Assembly (NCBI GenBank): GCA_964187785.1
Contig: OZ076409.1
Coordinates: 41,976,001 to 42,040,000, forward strand
Source of the DNA: Amphiscolops sp. MND2022
Taxonomy: Eukaryota
DNA length: 64,000 bases
Direction: 5' to 3'
The notes under the pieces are model-generated. The model did no database searches, had not been told where the DNA came from, and saw only the letters and a list, made by a program, of their open reading frames with translations. Positions within the stretch are counted from its first letter, which is position 1, and the number at the start of each line of letters is the position of its first letter. Shown piece after piece: positions 1-64,000 of this stretch. The position numbers and the translations under genes were made by a program.

Positions 1-6
1 CAAAGA

Positions 7-3000
7 ATGGAACGATTCGGTAACAGACCGAAAAATAAAAACAACGGAAACCGTACATGCAGCTTTTGCAATGCTCCAAACTGGACACCGATGCACAAAT
101 GTCCCGCACTAGAAGCGAACTGCAACAAATGCGGAAAGAAGGGACATTACGCAAAAGCATGCAGACTGAAATTCAATAACAACCGAACAGTGAAAAGACT
201 AACCGAAGAAGAAATGAACGAACCGGACGAATCAACAAGCGAATCAGACGAGAGTATACACCACATAAAAGAAATCAAGAAGATAAATGAAATGAACAAA
301 CACTTTACAGCGGTAGTACGAGTTAACGGGGTAAAGAAAGAATTCATAATTGACACCGGATCACCCATTTCAATTATGCCACCCGACGAAAGAATTATAA
401 AATCAACCGAAATTCAGAAAATAACCAACCGATACCAAGATGTGAACAAAAACGAAGTGAAATTCCGGGGAAAAATTCCGGTAAACATCGAACATGAAAA
501 TAATAATCAAAAAATGGAAATCCTAATAACCGAGAGAACAGATATAACACCATTACTCGGTATGGACTGGATGAAGAAATTCAAACTGACAATCAGAAGA
601 ATACAATTAGCCGAGAACAACCAATCAGAACGCGAGAAAATATTTAACAAATTTCCGGATCTATTTGAGAACAACGACACAATCAAAGATACCGAAATAA
701 ATATCCAATTAAAACCTGGACACTACCCGGTAAAACAAAAAGCTAGACCGATACCACTACATCTACAGGAAGATGTTGGAAGGGAATTAGAAAAAGTAAT
801 AAAATCCGGACATTTGGAAAAAGTAAAAGACGTAGACGAAGATTGCTTCGTATCACCGGTGGTAATAACCGTGAAGAACGATAAATCGGTGAAAATAGCT
901 CTGGACTCACGCAAATTAAATGACAGCTGTATTAAAATGAGACCGCACATGCCGAAAATGGAAGAACTGTTAAACCAAATTTCGGTAGAAATAACACGTG
1001 ACCGAACACTACAACTATTCATGTCAAAGATCGACTTGGATTATGCGTACGGCCAAATGAAATTGTCCGAAGAAACAAGCAGACAATGCGTATTCACATT
1101 AACCGGAGGAAAATTCAGTGGATACTACCGGTTTAAAAAAGGTTTCTACGGCCTGTACACCGGCTTGGCTAGACGATATTATCGTGGTAACCCGAGGAAA
1201 CAAACAAGACCACGAGAAAAAGTTATTCGAAATACTGATTAAACTAGAAAAAGCCGGGTACCGAGCAAGTAAAAAGAAATCCGAATTCTTCATGAACCGC
1301 ACAAAATGGCTGGGACACGAAATTGATGAAAACGGAATTAAACCGAACGAAGAAAAAGTGGAAGCAATATCAAAATTAAAACCACCGGAAAATACAAAAG
1401 AACTAAAATCATTTCTCGGAGCAATACAATACATGGCAAAATATCTACCAAAACTGTCGGAGCGGGACGATAGATTGAGAAAATTACTCTAAAAGAATGA
1501 ACAGTGGAAATGGGGACCGGAACAAGAAACGGATTTTAACCGAATAAAACAAATGCTTACCGAAGGCCCATGCTCGGCACACTACGCAAAAGAAAAAGAC
1601 AATATAGTGACAACCGACGCCAACACAACCGGGCTGGGAATAACACTCTGGCAAAAACAAAATGACGGAAATACAAAACCGATAGCGTACGGAAGCAGAT
1701 ATTTGAATGAAACCGAAAAGAAATTATCAGAGGGCGAATTGGAATTATTGGCGGTAGTGTGGGGATTAGAGAAACTCCGATTTTATCTATACGGGAAGAA
1801 AGTTCACCTATACACCGACCACCAAGCATTGGAACCACTCATAAAAAGAAACCGAAGTAATAAACAATACAGCGCGAGATTGACAAGGTGGTTAGACCGC
1901 CTAACGCATTTTGATATATCAATACAACATATCGCAGGCAGTAATTTGAAATTTACCGATTATCTCAGCAGGAATCCGGTAGGGGGAGCTATACCGGAAG
2001 AAAATTACGATGAGGAATACGTAATTAACATATTGACCGAACAAGCCGAATTGAATTTGAAATACGGACAACTATTCGCCAACCAATCAGAAAGCAGTAA
2101 AACCAAAGTTGAAACTGAAAATGGTACATCCGAAGAACAAAATGAGATAATCAACAACCAATCACATTCGGATAGAACATTCGAGAAGGATTACGGCGTG
2201 AACAAAATTCAACAAAGCGAGAATAATTTATCCGGGCAGTCCGATATTAGCACGCAAAGCTCAAGTTGCCTACCGAAAGAAAATTTAAAATTTGTTCAGA
2301 ACAAATATAAACCAAACTTACATACGGAATTTACCGAAATGGACAATTTCCATCACTGGGGCGCTACACGTGAGATTATGGAGATAATACGGAGACGAAA
2401 CAACAGCCCCGAGACAAATAGACTAGTGGAGCAAAGAAGCACACTATCAAAACCCGGAACCCTACGACGCAGATATGACCACCAAACCCAACGGACAGTA
2501 TTTGTCCCAACTCGCCCGAACAAGAGAAGCAGAGAAGAAATAGCCGAAATCGATGCAGAGCTATTACGGCGAGCCAATCGACTGGGAGGTGGATATCATC
2601 CGATAAACCTCGAAGAAGAAGAAACCGAAGAAATGCGGGAAGAAGGAGAAGTAGAGACTGCCGAAACCGAAGAGGACAGTGTAATAATGCGAGGCGACAA
2701 CCTACCGATCGTAGACCTCAGCAAGTATAACACACACGGGAAAGAAGGAAAATATATTCAAATCAACCATATTGTCGGCAAACTCACTGCAAACAAAAAA
2801 GTAACTGAAGACCACATATAGGAAGCCGAGTTCGACTTCATGATGGACCTAAAAACGATGATAGCGAAAACCGCCATAGATCCGGAACTGACCCGAGTCA
2901 GAACCAGCATGCGGAGAGAAGACCGCGAAACAATTCCGGACGGATATCGGACAGTTTTTGACAAGCTGTCAATTAGATGGGGTCTGGTCTTTGTCGACGA

Positions 3001-4513
3001 CCAAATAGTAATCCCAATCGACCTCAGACGCCGCCTATTGGAGATACTACATTTCGGCTACTCCGGAATAACGAAGATGATGTCCAAAGCAAAAATATTC
3101 TGGTGGCCGGACATGAAGAAGGACATCGAAAATAAAGTACAAGACTGTACAGCATGCCTCGCATCAGGTAAAAACCTTAAATATCAATTACCGAAAAACA
3201 TTACGGAAAACTAGAAAAACTATCCGAACCGGAACAAGAAATTCAAATTGATTTTACCGGAAAATTACATAATAAACATTTACACGGCGAAACACAGATA
3301 CTGATTGCGGTTGATAGATTTAGCAAATGGCCGACCGTAAAAATTTGTAAATCAGCGGAAACAAAAAAAGTGATAAACTTCTTAACAAGTAACTTTAATC
3401 TATACGCAGTACCGGAGAAAATAAAATCAGACAAAGGCGGAGCATTTATATCGAAAGAATACCGAGAATTTTGCAAAAATTGAAACATCGAAATTGAATA
3501 CTGTACACCCCGAATGCATACGGGGAAACATAGCAGTGGAAAGAGCAATACAAACGCTCAAAAATCTAATAATAGCAAACCTGGAAGACGGAATAGGCAT
3601 AACCGAAAGCGTAAATAGAGCGTTACGGGTTATGCGATTTACAATACATACCGGCCTGAAAACAACACCGTTTGAACTACACCACGGTAGAAAACCGAGA
3701 ATCGAATTAACAAACATTGTTAAAGACGGAAAAACATACCTATCTAATTGGTCAGAAATGCCTATTTCAGCACCAACCAGACCCAAAATACCAATCTATG
3801 TGGGCCGCGATGCGGATGGAGAGATTACCAATCATATGGTAATGGCGAAGACAAAAGCGGAGGAAAAACAACTTACCGAAAACCAAAAATCTCCAAAGAA
3901 GAAAAGTTCAGTTAGATATCCATTCAAAATTGTTGAAAAAAATTACAACAAAAAATCATTGGAAGGGAGATTCCAAAATAAAATACAAACCGCAGTTAGC
4001 GGAATCGAAAGTACCATAAAAACAGATACCGGAAAAATAATAAATCGGAAATTTATTTCGGGGCTATTGTTTCAGACCGAAAGAAAAGCCAGAAAAGAAC
4101 CGGCAATCAACACAAGCGGAGAGATAAACCCCAAAAACAGACACTGCTTGAGGGGTTTGAACGGGAAATATGGCCGATGGGACGAGATCCTACGGGACAT
4201 CCTGAACGGCAAATTAAAAATCGTACAAAATCCGAAACAACCGGAAAGTGAGACCGAAGACGAAGATGACGACGACGAAGAGATGCCGGAAGAAACCGGA
4301 ACGCCAATAAAGGTATATGACACTTCTGAACGCAACAGAAGCTACATACCATTCCGAACTAGTCCGGAAGAAGACGCTCTACAAATCTACACCGATGGAG
4401 AAACGACGGGTGAGAATTTAGAGAACCAAAACCAAATAAGACGATCAAACCGAAATAGTAAAAAACCGAATAGATACAATAGCATACCTTATACCGGAAA
4501 TTTTTGGGGTTAG
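7..4513 (+). pseudogene. pol: Gypsy gag-pol pseudogene with several frameshifts/stops and an apparent deletion in RT
   Basis: CNKCGKKGHYAKAC knuckle, IIDTGS protease, RT (SKIDLDYAYGQ ... WLDD), RNase H (TTDAN, ELELLAVVWG, YTDHQAL), integrase HHCC remnant (CTAC), SDKGGAF, VERAIQTLK, split over ORFs 7-1242, 1118-1492, 1553-2821, 2840-3214, 3494-4513. Confidence 0.92.
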
Positions 4514-4676
4514 AACAACCGGGTGTAATAAATCATATGTATATTACAGGAAACTTGTGGAACAGGCACAAAGGAACACCTCTACCCGAGAAGGTCCAGA
4601 AGCCATCTGATTTCTTTCCCGAAGAGAATACACCCCCAGGACCATCGAGCCAGAACTGAGAAGAGAGAGGGGGAAA

Positions 4677-4961
4677 TGTTATATTCGGTTAATACCGGCT
4701 TGACCTCTACCGTAAATTCGGATACCAGCAGTCTAGAAGCTAGGAGTTGTTTACCAACAAACTCTAAATAGACTAATAGACTCTCATACCATACATACAT
4801 TTATACTTTTGTTTTGGTTACAATACAGTGATACAAACATAGATCTATCTCTTTTAACAATTTCCTTTTCTCTTAACCTATATCCCTAGAATAGAACAAC
4901 GATAACTCGAATTAATTTATTTTCTGATTCAAGAAGATAGTCAGCCTTCAAAAATATAACA
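4677..4961 (+). repeat. 3' LTR of the first Gypsy element (285 bp)
   Basis: Begins TGTTATATT right after the purine tract GAGAAGAGAGAGGGGGAAA and ends AATATAACA (9-bp inverted termini). Confidence 0.88.
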
Positions 4962-5974
4962 TGATAACCCAAACAACAAGAATTCCGTTCCGTGAGTTCC
5001 ATCTGCATCAGAAATCCCCCTTCAAAAACGATTTGACTTGTAAATCCCAATTACTTTCGTTAATTTAAGATCTTAGTGCTTTCTTTCCAGGTTCCTAGAA
5101 CGCAGTATAGCATAAGTGTTGAAAGCTCCGAGCTTGTCTTGACGTACAACATTTTTCATTACGAGTTCAGTAGGATGTCTTCAGACAAATCTAATGCAAA
5201 ATAATTCCAATTTCACACGAATCTTGCAAAAAACCTGCGAGGTTAATGCATTGACTTGCAAGGTATGTATACTTTCACAACGATGGCTTTCAAAACTCTA
5301 CCAGAAACTTTCTTGCAAAAATATATTTTCCTGTTGTGTTGGATGAAAGAAGCATGCTACATTTGGCGTCAATATTAGGCCTGGAAAATTTGCAGGTTTC
5401 ATTAGGAAACAATATTAATTTTGAAGGCACCCAAATTGCTATCAGTTTTACCGCCATTTCAATGCTAAATAACTTCGGGCACATTGTAAACTGCCAATTA
5501 GCGTCATTTTCAACATGGTATTTTTTTAGAAGCGATGTTTACTTCAGACGGGTATTTGATAACTTAACGCGTAAATACAACGTGATCGTGTCGGTGACGA
5601 AGTGGAAAACATTTTCAAGTTAAATTGCAAGTGTGTAAATTGCTGTGTAATTCTACAAATTTTACACCGGAAGCTTTCTGAATTTTTTTACCGAAGACAT
5701 TGGCCCAAAATGCGATGAAAACGAAGAATAACCGGATACAATAGATGCGTTGTGTCCGAGATGTTTTAAAGATAATAGGAAATATAGTTTTAAAGATGTT
5801 AGGAAATATAGCTGAAACTGTTTTTAGTACTTAATTTTAGAAAAAGGAAACTCTGTCGTTGGCTACAGGGTGTTCAGAGATTAAGCTGACAAAAGGCAAG
5901 GTCACTTTCGTTTGTCGAACGGAAAGTTCTGAAACTTGCAAAGATCATGATGCAAGAGGGATATTTCAGATAAT

Positions 5975-6199
5975 CTACATATCATAAGTCTGTCGCTTTG
6001 CTTTTCGTTCGTTTTTTTTTTCAATACCCTTTTCCAGGAACTTTTTCTTAATTTTGACAATATCGTGACGTTTGAATTGTTTTGCTTTACGTCCAAATAT
6101 GTAGAAGTCTCTCAGAAACTGTATTGGGACTTTTGTCGGTGATCCCAACTTCTCAAAAAGTAGAATATTGTGCTTTCGTTCATCGTCGTTCAATTCCAT
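5975..6199 (-). pseudogene. Probable Tc1/mariner-type transposase N-terminal HTH remnant
   Basis: MELNDDERKHNILLFEKLGSPTKV..QF.R.F...GRK....HDIVKIKKKFLEKG resembles the N-terminal helix-turn-helix of DD37D/maT-like transposases; no catalytic domain seen. Confidence 0.45.
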
Positions 6200-6519
6200 G
6201 ACGTTAAATTTGGCTCTGAAAAGTGGCCGTTCAATCCTCTACTTCTTGCTGCTCAATGAACCACGTCCGTATTTTGAAAGTTCTATGTGGATCATATGTG
6301 ATATTCGACAAGCACTATTTGTTAGAACAATTTGAAAACGTTTTTTGGCCCTGAGCGAGTTACAAACCAACGTCCTTCTGCTTTTCCAGTCAGCGCTCGG
6401 CTCAATAGGTCAACGGGTTTTGCAGTTCAAGTAAAATTGAATATAATAATGAAAGCGGTCAGTTTGTGGCCTGTAAAAGTTCACTACTACAGTCGGAAGT
6501 TTATACCGAAGCGTTGTCT

Positions 6520-6783
6520 AAAAACAGATGCAGCGTAATCCAAAAGCTGCAATGTAAATATCGACGAGTTTACCTGATGGGTGTTCTTTAGTCAGATTGA
6601 ATTCAGGTAGTTCCGTAGTTCAGGTTGTTGAGCAAATAAACACAAAAGTGAACCTTACTCGGCTAAAAAATACCCACTGTAAGAGTTGGGCACTTTTCTC
6701 CAAAAGCGCCGACTAAAAAACGCCCATCAGTTAAACTCATCGATATTTACATAACAGCTTTCGGATTACGCTTCATCTGTTTT
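6520..6783. repeat. Imperfect inverted repeat, ~73-bp arms
   Basis: 6520-6593 (AAAAACAGATGCAGCGTAATCC...TTTAGTC) is the approximate reverse complement of 6711-6783. Confidence 0.85.
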
Positions 6784-6879
6784 CACAAACTGACCGATTC
6801 AAGTCAACTACCTGAACTACGCTCATTCATAACGAAAAAAAAACAAAACCGACGTTCAGATTCTTGAAAACATACTAAG

Positions 6880-7223
6880 GTTCCCCCTTTTGACTATCTT
6901 CTTAGATTTTTTTCGAAACTATACTTTTTTAAAAAAAAATTGGATTCCACCAAAAAGCCCCCCTTCATTTGTTTCGATATTTTGATTTTGCAACAGAATG
7001 GATGCTGAAAAATCCCAGAGGGTCCCCCCTCTTACATTTTTCGGCACTGTGACACTGTTCAAAAATCTCAATTTTTTTTGAGTCTCCAAAGGGTCCCCCC
7101 TTCATTTTTTTTGCAACAATTGCAGTTTCGAAAAGCCCAAAGGGTCCCCCCTTTTACAATTTTAAAAACTTCGCGCTTTTTGAGCCTGAGTTATAGCGCC
7201 ACTTTGGCCCTTCCCGGCTTGTT
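6880..7223 (+). mobile_element. 3' part of a Helentron/DINE-1-like non-autonomous element
   Basis: GGGTCCCCCC subrepeats and terminus GCGCC-ACTTTGGCCCTTCCCGGCTTGTT shared with other copies; 5' boundary approximate. Confidence 0.65.
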
Positions 7224-7758
7224 ATTATTTTCTTTGATATGTGTTGTCATTTTAATTTTTTGACAATAAAACGCTGCTATTATACAGACGTGTCTTTTCA
7301 TCTGACACTTTTTTCAATCCACACGAAGTGTCCAGAATAGTTCTACAAAATTCTACAAAATCTTGACATTTTGAACTGTCCCATTTACTCCAACGAACTG
7401 ATCTTTATTAATTGCTTTTTTTAAAATATAAACAAAATAGAGCGGTATATCCGAATTTTCGATGTTATATTTTCGTATTATGTCGTACCCGGCTTGTTCA
7501 GTTTAATGTAGCGTGTTTCCCTACTCTGAAGGTTCCCTACTGTCGGAAGATTGTAAAGTGAAATAGTAAAATGCTGTCTCAGATATTCGCAAAATGCACG
7601 AGCCAAATCATTTTTTTCTTTTCTTCTCCGCTATCCCTAACAGTTTGCAGATCTTTATCTCGAAAGGCCTATGACAAAAGTAAAGTGATATTACTCTCGA
7701 CTCCGACCTGATTCGGGGGATTTAACTTCTCATATAATCGCGAAAAGTTGGCTCCTGT

Positions 7759-7953
7759 ACATAAAAACATAATCCATCAATATCGCGAATGAGACAATTC
7801 TGTTGGAACAAAAGCCAATACCGATCGTAGTTAACTGCAATAAAAAGTTAACATGTGTACTTTTTATTGCAGTTAACTACAGTATGCTCGCAATTGGGTA
7901 TTGCTACAACGGAAATGTCTCATTCGCGATATTAATGGATTAAGTTTTTATGT
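7759..7953. repeat. ~195-bp near-palindrome (foldback / MITE-like)
   Basis: ACATAAAAACATAATCCATCAATATCGCGAATGAGACA...GTAGTTAACTGCAATAAAAAGT mirrored by ACTTTTTATTGCAGTTAACTAC...TGTCTCATTCGCGATATTAATGGATTAAGTTTTTATGT. Confidence 0.85.
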
Positions 7954-8960
7954 TTTTCGATACTTGTATACTCCAAAATTGCAATCAAAAGTGACAGCGA
8001 AATTAATCCAGCAATATTGAACATGCCACCTTGCCCGTTGAAGAAGCGAGAACGAGAATTTTAAATGGAAGGAATAAAAGTGACGTTTTTGAAGGCCTTG
8101 GACTTTTTGAGACAATTAATTGATTTTCTCTTGATGCAAATGCGACTCTCTTGATGAATATGCACTTGCTTCGAACAACACAGACTTTTTTTCGCAACAT
8201 TTCACGTAAGGATTTGCTTAAAAAATTAATAGTAGCTTGTGACTGGAATAAAAACATTACATGAACATTATGGCATTCTAAATGTTCGTCACACAAATCT
8301 GTGTGTTCATTTCAGTATTTTCACAATTTTATAAATTTGGGGAAAATAGTTCAGTTAAGATTTTCTGAACTGTATATAAATTTCGCTGAAAAATATGTGG
8401 CTGAAAGAATGCTGTGTCAATTATAGAGGCAATATAATGTAATTTATATTTTCAGAGTAATCTTCAGATCTATAAGCAGACCCAAAACATGAAACCGAAA
8501 ACGAGCAGACTTTAATTTAGGGCAAATATATGCGCACATGTTTGTTAATGAATTGAAGTATGAAATAATTTTCGCTTCCAGTCTGAATAAATCACAAATC
8601 ATACAGAGCAACCTTACTTTTGACCGAATAATATCAACAAAAACCACGCAATTGGCGAAATAGAATAATTTAGGGAGTCACCGCCTTGTCATTCAAATTT
8701 CCCTGAGCAAAACTTCTGGAAAACCAAACAAGCTTCAGTGTTCAGAGCCTCTGGTCCACATATTCCGATTTATTGGAATATTGCTACATTAGCCTTTGGG
8801 CAACATTGACAATTATGATTTAAATCAGAGCCGAAAACCTGCAAAATATTGAAAATTCCGTTTGTTATTTTCTCTTTTTGTTTATTTGACCAAAACGCTG
8901 GAAAATAAATCATTTCCAGAATTTATATATAAAGTTAAACAATAAGTGTATGGCAAATAG

Positions 8961-9388
8961 TGTTGCTGTGCAATACAAATACAAATACGACGGAGTTAAA
9001 ACAAATAATAGGACAATTTAGAGTAGCGGTAGCGTTGTAGCTTTCCAATCATAAGATCGGAGGTTCGATTCCCGGGATCGGCCAATATTTGGGTAATATC
9101 TAAATATCCAAAAAATTTTGGATTTTTGCAAGTATATCTATTTCAAATAACCTTGAGAAATTGCGTAAAAAGGTCTTGCTAGCTTTTGTTTGTTAGTGTT
9201 TATTGTTGTTTGATAATATTTAAATAATTATTGTTCATTTGTCTGCGAAATGCAATAATTCTACTGTTATTTATATTCATTTGAGCCACGTTTTGACACG
9301 GATCTGACTGACATCCTATTCAAAAAATAAAGTATTGATTGCTTTGTGTTTTAACCGAACTCTAGAACCCGAATTCTAAAGTTTTACA
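8961..9388 (+). repeat. BEL/Pao 5' LTR
   Basis: TGTTGCTGTG...GTTTTACA; only about 3 differences from the 3' LTR seen by eye. Confidence 0.97.
9011..9084 (+). ncRNA. tRNA-like sequence (pseudo-tRNA, TCC anticodon position) inside the BEL 5' LTR
   Basis: A-box-like TAGAGTAGCGG, exact B-box GGTTCGATTCC, TTCCAA at anticodon-loop spacing, 5/7 acceptor-stem pairing GGACAAT/ATCGGCC. Confidence 0.65.
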
Positions 9389-9405
9389 TGGTGGCCATAG
9401 AGAGG
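9389..9405 (+). promoter_or_regulatory. Primer-binding site of the BEL element
   Basis: TGGTGGCCATAGAGAGG directly after the LTR; TGG pairs with tRNA CCA and TGGCC fits a GGCC-start acceptor stem such as tRNA-Ile (tentative). Confidence 0.75.
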
Positions 9406-9833
9406 CATCTTTCATCTTTCACCCACAGCAATTAAACGCGCCAGAATTGTTTGTTTACTAAGAGAGCTGGAATCCTGCCGAGTTCCCAAAGTACCCATTA
9501 TTTGGACACTTGCAAATCAGGTTTGAGCTCGATCTCAAACGAAACAAGTATCGATGATTCATCTAATTTCATCGCAAATTCATTCAAGCTGCAGTTGGGT
9601 CCCGAGTTTGAGAATGATGATCAAATTATTGATGTTCAAGTAATTCTTGCGCTCTCCCCAGAAAACCTGTCAAATTGGGAATTACAGTCAGTGAATTATA
9701 ATTATAACCAAATCACTTCTAAATTTCCGACTTTCAACCAACCAATTGAACCAAATTTTGACAACTTTTATCAAACTGTGGAACTTGTACTGGGCTCACA
9801 AACTTGGGATGCACTGAAGATTTCGCAAGCAGG

Positions 9834-10030
9834 CGCCCCGAAGCCCAGCAGGTGCCCCGAAGCCCAGAAGGTACAACCCCCCCCCGAAACCCAGAAGTGC
9901 CCCCCGAAGCCCAGAAAGTGCCCCAAAGCTCAGAAGGTGCCCCCGAAGCCCAGAAAGTGCCCCGAAGCTCAGAAGGCGCCCCGAAGCCCCACAAGTTTTC
10001 CGAAGCCCAGAAGGTACCCCGGAAAATACC
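9834..10030 (+). repeat. GC-rich ~20-21-bp tandem repeat in the BEL leader
   Basis: About 9 copies of CCCGAAGCCCAGAAGGTGCC with variable C-runs. Confidence 0.9.
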
Positions 10031-10326
10031 CGTAAAAGGTTCTTTAAAAACAAAAAAAATTGTTCGAACAATTTTAACTGATTATACTTGATGTGTGCTA
10101 ATCAGCGATAGCAAGACCTTAAAAGCAAACAATATTCTGGGAAATACTGTGCTTCACAGTGGAAAAATGCGTTTTGTTGTGTAGAAAAATTTTGTAAACT
10201 ACCACACAAAAAACACAAAAGAAACCTCATTGAAGACATTTGAAAAAAAAACACATCTATCGCTCAAAAAATAAAAAATTCCCGATAATTGTAAAAAAGA
10301 TTAGTAGAAAATTGCCAAAAAAGTAA

Positions 10327-10929
10327 ATGGTTCGAATTTTGGCTGCAAGTTCTTAGCACCACGCAATTGAAACTGTTGATTCCGAACAGCAAAAGGCTAT
10401 TAACGAAAAAGTTTATTCCATACCGGGCCTGAGCTTAAACATTCACGCAAAAAATCCTCAAAAAATTGTACAAAACCTGATCGAAAAAGATTTCAAAGAC
10501 GAAAAAGAACTGATAATTTGGCACGACGTCATTAATAACAGCATCTGTAAACATAAAAGTAACTTTTATTGTGCCTTGTCAGTAATTGACTTAGTAAATG
10601 TTCTGAAATCCTATCAACACAGAATCAGGGCTCTTGTGTACTGCCAACGGAATCGAACGCCTGACATTTTCTTGCAATTGAAAGAGACAAACATTTTTGT
10701 ACTGAACATTGAAAAAGATTTTATCTCGCTGCGTAAGCAAAAGGATCTCGATTATTTGCAAAATTTGAAGGCGTTGCACCAGAGTCCTGATATAGAATTG
10801 AAACATCTGAATCTTGTTTTGAAGAATGAAAATGATTTATCACAAATTACTGCCCGTAGTCGCCCCAAACGCCCCTCTAAACGCGCCCGCAAGGCGATAA
10901 AAAACACGTTGTCTGCCGCCAACGAGTAA
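10327..10929 (+). pseudogene. ~200-codon ORF with one internal TAG, SGNH-hydrolase-like, upstream of BEL gag
   Basis: ATG 10327 is in frame with ORF 10576-10929: MVRILAASS*HH ... YSIPGLSL ... LIIWHDVINNSI ... ALHQSP match the order of SGNH blocks I, II, III and V. Confidence 0.55.
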
Positions 10930-11155
10930 ACTACTCCGCCTCTCGAGTTGTAGCTGTGTCCGGACTTAACTGACCGGTTGACGCTGCAACCCGTTTCCTC
11001 CTTCTTTTTCTGTGCTGTGTCCGAGCTTAACTGCTCGGTTGATGTTCAGAAGGAACTCCCACCCTAAACAGCAGCGTGTTCCTTTTTAATCTGCCATACA
11101 CCGTGCGACCCATCGTGACTGTCTTCTTTTAGCCTAAACAAAAAAAACAGGCAAG

Positions 11156-14100
11156 ATGACAGATTCCCAACACGAAAAAGTTCAAAAACTCCACGAAAAT
11201 CGGTTGAAGGCGCAGACTGAATTGAATACCCTCCAACAAAAGATACTCGATTCCATTACAAATGGAGATCGAAGGGTTCGAGTCGAACGTCTTGTCAAAG
11301 AAACCGAAGATGCAATGACGAAAGCTTTTACAAGAAACGAACAGCTGATTACGCTTGCATCTAAAACTTCTGACTCGGAAACAGTTCAAGCCGACTTAGA
11401 AAAGTGGTTGAGAGAAGTCACCGAGCAAAATGACGAAATTTTGAGAAAAGCTCGTGAATACATCGAAAGTTGCACTGAATCCGATGTAAAGTCCCAATCA
11501 TCCGTCGGTACTGTTAACAAAAGCGCATCCAAAAGATCATCGACTTCTGGTAGAACGAAAACATCGAGCCAACGACAAAAGGACCTTCTTCTAGCAACGC
11601 AGCGACGAGAAGAACTAGAACGACAAAATGCGAACGCCATTCGTTTGGCTAAACAGAAGCAAGAGGTCGCTCGAAAACAATTGGAACGCGAAAAAGAGCG
11701 GTTGGAAGAAGAACAAGCTCTCCAATTGGAAGAACTAGAAGAAGAAAACAGAAGAAAACTTGCCGAAGCTAAGCTCACCGAATTGGAATTAACTGACGAC
11801 TTGTCTCAAGTGACCGACGAATTTCATGAAACTCTGTCTCGGATTAGTAAACACTCGAAGCAAACCACGTCCCAGAGAGTGTCTGACTGGGTTAATGAAG
11901 TCAATGAACCTGATAGTGTTTCAAATCAACCGCAGACCAATACAGTTGATTTAAACAATGTACCTGGATCGTCGAACACCGCAGTCATTCCTGAAGCAAA
12001 CGATGTTGTTCGAATGCGACAAGCAACGCTAGAAATGAGATCATTAGCTGTTGGTAATAGTGGGCCGAGACAAAGCCAGATTCCCCAAATCGGCATTTCG
12101 TCTAATTCTACCATTCTGAGGCCAAACAGTACTCCACCTTCCTTTGCTGCGATTAACCCACTGCCCATGTTTCAACTACCAACCGTGAGCACCACATCGA
12201 ACACTGTTTCCTCCGTGACAGTACCAGTAGTTAATCAGCAACCTCTGACTATGCTCTCGCAGGTACAACCGTCTGTCGCTCCGGCTACGACAAGGACTCA
12301 AGTCAACATTCCAACGAGCCATGTCATACCGAACTTGTCCGCTTGGACTTTTCCGGCTCCGAGTAGCTTCCCCACAGTACATACTACAGTTCCGCAGCCT
12401 GTAAGAGGACAAGTTAAGCTACCGAGCACAACTGCAACACCGATCGTGACAACAACGGGGATTTTTACACCAGTTGTACCCAGTCAAAGCGGAGGAACAA
12501 CTTTCTATTGTAATCCGCTTGCGACAACAACCCATCAATGACTTTCCCGATTCCACCGTCTACAACAGCCCCAGTAAACGTTCCTTTTCCGACGTTTCCG
12601 CATACAGTTCAGTCAACCATTCCCCCTGTAACGCCAACTGCAGCTACTATCCAAGATCTTGCACAACTACTGACTGCTGCCAAAAAGGACCATCTTCCTG
12701 AGTGGAAACTAGAGCATTATAATGGAGACCCACTGCAATGGCACGAGTGGATTGGACAATTTAGAAGTGCCATTGATTCCGCACCACTCTCGAACGATGT
12801 GAAACTCACGTACTTGAAAACGCTTGTAACTGGCAAGGCCAAGACAGCGATAGCTGAGTTTGCTTATTGCGGCACAATGTATCAAGAAGCACTTAAAACT
12901 CTCGAGCGTAAATTTGGCCAGCCACACGCTGTTGTAAGCGCTCACTTGGACAAATTGAGTGGCTTCCCACCGTTGAAAATGCACAACAGTGAAAACGTGA
13001 TTGCTTTCTCTGCAACGATTTCGGCGTTGGTAGGAGTTTTTCGCTCCTTGAAGTATAAACACGACTTGTCAAGTGCAGCACTTTTGGGCCAAGCAGTACA
13101 GAAACTCCCCCCAAACATGAAGGAAGCTTGGTCTATGCACACTGTCAAGAAGGATTGGAGCCGTCCAACTCTCTTGGATTTTAACGAATGGTTGAAAGAC
13201 AAAGCCGAATCTCACGAGAGGATGAAAGTTTCAACCACAAAACCCAAGAACGATGAAAGTGCGCAATCCGTAACTCGAACGAAAACTGGTGCAAAAGTTT
13301 TTGCCGCTGCTAGCTCTAGCGCATCTTCAAACGGAACGGGAACCAAGCCTAGCCGAGTGCAACCAAACTGTATCGTGTGCAAAGACAACCATCCACTGTG
13401 GCGCTGTCGCGTGTTTCTTGACAAAACGCCTACCGAAAGAGCAAAGATTGTTGCCGAAAACAAACTTTGTTTCTCCTGTCTGAAAGGAAACCATTCTTTC
13501 CGACAATGTCCGCAACCACGCAAGTGCAACAAAGATGGATGCAACAGCTCTCACAACACCCTGCTACATGGCGCAGAGAGAGTTTTCCAACCAAGAACGA
13601 CACCGAAACCGTCCACTAACCAAGCAACTGGATCGCGTAGCCCCAAAATAACTGTGAACAAAGCTGGAGAAAGCTCCGGAGTTTGTTCCGTGAGCGATGT
13701 GAAAGGACTTCTTCAAATAACTGAAGTTGAAGTTCATACATCAACCACCTCCGTCAAAGTTTTGGCCCTGTGCGACTCCGCCTGCAGTCACTCTTGGATC
13801 TCCGAAGATCTCGCAACCAAGTTGAACGTAAACGGCTTACCGACCAAACTAACCGTTCATGGCATCAATTCGCAACAAGTTGTTGACACTCAAATAGTTG
13901 AGCTTAAGTTGACGCCTGTTCATTCGGGTGGCTCTTGCTCTACTTTTGATGTCAAACCTTACGTCAGAAAAAACTTGCATGTTGGAAACGATGTCATTGA
14001 TGTTGACCAATTGAAACAACAGTACCCTCACTTGGAGCCCGTTGCTCTGAGCAAGTACAGCTACGGAGACGTCGAAATGATACTGGGTCAAGACGTGTTC

Positions 14101-17100
14101 CATTCAATCCGCCCATTGGAGTATTTTGAATCCGACCGAAAAAATACTCCAATCGCCGTCCGATTACCGTTGGGTTGGGTTTTGAGTGGGCCATTGCCTT
14201 CGACTTCGGGACTTGTCTCGACATGCTTCAAAGCCGTCACGCAAAGTGAGAGCGACTCCAAGTTGGCCGATCAACTTCGGAGTTGGTACGAAATGGAGTC
14301 TTTTGCTGCAATGAAACAAGTAGACCGGCGCTCTGCGGCCGATGCTAGAGCGTCGAAGATTCTACAAGAAACAACATATCATGACGGATGCCGATATCAG
14401 GTCGGTATGTTGTGGGCTGATGACGAGAGTAGTCTCCCGAACAACTACTTTTCAGCCTTGGTGCAATTGAAATCTCTTGAACGTCGACTCGAAAAGTCTC
14501 CTGAACTAAAAGCGAGCTACGCTCAGACCATTAAGGACGACTTCGACAAGGGATACATCGTTCAAGTCGACAAGTCAGACTGTTTTAGAATTGACAACCC
14601 GCGTGGGTGGTACCTACCGCACCACCCAGTGTTTCACCCTCACAAGCCAGGAAAAGTACGCCGTGTACTCAATGGTGCAGCGAAATTTCATGGTGTTTCA
14701 CTGAACAGCAAACTTTTAACTGGCCCTGACTTGTTGCAAACGTTGATCCATGTGCTTATGCGATTCCGACAACATCCCTACGCCGTATCCGCTGATATCG
14801 AGGGAATGTTCTTACAAGTTGGTGTGATTCCTGAAGACCGACCGTCTCTTCGTTTTCTGTGGCGGGAGGACCCAGCAACAGACGTCGCTGTGTACCAATA
14901 CGTACGTCACATTTTCGGTTCGAAGGATTCACCAACGTGCGCCAACTACGCTTTGCAACAGACTGCTCGTGACAACCGAAACCAATTTCTTGAAGCTGCC
15001 AACTGTGTGGAAAACCATTTTTACATGGACGATTATCTCGAGTCAAGCCCAACCGTCAACGAAGCAACCAAGAAAGCTCAAGATCTTGTTGAAATGTTAG
15101 CGAAAGGTGGTTTCAAACTAACCAAGTTTGTTAGCAACGTACCAAGTTTGGTCAACAGCGTTGATCCGAAAACTCAACTGCCTACTGACTCGACCGAGAA
15201 AGTCTTAGCAACAGACGAAGAGACTTCTCACGTATTGGGCTTGAAATGGAACCACAGTCGTGACACTTTGGTTGTCAGCAGAGGCACCACGCCTGACCTG
15301 AACCGACCAATTACACAGCGTATTGTTCTTAGCTTAGTGTCCGCAGTGTATGATCCCATTAGTCTCGTCGCGCCATACACTGTAACTGCCCGCCTTTTGT
15401 TGAAAGACATATGGCGCCTGAGCGGGCAACAATGGGACAACAATTTGCCTGAGGACGTTAGCGAAAAGTTTCTTGAATGGGCCGCAGAACTTTCCAAGTT
15501 GAGTGAGATAACAATTCCGAGATCCTACTTCCGCGGAACTATTGAAAACGTCGAGTTACACGTATTCGGAGACAGCTCCCAGGACGTCTTTTCCGCTGTT
15601 GCTTTCCTCCGTGCGGGAGTGGACAGCAATGAAGGGACTGAAACTCAGTTAGCCTATGTCTTTGGGAAAGCTCGTGTCGCTCCGATGAAAGTGCTAACAA
15701 TCCCGAAATTGGAACTCCAAGCTGCCCTCTTAGCAGCCCGACTTAAAGACGAAATCCAACAAGCGCTAACAGTACCGGTTGAAAGAACATTCATGTGGAC
15801 CGATAGTACAACCGTCCTTCAATGGCTCCATTCCATCGACAAGAAACCCGTATTCGTCGCCAACAGAGTTGCCGAAATTCTTGAGTTGACGACGGTTGAT
15901 GAATGGAACCACGTGCCAACAGCCGACAACCCGGCAGACGCGGGCACTCGCGGCCTGCCGGCAAACTCCCTTTTGAACAGTCCTTGGCTCAAAGGCCCCA
16001 AATTCTTGATGACTTCTGATTGGCCTTTCCAGCCGTCAGGAGAAATCTTGAAAACTAATTTGAAGAACATCGATTCCAGTGAAGTCAACACCAAGCCAGT
16101 CTATCAAGAAGCAACAGCGAATACCGCAAGTGTATCCTCCAATGTCCTAACTCTCGAGTGGCAAAAGTACAGCTCGTACGAGAAACTTTTGCGCATTGTA
16201 GCCTACATTTTGCGTGTTTTACCGAAATTCTCTTGTAATAGAACCAAAACAGGAGCAATCACTGATCCTGTCGAGCTTGAAAGTGCTGAGCAGAAATTGT
16301 TCTTCTTGGTACAATCAGAATCGTTCCCGAACGAAACAAAAACTTTGCTCAGGTCTTGTCCGTTGAGCAAACCTTCAATCATAAAAGATTTCTCCCCCTT
16401 CATTGGTTCAAACGGCCTTCTCCGTGCTCAAGGTCGAACAAAAAATCTGGAAGTTGCCAACTTCGATGTCAAGCACCCTATCTTGCTTGACAGCTGACAC
16501 CCTGCAGTTCGACTCTTTCTAGAACATCTCCATGAGAAACATTGTCATCAAGGCGTCGAATACTTGAGAGCCTTGATACAGCAGAAGTTTGCCATTGTAA
16601 AATTGAGAAAAACATTGAGGACTATCCAAACCAGATGCGTAACATGTCGCAAACGCAAAGCAGAGACGCTGACCCCGATAATGGCCGATCTGCCAAAAGA
16701 ACGCCTGGCGTTTGCAGCGCGACCTTTTACAAACACTGGCTTAGACTACTTTGGCCCTTTCTATGTATCTGTTAAACGCTCCACGGAGAAGCGGTGGGGA
16801 TTTCTCTTCACATGCCTGACAACACGCGCTGTCCATTTCGAAGTTGTGCCATCAATGGATACCAGCAGCTGTGTCATGGGAATTGAGAGATTTGTTGCCC
16901 GTCGGGGCATCCCCTCCGTCATCTGGTCAGACAATGGGACGAACTTTGTTGCAACAGAGAAAGAATTACTCCAGAACGTTCTCAAGTGGAACCATCAATC
17001 AATTGCCGAATCCATGGTAAAGAAAGGTGTCAACTGGAAGTTTAATCCTCCTAGTGCTCCACACCATGGCGGTGTCTGGGAAAGACTAGTGAGAAGTTTC

Positions 17101-17633
17101 AAGCATACTTTCTATGCGATACTCGGCAATAGACGCTTGACCGACGAAATACTAACAACTGTGTTTTGCCTTGTGGAGCAGAGCCTAACGCTCGTCCGCT
17201 GGTTCCAGCAAGCGCAGATGCAACTGACTTGGATGCGTTAACACCCAACCACTTCTTGCTTGGAACAGCTGGCTCGTCTCTACCGTCCCATTCTAACTGT
17301 GATTTCGACCACCGCAAGCGATATGCACGCGCCCAAGCCTATTCTGACGCTATCTGGAACAGATGGCTGAGAGAATACGTGCCAACTTTGAATCGTCGCT
17401 CAAAGTGGTCCTCACAGTCCGCCAGGCAACTGAAAACCGGAGATCTAGTTTGGATCGTGGAACCCACAAGCCCGAGAGGCTATTACCCTCTCGCGCGCGT
17501 CGTCAAACTCAACTTTGGCAGCGATGCCGTCGCCCGCTCTGCCGAAGTTAAGACCACGTCCGGAAACCTCGTCCGTCCAGTCGTGAAACTAGCCCCAGTC
17601 CTCCCTTCCCCTGATTTACCTGATTTATCGTAA
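11156..17633 (+). pseudogene. gag-pol: BEL/Pao Gag-Pol polyprotein with two 1-nt frameshifts and one nonsense codon
   Basis: Triple Cys/His Gag motif (CIVC..H..C, CFSC..H..C, C..C..HNTLLH), ALCDSAC protease, RT (YLPHHPV, ADIEGMFLQV, FYMDD), RNase H (LHVFGDSS, TIPKLEL, WTDS), integrase (GLDYFGP, SDNGTNF, WERLVR); breaks at ~12538, TGA 16495-16497 and ~17185. Confidence 0.95.
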
Positions 17634-17801
17634 CCCGTAACATTTGTACTTAACCTATTAACCACATGTATCTTTGAAATATCTATAGAACGTATGTATC
17701 ATGTATCTGTCTAACAAACCGTTCATGAAAAACATGAAACAAAAAAAAGTTATCTTTTGATTTTTTTTGTTCCGACCGATTCTCTTCTCGGGCCCGGAGG
17801 A

Positions 17802-18229
17802 TGTTGCTGTGCAATACAAATACAAATACGACGGAGTTAAAACAAATAATAGGACAATTTAGAGTAGCGGTAGCGTTGTAGCTTTCCAATCATAAGATCG
17901 GAGGTTCGATTCCCGGGATCGGCCAATATTTGGGTAATATCTAAATATCCAAAAAATTTTGGATTTTTGCAAGTATATCTATTTCAAATAACCTTGAGAA
18001 ATTGCGTAAAAAGGTCTCGCTAGCTTTTGTTTGTTAGTGTTTATTGTTGTTTGATAATATTTAAATAATTATTGTTACTTTGTCTGCGAAATGCAATAAT
18101 TCTACTGTTATTTATATTCATTTGAGCCACGTTTTGACACGGATCTGACTGACATCCTATTCAAAAAATAAAGTATTGATTGCTTTGTGTTTTAACCGAA
18201 CTCTAGAACCCGAATTCTAAAGTTTTACA
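17802..18229 (+). repeat. BEL/Pao 3' LTR
   Basis: Copy of 8961-9388, preceded by GGGCCCGGAGGA and followed by the TSD AATAG. Confidence 0.97.
17852..17925 (+). ncRNA. tRNA-like sequence inside the BEL 3' LTR
   Basis: Same sequence as 9011-9084. Confidence 0.65.
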
Positions 18230-18496
18230 AATAGTATACCAATAAATTCAAATAAGAAAATTACGAATTCGTTTGGCTTGTCAACATTGAAAATTCGTAT
18301 TTCACAGTGGCGAAAGTTATCCCAAGAAAGACCATTAAACAATCAAAAACCCTGACTTTGAAAAAAAATCCGAAATTTATTTTCGACAAAAGTCGCACAG
18401 TGACGAAAAACACGAAAGGGTACCTTTTAGGCTCGCAAAACGCTTTTTCCAATAAAAGACCTTCTTCAAGTTGCCCCGATTGCCTATGCGAAAATA

Positions 18497-19505
18497 AACA
18501 AGCCGGGAACGGGCAAAGTCGGCGCTATATCTAAAGCTCAAAGAGCGCAAAGTTTTTAAAAATGTAAAAAGAGTGTTGAAGGTCGGTACAAACCCACTTC
18601 AATCCCTCAGCAGTTTATGTTATATGGCGACTGCAGAGAGTCAATCAGTAAGTGAAATTTTTGGTCTCGAGGAGTTTTTAATTTTCCAGTTTTATTGTTC
18701 CGAGCCAAGACTAAGTAAATTTTAGACTTCAAACACCCTTTCCACCAAGGCTAGAGGAACGAGAGATTATCAAAAAGTCTATTATTGAGAGCTTGATTTG
18801 ACAACATGGGTTCTGAAATTGAGAGAAACGCACCGGGTATATATAGTCAGAAATTCAAACTTGATGTTTATCAGAAAGGTGATGGACATGCGAAGAGAAT
18901 GAAATAACATTTGTTTTCATATGTTCTTGAATTACTGAAAGACACTTTAACTGAAAAAGTCAATCAAAGATTCAAATAATGCTATGTATGAAGTCATCTG
19001 AGAGTTTCACGACCCAAGGGGTTATGTTTGTTAGTACTTTGGACATTCAATCTTGAATGTTAAACCAGTAAATAAACCAACTAAAGTAGCATCAAACTTT
19101 ACTTTCTATTAATATAGATTTTCCGGAGTACATCGGGTACGTTTGGTTCGTCTAAATTTAGCTATTAGTAATATAAGTTAGAGTCTTCAGCTCTTGAATT
19201 TTGTTAGGAGTCTTCGTGAGATTTCCTCAACAAGGAGGGACCTTTCGGGCTTTTTGAAACTCCAGTTTGTTGCAAAATATCGAAACAAATGAAGGGGGAC
19301 CCTTTGAAGCAACCCAAAATTTTTCAATTAATTTTTGTCCATCTCGGGATTCGAACGCGCATTCTCTTGCTTCACAGTCCGACGCTCTATACACTGAAAG
19401 GCAAAGAAATATTTATAGAAAGTGTCACGTCACTTCGAATAATCTTAAAGCCACTACTATAGTCTGCGTTTCCTAACTTGCCTAACGAAAGCGCCGACTA
19501 AAAAA
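18497..19505 (-). mobile_element. Helentron/DINE-1-like non-autonomous element interrupted by a solo LTR
   Basis: AACAAGCCGGGAACGGGCAAAGTCGGCGC at the left and GCGCCGACTAAAAA at the right; the internal consensus resumes across 18574-19232. Confidence 0.75.
18574..19232. mobile_element. Solo LTR (659 bp) of another family
   Basis: TGTTGA...TCAACA inverted termini; flanks AAGAG / AGGAG (5-bp TSD, one mismatch); splits the host repeat cleanly. Confidence 0.75.
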
Positions 19506-19673
19506 CTGAAAACTGCTCTTACGTTTAATTGCAAATTTGAATCTTGAATGAATTTCTATTGCTAGTACCTGACATCATAAAAGCATATGATATTAGGAAA
19601 TCAAGTAACTTATTTATTTCGAGTCCTGGAATGAAGAGTAATCAATGTCCTGAACAGCTCTGAAATGTTTCAG

Positions 19674-19878
19674 GGTTCGGACGAGAAGTTTGAGAACTGT
19701 GCACAACGAATAGACTGCGAGGAAGAGGTGGGTTTAGAGAGGTGTGAACGCAGCACATTCTGTATCCCCCCTGAGTGGGAGTGCAACGGGTTTGGTGAGT
19801 GTCTAATGGGGGAGGAGGAGGACAAGTTTAAGTGCGCTGAACACCAATGTCTGCCTGGACAAGTCAGATGCTCCAATG
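19674..19878 (+). CDS. ENaC-like gene exon A: LDLa repeats
   Basis: tttcag|GGT ... AATG|gtaagt; GSDEKFENC ... CERSTFCIPPEWECNGFGEC ... CLPGQVRCSNG. Confidence 0.88.
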
Positions 19879-22576
19879 GTAAGTATCATTACGTCATTAC
19901 ATGCACAAATTTAAATGCCAAGGAACCGGGTTCAGAAAGTACCCAAGGATCCATACGTTCAAGACGTCAATAGGTCAGTTTTTTAAATGACTCAATGCGC
20001 AGAATTTTGAGCTGTCCTGAATTTAATCGATTCGGGAAAAAGTCTTGTGATGCTGGAAAGGTCAAAGAGATCTGTTACTCCGTTTAGGGGGTAACTCTGT
20101 TAAAAACCCGTTTAGCTGCTATTAGCTACATTTAAGTAGAGAAATTTTTTGTAGATTTTTTTTAAAATTTTAATTGTTTAAATTGTTTTTAAAAGTTCAA
20201 TTTCAGTAACGGGTTTTCGATTTGGTTTTATGGTTTCTGGTAGGAAAAGAAGCAGAAAAGTTTTAGTGTTTTGATGTTTCTGGTGAGATAAAATGCAAAA
20301 AAATCAGCCCAAAGGGTCCCCTTCGAGTTTTCATCGGTACTGTGACACTAAGAATTTATTCAAAAGAAAATCCTTGACGCTTTGAAGACCTTTCGCGTTT
20401 TTCGGCAATGTGAGATTTTTTCGAAACTTTCACTTTTCCAAAAGAGTCCCTCTTGGTTTTCGTTGAACCCTTGATTTTCGTTGAACCTTTAGTTTAAGAA
20501 ACTAAAGGGTCCCTCCTATGGAGTTTCGGAACTGTGCAAATTTTTTCAAGAAAATTTTGATTTTTGACCGAATTGACCCCTCTTCGATGTTGCCATTTAG
20601 GGCGAAAGGTTTCTTAAAGAACGTAAAGGCTTCCATTTAAGTTTTATCTTCACTGTGCGACCTTTTTGCAATGAAAATTTAAATATTGTTTCCCCAATTT
20701 TGTTTGTTTTTGATTTTTTAGTAAAAGAAAAACAACAAACAGCTAAACTCAAATATATTTCCGTGGAATGAATATTTTGAGTAGACCATGGTTGGAAAAT
20801 AAGAGACACAATTGAAGCAAAACTGATCTGAATTGTCTTAAATGGTTTATTTATTACGCCTTCGGAACCACCAACCAAGCAATTGTTTGTAATCATTTAT
20901 TACCCAGTGTAAACCCTCTTGGAACTCTTGATGAGAAGATTCTTACCAAGAAATCCAAGAAATTGCAAGATCGTGCCAAGAAAATCAAGAAATCTCAAGG
21001 TTCTAATCAAGAGTTTCAAGAAAAACCAAGAAAAGGCAAGAAAATGCAAGTAGCCTCAGGATTCCATTTTAGAGTGTCAGTCACCATAAAACATTCAGAA
21101 GTCTCAAAAATGAGCTAAATCAGTTGCTGTGCAAAAACTTGAGGGCGTTCAACACCTCTCTACACACGGCAGCGATCTGGATTTCGTTCATCATGATTTC
21201 TGTAACCACGACGGTGAGGGAGCCTCTGAGAACATGTGTATGGCAAATTGAGATCTGAATTGAGCAGATTATGAGCTGAAAGGATCGAAAATAAGATCCA
21301 ATTAATATGGAATTACAATCTGAAACTTACAACTTTTGAAAAGTTGCGGAATTGGTAATTGCAGACGATTTCCCATTGAAATTGGCCGGAAAATTGCTGA
21401 TAAAAGGCTAATGGCCGAAAAGTACGGTAAACAGGCCCCAGTTCAACAATTTGCGAGACCGCACTAAATTTTGAATTGGTCAAAATTTTCACCTCCCAGA
21501 GTTCATGATAAGAATCTTAAAAAGATTCTTGTCAAGAACTTCAAGATTTCGTGATTTATGATTGTGTATTACTTCTTTAACGTATGTTGGAATTAACGTA
21601 AACCATTTTATCTTGCTAACACAAAATTGGCTCGGCAAAATCCTGAAAAAAACCTATTGAATGCCTAATTTTACTCCTCTCCTCTCTTCCTCCATGGGAT
21701 GGCATAGAAGGTACAACAATGCAAAGATCAAAAAAGCTGTATTCACTGCTCAGTTACGGTAGCTATTTATATGGTCTCATTTTGAAATTGCAATTGGATT
21801 TTTTTTGATTTTCCATAAAATTTATACCCTGCGTGGATTTGTGGAGTAAAGATGTGTTTAAAACCAAAGCAACAAATCGTGTGAAGTGACAACATTCACT
21901 ATAGGTGGTGGCATTACCCCCGTGCAAGAGATTAAGGCACCTCGGCAAATATGACACGGAAGATCAATGGGATAAAGGAATATGACAAATAGGGAAAAGC
22001 CCCACTAAACGATTCACCAGGGATAATTTCCCAGGTATCTCTTTGTACCTACGTCTATCCATTTTGGTATTAATCCAAAAATTCAATGCGAGAGATGGTA
22101 TACGCTAAAAACAGGGATACAAATATGATTGTTTACCGTGCACGATTTTACAACTAGCTTACGATGACAGCAATTTGAATATCTTGAGGGAATTTTCCGA
22201 AAATAGCCGTCATTTAATGCAATTCAAAATGAACATAAGTTGTTTCACAAGACGAGCATTTGAGATGATTCGAATAAAATTATATGGAGGGCTGACATAC
22301 TGGAGGATGGAGTTATTCTATGAGTTTCTTTTCGATGAAAATTTCTTCCCGAGGCCTGAATTTTGATTGTGTTGGTGAAGGTATGCGGAAAACTCGTCGA
22401 AAACAACTCGTCGAAATTAAAGGGCGGAAAACTGATCGAAAATTAACTGATCCAATAATAATTGAGTGCAAACTCGTCGAATATTTACATATTACCCACA
22501 GGGATTATTCAGTGCTAATCATGGATTAATTTTCCTTAAAAGTTTTACGCATAATATGGCTTTTATAATTGTTTGA

Positions 22577-22776
22577 NNNNNNNNNNNNNNNNNNNNNNNN
22601 NNNNNNNNNNNNNNNNNNNNNNNNNNNNNNNNNNNNNNNNNNNNNNNNNNNNNNNNNNNNNNNNNNNNNNNNNNNNNNNNNNNNNNNNNNNNNNNNNNNN
22701 NNNNNNNNNNNNNNNNNNNNNNNNNNNNNNNNNNNNNNNNNNNNNNNNNNNNNNNNNNNNNNNNNNNNNNNNNNNN
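22577..22776. other. Assembly gap (200 N)
   Basis: Run of N. Confidence 1.
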
Positions 22777-25512
22777 CATATTTCCTTTCGTTTAAAGAAT
22801 GGATGGGAATGCTAACCTATGTCACTGCCGAATACAATCAATTTTCATGTGTAAAGGCATTATGTGTGAAGGTTTCACCATATTCCTCCTTAACCATAAA
22901 GCGCCATAGGTTGATCACTTTTGTATTCATAAACCCGCTTGTAGTCCTAAAAGACTTTGTTCACGTCGAATGTTCTTTGAAACCGGTCCGGTATCTCTGA
23001 GAGGTGTGAAAGAAACAAGATTCAAAGTGAATTCTTAAGGATACAAAAGTTGTTTTTGAGATTTGGGGACTATAATAACTTTGATCTTGGGATCCAGCCA
23101 TACAATGTAGATTTATGGCTTGTGACGGCCAATGACTATAAACAAACAAGGTAGGATTAGCAAATCTTGTGACTAGAAACGTTTGATGAAAATCTTCGAA
23201 AACCTAAATTCTGTTTCTTTCAGATCTATCTTATAGTTGTCTTCAACCTTAAATAAACTCGGCGCTCGAATGAAAGCCATGTTTTCTTGTCCAAAGTTTG
23301 GGCGTAAACTTCATGATATTGTTTCATTTCATTCCGTAAATTGTTTCCATGCAAAATGAGATAGCTTCCAAATGTCACAGATCCTTGGGGTTTTTAGCAC
23401 TGCCTAAATAGGTCATTTTTTGCACAGTTGTGATAACCTGCAAAAAACGGAATGCTACCATTTTTGTTCTCTGATCAGAAAAAAACTGCCAGTGTTCATG
23501 ATTATTTTCATGGGATTTTAAAGCTAACTTCATGCGTTTCATAAGACTTCTACTAGTGAACCTTGATTTTAAACTTTTTGTACAACCTGGATCTGAATCA
23601 TCGAGGCTTTATTATGCAAGTTATTGCGTCAATTCATACCACCCATGCATCCCAGACAAAATTGTAAAAGGCAAAAAATACTCGGTCTGTTTTTTCCCGA
23701 ATTTTCCAACACTTTCTGAATATACTGACGAAATACACCAAGTCTCTTTTCTGAGTACTTTGTGGACAGATTTTAAAATGAAACAAGAAAAATGAAAAAC
23801 GTCGCCTCTACGTTTTTTCTTTCCAGCACTGGACTTTTTTAATGGTCTTTGACAGAAATTTGTCCTGTTATCTTTTATTTCTGCTAGAAACAAGGAGGCT
23901 TATTTTCCGGATTATTTTCTACCACTTCTTGCCAATATTTTACTAGAGGTGGTGGAAAGCTGGAATGTACTTTTCACTTGGACTGGAGGTTATCGCGGAC
24001 TTTTATGACTGGTGACAGGGCCAGGGACCTTCCCATTTTTTTTGTGGCATCAGAACGTTTGTTTTGCGGCATAGCAGTTTTTTGGCATTGCACGCTTTAT
24101 CGAAAAAAATTTCAACTAATTTTAGTTTTTTGATGTTTTCAGTTTAAATGTTTCTGGAATCTTGATGCTGATTTTTTACTACTGCACGATTGATGAGAGT
24201 CTTCCCAAAATTTTTCTCAAGCATATGGAATAATGCTCATTTTTCGGGTTTAGAAAAGTCTTCTTTACCCTAAGAGGCTCTAGCTTGGAAGTATTTTTTA
24301 CTGTTCCCACCATTGGGTACTTTCAGCACTGTTCGACTATATTTCGAATAGAAACTTTTCAAAAAAGTAAAAATGCAAGTTTCTATTTTATATTCAATCT
24401 TTTTAGTCGGTGCTTTTTCAGAAAAAGAGCACGACTCTTACAGCGGCAAGTTTTCTCCTCAGTAACTTTTCAACTGAAACTCAACAAATTTTTTAATGCT
24501 TGTAAATGTACAAGAAGGTTCCCCTAAGGTTTTTGGTACTATGCGACTTTTCTTCAGAATTTTATTTCAGAAGCCCATCTTCAATTTTTCGCAGAAACAA
24601 AGCGTTTAGCGAGCACTGAGGGCCCCGTAGTTTTTTGTCACTATGCGACTTATCGAGGACATTTTTTTGAAAAAAATTTAAAAGCATATTTTTGAGAAAA
24701 AATAGTCTCAATGAATTTTTGGTTTTTTGACGTTTTCTCAAAGGAAACCGTTTTCCAGGATTTGAGGTTGACATCTTTGTTTTTTTTGGATCCCGTGGAA
24801 CTCATAAAGGTTTTCCTGATAAGTGGAAAAGCCTACAGTTTTTTCAGCATTTGCAACTTCTCAAAAAAGATTTTGTTGTCAAAGGGTACTCCCTTCTTTT
24901 ATTCAAAAATGTCTGGCTTGGAAAAAGCGTTCTGCGAGCTTAAATAGTTCCTTCTGTGTGTTTGACACTATGACAATTCAATTAAAAGAAAAAAAATTTA
25001 CAAATGTTTTTTTTCCAACATTCAAGACAAAATTTTTGCGAGTCTCAAGTGACCAAAATTGTAACAATATTTTTGTTTTGCAATCGAATTAAGGACGAAG
25101 TTATCTCACAAGCTACCTTATACTTCAAAACGCAATATTTCAAAACTACTGCTGGGAAGAAAGCATTCATTTATCATTTCCGTAGCCCTGACTCCGTTCT
25201 TCACTCTTCAGTCCTAACACATGTTCCTGAACAAAGCTTGAAAGGAACAGCTGCAACTAGATTTGACACGGTCAAAACAAAATTTTTTCAGAATAAGTCT
25301 TTTGGAACTTGATCAATTTGCGAAGTATATTCAACTCTGTCCATGTCGAAGTTTTTTTGCGAGGGACCATACGATACTAAAATATACTGCCAACAGTCAC
25401 AAAGTGCGCCAGAACAGCCGTCTTGCAAAAATCAAATCATATAGTGACCGATCATTTAGACGACTTAGGATTGTAATGAAAACAACGAAACTTTGTTGAG
25501 GCTGTTTTGCAC

Positions 25513-25740
25513 TGGCTAGCGTGTTCACCGGATCAGAATCCGATAGAAAATATGTGGTCTATCATCAAATGCAAAATTTTCGCAGAATGCAAGCAGTAAT
25601 TGTGCCAAAATGGCCTCTGGACTGCCATCAAGCAGGCGCATGCTAAAATTCACCCAGATATTATCAGAAAATTGACGTCGTCGGTGGATTCTCGATTAGT
25701 CAACGTTTTCGAGAAACAAGGCGACTGTTTTAACATGTGA
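25513..25740 (+). pseudogene. Tc1/mariner transposase C-terminal remnant
   Basis: WLACSPDQNPIENMWSIIK...KQ*...LWTAIKQAHAKI...IIRKLTSSVDSRLVNVFEKQG matches the WPxxSPDLNPIE(N)xW motif; one internal stop. Confidence 0.85.
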
Positions 25741-26363
25741 ATCATGCCAGAACTCTCATTTCTCTGTTCTGTTGTCTCTGTTGTCACTATTAGTAATTGA
25801 GTAATAAATATTCTCGCTGATATATTCTATTTATTGTTTTTTGCATAAACAAAGTGAGCCACCTAATTATCGCTAAAAGCATTTTAGAGTGACCAGGTCC
25901 TGGCAAACACTAATAATATAGCTTAGTATATAGCCCTTCACATTGTCACCTTGACACATTGAAATAAATTTGCAACTGTGTTTCTATTCAGAGAAATATA
26001 GGAAAAATCAGTTTGCTTAAACAAATGAGCCACGGTGTAGAAAGCAAAAGGTTGTTTACTTGACCTATTATTAATTAGTTTTAGGCCATGATTTTTAATT
26101 GTAATACAAAAACAGAAGCCCACAGAAAAAGTTCAAGAATGAAAAAGTCTGCAAAAATGTCACGCAACATGTTCACGAGAATCTTGGGAGATGTAATTTT
26201 AGACGAATCATAAAAACATTCTTTGATCGATACGATCATGTACGATCTTGCCGGAGTTTTCCCTGAGAAGATAAGCTACTTTTTTTTACAGCATGTGTCT
26301 TGGTCTTATCGAAATTACTTGCTGTGATAAAGATCACTCCATACAAACGTTGGTGCTTTTCAG

Positions 26364-26545
26364 GTTCATTTCCGTGTATCTACGAATGGCAGTTCTGTGA
26401 CGGGCTATTCGACTGTCCGGCCATGGTGGATGAAATCAACTGTCCCCCTAAGGCCAAGCTCAACTGCAGTGAAGAGCAGGGTAGAGTGGCCTGTGCAGAC
26501 AACTCTAGATGCATCAAAAAAGAATGGAGATGTGATGGCTACCAG
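26364..26545 (+). CDS. ENaC-like gene exon B: LDLa repeats
   Basis: ttttcag|GT ... CAG|gtacga; SFPCIYEWQFCDGLFDCPAMVDEINC ... CADNSRCIKKEWRCDGYQ completes the repeat begun in exon A. Confidence 0.92.
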
Positions 26546-26687
26546 GTACGATAGCCCATTGTTCTCTGCCCCATTGTTTTTACTTCCTTTGTTCAGGGTT
26601 TTCCTTGAACTGTCCCCGCAATGGAAATTTAACTCAGTAGCTATTGCGACATAATATAAAGTTAGACAGTGTTATCACTGCAATATC

Positions 26688-27407
26688 TGTAACGGCAACT
26701 GCCCATGTCAAAATTTTCGAAGCAAAAATTCGTTCAAATCTGACGTGGCACTCAAACATGCTCCAGACGAAAGACCTGTCAAAAAAGCAGATCAGAAATC
26801 AGAAATCGCCCCCGCGAGAGACGACGAGAAGAGAAGACGTAGAAAACAGTCCCTAGAACACGGTGAAGTGCTCATCTTTGGTCTTTGGCGTTTACACTAC
26901 ATAGGCAACAGAAACCGGTGTTCCAGATGCTCGCCTGAAGATCCTGCGGCGTCCTGTGCGGTGACGAGCGCTAGCGCTGGGAAGCCATGGTCAATTCATT
27001 CCTACTAAAAACTCAAACTTCCGATATTGTTGTGCTTGTTGTGCTTTCCTTGTTGTAGTAGATTGATATGCTCGAGAGCTGCCCATTTACATCTATGGTT
27101 ACCCCTTTTTGATGTCGATTTTATCAGATTCTCCAATACTATGGCTCTACATCCTCCCGTTTTCAGCCCCCTTTTTAAAGGCTAATTGAGCAGTGGTCTT
27201 GAGACATGCAAGATGCCCGTTACTTTTAGCAATTACAGACTAGGACCAGGCCAGAGAGTTTCCAACAAGACGGTTCCCCCACCTTGGGACTGGCTCCTTC
27301 GGAGGGAAAATGAGCTAGGGCCGCGGAGATCTAAGTCCCAGATTATATTCGCTGTTCTAGTTCCTCCATTCTACGTTGCGGTTCAAGCGCCAGCGCTTAT
27401 CGTTACA
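26688..27407 (+). repeat. 5' LTR of the giant Gypsy
   Basis: 7-bp inverted termini; no difference from 44877-45596 found by eye; LTR-internal ORFs translate identically. Confidence 0.97.
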
Positions 27408-27422
27408 TAGAACCTCATTTTT

Positions 27423-27440
27423 TGGCGACCACAGAGGGAT
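27423..27440 (+). promoter_or_regulatory. Primer-binding site, tRNA-Arg-like
   Basis: TGGCGACCACAGAGGGAT is complementary to a tRNA 3' end ...CCCTCTGTGGTCG-CCA, as in GACC-start tRNA-Arg. Confidence 0.75.
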
Positions 27441-28620
27441 CGTCTTGGGAAGCTTTCCCTAGCGGTTTTTAAAAGATCTGGCCCCCTGGTAATCAGCGCC
27501 AAGCCCGTTTCGACTCTGAAGAAGGAGAGAGAAGCAGAGTTTTGCCCTTTTTTAGTCGTGTGACATTCTACTGGAACTGGGAGAAGCGTTGAACCAGAGA
27601 AAACCCGAAAAAATCACGTTTTCAGGTGCGAAAATGGTATTTTTAGGTGTTTTGGAAGGAAATCGATATTTTTGTGTGATGTGTTGTGTGCCCATCAGCG
27701 GGTATCTTTTTGCAGGTGCTGAAGACCGTAGCACGTGGCTACGGGTGTTTAACAGGTTTTGCAAGCTATTTTCAGCCATTTTATGCCATGCAAGAGGGTG
27801 ACTGGTGGATGGCTGACCATGAACCAGCGAGGCGAAGGGGAAGTCAAATTGTGTGTTGCCTACTTCCTACTCCCATTTCTCGTGGAGACGTCCTAGAGGT
27901 ATGGTTTTTGGTGGACGGCAAGTGCAATTGCAGACGATGCTAATGGTCCAACCCGCGTGTCTCTATCTGGTCTGGATGTGGAGAAAAAGCGTGGTGAAGG
28001 TGCACCCCCTGTGACCGGACGCGTCGCTCAAATGGCTCATGGTCGGTGAAATTTTTGAAAATGCACCTTTTTCGACGGGGAATCGTTGGTGCAGGTCAGT
28101 AATGTTTTATTGTAGATGTAACGACACCCTACGAAGTGCTTTTCTGCAAAAAAGATAGCACTTGCGTGAAAAAACCTTGATTTTGCGTTTTTTTCGTGTT
28201 TTTCGTGGTTTTGAGCACTTGTGCTCAACGGAGCCAGGAAAACTTCATGAAAAGTGTTGTAAAAAGCAGCTACAAGGCTCGAGAAAGCTAGTACGAGGCA
28301 CAGAAGGCCGTAATTTAGCCTTTGGTTGTGATAAAAGTGCCGATCTAGCACCAGAAAATTGCAAAAAAGTGGAATTTTGACCAAAATGGCACCCAGAAAC
28401 ACAGGCGTACACTGGTGTAGAAGTATGAAAAAGCAGTGTACGGTGTTTTGTCAAGCGTAGTAAACCCACGGGACACTAACTGTAACTTTTGCAGCGGATT
28501 CAGGCAGCCTGGGGCTGACACGGTGCAAAAAACCGGTAATTTAAGGTGTTTTTAGGCATAGAAAGTGCATTGTCTGAAAGTCTTGAGGGTGAAGCTTAGT
28601 GGACCAGAGCGAGTCTGAAT

Positions 28621-28894
28621 GCTCTTATTTTCTGTTTTGGTAATAAAAATAACGCATTGTGGTGAAAACCGCGTGCAAAAATTCCTTTTCATTGCTGAGA
28701 AAAGTTGAAAAACCTTGATTTTTAGTCAGTTTTAGGAGTGTCTGAGTATACAGTTAAAACCCCTTGGGCACTCTGTCTTTTTGTTAGCTAGGAGCCTTCG
28801 CGCTCTCATTTTCTGTTTCTATAATAAAAATAACGCATTGTGGTGAAAACCGCGTGCAAAAACTCCCATTCAGTGCTGAGAAAAGTGGAAAAAC
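28621..28894 (+). repeat. Two ~92-bp direct repeats (period 181) in the Gypsy 5' leader
   Basis: TAATAAAAATAACGCATTGTGGTGAAAACCGCGTGCAAAAA core at 28641 and 28822. Confidence 0.9.
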
Positions 28895-30112
28895 GCACTG
28901 GATTTGATCAATTTTCCACAAAACCGGACTGTCTCTGAGTTAGGGTCGGGTCATCGATTCCTGAACCCTAGCCAAAAAGTGGTTGCATTTCCGTAACCAC
29001 CACAAAAAGTAACGTTAGTGCCGAAAATTTGGTGGGCGTATCGTTCCCCAAAGTCGAGAAAAGCTCTCTGACGTTTTGACTTCAGAGGAGCTGAAAAAGC
29101 CGAAAAATTCCAAAACTGCAGGACTGTCAGTGCCTTATATCCAACGGGCATAACCAATTGAGGGTTTACCCCAGTGCTACGGGTAGTGGGGCAACACGTT
29201 GGTCCCATTTTGTCCGCCGTACCACTTTCTGAAGTGATCCTCTTGGTCAATTTGTGAAAAAGTTGTCAAAAACAGTGTTTTTTCGCGTACAACGTACATA
29301 GTGGGTCGGAACTTCAAATAAGCGCTTGCGCTTCAATTCGACCACATCAGCGGCATTGTAGGTGCCCACAGGCATAAACTACCAAGTTTGGTGCCGATCT
29401 GTGTGATACTTGTGGAGAAAATAGGCAAAAAGTGGCACCCAAAAAGGTGTGCAAAAAGGCAGTTTTTTCTTGATTTTTCCAAGTAACCCGGGTACCTTAG
29501 CCAACGGGTGGGGCCATATTGCAGCCTACCATCGTAACCTGTGCTAGTTCTTACGTCGCTGCAGAGAATTTGAGCTTGCTAGCTCGTTCCAGTGGACCGC
29601 AATCTTGAAAAAGACGTGAAAAACAGTGTATTTTGGTACATAGTGGTACCGCACGTCTGTACCTAGGTGAAACTGTGTAGAAGGGGCGCAGCTCAAAACT
29701 GTGTTTATCTTCGTGAACCTACACGTACCTAAGATCTGCTGGTCAATTTTGGGCTTGATACAACGCCCCCAGCGCACACACGAGCCTCTTGAGTGTTGTA
29801 GTGCAAATTTTGGAAAATCCAAAAAATCTTTGAAATTCTTCCTGTGAGTGACCGGAGACGTTTTGCCCCGAACCAGGTTGATTTTCTGGCCCAGTGTGCT
29901 TGTGGAAAAGCGCTGTGTAAATTTGAACAGCCTACGAGCCTTAAAACGTACTTCGAGAAATTTGGGACGTGGTGAAACAGTCAAATTTCTTAAGTCCACA
30001 CCGAGACGAGCCCAAAGCTAACAGCGACTCGACAAATCCCGCGTTGTTCGAGGCTTCTTTAAAGGCTACGTCCGAATCGTTGACACCTGTTCTGCCATTG
30101 GCATTGAGTGTA

Positions 30113-33100
30113 ATGGTCCTACCAGGCCTGGAAAAGCTTGACATGAGTTCGCAATCATGGGTGACCATAGGATCCACAATGGACGGTTCGCATTTTTCAG
30201 ACGAAATGTCTGACGAAGTCACTATCGAGCAACAACGAAAGGAGGAACTGGCCGCCATGGTCCCTCCCTCCGAGGGTTCCGCTGCATCTGGAAGCTCTCG
30301 TCGAACCGAACAATGGGTCGAAGAAACCTGTCGTGAAAGAGCCAATGAAGCAGAAGAAGAGTGGCCCAACTCAAACGTGACCAACGAACTTGCAGCTGAG
30401 GAAGGGTGCTCTCGCGCACCCCTAGGGGAACAAATGAGCTCTCGCCTACAAATCACGGTGGATGAGGATCTGACCTACTCGGAAAACACGAGTGGTGCGA
30501 GACCGCAAGGGACTGGAGTCACTCGAAGTAACCATAGAGTTTGTGCTTATGGCAAACACAAGAAAGTGCGACCGCCCATGATAAATGTAGGTGAACGTCA
30601 AGTTGAGGTGCCTCGTAAGAGGAGCGTGGCAGGTTCAGTAGCATCATCCCAACGATCTTCGGTGTACAAAGCAGCAATATTGGAAGCCCAAGCCGAGACC
30701 CAACGTGCCTTAGCTGAACTGGCTAGCACTCGTGCTGGATGCAATGACCAACACCGTGCCATCGCAGAAAATATGAGAACATTGCAGACAACGATGCGAG
30801 AAGGTCTGCAGGTCAGTGATCAACTGCGAACCGCGCAGAATACGCAGGGCGCTCGCGTAGATGCACTAGGATACAGAATGGGTGAGATGAATGACCTTCT
30901 GATGGCCCGTGAACTTCGTGTGGAAACCCAGATCAATGATTTGAGTAACCAAATGCACACTGTGCTCAATGCTATCAACATCATGAGGCGCGAAAGGTCC
31001 CTCCCACGACAAGCTGGCGCCACTGAAGGTGTGCCGATCGCGGATTCAATGAAGGCCACGGAATCATCGCACCGGAGTCAGGCAACAAAACCCGAGTTGG
31101 CGAGCGTATTGAAGCCCAGCACCTCCAAGTCGACAACGCCTGAAACCCGAACCAAGGATCCTGTGCCCATCATGGCTGCCGTGGAGCGCAAACCTGCACG
31201 GGTGCAGGTAAGAGGGCCCCACGACTCCTCGTCGATGAGCCAAATGACATCCTCCATAGTTCGAAGTGCCACCCGAGACCAAGGTGTGGACCCGATGTCA
31301 CCTATCTATCTAGATACTTCTACCGAAGTTGATTTATCCTGTACTAAGGCCACACTAGGGTCCCAGACTGATGGAGCTGCGTATGTGACGGCCCCTACCA
31401 TGGTTTCTGGAACGGACTCCATGTATCTGACCGCCGACTGGACAGCTGAGGACGGGATGCCCTCGGGCGCTCCTTGCGCGAGCAGCACTCGCAGGAAAGA
31501 AGACGTGACGAACCTCTCAGTGCGAGCTACGCATGGCAGTGACGACGGCACCGATGATGTGGCGCCTAAAGAAGGAGAGGCTGAAGCCATTTCTCCTGAA
31601 CAATTGAGGTTCACTGCCGCCATTTCCAAAGCAATGTCCAAAGAACTAGCACCGTTACTTGCGGGACGTGACCTGGCTCAGACCAAACCCAGTGTGTATC
31701 GAGGCTCTAAGGACGGATCTATTGATGGCTGGATCCTAGTGATGCAGCGATACTTAAAAAGAATCCAAACCAAAATCTCGGCCGAAGATCGGGCCTGGAG
31801 TATTATCGGTCACCTCGAAGGTGAGGCTCGCAACTACATTATCAACAAGGCAGAGTCTGAACGTGACACCCCCGAGAAGGTGTTCGAGCTGCTATCTAGT
31901 CGATTTGGCGCGGGAGGAAATCGCATGCAGGTGCGGCAGACTTTCCAAAGCCGCGTCCAACAAGAAAAAGAAGACTGGATGCAGTACTTAGACGCTTTAG
32001 AGGGTCTCAGGAGCCAAGGGTTCCCGCAAGAAAGTATCACTACGAAACGCTATGAAATCCTGCAACGCTTCATGGAAGGTGTGCGAGATCCAGTGTTGAG
32101 GCGTGAACTTGCTATAGTATACGCCTCGGAAACTTTTCTTACCGAACCCCCTACCGTGGAGTCCTTGCGATTTACCACACGTCAGCTGCAACGCAATCGC
32201 CCCAGACCCACCCAACCTCAACAACCCTATGATCCCCGCTTAGCCATGAGGTCTAGACCTCATCCTTTCGCACCACTACCGCCGAACAAGATGGTTATGC
32301 CGCAGGGCGTCTTGCCACCTCCGGCGCCCCCCCAAAATGTCCCAGTTCCGGCTGTCCCAGCTCCCGTCCGAGCGCCAGTAGGTGCTTGTTTTCACTGTGG
32401 GCAAAACGGACATTTTGCTCGCGAGTGCCCCAATCGTGACCAGGCCCGAAAACCAATGACCGCCTCCGAACCAGAGGGCGTGAAGGTGACCACGGAAGAC
32501 ACGACCGATGGTATCCTTGAAGGTCATCCAGGGATCTATCAATGCGCGAGCTGTGGCCTTTTTGATCAGGCGGAAGTGCAATGTGGAGAGCACTCCCATG
32601 CGCCGAAACCCAATGAAGAGTTGGCCTACAATCGGTGGGCTGAGGTCGAATCAGCTGGCATCGCCGCGCACACCGTACCTTTGGAAGATGACCGAGTGTT
32701 GATGCTACACCCAGCGGAACCGCCTGCGTTCCACACTCCGATGACTTTCACTTGTGGTGCTAAGCAAGTTCAAACCTGCTTGGAACCCACAACGTTCGAT
32801 CCGCAAGGACGTACACTGATTTCAATTCACCTGTTGCTGGCAGCTGAGCAAACACGTAGGCCGACGCTAACTCTGGCGAAGCTATGGGTCGAATTATCTA
32901 TCCTCTATAAACGAAACGAGTTACCTCGACCGAAAGAATGGTACGCTCCGGGAGAGTCTGCGACTCTGACAACGTATTCCCCAGTGCCAGTCTGCGCTTC
33001 AATGGATGGAGTGGACATGAAGTTCGAAGCCTGTGTGGTGGTGGATGTGTTTCCCCCTGGCATTTGTCTGGGTCCCCAGGAGCTCAAATGCTATAACATC

Positions 33101-36100
33101 AATCACCAGGAGCCCACCGGCGAAGCGCGTATAGATGAGCGTGCGTCGCTCGTGGTCTCTTTCGTGGTGCCTCATGCAGCACCTATTCCGCTGCGAGGAC
33201 TGGTGGACACTGGCTCGGGCGTCTCCATACTGACGTTTTCCGCCTTCAACAGAGTGGCAGCTAAAACTGGAACGGTACTTAAACCCTACCAAGTTGACCT
33301 ATACGCAGCCAACGGGAAGACAATAAAAACCTACGGCCTCGCAGAACACATCCATTTCCAGCTGGGAGGATACGAACTTGAAACGAACTTTGTGGTGGTA
33401 GATGACGCAATGGGCGTGGAAGACTTCCTACTTGGCCGGAACTTTCTTCGCTCCTACCAGGTGTTAGTGGATCTAACATCTATGAAGATTGTGGTGCGAG
33501 CACCAGTGAAGCCTGTGTGGCATCATGCTCACGCACAGGTAGGTGACACTTCAATAGCTACTCCAGTCGTTTTGGACAGTGACTTGGTCCTGCAACCTTT
33601 TGAACGAGCGGTGGCTAGAGCCAAGCTCGTCACCAACACACTAGAGCCGCTGATTTTTCAAAGCGTAGCACTCAATGCCTCTTTGTCTGACACTACGTTG
33701 CACAATGTCGTCTTTTTAGAGGACAGCGTGGCCACTGTCAGTGAGACAGGAACACTCTTTGTGAGTCTGATAAATCTCACCAGCAACCCTCAACGTATGC
33801 GGTGTGGTGTACAACTGGGCACCGTAGTACCCGTAACGGTAGTATACCAAGCAGTACCTCAATGTTTGGACTCTCCCACTACAACCGGCACTAAAACTGA
33901 CGCCGACGACAGTCGTGCAAATTTTGTTCATAAAGTTTATAGTGAAGTGAATCTATCTACTGCTTCTGAGTTAACCTCTTCTTCCGAATTTGAGTTTTTG
34001 TCCTCTACTGACCCTAGCGAAGCAGGACTATCGGAGCGCGAGATTCGCAAACGAACAGACCCAGAGCTAATGGCTCCGATTCCTGGGCCGGAATCTCAGC
34101 TCAAGGCGGTCAAGGATTTGTGGGGCGCTAGCGCCTGCGAGTCTCTCCGTAACCTCCTCGATGAATTCGATGAGCTGTTCATGAAGCACAAAGCAGATAT
34201 CGGTCGGTGCACTATCGCTAAGCACACCGTGGAGGTGGAACCAGGGGCTGTACCGCATCGCGAAGGTGCTCGCCGGATGTCTCCTGAGAAGGCCGAACGT
34301 GCCAATCAGGAGGTACGGAATCTCTTAGCTCTGGGAATGATACAGCCCTCGCTGTCCCCCTGGGCGAGCGGCATTGTAATGGTGAAAAAGAAAAACGGGG
34401 AGTTACGCTTTTGCTGCGACTTCCGCCCGTTAAATGAGGTAACCATTAAGGATGCTTATCCCTTGCCCCGCATCGATGAAAGCCTGGCACGGCTAGGCAA
34501 AGCAAAGATCTATACCAGCATAGACCTTGCTTGGGCCTTTTGGCAAATTCCCGTACGCAAAGCGGATCGCCACAAAACCGCTTTTGCTTGCGAGTTAGGA
34601 CTTTTTGAGTGGCGGCGAATGCCATTTGGTATGTGCAATGCATCTGCCACGTTTCAACGGTCAATAGCGCGTGCGCTAAGGAATATTGTCAATCGTGAGG
34701 GCAGCATGGTCATGGCCTACATTGATGATATCGTGATTGCCACGGAGACTGTGGAAGACCATATGGTACGTCTACGTGAAGTCTTTGAATGTCTCCGTGA
34801 GGCCGGTTTCAAAATGCGCGTGGCCAAATGCGATTTCATGAAATCGGAAATCAAATATTTGGGACGAGTGGTATCCGCAGAAGGAGTGAAGCCCGACCCA
34901 AAAGCCGTCGTCAAGTTGCGTGACTGGGAAATTCCCCGCAACAAGACGGAAATGCAGAGTTTCCTTGGATTTGCCAACTATTATCGCGAGTTCATTCCTT
35001 GGCACGCCAAGCTGGTTGCACCCCTGCACGCCGTCACTGGACTGAATGCCACCTTCGCCTGGGGTCCTGAGCAACAAACCGCATTCAATGAGATCAAAAA
35101 AGCCCTAATCGAGGCAACTGCGCTCGCACAGCCTGATTCCGAAGGAGAGTTTGTGTTGGACACTGACGCTAGTGCTGTCGCCATTTCGGGTATCCTGCAC
35201 CAGTGGCAAGGCCCCCCGGGTGAACGACGCCTGAGACCGATAGTTTACGGTAGCAAGAAGCTCACCACCACACAAGCCAAATACGGAGCCCCCAAACTTG
35301 AAATGTTCGCCGCTTACTATTTCATAGTGAAGAACCACAGCTATTTATGTCCCCGAAAATTTACCCTGCGGGTGGACAACCAAGCTTTGTCCTGGTTGAA
35401 AACCTACTCCACGGATCAAGCGTTAATCGGCCGATGGATCATGACCCTGGAAAAATATCACTTTCGCGTGGAACACCGCCCAAGGACCCAACATCGAAAC
35501 GCCGATGGCTTGAGCAAACGAACCAACGAGTACCGATGCCGCGAAAAACAGCTTGCACAGCAGCCAGCTGCGGGCGAGCGCTGGAACTTTCTTTCAGCTG
35601 ACGAATTTGATAAACTACCTGTTGCCCCATGGTTCGACCTTCAGGGTCGAGTCATCCCGAACCATCCCGAGTTACCTGCGCACCTGCAGAACTTGGAGCC
35701 TACGGCTCCCGACCAATTGCTACGCGTACTTCGCCGCACCAAACGAGCGACCAGGAGGGACAGACAAGCGAAAGCATTCGCAGCCCCTTTACCACCTCCG
35801 CCTGCCCTTGCTCTGCAACTGCACGAGGATGCCTATCCAGACTACCCTGAGGATTGGATCGATGTGACTGACGAAGCACGCGAAGATTATCTATTGCCAA
35901 CGCATGCCGTAAATGTTCCCTCGCGTACCGTCTATGCCATTGCCGGGGTGAATCCTGTGGCGTTGCAAGGTACTCCCTCGGGTGTGCGCGACTCAATTAT
36001 GGCTCTTAAAGATATCAACACTGAACTTCACGAACATGCTCACACCGTGCATGGTATCAAAGATTTGGTTCTAGCCCAAAACCGTGATGTTCATGTGCTA

Positions 36101-39100
36101 GCACTCAAAAAGTTGGTGCTGAACGAATCTATTGATCACGACGTGTTTCCCGAGAACGTGCGTGAGTTCGCACGCAACTACTACCGTCAGAAGAAAACCC
36201 TCCTGTTTATCAACAAGAATGGTGTACTTTGCGTACAATACCCTCCCAACCAACGTCCCCTGCACGAACGTCCGTGCATGATCGTCATGCCACAACTGTA
36301 CCAGCATGAGATTTTATTCCGCGCGCATGACGCTATGGGACATCAAGGTATCTCCAAAGTGGTGGCTAGGATTCAAGAACGTCACACATGGCCTGGTATT
36401 CGGCGCAGCGTGGGCCGTTACGTTGGCCAATGCCTCACCTGTCAACAAGTGCGGGATAAGCCTGGTGACGTCCGATTCCATTTAAAGAATATCCAGAGCG
36501 GATACTTCAACGAATTGGTTCAATATGATCACCTGAAAATCTGCCCCTCAGACAGTAATAACACCGGCATCTTGGTCATAATTGACCATTTCTCCAAGTT
36601 CGCGGAAGCAGTGCCCTGTAGTCATCATGACTACGACGCTGTGACTACCTCTCGGTTGCTGTTGCAAAAGTGGTTCGCCCGTCATGGCACACCCACTAGG
36701 ATGCAGTCTGACAATGCCCCTAATTTGACTGCCGAGGTGTCCAACGAATTCCTAAAAGCAGCCCACGTCACCAAAGTAACCTCTACAGCTAGCCATCCGA
36801 GAACCCAAGGCTTGGTCGAGCGCCAAAATCGGACGCTGCTGACCCTACTGCGAGTTTTTTGTTCCCGCCGTATGCGCGATTGGGACCAATGTCTTGATGA
36901 GGTCATGGGTGCCTACAACTCTACGAGGCACGCTACCACTGGCTTCTCTCCCTATATGCTGACCCGTGGCGTAGAGAAGGCCATCCCTCTCACCTTCTTG
37001 TATCCCGAGTTTGCAGCCAAATCATTCGAGTCGCATGAGGCGTATGTCGATCATGTATTGGCTCGCCAACAGGAAATACATGACCTGGTACGGCGTAACA
37101 CGCACCAAGCCCAATTGCGTCAAAAATTGAAGTACGACCGTGCTATACAAGCACGAGCTTACCAAGTAGGCGAGCTCGTCTGGGTTTTTTGCCGCTACGT
37201 ACCGCAAAAGGGTTCCCCGAAATTGATGCGTGCTTGGCGAGGCCCGCACAAAGTGGTACAAGTTTTTCAGGACGGTCGTGTCTATGTACTAGACACAGGT
37301 CAAAAAGTTCATTTTGAGCGTCTTAAACCGCACCACAGTGGCCCCCTTGAACTTGCTACTGCACACTCGGACAGTGGTGAGGTGGTGGTCCTCATGGACC
37401 CCGAACCTGAACGTTCCGTCGACGTAGTTGATGACGACAAATCTTTATCGTCGTATAAACCAGAACAACTACTTTCAGAGGCGTCCGATGCATCTTTGCC
37501 CTCACGTCGACGTCACTGGATGGACACCCGACTACGCTCGAAACTTCGCGCAGGCGGCTCCCGCCCGCATTATCAGCAATTTGACTATTCCACATCGGGT
37601 ACAGACGACGAACAATCCGATGCCATGTTGCCGATACCTCCTAATCCAGTGGACGAGGATCTAGCGGAGCCTGCGGCTCCTCCGACTACGTTGGATCAGT
37701 CAATATCCCCTGCCCGTGTATTACCCCAGCTGTTCTCTGACCATGAGCGCGTGCGCTCACCGTCTCCGCAAATATCCTCTGAAGAAGAGACATCGTTACC
37801 AGGAACCTCAGCATCCTTGTTAACGAATCCCTCGCTAACCAACTTTCTTAGTAACTATCCCATATGGCCGACCGCCCCTCCGATCCCCCTCAAATCTGCC
37901 AGCAGCGACAGCGACGGTCAGCCCGATCTGCCTGATGCTCCCGAGACTTCGCCAGGAGCGGGGACCGCTCCTTCTCTTAAAAGGGGGAGGGGGAGACCAC
38001 CCAAGGCACAGAAGAAACGGCTGATTCGAGCGAAGGCAAGAACGAGGAAGAAAGAAACACCGAGAAAAACCGAAGCTGAAACTGCGATCCAGGCCGAAAC
38101 GGAAGCTCCCAGAACTGCAGAGACGCTAACAGAAGCATCTGCAACTGCTCTTAGGTATCAACTAAGGAGTAAGCGACAGCCGCGCTACAAGTGTGGAACC
38201 TGCGGGCTGCGAGATTGTGTCTGCTTATTAGCTGTGAATGAGAACCGGAGGGTTCCCATTGGAGCCCGGGGAGTTCCTCCGGAAGAGAGAGAAAACTTGG
38301 TGTACCGCCTCACGGTGCGGGCCGAGAAAACCTACTCAGCTGTAGAGCGGTCCGGAGACTACCCTGTGGACACTATCCTGGAGAAGTTGTCACTGCCTGG
38401 GGTAACGAAGGCCCCTTGTCCTAGGTTTAAGGAGTGGACAAGCGATGGAAAGGGCCTGGAGTTTACCCTGCCCACGGTGTTGCCCCCCGTGCCCAGTAAT
38501 GTTGCGTTTGGACCATTCAATTTTGAAAGGGAACCTGTGCAGATGGTCCGATGCATCACTGCTGACTTGTTGTGCGACAAGTATGGAGTCCAGGTGGAAC
38601 CAGGAGGGGTATACAGCCCGGCTCCTCACTGGTGGCTGCTGGTAACAGCTCCACGAGTGGAGGCGCTGGTAGAACCGTTGAATCTGTTATCCTGTCTGGA
38701 GAGTCTGAGGACCCTCACCACTGTGGACTTAATACTTTGCTTCCATATTATAGACTGGTACCGAGGCAAAATGAAGTTCGCGTGGTGGCTGGAACTAATA
38801 ATCACATGTTTCGCCACCTATCCCAGAATTCGACTATTAGATGAGTGGACCCACACTTTCGAGATCCCCTTGTTCCCTAAAGCCGCCCTGGGAACTTTAG
38901 ACGCGTGGGTAAAGGCCGGCAGCGACAATCGAGCGATGCCCCGCTCAGTGTGGCAAGACCTGGCTGCAGTCCAAGGGCGTACCCCTCGCGTGTGTCTGCC
39001 CTCAGATAATGGCCCCGGACGAGAGATTGTTTACCCGGGAGCCCTGTATCCGAACTCAGCCGAACACGTCTCTTACGATGAATCCGATTTCTTGCAGGCC

Positions 39101-39526
39101 GAGGGCGACATAGTGTTAGCATGCCCTGCTGACCTGAAGACCAACTCTGCCGCCCTGCGATATGTGCTGCGGGAGTGCGGCATGGAAGATGTATTTGCCT
39201 TACGACCTAAAGTGGGCGAGATTCTCACTATCCCGCCCGATGTGAACCCCAACCCCAACCAAAGTATTCACCTGTTGATAGTCCGTGCTAACCAGCGCGC
39301 ACCGCTGCTGACAGACGACTACTTGCGTTGCATGGCGCACTTGACACAGCGCCTGATTGATAAAGGATCCACACGGGTCCACCTACCGATTCTGGATCCT
39401 GAGAGACCGGCTTTCTCGTTGGTTAACCTGTACCATACTCTAGCGAGCATGTTCGAGGGTACTGGTATTCACGTGGTTTTGCATAGCCGCGTATATGTAT
39501 CAATATTAACTATAGGGCTGAAGTAG
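30113..39526 (+). CDS. gag-pol: Gag-Pol polyprotein (~3137 aa from the first ATG) with a long post-integrase extension
   Basis: Uninterrupted frame (open from 29969): CFHCGQNGHFAREC knuckle 32387, LVDTGS 33206, dUTPase-like segment ~33560-33836, YIDD 34718, LDTDAS RNase H ~35150, HHCC and D-D-E integrase ~36326-36820, WRGP motif ~37234. Confidence 0.96.
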   Translation: MVLPGLEKLDMSSQSWVTIGSTMDGSHFSDEMSDEVTIEQQRKEELAAMVPPSEGSAASGSSRRTEQWVEETCRERANEAEEEWPNSNVTNELAAEEGCSRAPLGEQMSSRLQITVDEDLTYSENTSGARPQGTGVTRSNHRVCAYGKHKKVRPPMINVGERQVEVPRKRSVAGSVASSQRSSVYKAAILEAQAETQRALAELASTRAGCNDQHRAIAENMRTLQTTMREGLQVSDQLRTAQNTQGARVDALGYRMGEMNDLLMARELRVETQINDLSNQMHTVLNAINIMRRERSLPRQAGATEGVPIADSMKATESSHRSQATKPELASVLKPSTSKSTTPETRTKDPVPIMAAVERKPARVQVRGPHDSSSMSQMTSSIVRSATRDQGVDPMSPIYLDTSTEVDLSCTKATLGSQTDGAAYVTAPTMVSGTDSMYLTADWTAEDGMPSGAPCASSTRRKEDVTNLSVRATHGSDDGTDDVAPKEGEAEAISPEQLRFTAAISKAMSKELAPLLAGRDLAQTKPSVYRGSKDGSIDGWILVMQRYLKRIQTKISAEDRAWSIIGHLEGEARNYIINKAESERDTPEKVFELLSSRFGAGGNRMQVRQTFQSRVQQEKEDWMQYLDALEGLRSQGFPQESITTKRYEILQRFMEGVRDPVLRRELAIVYASETFLTEPPTVESLRFTTRQLQRNRPRPTQPQQPYDPRLAMRSRPHPFAPLPPNKMVMPQGVLPPPAPPQNVPVPAVPAPVRAPVGACFHCGQNGHFARECPNRDQARKPMTASEPEGVKVTTEDTTDGILEGHPGIYQCASCGLFDQAEVQCGEHSHAPKPNEELAYNRWAEVESAGIAAHTVPLEDDRVLMLHPAEPPAFHTPMTFTCGAKQVQTCLEPTTFDPQGRTLISIHLLLAAEQTRRPTLTLAKLWVELSILYKRNELPRPKEWYAPGESATLTTYSPVPVCASMDGVDMKFEACVVVDVFPPGICLGPQELKCYNINHQEPTGEARIDERASLVVSFVVPHAAPIPLRGLVDTGSGVSILTFSAFNRVAAKTGTVLKPYQVDLYAANGKTIKTYGLAEHIHFQLGGYELETNFVVVDDAMGVEDFLLGRNFLRSYQVLVDLTSMKIVVRAPVKPVWHHAHAQVGDTSIATPVVLDSDLVLQPFERAVARAKLVTNTLEPLIFQSVALNASLSDTTLHNVVFLEDSVATVSETGTLFVSLINLTSNPQRMRCGVQLGTVVPVTVVYQAVPQCLDSPTTTGTKTDADDSRANFVHKVYSEVNLSTASELTSSSEFEFLSSTDPSEAGLSEREIRKRTDPELMAPIPGPESQLKAVKDLWGASACESLRNLLDEFDELFMKHKADIGRCTIAKHTVEVEPGAVPHREGARRMSPEKAERANQEVRNLLALGMIQPSLSPWASGIVMVKKKNGELRFCCDFRPLNEVTIKDAYPLPRIDESLARLGKAKIYTSIDLAWAFWQIPVRKADRHKTAFACELGLFEWRRMPFGMCNASATFQRSIARALRNIVNREGSMVMAYIDDIVIATETVEDHMVRLREVFECLREAGFKMRVAKCDFMKSEIKYLGRVVSAEGVKPDPKAVVKLRDWEIPRNKTEMQSFLGFANYYREFIPWHAKLVAPLHAVTGLNATFAWGPEQQTAFNEIKKALIEATALAQPDSEGEFVLDTDASAVAISGILHQWQGPPGERRLRPIVYGSKKLTTTQAKYGAPKLEMFAAYYFIVKNHSYLCPRKFTLRVDNQALSWLKTYSTDQALIGRWIMTLEKYHFRVEHRPRTQHRNADGLSKRTNEYRCREKQLAQQPAAGERWNFLSADEFDKLPVAPWFDLQGRVIPNHPELPAHLQNLEPTAPDQLLRVLRRTKRATRRDRQAKAFAAPLPPPPALALQLHEDAYPDYPEDWIDVTDEAREDYLLPTHAVNVPSRTVYAIAGVNPVALQGTPSGVRDSIMALKDINTELHEHAHTVHGIKDLVLAQNRDVHVLALKKLVLNESIDHDVFPENVREFARNYYRQKKTLLFINKNGVLCVQYPPNQRPLHERPCMIVMPQLYQHEILFRAHDAMGHQGISKVVARIQERHTWPGIRRSVGRYVGQCLTCQQVRDKPGDVRFHLKNIQSGYFNELVQYDHLKICPSDSNNTGILVIIDHFSKFAEAVPCSHHDYDAVTTSRLLLQKWFARHGTPTRMQSDNAPNLTAEVSNEFLKAAHVTKVTSTASHPRTQGLVERQNRTLLTLLRVFCSRRMRDWDQCLDEVMGAYNSTRHATTGFSPYMLTRGVEKAIPLTFLYPEFAAKSFESHEAYVDHVLARQQEIHDLVRRNTHQAQLRQKLKYDRAIQARAYQVGELVWVFCRYVPQKGSPKLMRAWRGPHKVVQVFQDGRVYVLDTGQKVHFERLKPHHSGPLELATAHSDSGEVVVLMDPEPERSVDVVDDDKSLSSYKPEQLLSEASDASLPSRRRHWMDTRLRSKLRAGGSRPHYQQFDYSTSGTDDEQSDAMLPIPPNPVDEDLAEPAAPPTTLDQSISPARVLPQLFSDHERVRSPSPQISSEEETSLPGTSASLLTNPSLTNFLSNYPIWPTAPPIPLKSASSDSDGQPDLPDAPETSPGAGTAPSLKRGRGRPPKAQKKRLIRAKARTRKKETPRKTEAETAIQAETEAPRTAETLTEASATALRYQLRSKRQPRYKCGTCGLRDCVCLLAVNENRRVPIGARGVPPEERENLVYRLTVRAEKTYSAVERSGDYPVDTILEKLSLPGVTKAPCPRFKEWTSDGKGLEFTLPTVLPPVPSNVAFGPFNFEREPVQMVRCITADLLCDKYGVQVEPGGVYSPAPHWWLLVTAPRVEALVEPLNLLSCLESLRTLTTVDLILCFHIIDWYRGKMKFAWWLELIITCFATYPRIRLLDEWTHTFEIPLFPKAALGTLDAWVKAGSDNRAMPRSVWQDLAAVQGRTPRVCLPSDNGPGREIVYPGALYPNSAEHVSYDESDFLQAEGDIVLACPADLKTNSAALRYVLRECGMEDVFALRPKVGEILTIPPDVNPNPNQSIHLLIVRANQRAPLLTDDYLRCMAHLTQRLIDKGSTRVHLPILDPERPAFSLVNLYHTLASMFEGTGIHVVLHSRVYVSILTIGLK

Positions 39527-39820
39527 CCTTTTCATTTTAGTTGTCCCCATTTTTCCTTTGCCCTCAGTTCTTGTATCAGTTTTTGTAACAACCTTGGCAG
39601 AGCCTTGAAATGCTCTCGAGATGTTAATTTGTCATGTTGTTCACTCAAGGTTTTGTTCTAGTTCGTTAGTTAGTTAGAGTTAGATTTTAAGTTTGTAGTG
39701 GCCCCTTTATGGAGCCAGCGTTGCCTGGCTGCAATTGAGGGACGAACCGACTCGCGGCTCGTTCCAGAGAGAACTTGTCCCTGTAAGTTTAACAGTGGTC
39801 CTTTTTAGACCTATGCATTA

Positions 39821-42490
39821 ATGGCCCATTGCCCTAACAATTCAGCGCCTGCAACTGGGTCTAATAGTGCAAGGCCCCAGGAATCTGCGCGAGCGCAGAG
39901 GGTCAATCAGGCCCAATATGTCGAAGAAAGGCTGCGGGACGGTCTTTCGCCAGTAGCCGTAGCTGGAGTGGCCGCCCTACTGACCCAGCTTGAATCGATG
40001 CAAATGCTGCCAAATGCATCTTTATCAATCACCACGGAGGTGGCAAGCTATCGTCGCACCTTGACGTGCACCAACAATGCTTGGGATGGGCACGATCTGA
40101 CTCACCAGTTCTTGGACGAAAGATCAATCGCAGTGCATGGCCCCAGCCAGGGCACCAGATTCGAACAAGAAACATCACTGCGCATGATGCCCGTCAACGT
40201 CCCATCGCTGCCTTCCATTGCGGCACCAAATCCAGTGCAGATGACGCCGCATTCTAGCTCGATTGCTTATGGAGCACCATATGGAACCCGGACAACGACG
40301 ACGCAGAACACTACCAATCAACCAGCCTCAAGTCGGGAGCCCTCGGGGTCCCAACCGCCATCAGTGCCTAATCTAAATCTGATTGGACGGAGTCCCAGCG
40401 AGCAAGCAGTGATTGTGGCCCTGCAGGCTGTCGCCAACTACCCCAACTCCTCTGACTTCGTTCGTGCCGTTGAGCAAAGGATTCCCGGATTGACACATTA
40501 CTTGCAAGCTGCCGCTCAGCCCTCGGGCTGCGTCACCCCACCCACCACCCTAGCCGAAACTGTGTCTATGGAAGCAGAAACTACGGCTGGACCAAGCACC
40601 AGCGCCATGACCTATCCCCGTGAGGAAACTGGCCGGAAGCGACTTACTGAGGAAAATATCGTCGCTACACGCCATGATTCCGTGACCGACAGTCCGACCA
40701 GTCGTCCCCCTCCGGACAAGCGAGCAGATGTACCCCACCAGTCGCAGATGAAAAGTGTGGTGGTCGTGAGGCCTCCATATCGCCATGGCCACCTAGGCGT
40801 AGGCGCGCCTCAGATGTCCCTGGAAGAGGCCATCAACCGCTACGGCAGTGTGGAGGCGAATCCTGAAACGAGTCCTGTGCCCTCGGGCACAGGCTCTGCC
40901 AACATGTCCTTGGAGGTGTCCGAGACAATCGATGAGAACAATCCTCCCGCCTTTCTTCCCCCGTCCGATGACGTATCTGGGACAGTGGTGACTGGCGACA
41001 GCAAACGCATTTGGATGGCGGCGGAGTGTTTGTACCCAAACACGTGTGCGATCAGAAGGAGGGCACCGCCGTCTGACGCCGACCAGAAAGAAGTGAGCAG
41101 GATCACCATTGCGGCTCAGATAACTCGGTCGCTGCGTGCCCGTGATGCGGACATGAGCGAGCAAGCCTGGGAACAGCGTGCTCGAGAGCAACTGCCCGCG
41201 ACACCCAACAATTATATGGCTCGCCTGCAGCATGACCTCGCCGAGCAATTTCCTGCTAGGTACATGTTGCACGAAGGGGAGACCTGGGAAGCCAACGCCC
41301 GCTATGCTCGCAACATCGAATCAATGAAGCCCCTTCTGAAAGCGGCCCTGCAGCGTGCGCGCTACTGTGTGGCAGTGGACTCGACACTTAGGAGTGATCT
41401 CCCCATCGACAACCTTCTACCCGACGTGCTGGTATTAACAATGCCACTCTCCCGCTTCGCTGAGGTTGCCGAGATGGTCGCGGTCATGTATGACCCTAAC
41501 TTGAGGGGATCTCTAAGAGAGCCGCCCCCGCGACGTGTGATCTTCACAAATCTAATCGACCACATGGCTTGTGAAGGGGTGCTACGCAACCTGGATGCCC
41601 TCATGGCAGATACCCGCAGACCTGGGAGTGTAGCGTCCTTAGTGAACGTGGTTGCAGATGCAATGGAGCGTGCAGCAGGGATCCTTCGGGGTCGTCTGGG
41701 AGCGCTCGCGCTCTTCGCATCCCCGCCGGGATTCATGTATTGGCAACGAAGCTTGCAGCAATTTGTGTACATCCTGTCTGAAGTATGCAAAGCGCGCCGA
41801 ATCGAGTTCGCTATTTGCGCGCCAAATCTGCGAGTTGATCGAGGAGACCTACGCCCAGATGCATTGTCATACCCCGCCTTCTTTGCTGCCGTGTCAAGAG
41901 TACTAATCGCTGTGGAACGATCAGGAAATGCCCAACTGACTATCGACGACGCTATACTGTTCGATCATGGAATGTGTATGGGGCGCATGGCCTTCGACTT
42001 GGACGGGAATCGCGTCATGCGAGCATCCAACCTGACTGAACGAGAAGCCGTCCGACGATACAACTGGCTGGTGCGGAAGGACAAAGAAATTCCCGTACGA
42101 GCAGAGCTGGCAGAGCTCGTGAAGGAAATTGAGACCTGGCCCGCCACGCGCACGGTCGAAAGGACCATTCCCCAGATTCGATTTGCCGCGGGAATAGAAC
42201 CCGTCAAGTTGCCCGTGGGCATGAGGTACGTCGTGGCCATAGAGGCGACCAACTTGAAGGCTGAAGTAGATGCTGCCGGAATAACGTATGCCGAATGGTA
42301 TCAGTCCAGATTCGTGGACAGGACCCTGGCAGAGGTAGCTCAAGAGCTTAACTGTCCCTTGGAAGCCTTTTGTACCAGTCTCGGACTGGGCTGGAACATC
42401 GACGTGATAGCCTCTGAGTACTTGCTCACCAATGTGCAGACCGATAAATTGTTGGAAACCATCGGCGAAGCTACTGTGGGGAGATGTTAG
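39821..42490 (+). CDS. Gypsy ORF2 N-terminal part (889 aa): disordered N-terminus plus SGNH-fold-like domain
   Basis: Long sense ORF between pol and the 3' LTR; CVAVDSTLR / VLTMPLSR / VIFTNLIDH / DLRPDALSY motif series. Confidence 0.8.
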   Translation: MAHCPNNSAPATGSNSARPQESARAQRVNQAQYVEERLRDGLSPVAVAGVAALLTQLESMQMLPNASLSITTEVASYRRTLTCTNNAWDGHDLTHQFLDERSIAVHGPSQGTRFEQETSLRMMPVNVPSLPSIAAPNPVQMTPHSSSIAYGAPYGTRTTTTQNTTNQPASSREPSGSQPPSVPNLNLIGRSPSEQAVIVALQAVANYPNSSDFVRAVEQRIPGLTHYLQAAAQPSGCVTPPTTLAETVSMEAETTAGPSTSAMTYPREETGRKRLTEENIVATRHDSVTDSPTSRPPPDKRADVPHQSQMKSVVVVRPPYRHGHLGVGAPQMSLEEAINRYGSVEANPETSPVPSGTGSANMSLEVSETIDENNPPAFLPPSDDVSGTVVTGDSKRIWMAAECLYPNTCAIRRRAPPSDADQKEVSRITIAAQITRSLRARDADMSEQAWEQRAREQLPATPNNYMARLQHDLAEQFPARYMLHEGETWEANARYARNIESMKPLLKAALQRARYCVAVDSTLRSDLPIDNLLPDVLVLTMPLSRFAEVAEMVAVMYDPNLRGSLREPPPRRVIFTNLIDHMACEGVLRNLDALMADTRRPGSVASLVNVVADAMERAAGILRGRLGALALFASPPGFMYWQRSLQQFVYILSEVCKARRIEFAICAPNLRVDRGDLRPDALSYPAFFAAVSRVLIAVERSGNAQLTIDDAILFDHGMCMGRMAFDLDGNRVMRASNLTEREAVRRYNWLVRKDKEIPVRAELAELVKEIETWPATRTVERTIPQIRFAAGIEPVKLPVGMRYVVAIEATNLKAEVDAAGITYAEWYQSRFVDRTLAEVAQELNCPLEAFCTSLGLGWNIDVIASEYLLTNVQTDKLLETIGEATVGRC

Positions 42491-44100
42491 CGCTCGCGCT
42501 AGCCATGGGCCCGACGAAGTTTGTGGCAGGTCCCCTTGCTATGTTAGTCGAGTTGGTAGTGTCTAGTGATCTAGTCACTTTCTACAGCTACCTGATCCTC
42601 GCGCAGGGACAATTACGCAGCCTAACTCGATGGGGTCACCTCCTAAATTCCAAGGACCAGCAAGACTATGTCGCCCAGCTAGAACGCATGCGTGCGTCCC
42701 TCCAACATTGGTTGTACTCCACCCTAGTGTTCGCCTCTGGCTTGTTCGTAGGCGTGGATCAATCGCAACCCCTCCACCATTCCGAGCGTCAACTCCCTGC
42801 GGAAACGGCGGGATTCCCCATGCCCCAGCAAATCGCCGATTTGACTCTGGCCGAAGTGGAGGACTTCGTGGCCGTTATGGCTTCCGTCTTGGCTCCAATC
42901 TTCGGTGCGGTCGGTGTGTGCCGGTATCCCACCAGACCACTGACGAGAACAGTACAGGTGCATATGGTCTCCTTCTGCACCTATCTTCAAGGACGGCCCC
43001 CACTAACCTACCAACGAATCGTACAGGCTGTATTGAGTGGCGAGATGCCGCACGGGTACACCACCTTGAAGTCGGAGAAACAACTAGAAGAGAATTTGAT
43101 GGGTCTGTTGCGTGCTCGCACACGAAAAGCGTGCCCTTTGCCACGAGAATACGGCCCAGTCAACTGGTACTCCGCACCACTCAGCCTGAATGGAGTCCCC
43201 TTTAGATTCCCCTGGTCGCAGGAGTTCATACGCAAGGTGATCCGAGCCAGCATTAGTGCTGGTCCACCCGTAGATCCTCTGTACGCTTTCAAATGCATCA
43301 CTTTCCCAAATCACTACTGGAAGGAGCCACTGGGATGGCCTAGGGCAAAACCCGTTGGTCGCGCCCCTGAAGCCTTCAATCGACAAATCCAGTATATGGA
43401 ATTGACTCAAATCCCAAACTGGATTGAAGGAGCAGCTCAGACTCGTCAGAGAAACCTGCAGAGCCGTGTGACTCCGTTCCCAAGAAAAGCTGCCTGGCGA
43501 CCGCAAGCCAAGATGACGATGTCAGGGGATATGTCCATCGTCCAACACGATGAGATTAATTCTGTGCTAGGCTCTGAAGCCCGCGCAGAGTGGGAAGGAC
43601 ATTGTTTGGAGCTGGAAATTGCCAGCTTCCCCAAATGGAAGCGAGCTTGCGAGCTCTGGAGTCAGCCCGGCTGGGTCTCCAAGCGGATATCCTTGGCCGT
43701 GGAGAGCAGAGCTGAACTCGAGAGACAACAGGCGTTCGCGCCTACCATGCTGGCACCCACAATGGCCATGTCACTAAGTCAGCCCATCGACCGGCCCGTG
43801 ACCCTGGATTTGCCCACTCATATCCTGCAGGCAGAGCCTGTGAGTCCACCATCGACACAAGCCAGTCCTCAGTCATCACAACCCCAGACCGGAGAACACG
43901 ACGCTGAACTGACCCCCAGCACTATCCTGGTGCAGCCAATCGCCGATTTGACGCTCCCAGAGGACCTGTCCGACTCGGAAACAGTAGTTACTGTGGTTCC
44001 TGCTCAACGCAGAGCGTCAGTTGCGTCGGAAGATGCCAGCAATCCAGGAGCTCCCGATGATGCCATAAAGAATCGAGCTCGACGCAGCTCAGCCCAATAA
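42484..44100 (+). CDS. Gypsy ORF2 C-terminal part or ORF3 (538 aa), function unknown
   Basis: Overlaps the previous ORF by 7 nt; one extra G in GTGGGGAGATG would fuse the two. Confidence 0.75.
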   Translation: MLALALAMGPTKFVAGPLAMLVELVVSSDLVTFYSYLILAQGQLRSLTRWGHLLNSKDQQDYVAQLERMRASLQHWLYSTLVFASGLFVGVDQSQPLHHSERQLPAETAGFPMPQQIADLTLAEVEDFVAVMASVLAPIFGAVGVCRYPTRPLTRTVQVHMVSFCTYLQGRPPLTYQRIVQAVLSGEMPHGYTTLKSEKQLEENLMGLLRARTRKACPLPREYGPVNWYSAPLSLNGVPFRFPWSQEFIRKVIRASISAGPPVDPLYAFKCITFPNHYWKEPLGWPRAKPVGRAPEAFNRQIQYMELTQIPNWIEGAAQTRQRNLQSRVTPFPRKAAWRPQAKMTMSGDMSIVQHDEINSVLGSEARAEWEGHCLELEIASFPKWKRACELWSQPGWVSKRISLAVESRAELERQQAFAPTMLAPTMAMSLSQPIDRPVTLDLPTHILQAEPVSPPSTQASPQSSQPQTGEHDAELTPSTILVQPIADLTLPEDLSDSETVVTVVPAQRRASVASEDASNPGAPDDAIKNRARRSSAQ

Positions 44101-44876
44101 ACCCTGCCGCCACTGGGAGCGTTCGCGCTCCCTATAGACTCTAAACTCTACCGAAACTGTGCCTTCAAACTTGTTGCTTTAGCCGGTGCTACCCCTACAT
44201 GGTGCAAATTTTTGTTCATAGTTATTACTTAGTTATTGTACTGTTAGTAATGCGCTGGGTGTACGGTCAATAGAGTGCACCTGCCCCAGCTGCTTCGCCT
44301 ACAAAGTAAAAAAGAATCTATTACCAAAGAAAAACTGTTATTTCTGTTGCGCACCGTTCGCGGTGTTTTTGAGTTGCCATGGTCTAGAAAAAGTCTTAGC
44401 CTTTTAGTTACGATTTTTGCCGTTTTTTTTTGTGTTTTGGTGCTCAAGCACCTTCTATCGACTGTCTAAGGAGTAGCCGAAGCGGCGCGCTCCCAAAAGA
44501 AGTTTTATGTTGTTCGAAATTGATCGAAAACTGTAAATGACTAGTTGCACGAAAAAGGAAATTTTAGCTGACCTTGGTCGCAAAAGAATTTTTAGCGAAA
44601 ACTGCTTGCCCAAACGAGTTTTAACCGACTGAAAACCTTGGCTCTCGAGCTGGTGCTAAAACCTCGTTTGCACTTTTTGTAAAAATACTAGGCAGTAAAA
44701 TTTTCTTTAAAAAAAAAAAAACAGCGAAATTTGTCAAAAATAGTTGCTGAAAAACAAGGACTCGTCCTTGTCCCCTGTGGTGTGGATGATGATCCCCAGC
44801 AGTCTCAGCGATGCCGTTTCCAGACGAGGCCAGATGCCGCTTGCCAGGGACGACAAGCCAGAAGCCCGGGGAGTGA

Positions 44877-45596
44877 TGTAACGGCAACTGCCCATGTCAA
44901 AATTTTCGAAGCAAAAATTCGTTCAAATCTGACGTGGCACTCAAACATGCTCCAGACGAAAGACCTGTCAAAAAAGCAGATCAGAAATCAGAAATCGCCC
45001 CCGCGAGAGACGACGAGAAGAGAAGACGTAGAAAACAGTCCCTAGAACACGGTGAAGTGCTCATCTTTGGTCTTTGGCGTTTACACTACATAGGCAACAG
45101 AAACCGGTGTTCCAGATGCTCGCCTGAAGATCCTGCGGCGTCCTGTGCGGTGACGAGCGCTAGCGCTGGGAAGCCATGGTCAATTCATTCCTACTAAAAA
45201 CTCAAACTTCCGATATTGTTGTGCTTGTTGTGCTTTCCTTGTTGTAGTAGATTGATATGCTCGAGAGCTGCCCATTTACATCTATGGTTACCCCTTTTTG
45301 ATGTCGATTTTATCAGATTCTCCAATACTATGGCTCTACATCCTCCCGTTTTCAGCCCCCTTTTTAAAGGCTAATTGAGCAGTGGTCTTGAGACATGCAA
45401 GATGCCCGTTACTTTTAGCAATTACAGACTAGGACCAGGCCAGAGAGTTTCCAACAAGACGGTTCCCCCACCTTGGGACTGGCTCCTTCGGAGGGAAAAT
45501 GAGCTAGGGCCGCGGAGATCTAAGTCCCAGATTATATTCGCTGTTCTAGTTCCTCCATTCTACGTTGCGGTTCAAGCGCCAGCGCTTATCGTTACA
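44877..45596 (+). repeat. 3' LTR of the giant Gypsy
   Basis: Copy of 26688-27407 after GAAGCCCGGGGAGTGA. Confidence 0.97.
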
Positions 45597-46354
45597 ATCC
45601 ACGGACAGAGATGAACAAAAGTTTTTAAATCTTGCTACCCTGGTTTAAAAAAAAAAGAGGAAAAGACTGTATGTAAACTATAATTCTTTGATACTTGGGA
45701 TAAAATTCATCGTATTTCAGGCGATTCCTTGTTCCTCTTTGATTAGTGTTTGATTATTTGACCTTAGTTGCAGACTTTTTCCGAAATCTGAGATTATGTA
45801 TAATATAACATGGCGTTATAACTCCTGACTGTTGAATGAATTGAAGAAGAAAATGGTTTTTGGAAAAAAATTCCCCGCGACTAATCAGTAAGCAGCTTTG
45901 CAATGATAGATCACTTTTGTTGATTAAGTGATTATTTATTTTAAAATTTTTAATTTAATAAGTGTTTGTTAGTGAGTTTTCGTTTCTAGAACCATTTAAT
46001 GAATAGCATTTTTTAAGTCAGTTACAGTAGTTCAGGATGCTTTCTTGTATTTCTGGAAGAAAATTAAGAAAAAAAAACAATTTTCTCAAAATGGTATATC
46101 CGTTGCTTTCTGATACAGAATGTGAACAAATTGAATGAAAGCTGGTATTTCAAACTCTTGCAGCCGATTAAATGTTTGCCATTTTTCACAGGAATTTAGG
46201 GTTATGATGGAAGTTTTAAGGGAAAACATTTCGCAATCCGCAATTCATTGACTTCAGGATTAATGAATCTCATGGTTGAATCGATATTCTAAACATAAAC
46301 AATTATAAATAAAAGAACCCTTGAAATGATGTTCCGTTTCTTCGTGCCCAATAG

Positions 46355-46682
46355 GATTGTGACACACCAGTTGACGAACGAGACTGTGACGTCAGAGTGA
46401 CATGTGACGACATGAAGGACGACTATAAGTCTTGTTCACGCTGGGCGCAATACGGTTTTTGTGAGTTGAAAGATGCGCATTACACTTTCATGAAGGACCA
46501 CTGCGCCCGTACCTGTCAATTCTGCATCAAGACCCAAGAAGACAATGAGAATATTCTGGGTGACAAGTCAGACCTTGTGTCCAACAGACAGTGGCGAATC
46601 TACTACGACACTTCCAAACATGAGGACTACAGTGATGTCGTCGACCTCGGAATGATGACCAGACAAGAAATCAAGCTCCTGG
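46355..46682 (+). CDS. ENaC-like gene exon C: end of LDLa, ShK domain, start of channel ectodomain
   Basis: aatag|GAT ... CTGG|gttag; DCDTPVDERDC then CDDMKDDYKSCSRWAQYGFC...MKDHCARTCQFC then RQEIKLLG. Confidence 0.92.
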
Positions 46683-46952
46683 GTTAGCACGCAATGTCGT
46701 TATCATTGTAATACTATTCTTTGAATAGAAATAATTTTTGAAGGTAATGGTTAACGCCCATCTTGCCATATTTTGCTCATCGCAATGACTATATCTTGAA
46801 AATGAAGTGAATTTTTTTAAAAAGGAGCACACTATGTTTGCAAAAAAAAAGACTTTCACCAGAATGGATAAGTCCAAATGAGAAGTTTTGACAAAAATAT
46901 GTACAAAACTCGGGCGGTGCTTTCGCGATTACAACGCTGTTTTGATTTCAAG

Positions 46953-47273
46953 GTCATCAGCAGGACGAATTCATCATCCAGTGCACGTTCGATGGTAAAA
47001 CTTGTTCCAAAGACTGGTTTAAAGAATTCCAGAACGACATGTATGGAAACTGCTGGACCTTCAATGACGGATCTCAGAACACTGCCCTCTGGAACATTTC
47101 CCAGGCAGGAGTGAGACATGCCCTGCAGTTGACAGTGTTCCTGGATGTCGCCAACTATCTGGGCATTCTCTCCCACAGAACAGGTGCCCGCTTGTCCATC
47201 CAGGACCCTAGGGTTCAGCCTTTTCCAGACGAACTGGGTATCACTCTTACTCCAGGAAAACATACCAGCATAG
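46953..47273 (+). CDS. ENaC-like gene exon D
   Basis: tttcaag|GT ... ATAG|gtttgt; GHQQDEFIIQCTFDGKTC ... YGNCWTFN ... GARLSIQDP..QPFPDELGITLTPGKHTSIG. Confidence 0.95.
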
Positions 47274-48141
47274 GTTTGTGTATCATGCTGCTTCCATCCC
47301 GCGGTTGTTAATACCGATTATTCTTTTATGTGGTCAAGGAACCCGGGCATCAAACGACTTCAAAGTTTGGGTGTACAAGAGAACAAAAAGTTTGCCGGTT
47401 TCGATGCATGAGGAATTTTATCATTTTCACTACACACTGCTATTGAAAAGAAAATAGAAAAATAAGAAGTCATGAAACTGTGAGCATGTTGGATCGATGG
47501 TCAAGGTCGAGTGCCAGATCTTTGATTCGCCTTCTTTCCAATGGAAATTTTCTCGATTGACACTTGGCCAGTTGAAAAGGCTCTTTCACTATTTTTGGAT
47601 TACAAACCACGCGTATAGTCGGCTATCTTATAATTCACTTCATTCATATTCTGATCATTTGAAACGCTTCGTTTTCCTTCAAACTAAACAACTAAAATTT
47701 ATAGAAACTTGCAAAAAAATAACTAAACATTCTATCTTATGACAAGTTTTCCCGGAGTTTGTCTCATGACCAGAAGCACCTTCGGCCTGAATTGTTTTCA
47801 CGACTGATTAATATCAGTGGATAAGGTGTGAACAAACATGCAGCTGCATTTCACAGATTAAATTTGGAAGTGTAATTATCCGGAGTGCATTTGAGATGTC
47901 CCTCCGAGCATAATTCAACATTCCATCAGTCTCTTTCACTCGTATTCATTCTCCGAATAACAATTCATGACGGCAGAAAAATTCGAATGCAACACACGTG
48001 ATAAACTTGTGATTATCATCCGCTTTGATATCTATTGACGCATCATAACAGTCTCGTATCGCCATAAACTGATTTAACGTATATACTGAATAAAATGAGC
48101 TCGCGCTTTGAAAATTGTTTAATAGCACCATAATTGTTTTT

Positions 48142-48823
48142 AACAAGCCGGGACCGGCCCAAGTCGGCGCCATATCCAAGGCTCAAAAATAGCAAAAAGA
48201 CTTCCAAGTGTCAAGTACTCTATTACAGTACTCGAAAATCGAAATTTTTTGAAAAAAAATTTTTTGAAAAAATTACATACTCAAAAAAATGGACCGAGTG
48301 GCGCGCTAAAGTCTCACAATGCCGAAAAACTGAAAGGGGGGACCCTTTGAGGTTTTTCAACATCCATTCTGTCGCAAAACATGAAAAAACTGAAGAAAAC
48401 AAAAATTTTCATTTTTGGGAAAAAATCTTACAATGCCGAAAAAAAACTGAAAGGGGGGACCCTTTGGGATTTTTCAACATCCATTCTGTCGCAAAACATC
48501 AAAAAAAATGCAGGGAGGACCCTTTGGGGAAAAAAATTTCGAAAAAAAATTCCGAAAAAAAATTCCGAAAAAAAATGTCTCGCAGTGCCGAAAAAAATTG
48601 AAAGGGGGGACTCTTTGGTCTCGCCCGGTTTGGTATGTTACGCGGAAAAACAGGTAAAACCTTTTTGGTTCAGTTCGCTAGACCAAATAGTGCATTTTGG
48701 ACCAATAATATTTTGTAGAACTTTTAAGAACTATTTTGGTCAGTTCGTGTGGATTGAAAAAAAAAAAAAAAAGAAAAGTCACTATAATAGTCGCGTTTCA
48801 CTTCATGAAGCGCCGACTAAAAA
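48142..48823 (-). mobile_element. Helentron/DINE-1-like non-autonomous element, complete copy
   Basis: AACAAGCCGGGACCGGCCCAAGTCGGCGC ... GCGCCGACTAAAAA with internal GGGGGACCCTTT subrepeats. Confidence 0.75.
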
Positions 48824-50429
48824 CAATTGGCACTGGAGGGGAAATTTTTCTGGGTAAGTTAGTAGTTACATAAATTAGGTTACCTAAACTAGAATACGAT
48901 CGAATTCAACAAAACCAACCAAAAATAAGCAGAGTTAATCAGTAAAAAACATCAGTATTTTCATTTGAGGTGATCATAAGAGAAATTTCTTTTAACTTCA
49001 AACACAAAATTGAGCTTGACGAGTCAAAAAGGCACAGAATACAACTGGTTTACATCTGATTTGACACTCTCAGTGGAGAACTGAAATTATAGCTTCAGAA
49101 TTTTACCTTCAACTTTTCCCCAAAACGTTCGAAGTCGCTCATTCATGTTGACGCTCTTAGGCGAAATTTATGGTAATTCAGTTTATTTGAGGTTACCGAA
49201 CTGAATTGAAAGGAAACTCCCAGGAAGGGTGGCAACTATTATTTACGCTTTCTAATATTGCCGAGGGTAATAAAGCAAGAACAGCCAGAGTGGGGGTATA
49301 TTAGCTTTGGGGAACTCTATGTTGTTGTTTCTTTCCGTCTCACTAAGTTTAATGACTTTGCCAGACGAAAGGTTTGGACCTTAAGGTTTCATTCCAGTTC
49401 ATGGCACCCGAATTGGCCAAACACCATGAAATGTACAAATTTGTCCATACAAAAAGTACAGGTTTACTGTCTTGCAACAAATTTTGTCCTATTTTTGTCA
49501 ATTACGCGGAAAACTATAGTTGTTAGTGAAGTTGGAATTTCTTGAAAATTCTTTGAAAAATCTTTGAAAAATGTGAAATCTTTTACGCATACTTTCTGAA
49601 CTTTTTCAGAGCTTGATGGTGAAATGCTGTCAGGTTTTTCTGACATCCTAATAGCTTTACAAAACGTTTCGCTATCGGATCGCTATTCGATGAAGTGCTA
49701 TCAGTAGCTAAAATTTCATTTTAGAAAGTTGAAAAAGTTCGGCATTGGTCAGATTTGACACATCTTTTGTTTGAGTATCAAAAGTGGCATGTACAGTGAT
49801 ATCCTCAAAGAACGCAGTCTGAAAACTCCTTGAATTTTCAAATTAATAAAACACAAATAAGAGGAGTAAAGACCAAGGAAATGCGGATATCTTGAGCGAG
49901 TTCACTCCAATAATTTTTTTACTGCTTCTTTGTAACTACTTTCCAGAACTGTTGGCTCAAAGTAGGAAACAAATGCGTCTAGTAAACACGAAAAAATATC
50001 AACAAACCAATCATAAATTTGTCAATTTCTAAAACACCAATTGTACGAAAAACTTATCTTCTTCATAGACGCTCTACAGATGGCGAGATGTTCGTTGTTT
50101 TTTGGGAAACGGTAAAAATTGTTCTTGGATGCGCGATCAGTTTTTATTTTTCAATCTTCAGTGTTTTTTGGCCAACCAGATTGCGCTTCAATATTGAGTA
50201 CTTCGTGGTCGGTCACTGCACGACACAATAATTTCAAAAACTCAATTCACTTAGAGTAGTATTACAGTGACTTGTTTTTTCTAGAGACAACAGAATGTAT
50301 GCGTAGTGAACACTTTTTACAGAACTACTAAACTACTGGACCGGCAAACGTAAACGCATCTAGGCTAATGCAAAGAGTCTATTCTTCCATTTATTCCACT
50401 TTTAACGTAAGATACAAAACCGGACGAGA

Positions 50430-50828
50430 CTGTGGAGTCCCCCATTCATTTTATCCCGCCCTGTGCGACTTCGTTTCGAATTTTTTTGTCTCCAAAGGGT
50501 CTTTTTCAAATTTTTGGATATTTTGCAACAAACTGAAATTTCAAAAAGTCTAAAGGGTCTCACCTTTTACATTTTTCGGCACTTGAAGACTGTTTCAAAA
50601 TACTTTTTTAGTCTGAAATTGAGTTCTGAATTAAGTTCTCAAAATATATACCCATAAATATTTTTTTCAATACTTTCCAAAATTTTGACATATTATTCGG
50701 AGTGAAGCGCTATATCCAAACTTTTGACGTTATATTCGAAGTAATTCGCGTTTTAGTGAGGAGGAGGCGTATGATTAATCTTTTTGAGCTTTAGATATAG
50801 CGCCGACTTTTGACGCTCCCGTCTTGTT
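50430..50828 (+). mobile_element. Diverged copy of the same Helentron-like family
   Basis: Ends GCGCCGACTTTTGACGCTCCCGTCTTGTT; 5' boundary approximate. Confidence 0.6.
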
Positions 50829-52981
50829 TCTATTTAAAATTATTGGAATCCAAAATGGAGACAAAAGAGACTAAAGACAAATATCAGACTAAAAGATCTG
50901 GCGTGGGCACCCTTTGACTGACTTAAGGCGTCAAGTCTCAAATCGGCGTCACCTTTCAGGATCAAAAAGCGCATTGTTTCAAATGAATGCTCAAGTTTTT
51001 TTTATGAGAATCTCACCAAAAAGTGTCAAAACATCCAAAGAGACTTCGTGCTACTGGGACGAATGGATTCGGTTGTTTTTGATTCTCCGCCCACTCTTCC
51101 CCATCTTTGATGAAAAGCAATATGGATATAACATCCAAAAATCGAAGAGTATTGAAAAAAATATAGATGGATTTATACTGAGTAAACCTAACTCTAGACA
51201 AAAAATCAGAATTTTGAACAGTCTCAAAGTTTCGGAAAATGTGGAAAGAAGTATCCTTTGGGATTTTTTTAACATCCATTTTGTTGCTAAAGATCGACAA
51301 AATTGAAAGAGAGACACTTTGGAGACTTTTTTGAAGACATGAAAAAAATTCGAAAACAAGTCTCACAGTGTCGACAAAAATCGAAAAGAGGGAACTTTTG
51401 GTCTCGTTTGGTTTTGCATGTTACGTTTAAAAAGGAGAATTTTTTGAACCTGAGGAACACAATTTAGCAAGTGAAAAAAAACGAGTTCAGCTCAAAAGCA
51501 TGCCCTGCTTGTACGCTAAATCGACTGAAGTGTTTCTGAAGATATGGTTTAAAAAGTGCAAAAAATTTTACTGCCGTGCGTGACTCGCGCCCGAGTACAC
51601 ATAAAGAAACTAATTCGCCTGGTAGTGAAAATCGAGTTCTTCCCTATGCCAAGACGGAAGTAAATTCCAGGTTGGAAGATTGACACTGATGGGTTTTCAA
51701 GTATATCACCACTGTACAGTAGAACCGAATTTTTTTACGTTAATTGAAAAAACCTTCCAGTATATGTTGGCGCCAGTCAGTTGCGAGACGAGAAACTGAA
51801 TTTTGAACGTGACTGCTGAAACATATAACTCAAAACTCTTAGAAACTTTGTCAAGGTTTCAGTTGTAAATATACAAGTTTTTGGCAAAGTGGAGGCATGT
51901 AATAAAACACCACCCCCCGTCCGGGTGAACCGCTCATTCAATCACCTCGAAACTTGGCACTTATATAGTGGTGGTGCTAACATCACTCACCTAACATCAC
52001 TCAGAACACCCAACCCCGTATGCCCCTGGGTTCCGAACAATTAACACCCAAAGTCACCTGGGTCGGACCCCATAAAAAGTCCAATTTTGCTACTCAAGTT
52101 ATTATGTGGTTTCCTCATATGACCTTCAAAGAAATGTAACTCTGTTGAAATTAATAGTATTTACATTGTGTAAACATACTTTCTAGCCTACCTGACCAAC
52201 GTGCCAAAAGCACCACATTGTTTGTTTACTTAGCCATAACCTTCATATTATGCTTTAAAGGTCATTCATTTGTACAACATATTTTGATGTGTATTTACTG
52301 TAGAATTGTAAACGATATGTATACCATTATTAGATAGAGATTTTGTCCACTGAATAGCTATAGTCAAGTTGGGTCTCAGGAGCGCGAGACTAATTGACTC
52401 TCCACATCTTTTCGCTAGAGTCAGAGTGAACAAGTAGCTACTCTCATAGTTGGAGAGCCGGAGCGCGTAAAGATTCAGAGCGGGAAGTTTGTGCTGGATC
52501 ACATCGGATCCACCCTAGTGTAAAGCAGGATCACCAGGAGATTCCTCGGGTCACATCGGACCCACCAGCCAAAAGATACAGTCCTTTAAAACAAGAAAAC
52601 CAGTATTTGTTTAGTAACGGTCCACAGTACTAGGCAACGGATCAGGGCGGTGTAAAGCTTGCCAAGCCTGAGCACAAGATAAGGGCAAGCAGCCCTTACC
52701 GTATAGTTAAATTTGGAAATGTGACAAAAGTATCTTGAGCCAAGTGAATCTGGAACATGCTTTTTCTCTGGAAATTAAGGAATGTTGGAACCATCCAAAG
52801 TTTGTATAGCTTTTTTGGGGTCATAAAATGTCACTATTTTTATCATCTCCGCATTGGGAGGAGCAAACAAGTTTTGAGGGTTCTAAAATAACATCTAGAA
52901 CGTTCTGAACATGCTCAAGTTCTTACAGAATGTTTAAAGGGAAAGTTTTCGTTTTCTAGAGACGCTTCTTTCATGCTCATA

Positions 52982-53404
52982 TTTTTAGTCGGCGCATTTT
53001 AGTAGAAAATGTGCCCGATTCTTACAGTGGGTAGTTTTTTAGACGCAAAACAGACGTCCAGAACCTCGAAATCACACTAAGTTTTTCCCCATAGCCCCAC
53101 TTTTTTTCGGCACTGTGCGACTTTTTTTGAAATTTTTTGGATTGCACCATAGGGTCCCCCCTTCATTTGTTTCGACATTTTGCAACACAATGGATGTCAA
53201 AAAATCCCAAAGTGTCCCCCCTTTTACGTATTTCGGCACTGTGACACTGTTCAAAAATCTCTTTTTTTCAAGTCCCCAAAGAGCTCCCCTCCAATTTTTT
53301 TTCATATTTTGCAACCAGCTGGAGTTTCACAAAGCCAGAAGGGTCCTCCTTTTACAATTTTGAGCCTAAGATATAGCGCCGACTTTGGCCGTTCTCGGCT
53401 TGTT
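52982..53404 (+). mobile_element. Helentron/DINE-1-like non-autonomous element, complete copy
   Basis: TTTTTAGTCGGCGC ... GCGCCGACTTTGGCCGTTCTCGGCTTGTT: 9-bp subterminal inverted repeat, 3' hairpin, T-rich ends. Confidence 0.78.
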
Positions 53405-53456
53405 ATTGTTGAGGAAACATGTTCTTAAACTGAAGTGGACAGTGTTGTTTTTGCAG

Positions 53457-53688
53457 GAATTAGACAGCAAACACTTTCTCGCCAGACTGGTCGCTATGGA
53501 AACTGCATCAAGAACTGGCCCGAGATCATGGGGTATCTGAACCACACGGGGTACGATTATTCTTACTTGGGCTGCAGTAAAGTCTGCATTCAGGAGCAGC
53601 TGATGGCCGCCTGTGGTTGTGTTGACTCCCTTCTGCTTGAAAACGTCACCCTTTGCAACATAGTCAACAGCACTCAAGACAGCTGCAG
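53457..53688 (+). CDS. ENaC-like gene exon E (thumb)
   Basis: ttgcag|GA ... AG|gtact; RYGNC ... YSYLGCSKVCIQEQLMAACGC ... LCNIVNSTQDSC. Confidence 0.95.
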
Positions 53689-55324
53689 GTACTGTCCAGG
53701 ATCCACTGAATCCAGGGTCCATTAGATCCAGCGCCCATGGTCTATTAGCCACTGAAAAAATTAAGACCGTCTTAATTAAGACCGTGACACACTATGAACA
53801 GAATTTGCAGAGAGAATTATTATGTAGTTATACTTATTATGTAGTATTTAAAAAAACAGAACTTCACGAAATATTTCTTAAAACTCGAAACTTTTCATGA
53901 CACACGAGTATCTTTATGAACGAGACAGAACATTATATTCAATTTTCATGGAAGAATCCATTGAAAATATCTATTTTATCAGCGTGAAATAACATTCTGA
54001 GGACAATCACAACAAGAAATTTGCTCTGACAATATGATTGATTCATCTTCAACTTGAAACATTATTGAAAAACGGAAAACTTTATTCAACGAGCTGAAAT
54101 TAATCCGTTTTTTCCGTATTTTAGTAGATAGTAAAACATTCAGAACATTTAGGATGGTAAAACATTTAGGACAGTTTTGCAGTGTGTACAAACTATTCAT
54201 CATAATCAGGTCATATTTGTGCGAAATTTGTAACATTTCTTGCAAAATTTAATGAAAAAGTTCAGTCACGCTGCTGCAGGTAAGCCGTGACAGTTTGCAG
54301 AAATTCGCGACTAGATGAAAGCTCATCTAGAAGACTAAAAAGGCAACAGATATCGATTTTATGCTAGAAGATTAAAGAATTTATGCTGCATTGAGAGAGC
54401 AGCGACCAAGATACTACCGCGTTCTAAAATCCAGAGGGATTTGAAAAGATTACCCTAAACACTCCAAAATAAAAAATATGCTCAAATTTTCATTTGAACA
54501 TGACAACTTGTACCATTACTAATTCTATAGAATTAGTAAAGGTATAAGTTGTACGCCATAGCTTTGTATTTTTCACTCCATTTTCCAATACCGCTATTTG
54601 TATATTTGTATTTTTTAAAAAAAAACATTTGACAAATTCTCATTTTATAATTTTTACAAAATGAAGATAGGTTAACCTAGAAGAGAATTCTCTTCTTAAA
54701 ATAAAACTCAAGGGTACCGGCGGAAAAAATTTAGCGTCAACTTTTGAGTTTTCCTCAGAGTGCTGAGCCTAAAAGGAAAATCGATCATTTGTGAAGATGT
54801 TTTCATGCTCTACTTTTTACAAACAACAATCAATCAATATTCTATTTATACATCAAGATACACACTTCTGCAGACAGATGTAAGTAAATTCTAAAGAGAA
54901 AAATGGTCAAGATAATTTTTGGAAAGACAAAATATTGACTAAGTACCCTAGTTTTTTTACGTTTTCTTGTGCTTCCCAATGTGTTACATAAAGTAAAATA
55001 CAAACACAACCAATTTTAACTTGGGGTTGCAAAACATTTTCAACTATAAAAGTTTAATTTTCATTTTCTTAAAGAAAATCTCTGGACAATAACTGATAAT
55101 TTATATATATTTTTACTCAGATGGTGGTCGATATGACAACTCACTGCATAAAAAGAACGCTCGAGGTTGCATACCTCAAAGTTAAATTTTTCATATAAAA
55201 AAGTTGGAAAAAGTTAATGCGATCCAGAATTACGTAATTGTTTCATGTACGAATTAGTGAATTCATTTTTTTGCAAACTTCTACGAAAGCTAACCACACC
55301 ATAAGGATTTCTTGTTTTCTACAG

Positions 55325-55523
55325 GAAAGCAGTTTACGATCGGTACCAATCAGGTGAATTTGGGTGCGAGTGCTCACAGCCGTGTGAGGAAATGGTCTTC
55401 ACCAAAATAGTGTCTGAAAGCACGTGGCCAAACACCAAGTACATGCATCACATGATCCGCAGACTCCTCACTGACGAGAGTTACTTGGTCCGAGAGACAA
55501 CCAAAGACTTCCTCATACCCTAC
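55325..55523 (+). CDS. ENaC-like gene exon F (3' boundary 55523 or 55529)
   Basis: ctacag|G; KAVYDRYQSGEFGCECSQPCEE ... SESTWPNTKY; donor ambiguous. Confidence 0.85.
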
Positions 55524-55902
55524 GTTCAGGGATGCTCACAATGCACTTGCAATTTGAAATGATGGAAAGAATAAATTTCCAAAAACTAGGCGTGTTGTAT
55601 GCGTTTCTGAAGCAAATGATGGTTGTTTTTCCTGTTCTTCATTATTTTTTGACGATAGAAAATATATTACCGCAATATTGCGAATCAAAAGTCATATTTT
55701 TCATTATGGTTGAACTGAAAGTATTCAATTATTATTGAATATGGTTGAAAAGCTGGTGCGATTGTTGTGATTGAAAGATTTTGGAGATAAATTAATTCAA
55801 AAAACCTTGTGTCAATTATGATATTAATTAAACAAAATTATAAACCAAAACTAGAAAAAAACTTTATACCATCTTGTGATCATCCATTCATACATGATGT
55901 AG

Positions 55903-56033
55903 GCAAGAATTGACATAATGCAGAGACACAAAATGGAGCACGCTGATGCCGACAAATTGCCCTTTAACGACACCATGTACTATCGCTGGTTCGAGCGCGA
56001 AATGATGGAAATGCTACGAATGAACTTCCTAAG
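55903..56033 (+). CDS. ENaC-like gene exon G (extended knuckle)
   Basis: tgtag|GCA ... CTAAG|gtttct; ARIDIMQ...EMLRMNFLR joins VEVYFE of the next exon in phase 2. Confidence 0.8.
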
Positions 56034-56467
56034 GTTTCTCATTTCATCATTTTTCACAAACTAAACACTTCTGGTTAAAGTTTTTTGATGAGTGAGACTT
56101 GCTAGATAGAAACTATTGCCACCATTTTAGTTGGGTCTTTTGAGTCCAAAAACATGCTCATAATATTAGATAGAACTCCTTTTTCTCTATGGCTCAAATG
56201 GATAGCGCATTTTTGCATCACGTATCCAATCAGTGTATCCAAATTAGAATCAACGGCACTAGATTTTTGGTGTTTTTAGGATTCTTTTCTTTTTGTTAGG
56301 AAAACAATCAATTTCTGGTTGAAACATATTCAACTAGCTGACATCAATATTGCCTGGTGACTTTCATCGAAAGCTCTACGTTCCGAGAGATTCAATGGTC
56401 TATAACAACGTGGAACTAGATTTGAATAACCAAAGATGATGAAATTATATGATATGTATATTTTTAG

Positions 56468-56762
56468 GGTTGAAGTGTATTTCGAGACGCTATCTTATGA
56501 AATGGTGCGTGAACAACCTCAGTACGGCTGGGAACATCTTCTGTCCAACATCGGAGGTGCCTTGGGTCTTTGGTTGGGCCTGAGTATCATCACAGTGTTC
56601 GAGTTCTGTGAACTCATCTTCGATCTGCACAGAATCATCATTTCCAGCAGATACAAAAAGAGACAAAATGAGAGGAAGCGAATCTTCACCCTCAACTACA
56701 GACAAAGAAATGCCGCCTCCCTCAAACAGATGAACTTGCACTCTGAGTCTAGTTTAGTTTAG
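56468..56762 (+). CDS. ENaC-like gene terminal exon: TM2 and C-tail
   Basis: tttttag|G; VEVYFETLSYE ... LLSNIGGALGLWLGLSIITVFEFCE with GxS filter; stop TAG. Confidence 0.96.
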
Positions 56763-56917
56763 TCACCCCCTCCCCTAACATCCACACTCCCTCACAGTTG
56801 AATTGATATGATCCAATACCCGCTGCTGTTGCAGTTTATGAGCATAATGTTTTCTATCATTTGTAGTCTATTTCATCATTTTTCAATTAAATTGTTAGAT
56901 TTTACTCGTAGTTTTTT

Positions 56918-57184
56918 TGTGATTGATTTGCAAGAGAGTAAAGATTAGGAAAACGAGAAATGATTTGACCTGAACGGCAACGTTTGCTGTCACAATCGAT
57001 AATCATATACGGAGCTATAGTTTAAATGTTTAATTCTATTCTCGCTTTAGACTTTTATCACTCGCTCATCGCCGGTAATTCTATAATGTACTCGATCATC
57101 TAGTCAAACCGCTTTACCAAAATGAATTGAACTTAGACGAAACAATAGTTTCCAATGGGGACTCTGAGCAGGAGGATTATCACA
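56918..57184. mobile_element. Possible old solo LTR (267 bp)
   Basis: TGTGAT...ATCACA inverted termini; no TSD recognised. Confidence 0.35.
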
Positions 57185-58989
57185 GTATACAATGGTTGAT
57201 TGGGGGACCCTTTCGATGCGTCCACAGAAATCAACACTAAAAAAGGTTCTCCCGTACTGGTACTCTACCGCAAACCACCGGTGACCACCCGTGGAAACAC
57301 TTTGGGCTTTCAAAAATTCCAAAACGGATTTTGAAAATTCAAATCAAGCGCTCGAGCATGCTTGCCAGTAAAATTTTGTTTGTCATTATTTTTCAGATTG
57401 AATGCGTATCTTTCTGGTTATTTCAGTGGGTTGCCTTGATGGCCCAGGTAGCATTTAGGACACTTTTTGGCAACGCGTTTCCTGAAGCCGATGGTAGGTA
57501 GGATATTACGAATTTGGGTTAGATTGTCATGAATTTTAGATGAAAATGGTCTAGATGAGAGGGAGAATAAGATCTAAAGAATAAGATTTGAATTATTCCG
57601 TCCTCCAGATCCAGATTTGGAAGATCGCAGATCTAAAATCACTGTATTTTGGGGAAATATGGCTCAAACTTTCTCATAGAATATCTAGAAACACCCTATG
57701 TTGATGGAATAAGATCTAAAAACATTGTATTCTGATGGAATAAGGTTCATAAATGGTAGAAAAATTCAGAAACTAATATGAACTGAAACAAATTTTTGAA
57801 TTTTCATTCTAAAGGTTGTACGACTTTTGAATGCCTTGTTAGTATGATTATTCACAGAGTTCAAATACAAAACATGTATCTTCTATCCAAACTTTGGTAT
57901 AATTGAATAAGTATTTTGTCAAAAGCAAGAATAAAAATGGCAATTTTCGACTGTTCAATACAAAGTGTGTAGGTTTTTTGAATTCTTTCCTGGGCATTAG
58001 TATCCAACGCCTTCAACAAATTATTTGGCTACCTGGCACTTTATTGTATTCAGAAATGTAGATTTCATTCAGAAACAAGACTAGAATGAACCAAGCATTT
58101 TTTGGTTGTGAAATTCTTGCAGAGTTCAACAACGAAACATTTAGCTACTCAATTTTTTCTTCCATTCAGATTGAAATGTTAGGTGCCAAAAAAAACAAAG
58201 TCACTATGATAACATTTAGATTTTTAGACACATTTCGATCATTGGTTTGTTTTTAGCATATATTCATTGGTTACGTTTGAGCCTTTACAAAATTTTACGA
58301 CTGAAAGTATTCCGGTGCTCAGCAGGCTTCGTGTTCAAAAAACGTCGACTAAAACGATTATCTTAAACTCAAAACAAAAAGTCACTTGTTGATAAATGGT
58401 CTTTTGGATGGTCTCTAGTCTTTCATTTCCAGGTGGATTCTCTACAAAAACCGCCTTTTTTACTCGTAAAATTTTCCCGAACTATGCTTTCTTTCTTGAA
58501 GTGGTCGTACAGGATCATCAGAAGAACCTGATAATTTGAATTGTGCGATAAAAATGCAAAATCCGCTACTTCACTTAAAGCATTCATCCAAACTTTAAAC
58601 GATGTGTATCTCCCATGAAATAAGGAGAAAATTATTGATTTTGTCCTTTAAAACTGACTCCCTCTCAAGCGAGTGATGAAGCAGCTCTTGTTGAACTGTT
58701 ATATTGATGAAAAAAGTACTTGTGCCAGACAAGCTTTTTGGGGTTCGAGCTTTGCGAGGTGCCCATATGGTGACGTTTTTTTTCGCAGATTTCGTGACAT
58801 CTACCAACTTTTCAAACTTGTGAGGCAAATTGAGGCAACAGAGAAGGATACCATGTTTTTGCTAAACGTTGCGCAAGGTCCTAGACACATTTTCGCCGAA
58901 AAATAGTTCAAAAAAATTCGGCTTCATGGGCTTATTTGAAAAGAACTTTTGAAAAAAACGCGATTTTCCAGTGTTTTTCATCTTTGATC

Positions 58990-59650
58990 CCCTATATCTC
59001 AGAACTGAGACTATATACAGGGTCCATGGTTCCGTAAACTGTACAAGCGTTCCATAGGTTACATTTTGACCTAAAAACGACGTCAAAAAATAATTTCATA
59101 CTTGGTTTTTTTTAGCCAAAAAGAGATGAAAAAATGTCGAAAAATTTTTTCTCAATCGTAGCTCATATTTCTCAAAACTGAAGAAAGATACAGAAACCAT
59201 TCTTTCGAAAAAAACAGCATGGATGTAGGTTACTTTTTAGACCAACAAAGTGTCCGTCATCAAGTATGACGCCTTCGTTTTCTGCAAAAAATACTTGAAT
59301 TTTTTAAAATTTCTTGGTTCTGTTTTTACTTGAGCACCTATATCCCATGACCGAGACCAAATATGGGGTTCATGGTTTCGTTAGTATTACGAGGTTGATG
59401 TAGGCTACGTTTTAGGCTAAAAATGACGTCGAAATTTTTTTCGCTCTGGATTTTTTGAGCAAATGAAGTAATGAAAAAATGTTTCCTCAAATTTTCTATT
59501 TTTCCAAATTGTAGCTGATTTTTCTCAGAACTGAAAATAGATACGAAAACCATTCTTCCTCACAAAGTGTGACTAAGATGAGGGCTACTTTCGGTACTGT
59601 CAAAGTTTCCGTCATGAAGTATGACGACTTCGGATTTCTGCCAAAAATAC
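58990..59650. repeat. Diverged tandem duplication, period ~350 bp
   Basis: Shared blocks in the same order: CCTATATC, TAAAAA(C/T)GACGTC, GTAGCT, AACTGAA..AGATAC..AAACCATTCTT, CCGTCAT.AAGTATGACG. Confidence 0.75.
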
Positions 59651-62600
59651 CTTTTTTTCATTTTCCTCAAAAGAAATTTCATTCATCTTTTTAGTCCTTT
59701 CATCAAAATATACTGATCTGAAACTAGATATGTTCACTAAGTTTTGGGTCTTGGTATATACCCTTTTTGTAGCACCTTCTTCGGACAATTGAACGTTTCT
59801 GCTCGAGCCCAAGCGCGACATACCGTCGCGCCTATGTTTTCAAAATGCCATGACTAGCAAACTGTCCGGAGTACTTTTGAGTGCAACCAGAGGCGCAGTG
59901 GCACTGTGATATTTTTGTATACTGTTACAACAGCAAAGAGGGGACGTTTCAGGGTTAAAAAAATCATTGACTCAAGGTATCAGATGAACCGATTATAGGG
60001 TTTTCCAAAAAAAAACGTTTTCGTCAGCAAAACGTCGCAAAGTGCCGGGATTACCCAAAGGTCTAACCGTTTAACCCTAATCAACCCAGCGTTACTTTAT
60101 GGCAACATACCTTTTTTCAATTTTTAATCCGTTTTGCCAGTAGCCCCTATTCTGTAGCACAGTTTTTTTCGCAACATTTCCTTGGTAACTAGATTGGTTT
60201 CAATGGCACAGGCATGAGGAAAAGTGAATATGTCTCCGAAACTGAGAAAAATGAGTTTAGTGCACAAAAATGGTTGTTTTTTTCCAAATTTCCGTTTTTG
60301 GCGAAATCCAGTTTTCTCAAAAAATCTTGACACATAGCAAAAACCAAACCCATACACTTGCACAACAAGTTCTTATGCAACAAATCCCAATAAGTTTTTT
60401 GTTGTACACTACAAGCAAGCCCCGTTGGTACCGGAAAAAGAAACTAAAATTCTGAAGGGGCGCGCGGCGACAGGAGCTCATCTAATCAAAATAAAAGCCT
60501 AATACCAGACCTTTCAAATGCGCTATATTCGGTTTCTCTGGTTCGCGTAGTTGTGGAGATATTGATGATTTAAATTTTACAAATAGTTTTTTTGAAAATT
60601 TGCAAAGTTGCCCGGGTCAATTAGATTAAGCTCAAAAAAGCTTTTTCTAAACTTTAAACATAAAAAAACCAGGCCGCAAACCTCTAGTGAAAAGCAAAAA
60701 AATGTTGAAAAGCTGCACAGAGCCTAAAAAGGTCTTTTTCACAAACTTTGAGAGAACTCACAAGACTCACACAGGTCACCTTTAGCCAAAGAGGTATCCC
60801 CTAAGACTCAGAAACCAGTTTTCTTCAACAGAACAACTTTTTTCCGGTAAGTCACACAGTGACAAAAAACAAAAGAGGAGCCTTTATGCTCGCAAAACGC
60901 TTGTTTCCTTGTAAACATCAACGTGGGGCTTCGTTAAAAAAAGACGCATAGTGGTGAAAAACCCCCTTAATCTTTCCTCTACCTTTTAAGATAAAACTTC
61001 TGTGGCCAAACACATTTTTTTTGTTTCTGAAGAAAACAAAAAATACGATTAACTGATGACTCGTAACAATTATGCTCGCAGTTCAAAAACTGGCTATACT
61101 CCACGAACACTGTGCTATTGTCGTTTGAATAATACTCGAAGTATATAGAAAGAATTAGGACAAATTGGTGTAGCCTGGAACTGAAATTTTGAAATTATTA
61201 GCAACAAAAGATCTCGAAGTCAGAAGTGCAGTCAAGTTTTCCGCCTGTCAAAATACTGACATTTTTGGTTGTTCAACGATTATTGAGAACAGATTCAAGT
61301 TAGAGCATTTGTTGCTGGTGTCCTCCGTTATGGAGGTAATTTTTGAGAGATTGCATGCAAAAGTTCGGGAATATCCGAACTTCTAAAAACAGAAAGTGAT
61401 TTAAAGACCTTTCAATTTCGAAAAAAAAAACCAGAGGGACACACTTCAAAGAGTGTTACTTTTCTAGGCGAAACCTAACATAAAAAGCTTCTAGACATTA
61501 TTAAGAAGCCGGGAACGGCTCAAATTGGCGCCCAGGTCAGGTTTAAAAAATTAAAGTTCCTTGAGTTTGCAAAAGTTTATCAAATTTGCAATTCCGGAAA
61601 ATACCCAAAGAGACACCATAACACTCAAAAACCGCTTTTGTTCCCAGCTGGAAATATCAAGAAAATTTCTCAAAATCAAATTTTCTCAAAAAATTCTTTC
61701 TCTGGAAAAATGTTTCATAGTGTCAAAAAGCAAAAAGGAGCTTTATGCTCGCAAAACAATTTTTTTTCACACCGAAAACATAAAAGTGAAAAGGGAATGA
61801 AAAAGTTTGACCAAATGGAAAAGTTTTCGAAGAAAAGTTGTACAGTGCTGAAAAAAGCTGAAAGTCTTTTCCACAAAAACTTTCATCATTTCTTATAGAC
61901 CAAAAAATGATTTTGAATTTTTTCTTTCCGGAAAAGTCTCGTAGCGTCAAAAAACTCAAATGCTCGCTCGAAACCCTCCAAGTTCGGAAAATGTTTTTGG
62001 AAGTCAAATAGTTTAAAAAGTGAAGGGGTACCTTTTGACCGAATAATGTTTTTTTTCGAAAAATGCCGCACAGTGCTAGAACACTCAGTTTTTCCATAGG
62101 AAACTGTGGTTTTTCTACAGGTATTGAGAAAACTCTCATCAGTTCCACGGGATCAAAAAATAATCAGGTCATATATTATTTGGGGATTGGTAAATTATTA
62201 AACTCATAAGCAGGACTCGGAGAAGGATTTTCCTTGCAGAAAATCTCAAAAAATTAAAACTTGTGAATGAAAGTTGGATGTAAACTATCTACATAATGTG
62301 AAAATCAATGTTTTAGAATATACGCTAGGTGGGATCTTACAAACTTTTGAGCCTTGACCTTCTTGGCTTGATTCGTATTGTTTTGTTTGGTTTTATTTCA
62401 CTTCTTCATATGAAAAAATTCAGACGTTCGTGACCTGTTTCATATTGATTATGGTGATATTCATAAAAAGTAAACTTTGATGTTTTCGAACCAAAACTTG
62501 ATTTTGAATTTTGATCTGGAAATAATCTTTAGCCCATCAACAATAAAATAGGGTTTTCCAAGCAATTCAACTGATTGATAAGTGTAAGATTTTTAGTTTT

Positions 62601-62757
62601 CCAGTAGCTTTAACTATTTGTTGAGAATAGCTCCACTACAACTCAATTAAACCCGTAGGTACCATGCACGAGACAAGGACTGGCTGAGTATCTACATAAA
62701 TTTTTATTAACTCCGAAGAAGAGACGAATCAACTTAATCGAAGGCGGTGGGGGTAAG

Positions 62758-63580
62758 TGTGACAAGGAAATCACGATCTTTACAACTTTGCTATTTTTCC
62801 CTCTTTCAGGGGTTTGTCTCGCTACTCTTGGACTGTTTGAAATTATCTTTTCGCTGATGAAAAGAAGCAGGTTGAACGTTAATTACTATACATCAAATAA
62901 ATAAGTCGAGTACTAGACATAAATACAATTTCACATCCACGAATAATAGAATGAATAATATGATAACATCGATAATAGCGGAGAATATTACTGAGTATAT
63001 TAGCAGGCATATTAGGAGGCATATAACACAAGAGAACAGTAAACAAGAATTTCAGCAAGGTTAAGTTTTTGTATCCGTAAGGATGGGGGTGATATCGAAG
63101 ATATCGGAAGAGTCAACTCGCCGCAAAATCTCTATCGGTCTTGGAGTGAAAACAGCAATCCGTGTATTATCAGCCCACTTAGGCTTAAACCGTGTATTAT
63201 CAGCCCACTTAGGCTTAAACCGTGTATTATCAGCCCACTTAGGCTCAACCGTGTATTATCAGCCCACTTAGGCTCAACCGTGTATTATCAGCCCACTTAG
63301 GCTCAACCGTGTATTATCAGCCCACTTAGGCTCTTTTACATGTAATACGATAGACCAGCAGTCCACCCTACTCCCGGGTCGAAATCCGTACTAGCGAAAA
63401 GCGGGGTAGCAACAAATCAGGCAACTTCAGGTTGTTAGGCTGAAGGCACGGGCTAACCGGCCAGACGAAGTAAACCTGCAATTTCGATAGTCCGGCGTCT
63501 GATGCGGGATGCTATCGGACGCAAAGCAGCAAACCGTTCTCTAGATTTCAACTCACTTTGTGTGTCGCTAAAATGGCACA
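62758..63580. mobile_element. LTR-like fragment
   Basis: TGTGACA follows the purine-rich GAAGGCGGTGGGGGTAAG; possible end TGGCACA at 63580; no TSD, orientation unclear. Confidence 0.4.
63157..63333. repeat. Minisatellite, 6 copies of a 29-30-bp unit
   Basis: CCGTGTATTATCAGCCCACTTAGGCT(TA/C)AA starting at 63160, 63190, 63220, 63249, 63278, 63307. Confidence 0.97.
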
Positions 63581-64000
63581 CACTTCGGCCTAAGTTACTT
63601 TTTCGGCAGTTTAGTCATATCATTATTCATAGTTTATCATCTTTCCTTTTTCGGGTTCTGACTAAGTGTTGAGCAATACAGTTTTTTCCTACTTCGGTAC
63701 TGAAAGTTCATTAGAAGTACATTTTCTCAGCACGAGTCGGTCCTAGTTCCACCTCCTTGTCAATCATGACTGATGGTTTTACTTCGTTTTCAATAGAATT
63801 TAAGGGGTGGTGCTACTGACTCAGTGTTTCCCACTTTTGTAAGCACGACTTGAATTTCGGCTTACTGATTGACATTTGCACTTTTTGCCAGGTCTCTTTT
63901 TCTCACGCGGTTCCTGACAACTCTCTTCAACTAAAAATGGCTGAAGGAAACAATTTTCTACAATTTACAATGACCTAAAAGGCGATTTCAATTCATATCA

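Follow-up and report, generated by a model that had tools for sequence, protein, structure and literature searches.

The stretch of DNA analysed here (the window; 64,000 nucleotides, G000:C1:41976001-42040000, from the acoel Amphiscolops sp.) carries part of one DEG/ENaC channel gene, in which a chain of eight LDLa repeats and a ShK domain sits within the finger of the ectodomain. Along the protein come the HG motif, TM1 and the first finger helix, then the eight LDLa repeats and ShK, and after them the linker, distal finger, palm, thumb, knuckle and TM2. The gene structure, this order, the insertion site, the pore motifs and the conservation in a paralogue and an orthologue are observed directly. 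On the sequence evidence we judge the fusion of LDLa and ShK modules to the channel to be real, intact and conserved.

Gene structure and exon joins

The gene was read from per-exon tables together with the orthologue from Symsagittifera roscoffensis. It spans 209 kb and has 13 located exons (Table 1); the start codon and N-terminal exons lie outside the located set. Each of its 12 introns has GT-AG ends and keeps the phase, and the located exons supply 980 codons, free of stops, up to the stop codon at 56760-56762. The original prediction had been drawn from exons 6 to 9, which it joined by phase-compatible splicing; their AG/GT ends, fitting phases (0-1-0-1-1) and lack of stops bear this out. 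They encode, as proposed, at least three complete LDLa repeats plus the tail of another (two of the LDLa repeats being intron-split), the six-cysteine ShK module (31.3 bits in Pfam against a cut-off of 20.9) and the channel segment GH..FIIQCTFDGKTC..YGNCWTFN, a match to Pfam ASC. ShK and the channel linker do share one exon, which also holds the tail of the last LDLa repeat, but the GH..FIIQC segment lies in the next exon, 270 bp on. TM1 had been expected upstream; none was found within 100 kb of the window's upstream edge, and a family search with ASC located the TM1 exon 152 kb upstream. Three further LDLa exons lie between that exon and the window start, bringing the total to eight repeats. 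The four-exon observation is confirmed and understates the gene. Since every exon matches the expected family and the order fits a full-length orthologue, the exon set is not a product of chance.

Table 1. Located features of the channel gene and its intronic retrotransposon; positions are those of the window unless prefixed C1, and identity is to the Symsagittifera orthologue.
Feature	Position	Strand	Splicing and other remarks	Pfam match	Identity
HG-motif exon, sequence TSIVHG	C1:41823420-41823542		in phase		
TM1 exon	C1:41823912-41824187			ASC, E 6e-18	
Exon 6 of 13: LDLa5 tail, whole LDLa6 (19716-19835), first half of LDLa7	19674..19878	+	AG/GT, phase 0 in, 1 out, stop-free	LDLa, E 1e-4	62%
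Exon 7: second half of LDLa7, most of LDLa8	26364..26545	+	AG/GT, phase 1 in, 0 out	LDLa, E 6e-8	61%
Ty3/gypsy-type LTR retrotransposon, intronic, outside the protein	26688..45596	+	two identical 720-bp LTRs		
Exon 8: LDLa8 tail (46355-46387), ShK (46403-46525), linker, distal finger helices with DYSD	46355..46682	+		ShK, E 3e-7	73%
Exon 9: palm and beta-ball segment (GH..FIIQC..GNCWTFN)	46953..47273	+		ASC, E 5e-19	89%
Exon 10: cysteine-rich thumb, 7 Cys	53457..53688	+		ASC, E 1e-7	
Exon 11: thumb end, palm, knuckle	55325..55523	+	donor uncertain by 6 bases, 55524 or 55530	ASC, E 8.5e-5	84%
Exon 12: knuckle insert	55903..56033	+	AG/GT, in phase		58%
Exon 13: TM2 with Ser at the degenerin site and GLS filter, then C-terminal tail and stop codon	56468..56762	+		ASC, E 8e-18	

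The same eight LDLa repeats and ShK (35.4 bits) recur in a paralogue on the same contig (C1, minus strand, 26658-26817 kb), where they and the rest of the stretch from TM1 to palm occupy nine exons, GT-AG and in phase. The paralogue's intron positions mostly differ from those of the window gene. Two junctions are introns in both genes, and five window-gene junctions lie inside single paralogue exons: first helix to LDLa1, the splits of LDLa5, LDLa7 and LDLa8, and linker to GH. The LDLa8 split is the junction that spans the retrotransposon in the window gene. The Symsagittifera orthologue (XP_063725435.1, 1359 aa; a RefSeq gene model named uncharacterized, with ASC, LDLa and ShK) is identical in architecture, and all 13 window-gene exons match it in order at 52-89% identity; LDLa exons stand at 54-73% against 52-89% for channel exons, the best of which reach 84-89%. 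In three paralogues without introns, a single reading frame runs through TM1, LDLa, CUB and TM2. The fusion might yet be an artefact, the LDLa exons coming from another gene or from transposon cargo, or the locus being dead, and introns of 99, 39, 22 and 20 kb lend this some colour. We consider it very improbable: the joins hold because the paralogue reads through five of them, the orthologue matches exon by exon in order and the intronless paralogues share one frame, and the window gene has neither stops nor frameshifts.

The intron upstream of the ShK exon measures 19.8 kb and is almost wholly one 18.9-kb LTR retrotransposon with a gag-pol frame of 3193 aa (protease, RT, RNase H and integrase). 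Its LTR has 40 scored matches at 99-100% across the genome. The element lies on the same strand as the gene and is a very recent insertion.

Channel core and finger modules

By sequence the window gene is a member of the DEG/ENaC family (PF00858; ENaC, ASIC, FaNaC), with which it has in common TM1, the HG motif, the FPAISICN strand, the palm, the cysteine-rich thumb and the GxS filter of TM2. Its best PDB channel matches are FaNaC (E 6e-40) and alpha-ENaC (E 6e-39). Two transmembrane helices flank the ASC ectodomain, and the TM1 and TM2 exons are joined in the Symsagittifera orthologue. The gene has the pre-TM1 HG motif of DEG/ENaC channels, and exons 9-11 contain the palm and thumb cysteines that are near-invariant across 50 aligned proteins. 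The TM2 segment LLSNIGGALGLWLGLS has Ser at the degenerin site and a GLS filter; the pore motifs are intact. The similarity of the TM1 exon to chicken ASIC1 extends up to residue 104 and to alpha-ENaC up to 140; after the insert it resumes at alpha-ENaC 276 (orthologue) and near ASIC1 162 (hemichordate relative). Because similarity stops and resumes at these residues the insert is placed in the finger, and the family identity and finger location originally proposed both hold. From first to last finger helix the chain runs about 480 residues here, with eight LDLa repeats and ShK, compared with about 57 in ASIC1 and about 135 in alpha-ENaC (finger and GRIP). One of the intronless LDLa+CUB paralogues was modelled with AlphaFold (pLDDT 81, pTM 0.69), and the core of the model best matches FaNaC and ASIC1; that paralogue is therefore predicted to keep an ASIC/FaNaC-like core fold. 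The ESM Atlas returned plain ASC clusters only, at 0.79-0.80, which serve as leads.

The site is one of known regulatory importance. The available text of PMC6197857 places the inhibitory GRIP domain of ENaC between finger helices 1 and 2, and that of PMC11026163 describes FMRFa binding to the finger of FaNaC, a corner its authors call important for gating family-wide. The window-gene insert and GRIP are alike as regulatory inserts in the finger; GRIP, however, is small, built of beta strands and set free by furin (PMC6197857), whereas the insert here is a chain of receptor modules. R-x-K/R-R furin sites are absent from the orthologue insert, and none was seen by eye in the window exons. ENaC-like furin release thus seems unlikely for the window gene. 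Such sites occur in six of the seven CUB-bearing relatives tested.

LDLa repeats are Ca2+-stabilised protein-binding modules and depend on pH and calcium. Six of the eight here have six cysteines and two have four: Cys4 and Cys6 are missing from LDLa3, and Cys1 and Cys3 from LDLa4, identically in the window gene, the paralogue and the orthologue. With disulfides presumably paired 1-3, 2-5 and 4-6, each loss removes a whole pair, and the repeats look folded and maintained. Pfam recognised seven LDLa stretches in the orthologue, whose array has a net charge of -50. D/D/D/E occupies the presumed calcium positions in four of the eight repeats, with N, Q or E swaps in the other four.

The nearest solved sequences to the ShK domain are the ShK domains of MMP23 (2K72, E 0.001) and of a nematode metalloprotease. 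This kinship, and the Kv1.3 block reported for the worm peptide BmK1 (PMC5793123, available text), favour a tethered toxin acting either on K+ channels nearby or on the channel that carries it, in line with the channel binding originally suggested. That suggestion is weakened. The domain is slightly acidic, with a net charge of -1 (-2 in the Saccoglossus ShK), and a sequence check found no adjacent Lys-Tyr pair, the dyad that ShK-type Kv blockers expose on a basic peptide; whether or not they carry the dyad, peptides of the ShK fold may lack activity on Kv channels (PMC5793123, available text), and a ShK motif was seen in only 2 of 65 channel-like proteins. A toxin role is hardly probable, and rather than blocking K+ channels the ShK domain is most likely a folded spacer or an extra binding module beside the core. 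The ShK exon, modelled with AlphaFold, reached pLDDT 35, too low for judging a spatial dyad.

Relatives in this genome and in other animals

An ASC search of this genome gave 101 matches. Among 27 paralogue stretches screened, LDLa was found in 12 (domain E 1.3e-4 or better), weakly in 1 and not in 14, the last including all 8 sampled short single-exon channels. Beyond the window gene and its paralogue, at least 12 more loci in this genome bear LDLa. Further afield, 9279 matches came from HMMER with a CUB paralogue as the query; relatives were chosen among the 150 listed, and the set examined comprised 35 channel matches, mostly long, and one amphioxus protein. LDLa is present in 22 of these 36 proteins and in 14 of the 16 named non-acoel ones, all 14 from hemichordates or sea stars, counts that say nothing on frequency or on absence from protostomes and cnidarians because the query favours LDLa/CUB proteins. 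Names were obtained for 17 of 20 proteins looked up (9 Saccoglossus, 3 Ptychodera, 1 Glandiceps, 2 Patiria, 1 Branchiostoma and 1 Symsagittifera). Word-seeded homologue searches were shallow, with 3 matches in 2511 candidates and 3 in 3299.

Wherever both flanks could be placed, the LDLa repeats lie inside the finger span. Other modules occupy the same site in relatives, namely CUB, TSP1, kringle, PAN, F5/8C and link, with F5/8C and kringle in amphioxus. In Saccoglossus XP_006825152.1, XP_077865926.1 and XP_077866593.1, Ptychodera XP_070548202.1, Patiria XP_038045203.1 and Branchiostoma XP_035679932.1 the modules are followed, as here, by D[YF]SD; the module sets differ. The two ShK-bearing proteins among the 65 are the Symsagittifera orthologue and Saccoglossus XP_006825152.1, and these ShK counts are lower bounds because whole-protein Pfam missed the Saccoglossus domain, which was confirmed (40 bits) only on the isolated stretch. 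The Saccoglossus LDLa+ShK model has an extra FN3 and repeat-rich N-terminal part, which may be a gene-model fusion.

In a tree of the channel core, 45 of 55 rows fall in one clade (99/99) with D[YF]SD after the insert in common. It contains an acoel-type group (17 rows, 99/92, including two named Symsagittifera proteins and four from this genome), ambulacrarian LDLa channels (13 rows, 99/99), 12 non-LDLa relatives and 3 amphioxus-type rows. A 29-row subset returned the same groups, the clade at 100/97 and the acoel group weaker at 92/88. These trees are rooted by midpoint or outgroup rows, have long acoel branches and include no named ASIC sequence. Many members of the clade have a low-complexity acidic insert only, and folded modules are thus dispensable in it. 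AU tests, on groups named after a tree had been seen, rejected the acoel and Saccoglossus LDLa+ShK genes as sisters and as orthologues on the core (p = 0.006) and weakly rejected the acoel gene within the ambulacrarian LDLa clade (p = 0.035); for a single clade of every LDLa-bearing channel the test gave p = 0.13, which neither rejects one LDLa origin nor establishes it. Since the two proteins with ShK do not group together, two gains of the domain or frequent loss are likely.

C. elegans offers a likeness in EGAS-1 to -4, in which disulfide-rich extracellular modules are likewise fused to a DEG/ENaC channel (PMC10424705, available text). The modules there are EGF and not LDLa or ShK, and the likeness is one of composition. 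The original prediction had left room for the architecture being already common and described. A wide family is indeed present in RefSeq as uncharacterized proteins, but a literature search, with supplements and subscription journals outside it, found no paper on LDLa, CUB, kringle or ShK inside DEG/ENaC. LDL is not mentioned in the available main texts, without supplements, of PMC9949801, PMC9234716, PMC10565955 and the Xenoturbella genome preprint. Channels with module-bearing fingers are apparently undescribed in print.

Control of the channel

Our preferred reading, held tentatively and at somewhat less than an even chance, is a protein-binding antenna that depends on calcium and acts on the gate by way of the finger, the corner where gating is controlled in ENaC and FaNaC. 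The acidic eight-LDLa array would bind an extracellular protein in a calcium-dependent manner, and binding would pass through the finger helices to the gate, changing open probability; because array binding would reach the gate in this way, the product would be a sodium channel under protein control. Both the binding of a partner and its effect on open probability are our inference. The differing recognition modules at the same site in relatives (LDLa, CUB, TSP1, kringle, PAN, F5/8C) argue for such an antenna. Against it, binding modules suit tethering or clustering equally well, the LDLa exons are less conserved than the channel exons, many relatives in the clade do without folded modules, and the window allele has the very recent 18.9-kb intronic retrotransposon and one ambiguous donor; the named precedent, EGAS-1 to -4, yielded no currents in oocytes (PMC10424705, available text). 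The earlier interpretation is partly supported: the channel, its modules and their finger site hold, and gating or modulation by protein or peptide ligands is a hypothesis.

The three LDLa arrays of a trimer might instead anchor the channel in matrix, mucus or some sensory structure, with pulling opening the gate as in a mechanosensor. A long repeat array rooted in the finger would suit this, as would the matrix-type modules at the same site in relatives (TSP1, F5/8C, link, CUB) and the listing of mechanical force among DEG/ENaC stimuli (PMC11026163, available text); however, module type and number vary widely among relatives, which is more like specificity than a fixed tether, and we think this unlikely. 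Equally, the modules might only place, cluster or assemble the channel as a built-in auxiliary subunit, another stimulus gating it. NETO1/2, SOL-2 and LEV-10, CUB+LDLa auxiliary proteins of ligand-gated channels, bring modules of these types to bear on an ion channel externally; they are separate proteins on unrelated channel families, whereas the modules here are within the channel chain. Paralogues with exactly LDLa+CUB at the finger site are in keeping with a scaffold, and the CUB paralogues lack the pre-TM1 HG motif, suggesting heteromeric or modulatory CUB subunits. The window gene, though, retains HG and filter, and its modules occupy a known gating corner (available texts of PMC6197857 and PMC11026163), so that a purely structural role also seems improbable. 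It is less probable still that the array itself senses, calcium loss or low pH unfolding the repeats and shifting gating with no protein partner. The strongly acidic array with its calcium-type motifs and the pH and calcium dependence of LDLa fit such a sensor, for which a single repeat would suffice; kringle, PAN, CUB and F5/8C at the same site point rather to recognition of macromolecules.

Beyond the single gene, we regard as possible, if rather doubtful, that acoels, hemichordates, echinoderms and amphioxus share an undescribed DEG/ENaC branch in which the finger is a socket for receptor modules (LDLa, ShK, CUB, kringle, PAN, F5/8C, TSP1), its members being ionotropic receptors gated directly by extracellular proteins or glycans and LDLa maybe an inherited acoel-ambulacrarian character. 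The presence of these channels in an acoel and in deuterostome invertebrates deserves to be mapped as a character that bears on where Xenacoelomorpha belong, a disputed matter, in a sample that cannot show absence elsewhere. The module swaps across relatives would constitute a natural series in which to test the finger's control of the gate. DEG/ENaC channels are known to respond to protons, short peptides, proteases and force; receptor modules in the gating finger would, if the antenna model is true, add direct control of the channel by folded proteins or matrix. As the family is large in this genome, LDLa channels may matter for acoel sensory biology.

Mobile elements in the introns of the window gene

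One intron of the gene holds an 18.9-kb Ty3/gypsy-type element (table), which carries two further long frames of 893 and 550 aa besides gag-pol. Neither frame was matched in a Pfam search, and an Atlas (ESM Atlas) search with the 893-aa frame returned no usable match. The LTR gave 40 scored matches in the genome at 99-100% identity, and many of these are paired with a spacing of 18.2 kb. A target duplication of 4-6 bp was sought at the element ends, where none was clear and a match of only 3 bases was observed. Within the 99-kb intron of the same gene, the stretches L007-L008 contain AT-rich frames similar to a DNA polymerase B, integrase and ATPase; judged by eye, these resemble a Polinton/Maverick element.

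Features located in the window and elsewhere in the genome
Feature	Location	Strand	Remarks
Ty3/gypsy-type element, 18.9 kb	window 26688-45596	+	identical LTRs; 3193-aa gag-pol frame
Frameshifted gypsy-type and BEL/Pao retrotransposons	window 1-4510 and 11138-17630		intron upstream of first window exon
Channel frame whose insert holds a 10-residue unit repeated in a long tandem array	L014:4716-6746	-	

Exon 11 donor and the Saccoglossus gene model

The canonical GT donor of exon 11 (window 55524-55531) leaves the exon 2 residues shorter than in the Symsagittifera orthologue and the paralogue; a donor retaining those residues would read GG. Possible explanations for this mismatch are an error in the assembly, an allelic difference and a donor of non-canonical type. 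The model of the Saccoglossus relative XP_006825152.1 shows FN3, cysteine-rich repeats and an additional hydrophobic stretch N-terminal to the channel, and may represent either two genes fused in annotation or a genuine larger receptor.

Other DEG/ENaC genes in the genome

Divergent DEG/ENaC genes that consist of a single exon, about 470-560 codons long, form an expanded group (L041-L048), with LDLa absent from all eight sampled. DEG/ENaC genes with LDLa and CUB form a large, partly intronless subfamily (L011, L012, L013, L016, L051 and related loci). L011-L013 lack the HG motif ahead of TM1, and proteins related to the subfamily's loci have furin-type sites C-terminal to the CUB domain. Members of the subfamily are candidates for protease-activated or modulatory subunits.

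Follow-up and report, generated by a model that had tools for sequence, protein, structure and literature searches.

A recently active, high-copy Ty3/Gypsy lineage with 3-bp target-site duplications and conserved modules predicted to adopt macrodomain and SGNH folds

Ty3/Gypsy retrotransposons (Metaviridae) are characterized by long terminal repeats (LTRs) with TG...CA ends, a target-site duplication, a tRNA primer site, a polypurine tract, the domain order Gag-PR-RT-RH-IN, and an integrase with D-D(35)-E and GPY/F-like motifs. Additional modules have been described for several elements. Burro/GYPSM1 of planarians exceed 30 kb and encode BIR, BCL2, MATH, ankyrin, and env-like cargo (PMC6431247), and the Gypsy-like Vesta of bdelloid rotifers carries in the env position a GDSL/SGNH ORF3 with reportedly intact catalytic residues and no TM segments (PMC5408684). 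An SGNH esterase is also part of ORF1p of the non-LTR element ZfL2-1 (PDB 4c1b), where it occupies a gag-like position, has an active Ser-Asp-His triad, and, as stated in PMC3905857, binds anionic membranes by its surface charge and liposomes even with active-site mutations. In chromoviruses, an accessory module fused after the integrase is described as a likely tether (10.1101/2021.11.30.470311). Errantiviruses and other env-bearing elements encode, as a third ORF, a protein with a signal peptide, a glycoprotein ectodomain, and a C-terminal anchor, whereas Odin and other dual RNase H elements possess a second RNase H before the integrase.

The element described here, which lies in a 64-kb window (the whole stretch of DNA analysed), belongs to a recently active, high-copy Ty3/Gypsy lineage and shares the features of the group listed above, albeit with a short polypurine tract (Table 1). 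It differs in its size (18,909 bp in total, with an internal region of 17.5 kb), a 2.7-kb leader, a 730-aa integrase tail, an ORF2 of 1,426 aa, a 3-bp duplication, and a primer site 15–16 nt off the LTR. The element contains zero N letters, and its LTRs, which have a 7-bp terminal inverted repeat, are identical over 720/720 bp, as the first-pass annotation had noticed; its claim of recent activity is corroborated by the LTR pairs of delimited related elements, which differ by 0–8 mismatches. The copy census that it proposed yielded 3,305 LTR-primer junctions in the source genome, i.e., about 3,300 related copies, and several sister families of the same organization; these junctions would correspond to approximately 60 Mb, or near 6% of the genome, if each of them marked a full-length element. 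The epithet "giant" holds only in part, because the element is large at 18.9 kb but its internal region remains under the 20-kb bar of PMC6431247. We lean towards regarding the locus as a recent copy of a high-copy lineage that generates 3-bp duplications and carries two conserved modules that are likely catalytically dead binders, not counter-defence enzymes. Both SGNH cargo and large size have been described before, and one statement in the literature covers 3-bp duplications; our literature search found no description of these features in combination.

Table 1. Features of the element (positions in the 64-kb window)
Feature	Position	Strand	Remarks
Left target-site duplication	26685..26687	+	ATC, 3 bp
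5' LTR	26688..27407	+	720 bp, TG...CA
Spacer, LTR to primer site	27408..27422	+	15 nt
Primer-binding site	27423..27440	+	18-nt complement of host tRNA-Arg(TCG) 3' end
Non-coding leader	27408..30112	+	2.7 kb (2,705 nt to first Met)
Conserved non-coding leader block	28790..29499	+	77% identity to family B; no codon-phase bias
Gag-Pol, single frame	29945..39526	+	3,193 codons; 3,137 aa from first Met at 30113
Capsid-like region	31718..32116	+	PNMA match under cut-off, E 1e-4
CCHC zinc knuckle	32387..32428	+
Aspartic protease	33170..33469	+	DTGS
PR-RT insert	33470..33934	+	Conserved; no Pfam support
Reverse transcriptase and RNase H	34382..35458	+	YIDD
Integrase	36290..37384	+	H2C2, D-D(35)-E, GPY/F-like motif
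AT-hook-like motif	37979..38005	+	RGRP; 1–3 copies in 6/6 families examined
CxxCGxxxCxC motif	38192..38224	+	5/6 families examined
Macrodomain-like repeat 1	38474..38938	+	Degenerate; probable duplicate of repeat 2
Predicted macrodomain fold (repeat 2)	39041..39493	+	TARG1/DarG/Poa1p-type; end of Pol
Splice-acceptor-like site	39797..39808	+	Pyrimidine-AG, ahead of ORF2; also in sister families
ORF2	39821..44100	+	1,426 aa when unbroken; frameshift within 42448-42490 here
Predicted SGNH-fold domain	41210..41935	+	Ser and Asn motifs retained, His motif gone
Helical domain	42191..42729	+	Confident model, pLDDT about 90
Conserved hydrophobic segment	42865..42921	+	Kyte-Doolittle 1.8–2.3, 7/7 ORF2s
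Polypurine-tract-like sequence	44864..44876	+	Short
3' LTR	44877..45596	+	Same sequence as 5' LTR
Right target-site duplication	45597..45599	+	ATC

The Gag-Pol polyprotein is intact and about as long (ca. 3,100 aa) as initially proposed, with approximately 730 aa remaining after the integrase, whose GPY/F-like motif is located at aa 2431. Pfam-level matches comprise CCHC, protease, RT, RNase H, H2C2, and integrase. The best match to a solved structure is Ty3 Gag-Pol (E 1e-102), followed by the next group at E 4e-47, which is a ranking by score and not by tree; the RT matches generic Gypsy clusters only. By resemblance, the PR-RT insert may be dUTPase-like, a trait that would be shared with Burro/GYPSM1, which are likewise large, high-copy, cargo-laden Gypsy elements with a long single polyprotein. 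Unlike in Burro-type elements, Pfam matches to apoptosis or ubiquitin domains are absent; the word "macro" does not occur in the review that covers them (PMC6431247). Another insert of about 250 aa, located between RNase H and integrase, where Odin-type elements have their second RNase H, is conserved and has no Pfam match. A candidate duplicated, degenerate protease upstream of PR proved too weak (7.6%) and was rejected.

The host tRNA-Arg probably primes reverse transcription. Two sister families have a primer site complementary to tRNA-Lys(TTT), and host tRNA genes match both types across 18 nt. The offset from the LTR is usually 15–16 nt; the spacer comprises 14–17 nt in 3,305 junctions, 11–13 nt in 10, and is shorter in none. 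Because the primer would sit 15 nt off the LTR, the cDNA end should extend about 15 bp past the terminal CA and would have to be trimmed, which poses a testable question about the processing of cDNA ends. The 3-bp duplication is present in 30 of the 33 automatically delimited elements, against a mean of 1.6 and a maximum of 7 in a control with shuffled flanks; one element has a duplication of 4 bp, and none has 5 or 6 bp. By comparison, the neighbouring BEL element in the same window shows a 5-bp duplication. The target sites are weakly palindromic, with A three bases upstream, A/T at the centre, and T three bases downstream; here the integrase presumably cuts with a 3-bp stagger. A statement in PMC10045372 gives staggers of 4–6 bp for retroviral integrases and 3–6 bp for LTR elements overall, which places 3 bp at the edge of the reported range but not outside it. 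Since the stagger is shorter than that of retroviral integrases, this integrase offers a natural case for testing how duplication length is set by target bending and active-site spacing.

No insertion preference beyond the weak palindrome was found (flank GC 0.378), and copies are spread over contigs C1–C13. Self-targeting could be ruled out, because only 1–2 of 26 target sites lie inside related elements. The site targeting suggested in the first-pass annotation is plausible from the position of the tail after the integrase, but no target other than the palindrome emerged. It had noticed neither the 3-bp duplication nor the offset of the primer site. Because common LTR finders look for duplications of 4–6 bp and for a primer site next to the LTR, elements with this combination may be under-annotated.

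The leader has the length initially reported, and part of its conserved block is also matched by the leader profile of the C group (E 8e-15). A coding function was ruled out by the mismatches across codon phases (88/85/84) and by non-triplet indels. An Rfam search returned a single chance-level match, and a structure scan gave low z-scores on both strands and few compensatory pairs from a poor alignment; we therefore do not claim an RNA structure.

The integrase tail appears to occupy the position of the chromodomain in chromoviruses. There is no chromodomain match in Pfam; instead, the tail contains AT-hook-like and Cys motifs, which are common to the families examined and agree with the putative chromatin-binding motifs proposed earlier, followed by a tandem of predicted macrodomain folds. 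The model of repeat 2 aligns best with TARG1 (Z 16.8, rmsd 4.1, 142 aligned; Foldseek E 9e-9), followed by DarG (Z 15.3) and Poa1p (Z 13.5), at 12–13% identity; it sustains the first-pass call of macrodomains, albeit at the level of structure and not of Pfam or PDB sequences. Repeat 1, which lacks part of the fold, is probably a second macrodomain that originated by duplication of repeat 2 (HHalign 66%, E 6e-5; reversed control E 0.14). The macrodomain appears degenerate. Phosphate-binding loops of macrodomains are expected to be glycine-rich, but both candidate loops are devoid of Gly, and 40 of 42 rows have Arg at what we presume, from a tentative residue mapping, to be the position of the catalytic Lys of TARG1 and DarG (K84/K80). 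An N-terminal Asp is invariant (45 of 46) and a DPER motif is also retained, so the domain may still bind ADP-ribose.

It is rather doubtful, however, that the macrodomains are ADP-ribose readers that direct new insertions to ADP-ribosylated chromatin or to DNA breaks. The fusion of a predicted TARG1/DarG fold to the integrase, the alignment of the tandem with PARP14 macro 1-2 (Z 11.8, rmsd 15.7), and the invariant Asp are consistent with such a role, but the glycine-less loops, the incomplete repeat 1, and the lack of clustering among the insertions argue against it. We favor a tail whose AT-hooks, Cys motif, and two pseudo-macrodomains likely anchor the integration complex on DNA or chromatin. 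If binding is true, the fusion of macrodomain and integrase would tie the reading of ADP-ribose or nucleic acids to target choice.

ORF2 is likely made from spliced or trans-spliced RNA. In this copy, it is split into overlapping frames of 893 and 550 codons, which may be due to a mutation or an assembly error. The stretch of about 1,430 codons reported initially is thus broken here but forms one continuous frame in 81 of 117 scored close copies (hand count), which rules out a programmed frameshift. The SGNH-like protein of the first-pass annotation is borne out by the predicted fold (Z 11.4, rmsd 3.5, 181 aligned), with nearly all of the top 50 structure rows being of SGNH type, although sequence searches with the cargo returned nothing from Pfam, PDB sequences, or (for ORF2) Atlas, and Foldseek alone gave ORF2 no match with E <= 0.001, either in PDB or in viral libraries; the ZfL2-1 esterase appears as a weak row (E 0.25). 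Based on blocks assigned from motifs and model strands, the domain retains the Ser of block I (37/40) and the Asn of block III (45/45), whereas the DxxH of block V is found in 0 of 44 rows and Arg-Pro occupies the His position in 41 of 45. A conserved Asp-His follows the Asn and, judged from sequence, could form an alternative active site with the Ser. Vesta, compared by description, shares the SGNH-fold ORF in the env position but differs in its reportedly complete active site and in lacking the context of a 1,426-aa multidomain protein.

ORF2 is not a glycoprotein envelope. Its env position, the acceptor-like site, and the single conserved hydrophobic segment might suggest an unrecognised envelope or fusogen that renders the element infectious, but this is very unlikely: a hydropathy scan found no signal peptide, Cys and sequon counts vary among ORF2s, no viral fold matches at E <= 0.001, and the folded domain is of SGNH type. 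More credible, if still only a tentative possibility, is an RNA-binding pseudo-SGNH that localises or protects the element RNA in the germ line, like the OSK domain of Oskar, which binds RNA. The fold search returned OSK as one of its matches (Z 8.0, rmsd 4.6, 158 aligned), ORF2 has many invariant Arg residues and a long disordered arm (the model is poor beyond residue ~970), and the strongly conserved leader block could be the ligand; the OSK match, however, ranks only 37th, level with many bacterial esterases, and the hydrophobic segment points to membranes. Judging from the models, ORF2 likely binds membranes or RNA. We favor membranes, to which the pseudo-SGNH domain and the hydrophobic segment would bind, aiding particle assembly or movement. 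We consider it unlikely that the lineage combines an integration chemistry of its own (a trimmed 15–16-bp overhang and a 3-bp stagger) with tandem macrodomains that steer the integrase by reading ADP-ribosylated chromatin or breaks in DNA and a His-less SGNH domain that moves particles from cell to cell on membranes without an envelope.

The counter-defence function envisaged in the first-pass annotation is not supported in an enzymatic form. A kit of macrodomains that erase the ADP-ribose marks of the host and of an SGNH domain with esterase activity would accord with the hydrolases among the nearest folds, with the retained Ser, and with the reversal of DNA ADP-ribosylation by TARG1 and DarG via a catalytic Lys, as stated in PMC8501950. 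Yet the absence of the SGNH His motif and the apparent degeneration of the macrodomain, including the Arg mentioned above, make it quite improbable, and dN/dS at the level of regions gives no sign of an arms race (macro1, 0.09; macro2, 0.13; SGNH, 0.10; helical domain, 0.08; RT, 0.035; linker, 0.29; sequence pairs not independent).

The cargo is under purifying selection, with dN/dS of about 0.1 (0.07–0.13 in the folded regions) and no region near or above 1, and its conservation between copies, which had been proposed as a test, is thereby confirmed. The trees of integrase, macrodomain, and ORF2 show the same deep split. The tail is kept in a homologue (P0280) that has no close match in the source genome (best 49%), and ORF2 is kept in two others (P0153 and P0171) whose best matches in that genome reach 28–31%.

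The element belongs to the Ty3/Gypsy group, is real, young, and abundant, and combines two unexpected integration features: a 3-bp target-site duplication and a displaced primer-binding site. Automatic delimitation succeeded for 33 of 38 elements; 30 of these are flanked by an exact duplication of 3 bp (mean 1.6, maximum 7 with shuffled flanks), one by 4 bp, and none by 5 or 6 bp, and two show no exact duplication. The remaining five comprise two with 3 bp by inspection, one ambiguous case, and two lacking paired LTRs. A duplication of 5 bp flanks the BEL/Pao element of the window, so the 3-bp value is no general effect of host or method. The insertion sites form a weak palindrome, with A three bases before the duplication (18/30), T three bases after it (17/30), and A or T in its middle (25/30). 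Staggers of 4–6 bp are given for retroviral integrases and 3–6 bp for LTR elements overall (PMC10045372), but the LTR family underlying the lower limit was not found in the accessible text of that article or of one source that it cites, which gives 3–5 bp for IS3/IS481 and there makes no mention of "3-bp" (PMC2836005). The titles and abstract openings covered by a literature search describe no LTR family with 3-bp duplications.

The 18-nt primer sites match host tRNA-Arg(TCG) in the family of the element (family A) and tRNA-Lys(TTT) in the sister group D/E. Using an exact pattern, 3,305 junctions of LTR end and primer site have a spacer of 14–17 nt, 10 have 11–13 nt, and none is shorter; the reversed control gave 0 matches. 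By standard reverse-transcription logic, a 15-nt spacer would result in a long extension past the terminal CA. Genes for tRNA-Lys(TTT), which fits the primer site of group D/E, occur in tandem at ~193-bp spacing on contig C7 (5219967–5254998 and beyond), with 922 pattern matches genome-wide.

An LTR search of the 1.07-Gb assembly yielded 2,216 candidates, of which the best 40 were scored, mostly pairs ~18.2 kb apart. Sister families, reached via protein matches, measure 18.8–19.3 kb, with a Pol of ~3,290 codons and an ORF2 (the second gene, at the env position) of 1,400–1,480 codons. The copy in the window contains no assembly gap, and its LTRs align without difference across 720 bp, which bears out the apparent identity noted in the first-pass annotation. 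The LTR pairs compared differ by 0–8 mismatches per ~720 bp in a sample biased toward young elements, because copies were picked from top matches or long open frames. The ~1430 downstream codons of that annotation are split in the window copy into frames of 893 and 550 codons (overlap 42448–42490), but form a single frame of 1,430 codons in 81 of 117 scored copies (hand count; all at least 95% identical). Gypsy elements that are larger and also cargo-laden are already known (PMC6431247, accessible text). A host gene on the same strand probably holds the element in one of its introns (Table); the LDLa, ShK-like, and DEG/ENaC exons of this gene point to an animal as host. Elsewhere, on contig C11 (about 19.335 Mb; L123/L124), one copy is nested in the leader of a related element.

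Table. Features of the window.
Feature	Position	Strand	Remarks
Gypsy pol remnant	1-4513	+	decayed, A-rich
Short A/T-tract repeats	6933-7111, 18407-18545, 19223-19324, 48325-53404, 60864-62163		dispersed family, found in either orientation; probably left over from non-autonomous DNA transposons
BEL/Pao element	8961-18229	+	LTRs ~430 bp, 99% identical; duplication AATAG (5 bp); primer site adjoins LTR; pol broken; long 5' region with short ORFs and 19-bp tandem array (9831-10024)
Assembly gap	22577-22776		200 N
Exons, probable DEG/ENaC channel gene	26267-26554, 46355-46687, 46946-47311, 53429-53725, 56430-56762	+	LDLa and ShK-like domains; inferred gene model; element apparently in one intron
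Gypsy element	26688-45596		
29-bp tandem repeat	63160-63333		~6 copies

The ~730 aa following the integrase, already noted in the first-pass annotation, begin with a low-complexity linker, followed by RGRP motifs (6/6 families) and a CxxCGxxxCxC motif (5/6 families). In a predicted model (49 rows, mean pLDDT 79), the last 150 residues adopt a TARG1-type fold (Z 16.8, rmsd 4.1, 142 aligned; DarG, Z 15.3; Poa1p, Z 13.5; Foldseek E 9e-9), which bears out at fold level the macrodomain assignment made at that stage. The tail probably ends in a tandem pair, because the preceding 155 residues resemble the final domain (HHalign 66%, E 6e-5; reversed control 0.14), the repeat covered by the fold test. 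Because some insect Gypsy Pol proteins carry Poa1p-like macro annotations, capture of macrodomains by Gypsy may not be unique. A less likely rival to a role in tethering is that the macrodomains read ADP-ribose, with the fold, the N-terminal Asp (45/46 rows), and DPER being kept. On a provisional mapping to TARG1, the position that we take to be equivalent to the catalytic Lys is Arg in 40/42 rows, and the candidate phosphate loops lack Gly. TARG1 and DarG require the catalytic Lys (PMC8501950, accessible text). No description of a macrodomain on a Gypsy integrase was found in the accessible literature, including PMC5408684, PMC4695847, PMC11088682, and 10.1101/2021.11.30.470311; PMC9040795 and PMC9911081 contribute nothing decisive to the comparison. 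Repbase/Dfam entries and supplements could already list the family.

The SGNH-like protein of the first-pass annotation corresponds to aa 464–705 of ORF2, which are predicted to form an SGNH fold (Z 11.4; model from 77 rows, mean pLDDT 66). SGNH cargo at the env position is already known from rotifer Vesta elements (PMC5408684, accessible text). Ser (37/40 rows) and Asn (45/45) are conserved in ORF2, DxxH is absent (0/44), and its place is taken by Arg-Pro (41/45). As modeled, the cargo likely consists of conserved pseudo-enzyme modules; the rival reading as active counter-defense enzymes is unlikely, with the retained Ser on its side and the absent DxxH against it. The SGNH domain is also where an Oskar-like binding of RNA by ORF2 would be placed as an alternative. 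It is followed by a well-modeled helical domain and by one conserved hydrophobic segment; the hydropathy scan reveals no evident signal peptide. A further, unlikely alternative is that ORF2 is an unrecognized fusogen, with the hydrophobic segment speaking for it and the lack of an evident signal peptide against it. A pyrimidine-AG site lies upstream of ORF2 in the families compared for it (A, B/G, C/F, and H).

We lean slightly toward a conventional Gypsy cycle in which the integrase would cut its target with a 3-bp stagger, its tail would likely act as a tether to DNA or chromatin, and ORF2, made from a spliced RNA, would likely bind membranes. Membrane binding is supported by analogy with the ZfL2-1 esterase, which binds liposomes even when its active site is mutated (PMC3905857, accessible text). 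An argument against tethering is that 26 insertion sites revealed no target class (flank GC 0.378; 1–2 sites within related elements).

ORF2 homologs with a best identity of 28–31% to the assembly share the same layout, and one tail homolog reaches 49% (both among the top candidates scored). These distant homologs of ORF2 and tail likely derive from other species; their linkage to pol is putative. One ORF2 homolog (P0175), labeled as a protein of a Bacteroidota metagenome bin, is encoded on an 816-bp contig that is likely host DNA caught in the bin.

The dN/dS ratios (15 non-independent pairs, saturated regions dropped) are 0.035 for RT, 0.026 for integrase, 0.088 and 0.125 for the first and second macrodomain, 0.097 for SGNH, 0.081 for the helical domain, and 0.29 for the linker. 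The same deep split appears in midpoint-rooted trees built from 10 integrase rows, 15 macrodomain rows (flagged with a long-branch warning), and 18 rows of the ORF2 core. Together, the low cargo ratios and the common split indicate, at the level of sequence, that the cargo is old, co-inherited, and functional; the lack of conservation between copies that the first-pass annotation had considered is not observed. In some pairs dS varies along the element, suggesting that families have recombined, as in the case of L083 and L094, copies of sister families (RT dS 0.12, ORF2 dS 1.4–2.8). A non-coding leader block (28790–29499), a candidate packaging or regulatory RNA, is 77% identical in families A and B, whose coding silent sites have diverged far more. 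Two further segments are conserved: one upstream of the protease (32987–33103), which weakly resembles the C-terminal half of the protease, and an insert of 250 aa that separates RNase H from integrase (35480–36230; dN/dS 0.11) and matches no family.

Follow-up and report, generated by a model that had tools for sequence, protein, structure and literature searches.

The window, 64,000 nucleotides long, contains a complete Ty3/gypsy element of 18.9 kb (internal part 17.5 kb) and a BEL/Pao element (Table 1). The gypsy element has two LTRs with TG...CA ends and encodes Gag followed by the Pol domains in the order PR-RT-RH-IN (RVT_1 E 1e-34 in Pfam), the products being a PNMA-like capsid, CCHC, protease, RT, RNase H plus an integrase. 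It is a young, recently inserted element; a target-site duplication of 4-6 bp was looked for, and the flanks match over only 3 bp. The extra C-terminal region of Pol matched nothing in Pfam or the PDB; an internal repeat within it is weak, with E 0.003 and a probability of 4-7%. Judging by eye, from resemblance, we take it to be possibly two tandem degenerate macro-like domains. No macro domains in gypsy elements were found in a literature search, and a term search of PMC13524379 found no mention of SGNH, esterase or macro.

Table 1. Features of the gypsy element and of the neighbouring BEL/Pao element (positions in the window).
Feature	Position	Strand	Remarks
BEL/Pao element	8961..18229	+	428-bp LTRs (425/428 identical), 5-bp target duplication
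BEL accessory ORF	10327..10929	+	200 codons, SGNH-like, basic tail, upstream of gag
5' LTR	26688..27407	+	720 bp, TG...CA ends; 720/720 identical to 3' LTR
Primer-binding-site-like TGG motif	27423..27440	+	15 nt past LTR; from sequence
gag-pol ORF	29945..39526	+	unbroken, 3,193 codons stop to stop; ORF list, Pfam
Extra C-terminal region of Pol	38525..39523	+	conserved, 38-53% identity in other families
Candidate splice acceptor	39799..39808	+	longest pyrimidine run of 24 AGs
Upstream ORF	39813..39821	+	2 codons, out of frame; stop overlaps ORF2 start codon
ORF2, first piece	39,821..42,490	+	889 aa from ATG; residues 1-887 match full-length protein
ORF2 small N-terminal domain, about aa 20-105	39878..40135	+	conserved, 34-40% identity to 37% families
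ORF2 predicted SGNH-fold domain, aa 512-703	41354..41929	+	pLDDT 82, pTM 0.84; VIA-align Z 10.9
ORF2 conserved region, aa 706-1290	41936..43689	+	partly helical, spans break; 26-62% identity per 50 aa to 37% families
Overlap of the two ORF2 frames	42448..42490	+	break near 42,480, seen in no other record
ORF2, second piece	42,448..44,100	+	550 aa between stops; its residues 11-550 correspond to aa 887-1426
Only clearly hydrophobic stretch of ORF2, aa 1016-1034	42865..42921	+	internal, proline-containing; KD 2.28, relatives 1.7-2.6
3' LTR	44877..45596	+	paired with 5' LTR

Downstream of pol lies ORF2, whose two overlapping frames have the coordinates given by an earlier, sequence-only reading, which had also proposed that they could be joined at about 42478. 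The two pieces cover the unbroken relative P0005 end to end, residues 1-887 (97%) and 887-1426 (98%) with none missing, and therefore belong to a single gene that has one break, near 42,480. The region of the break is reached by 98 of the 151 aligned records, 96 of which cross it gap-free, and only the present copy stops at residue 887. Relatives with 96-99% identity are unbroken 1,426-residue proteins, and seven of the 15 listed members of a 581-member cluster have this length (96.5-100% identical to P0005). In ORF2 the Ty3/gypsy element has one accessory protein of 1,426 residues, and the earlier estimate of one non-Env protein of about 1,430 aa agrees with these relatives. Other ORF2 families, at 74% and 37-40% identity, are 1,435-1,521 aa long; the distant ones are known here as protein sequences. 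Between P0005 and P0070 identity in 50-aa windows is 42-52% over aa 501-750 and 14-32% over aa 101-450, and fragments with identity as low as 21-36% still carry the ORF2 motifs. Protein comparison indicates that ORF2 is under selection. No relatives with DNA were found in viral or metagenome contigs.

A pyrimidine-rich, acceptor-like site had been noticed just 5' of the ORF2 ATG, and it is there: the run adjoining the AG at 39,807-39,808 is 8 pyrimidines long, more than at any other of the 24 AGs that lie between pol and ORF2, of which 11 have at least 13 pyrimidines in the upstream 20 bases. The TAG of this site doubles as an in-frame stop ahead of ORF2, and the out-of-frame ATG of the two-codon ORF sits between it and the ORF2 start. 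Judged from its sequence context, the AG is a plausible splice acceptor, and on balance we favour expression of ORF2 from its own, probably spliced, RNA.

The five motifs quoted earlier as SGNH blocks were all found, in the order given, and the proposal of an SGNH-like fold in 41360-41905 was supported by structure prediction. The confident domain model has its best structural matches among SGNH hydrolases and shows their five-stranded parallel alpha/beta/alpha fold (Z 10-11, rmsd 3.2-4.0, 150-180 residues aligned, identities 6-16%). The whole top-50 structural list appears, largely from the titles, to consist of SGNH hydrolases; the ZfL2-1 esterase 4C1B is absent from the top-50 lists, which excludes nothing. 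In Foldseek no PDB entry matched at E<=0.001, and a kinase stood in the first row; the ESM Atlas gave no usable match for the domain, PDB sequence searches with ORF2 no significant match, and Pfam and NCBIfam no match for ORF2. A match of ORF2 to the tobacco mosaic virus coat was rejected as chance (E 0.4 per single domain). On the strength of the model, the segment very probably adopts the SGNH fold.

Model residues 13-201 align to residues 1-179 of thioesterase I (1ivn), with the same offsets for 5tic. Counting from both ends, which assumes gapless end segments, Ser10 of thioesterase I corresponds to Ser521 (at 41,381) and His157 to Arg678 (at 41,852). The block I Ser521 is kept in 103 of 104 redundant records and in 23 of 28 diverse rows, many of the latter being fragments of decayed copies. 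The block II and III positions, whose register was set by motif and not by coordinates, have lost their usual residues: the Gly position is Leu in 104/106 and the Asn position holds Asn in 0/107 redundant records. The block V Asp position is variable (Asp in 6/45 of the diverse set), and the block V His position is Arg678 in 104/108 redundant records and 39/45 of the diverse set, where one row, P0303, has His. The apparent loss of the catalytic His, proposed earlier, is thus real but is part of a wider loss. Since other residues have taken the places of Gly, Asn, Asp and His, ORF2 is likely a pseudo-esterase, and we consider it probable that the domain is devoid of canonical esterase activity.

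The sequence-only reading had also credited the BEL element with what looked like an SGNH ORF. Such an ORF is present, with a stop at codon 10 in this copy, but its place is upstream of gag and not the env slot. It has no detectable similarity to ORF2 in hhalign, the two giving no alignment and a probability of <=0.1% (shallow profiles). Among the best 120 of 229 matches the block residues are largely kept (Ser 110-112, Gly 110, Asn 117, His 114), and the acid position is Lys in 115/120. There was no match to Pfam and no sequence match in the PDB; of the language-model neighbours at 0.90, Lipase_GDSL_2 occurs in 21-30% of members. The BEL ORF is likely an active counterpart of the ORF2 domain. 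The literature search, with Repbase and subscription journals outside its scope, turned up no BEL element with an SGNH ORF.

It is useful to compare ORF2 with the esterase-like proteins of other retroelements. According to the text of Rodriguez, Kenefick and Arkhipova (2017, PMC5408684), Vesta LTR retrotransposons of bdelloid rotifers carry a GDSL/SGNH ORF3, thought to come from a spliced message and of putative function. Like ORF2, it is a separate, non-Env SGNH ORF that follows pol and occupies the env slot, but its catalytic residues are intact and it is about 1.3 kb long, whereas ORF2 has four of five catalytic positions replaced, spans 4.3 kb and has about 600 extra conserved residues (a comparison by description, not by sequence). 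The same text describes GDSL derivatives that are catalytically dead in Athena-L Penelope-like elements and calls the function of non-Env ORFs in the env slot an open question. As SGNH capture by LTR elements has already been published there, the theme is not new. Giant gypsy elements such as Burro and Ogre are very long and carry additional domains as well as accessory ORFs (Arkhipova and Yushenova 2019, PMC6431247); Burro has apoptosis/ubiquitin domains and an in-frame Env, the text seen mentions no SGNH for either, and the present element with its 17.5-kb internal part falls below the 20-kb bar of that review. A literature search, again with Repbase and subscription journals outside its scope, found no SGNH pseudo-enzyme ORF of such size in gypsy. 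Esterase genes in the env slot are known; new, relative to the papers covered, is the large, apparently inactive SGNH form.

Because the usual catalytic residues are replaced, the ORF2 domain likely binds lipid or RNA instead of cutting it. Our preferred reading, to which we give a probability of roughly 0.45, is that ORF2 is a 1,426-aa pseudo-esterase acting as a non-catalytic anchor that would bind anionic lipid and so would take particles or RNA of the element to membranes. The remodelled pocket, with its kept Ser and an invariant Arg in place of His, might hold a phosphate or carboxylate, of which a lipid head group seems the best candidate, but we put this forward tentatively.

The lipid-binding reading leans on the analogy with the ORF1 esterase of the LINE ZfL2-1, which has relatives in CR1/L2, RTEX and Penelope (Schneider et al. 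2013, PMC3905857) and, according to the text of that paper, binds anionic phospholipids and liposomes, also as active-site mutants, that is, without catalysis. Both are retroelement-borne SGNH domains, and block II of ORF2 (MPLSRF) resembles the FPGARV of ZfL2-1 (PMC10792757, Table 2). The ZfL2-1 esterase is, unlike ORF2, active, 300 aa long and in a gag-like position. Its transposon-specific His191 (HVGTND) is missing from ORF2 and is matched by a His of the BEL ORF in 118/120 (best 120 of 229 matches). Its lipid binding is charge-driven, whereas the ORF2 domain has a net charge of only +3 over 195 aa.

It is also possible, if rather unlikely, that the domain binds RNA as in Oskar, either the genome of the element itself or mRNPs of the host germ line, with the long Pro/Ser/Thr-rich linkers (33% P/S/T) allowing the protein to form granules or enter them. 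Like ORF2 on this reading, Oskar is an animal SGNH pseudo-enzyme that a linker connects to a small N-terminal domain (PMC10792757, PMC7250577). Among the 30 structures in Table 2 of PMC10792757, OSK alone lacks the entire triad, and it too has a hydrophobic residue where block III normally has Asn. OSK (5a4a) does match the ORF2 model (Z 8.4, rmsd 5.2, 154 aligned), but only at rank 38 and 2.5 Z under the best match, and homology does not go beyond the fold. The invariant Arg would suit phosphate binding; against this, the net charge is weak, and the ZfL2-1 esterase showed no binding to oligo(A) (PMC3905857). OSK keeps the Gly and loses the Ser, the reverse of ORF2, and Oskar is a host gene with RNA binding shown. 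The N-terminal domain of ORF2 had no PDB match and, in an insensitive search, no LOTUS match.

The conservation pattern bears on a further alternative, an active enzyme with a rebuilt site in which Ser521 would be the nucleophile, His581 (at 41,561) with Asp580 the base, supplied by block III, while Arg678 would make the oxyanion or substrate site, the whole being a deacylase or acyltransferase. The pairs D520-S521, D580-H581 and R678-P679 are all near-invariant (His581 in 106/107 redundant records and 40/43 of the diverse set), and the fact that Ser521 and Asp580-His581 are as conserved as Arg678 fits such a site and speaks against the lipid anchor. Permuted or chimeric triads do occur among SGNH proteins (PMC10792757), but in Table 2 of that paper all 29 structures other than OSK have the block V His; the literature comparison is of material outside alignment figures and supplements, which may hold His-less examples. 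We consider the rebuilt enzyme unlikely.

The SGNH domain makes up 13% of the protein, and the function of ORF2 may lie in the other 600 aa, for which no match was found. The model of aa 706-1290 is mostly below pLDDT 50, and an 866-aa model of the relative P0014 was poor (pLDDT 40), its searches mixing enolase barrels and SGNH at Z 5-7. A reading in which the SGNH domain survives as a scaffold relic while other regions do the work of the protein, such as antagonising host silencing, would agree with aa 951-1150 being as conserved as the SGNH domain (42-62% identity to P0070) and with basic-Ser motifs kept in the otherwise unconserved tail; it is nevertheless very unlikely, as the old active-site positions hold new residues that are invariant, something for which a relic would have no need. 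That ORF2 is an unusual envelope or fusogen serving cell-to-cell spread is highly improbable despite the env position, the candidate acceptor and the one internal hydrophobic stretch conserved in character, because a Kyte-Doolittle scan (>=1.6, 19-residue stretch) showed no hydrophobic stretch in the first 889 or last 390 aa, in line with the signal peptide and C-terminal anchor already reported as not obvious, no internal furin-type site occurs in P0070 and P0149 (in P0005 and P0016 only at the extreme C-terminus), and no fusion protein was matched, aa 706-1290 being modelled at low confidence. Taken jointly, the element, its one-gene ORF2, the long-term conservation and the absence of envelope features are close to certain.

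There is also a bolder picture, which we regard as quite doubtful: a large giant-gypsy family would have swapped Env for a pseudo-esterase, with an Oskar-like but independent RNA/lipid pocket and a 600-residue domain of new fold, routing particles to the germ line without an envelope, and two unrelated LTR superfamilies in one genome would each have recruited SGNH for that step.

ORF2 leaves the picture of Ty3/gypsy replication unchanged, and the capture of SGNH domains by mobile elements is recurrent. In ORF2 the SGNH fold has long been kept while its catalytic residues were replaced, which separates a binding role from the enzyme role. The likely active BEL ORF in the same genome makes a side-by-side assay with ORF2 possible, and the 600 conserved, matchless residues may hold a new domain.

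The env-position protein ORF2 carries a domain that is predicted to adopt an SGNH fold, as the sequence-only reading had proposed. Sequence-library searches with this domain gave no match, and the 866-aa structure model of a relative, P0014, was poor. The ORF2 domain modelled alone (aa 500-725, alignment of 56 rows) reached a pLDDT of 82 and a pTM of 0.84; helices alternate with its five strands. Among 48,161 chains its best structural match was a GDSL lipase (Z 10.9, rmsd 3.6, 165 residues aligned), and Z 8 was reached by 43 chains; Foldseek against the PDB, however, returned nothing at E<=0.001, its first-ranked row being a kinase. Judging in part by title, we take those of the best 50 matches that lack an entry in a published SGNH table to be esterases, acyltransferases or SGNH proteins. 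The best viral match was a phage SGNH protein (E 5.5e-4). Eleven of the best 50 appear in the SGNH table of PMC10792757.

The blocks of the domain, assigned by motif against those tabulated in PMC10792757, read VDSTL, MPLSRF, FTNLID and DLRP, whereas the LINE esterase has GDSIV, FPGARV, HVGTND and D-x-LHP. Ser521 is kept in 103 of 104 records, the Gly position is Leu in 104 of 106, the Asn position holds Asn in none of 107 and the His position is Arg in 104 of 108, all counted over redundant records. In a diverse alignment Arg occupies the His position in 39 of the 45 rows with a residue there and His in one, in keeping with the suspected loss of the catalytic His; the acid position is Asp in 6 of 45. 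In the alignment with thioesterase I, counting from the two ends sets Ser521 against its Ser10 and Arg678 against its His157, provided that no gaps fall in the end segments. Asp580-His581 is near-invariant too, which leaves room for a rebuilt active site, a reading we consider unlikely.

The retained Ser and the invariant Arg replacing His suggest a pocket that would hold an anion. Since the ZfL2-1 esterase, the closest example with experimental data, still binds anionic lipid when its active site is mutated (PMC3905857), membrane anchoring is our leading reading: ORF2 would be a cytosolic accessory protein that anchors particles or RNPs to the membrane, built of a small N-terminal domain, a linker that is long and of low complexity, the pseudo-esterase, a large further region and a tail carrying basic-Ser motifs. 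For this statement as a whole we would put the probability at about 0.45. The weak net charge of the domain, +3, speaks against lipid binding and also against RNA binding of the Oskar type, which we regard as no more likely than a rebuilt active site. The tail motifs, an RRxS and a terminal RxxSSAQ-like end, are short and persist even between families at 37% identity, while the rest of the tail is not conserved; they are possible phosphorylation or docking sites.

Pol is followed by a 294-nt spacer and by ORF2 frames of 889 and 550 residues, which together span the closest relative, P0005, end to end at 97-98% identity. P0005 is a single 1,426-aa protein heading a 581-member cluster, in which 7 of the 15 members listed have this length and the remaining 8 are shorter. 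The break region is reached by 98 of 151 aligned records; 96 of these cross it ungapped, and the stop at residue 887 occurs only in this copy. The two frames are one gene broken once, in line with the earlier suggestion that they join, and among the records seen the break is thus private to this copy; it may be a mutation or an assembly error.

ORF2 families at 74% and 37-40% identity have 1,435-1,521 aa, and one near 50% is represented by pieces. When 1.84 billion representatives were searched with a profile, 642 proteins had E<=0.001; the 150 listed are nearly all fragments, some just 27-36% identical to any family representative. Compared per 50 residues with the most distant full-length family, identity is 42-52% over aa 501-750, 42-62% over aa 901-1150 and 14-32% over aa 101-450. 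Because frames of 1,450 codons stay open at such divergence and identity is concentrated in domains, we infer from protein comparison that ORF2 is under purifying selection. The distant families are assumed to be likewise positioned after pol. On its sequence features ORF2 is very probably not an Env. A hydropathy scan found no hydrophobic segment at either end, in keeping with the earlier remark that no signal peptide or C-terminal anchor is obvious, and a single moderate, proline-containing stretch at aa 1016-1034; ORF2 has no conserved internal furin-type site.

Spliced messages are the typical source of env-slot ORFs (PMC5408684), and production of ORF2 in this way, through a candidate acceptor at 39,807, is plausible. 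Five ATGs precede ORF2, four of them upstream of this AG, which has the longest pyrimidine run among the 24 spacer AGs. The remaining ATG starts an ORF of 2 codons, and because the stop of this short frame overlaps the start of ORF2, ribosomes would have to reach ORF2 by leaky scanning or re-initiation. The spacer also contains a run of TTAG repeats, possibly a splicing or RNA-binding element.

The LTRs of the element are 720 bp each and identical, thus the insertion is very young. Its flanks (26682-26687 and 45597-45602) have just 3 bp in common, short for a gypsy target duplication despite the identical LTRs. The element lies between exons matching LDL-receptor-A and exons matching ShK and ENaC/degenerin, therefore within an intron of an animal gene, which these matches suggest to encode a channel that has LDLa and ShK modules. 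A candidate primer site lies 15 nt from the LTR in the gag leader. A conserved motif rich in Cys, CGTCG..C.C, precedes the conserved Pol C-terminus, which by eye resembles two tandem degenerate OARD1-type macro domains; database support for this resemblance was not found.

Features of the window and their coordinates
Feature	Coordinates	Remarks
Second Ty3/gypsy element	1-4513	broken; protease and RNase H pieces
BEL element	8,961-18,229	
19-bp tandem array	9828-10017	in BEL leader
BEL accessory ORF	10327-10929	(+); 200 codons, upstream of gag
LDL-receptor-A exons	19635-26551	host exons, same strand
LTR retrotransposon with ORF2	26,688-45,596	18.9 kb
Leader ahead of gag	27408-30140	~2.7 kb, non-coding
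93-nt repeat	28,621 and 28,802	two copies in gag leader, 90%
Pol C-terminus	38525-39523	~330 conserved residues
TTAG repeats	39660-39690	pol-ORF2 spacer
ORF2 basic-Ser motifs	44010-44097	
ShK and ENaC/degenerin exons	46355-47308	host exons, same strand
29-bp tandem array	63158-63362	near window end

An SGNH ORF in the env slot is already known from the bdelloid Vesta elements, but theirs is intact and ~1.3 kb, and Athena-L has His-less GDSL derivatives (PMC5408684). A search of the openly accessible literature, confined to article text, turned up no gypsy element with a pseudo-esterase of 1,430 aa, which would be a variant of that arrangement, and no BEL element with an SGNH ORF.

The BEL accessory ORF, interrupted in this copy by a stop at codon 10, has 229 relatives. 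Of the 120 listed, 110-117 retain each of the four block residues (Ser, Gly, Asn and His); Lys stands at the acid position, and block III opens with the His that PMC3905857 calls 'transposon-specific' in the LINE esterase. Lipase_GDSL_2 occurs in 21-30% of members of its language-model neighbours at 0.90. These features support the earlier suspicion that the ORF is SGNH-like. It also has a basic tail. The ORF does not align with ORF2, sits at another position in its element and has lost other residues; these differences fit separate acquisition by the two elements, in line with the convergent capture first hinted at, or very old divergence from the shared retroelement esterase pool.
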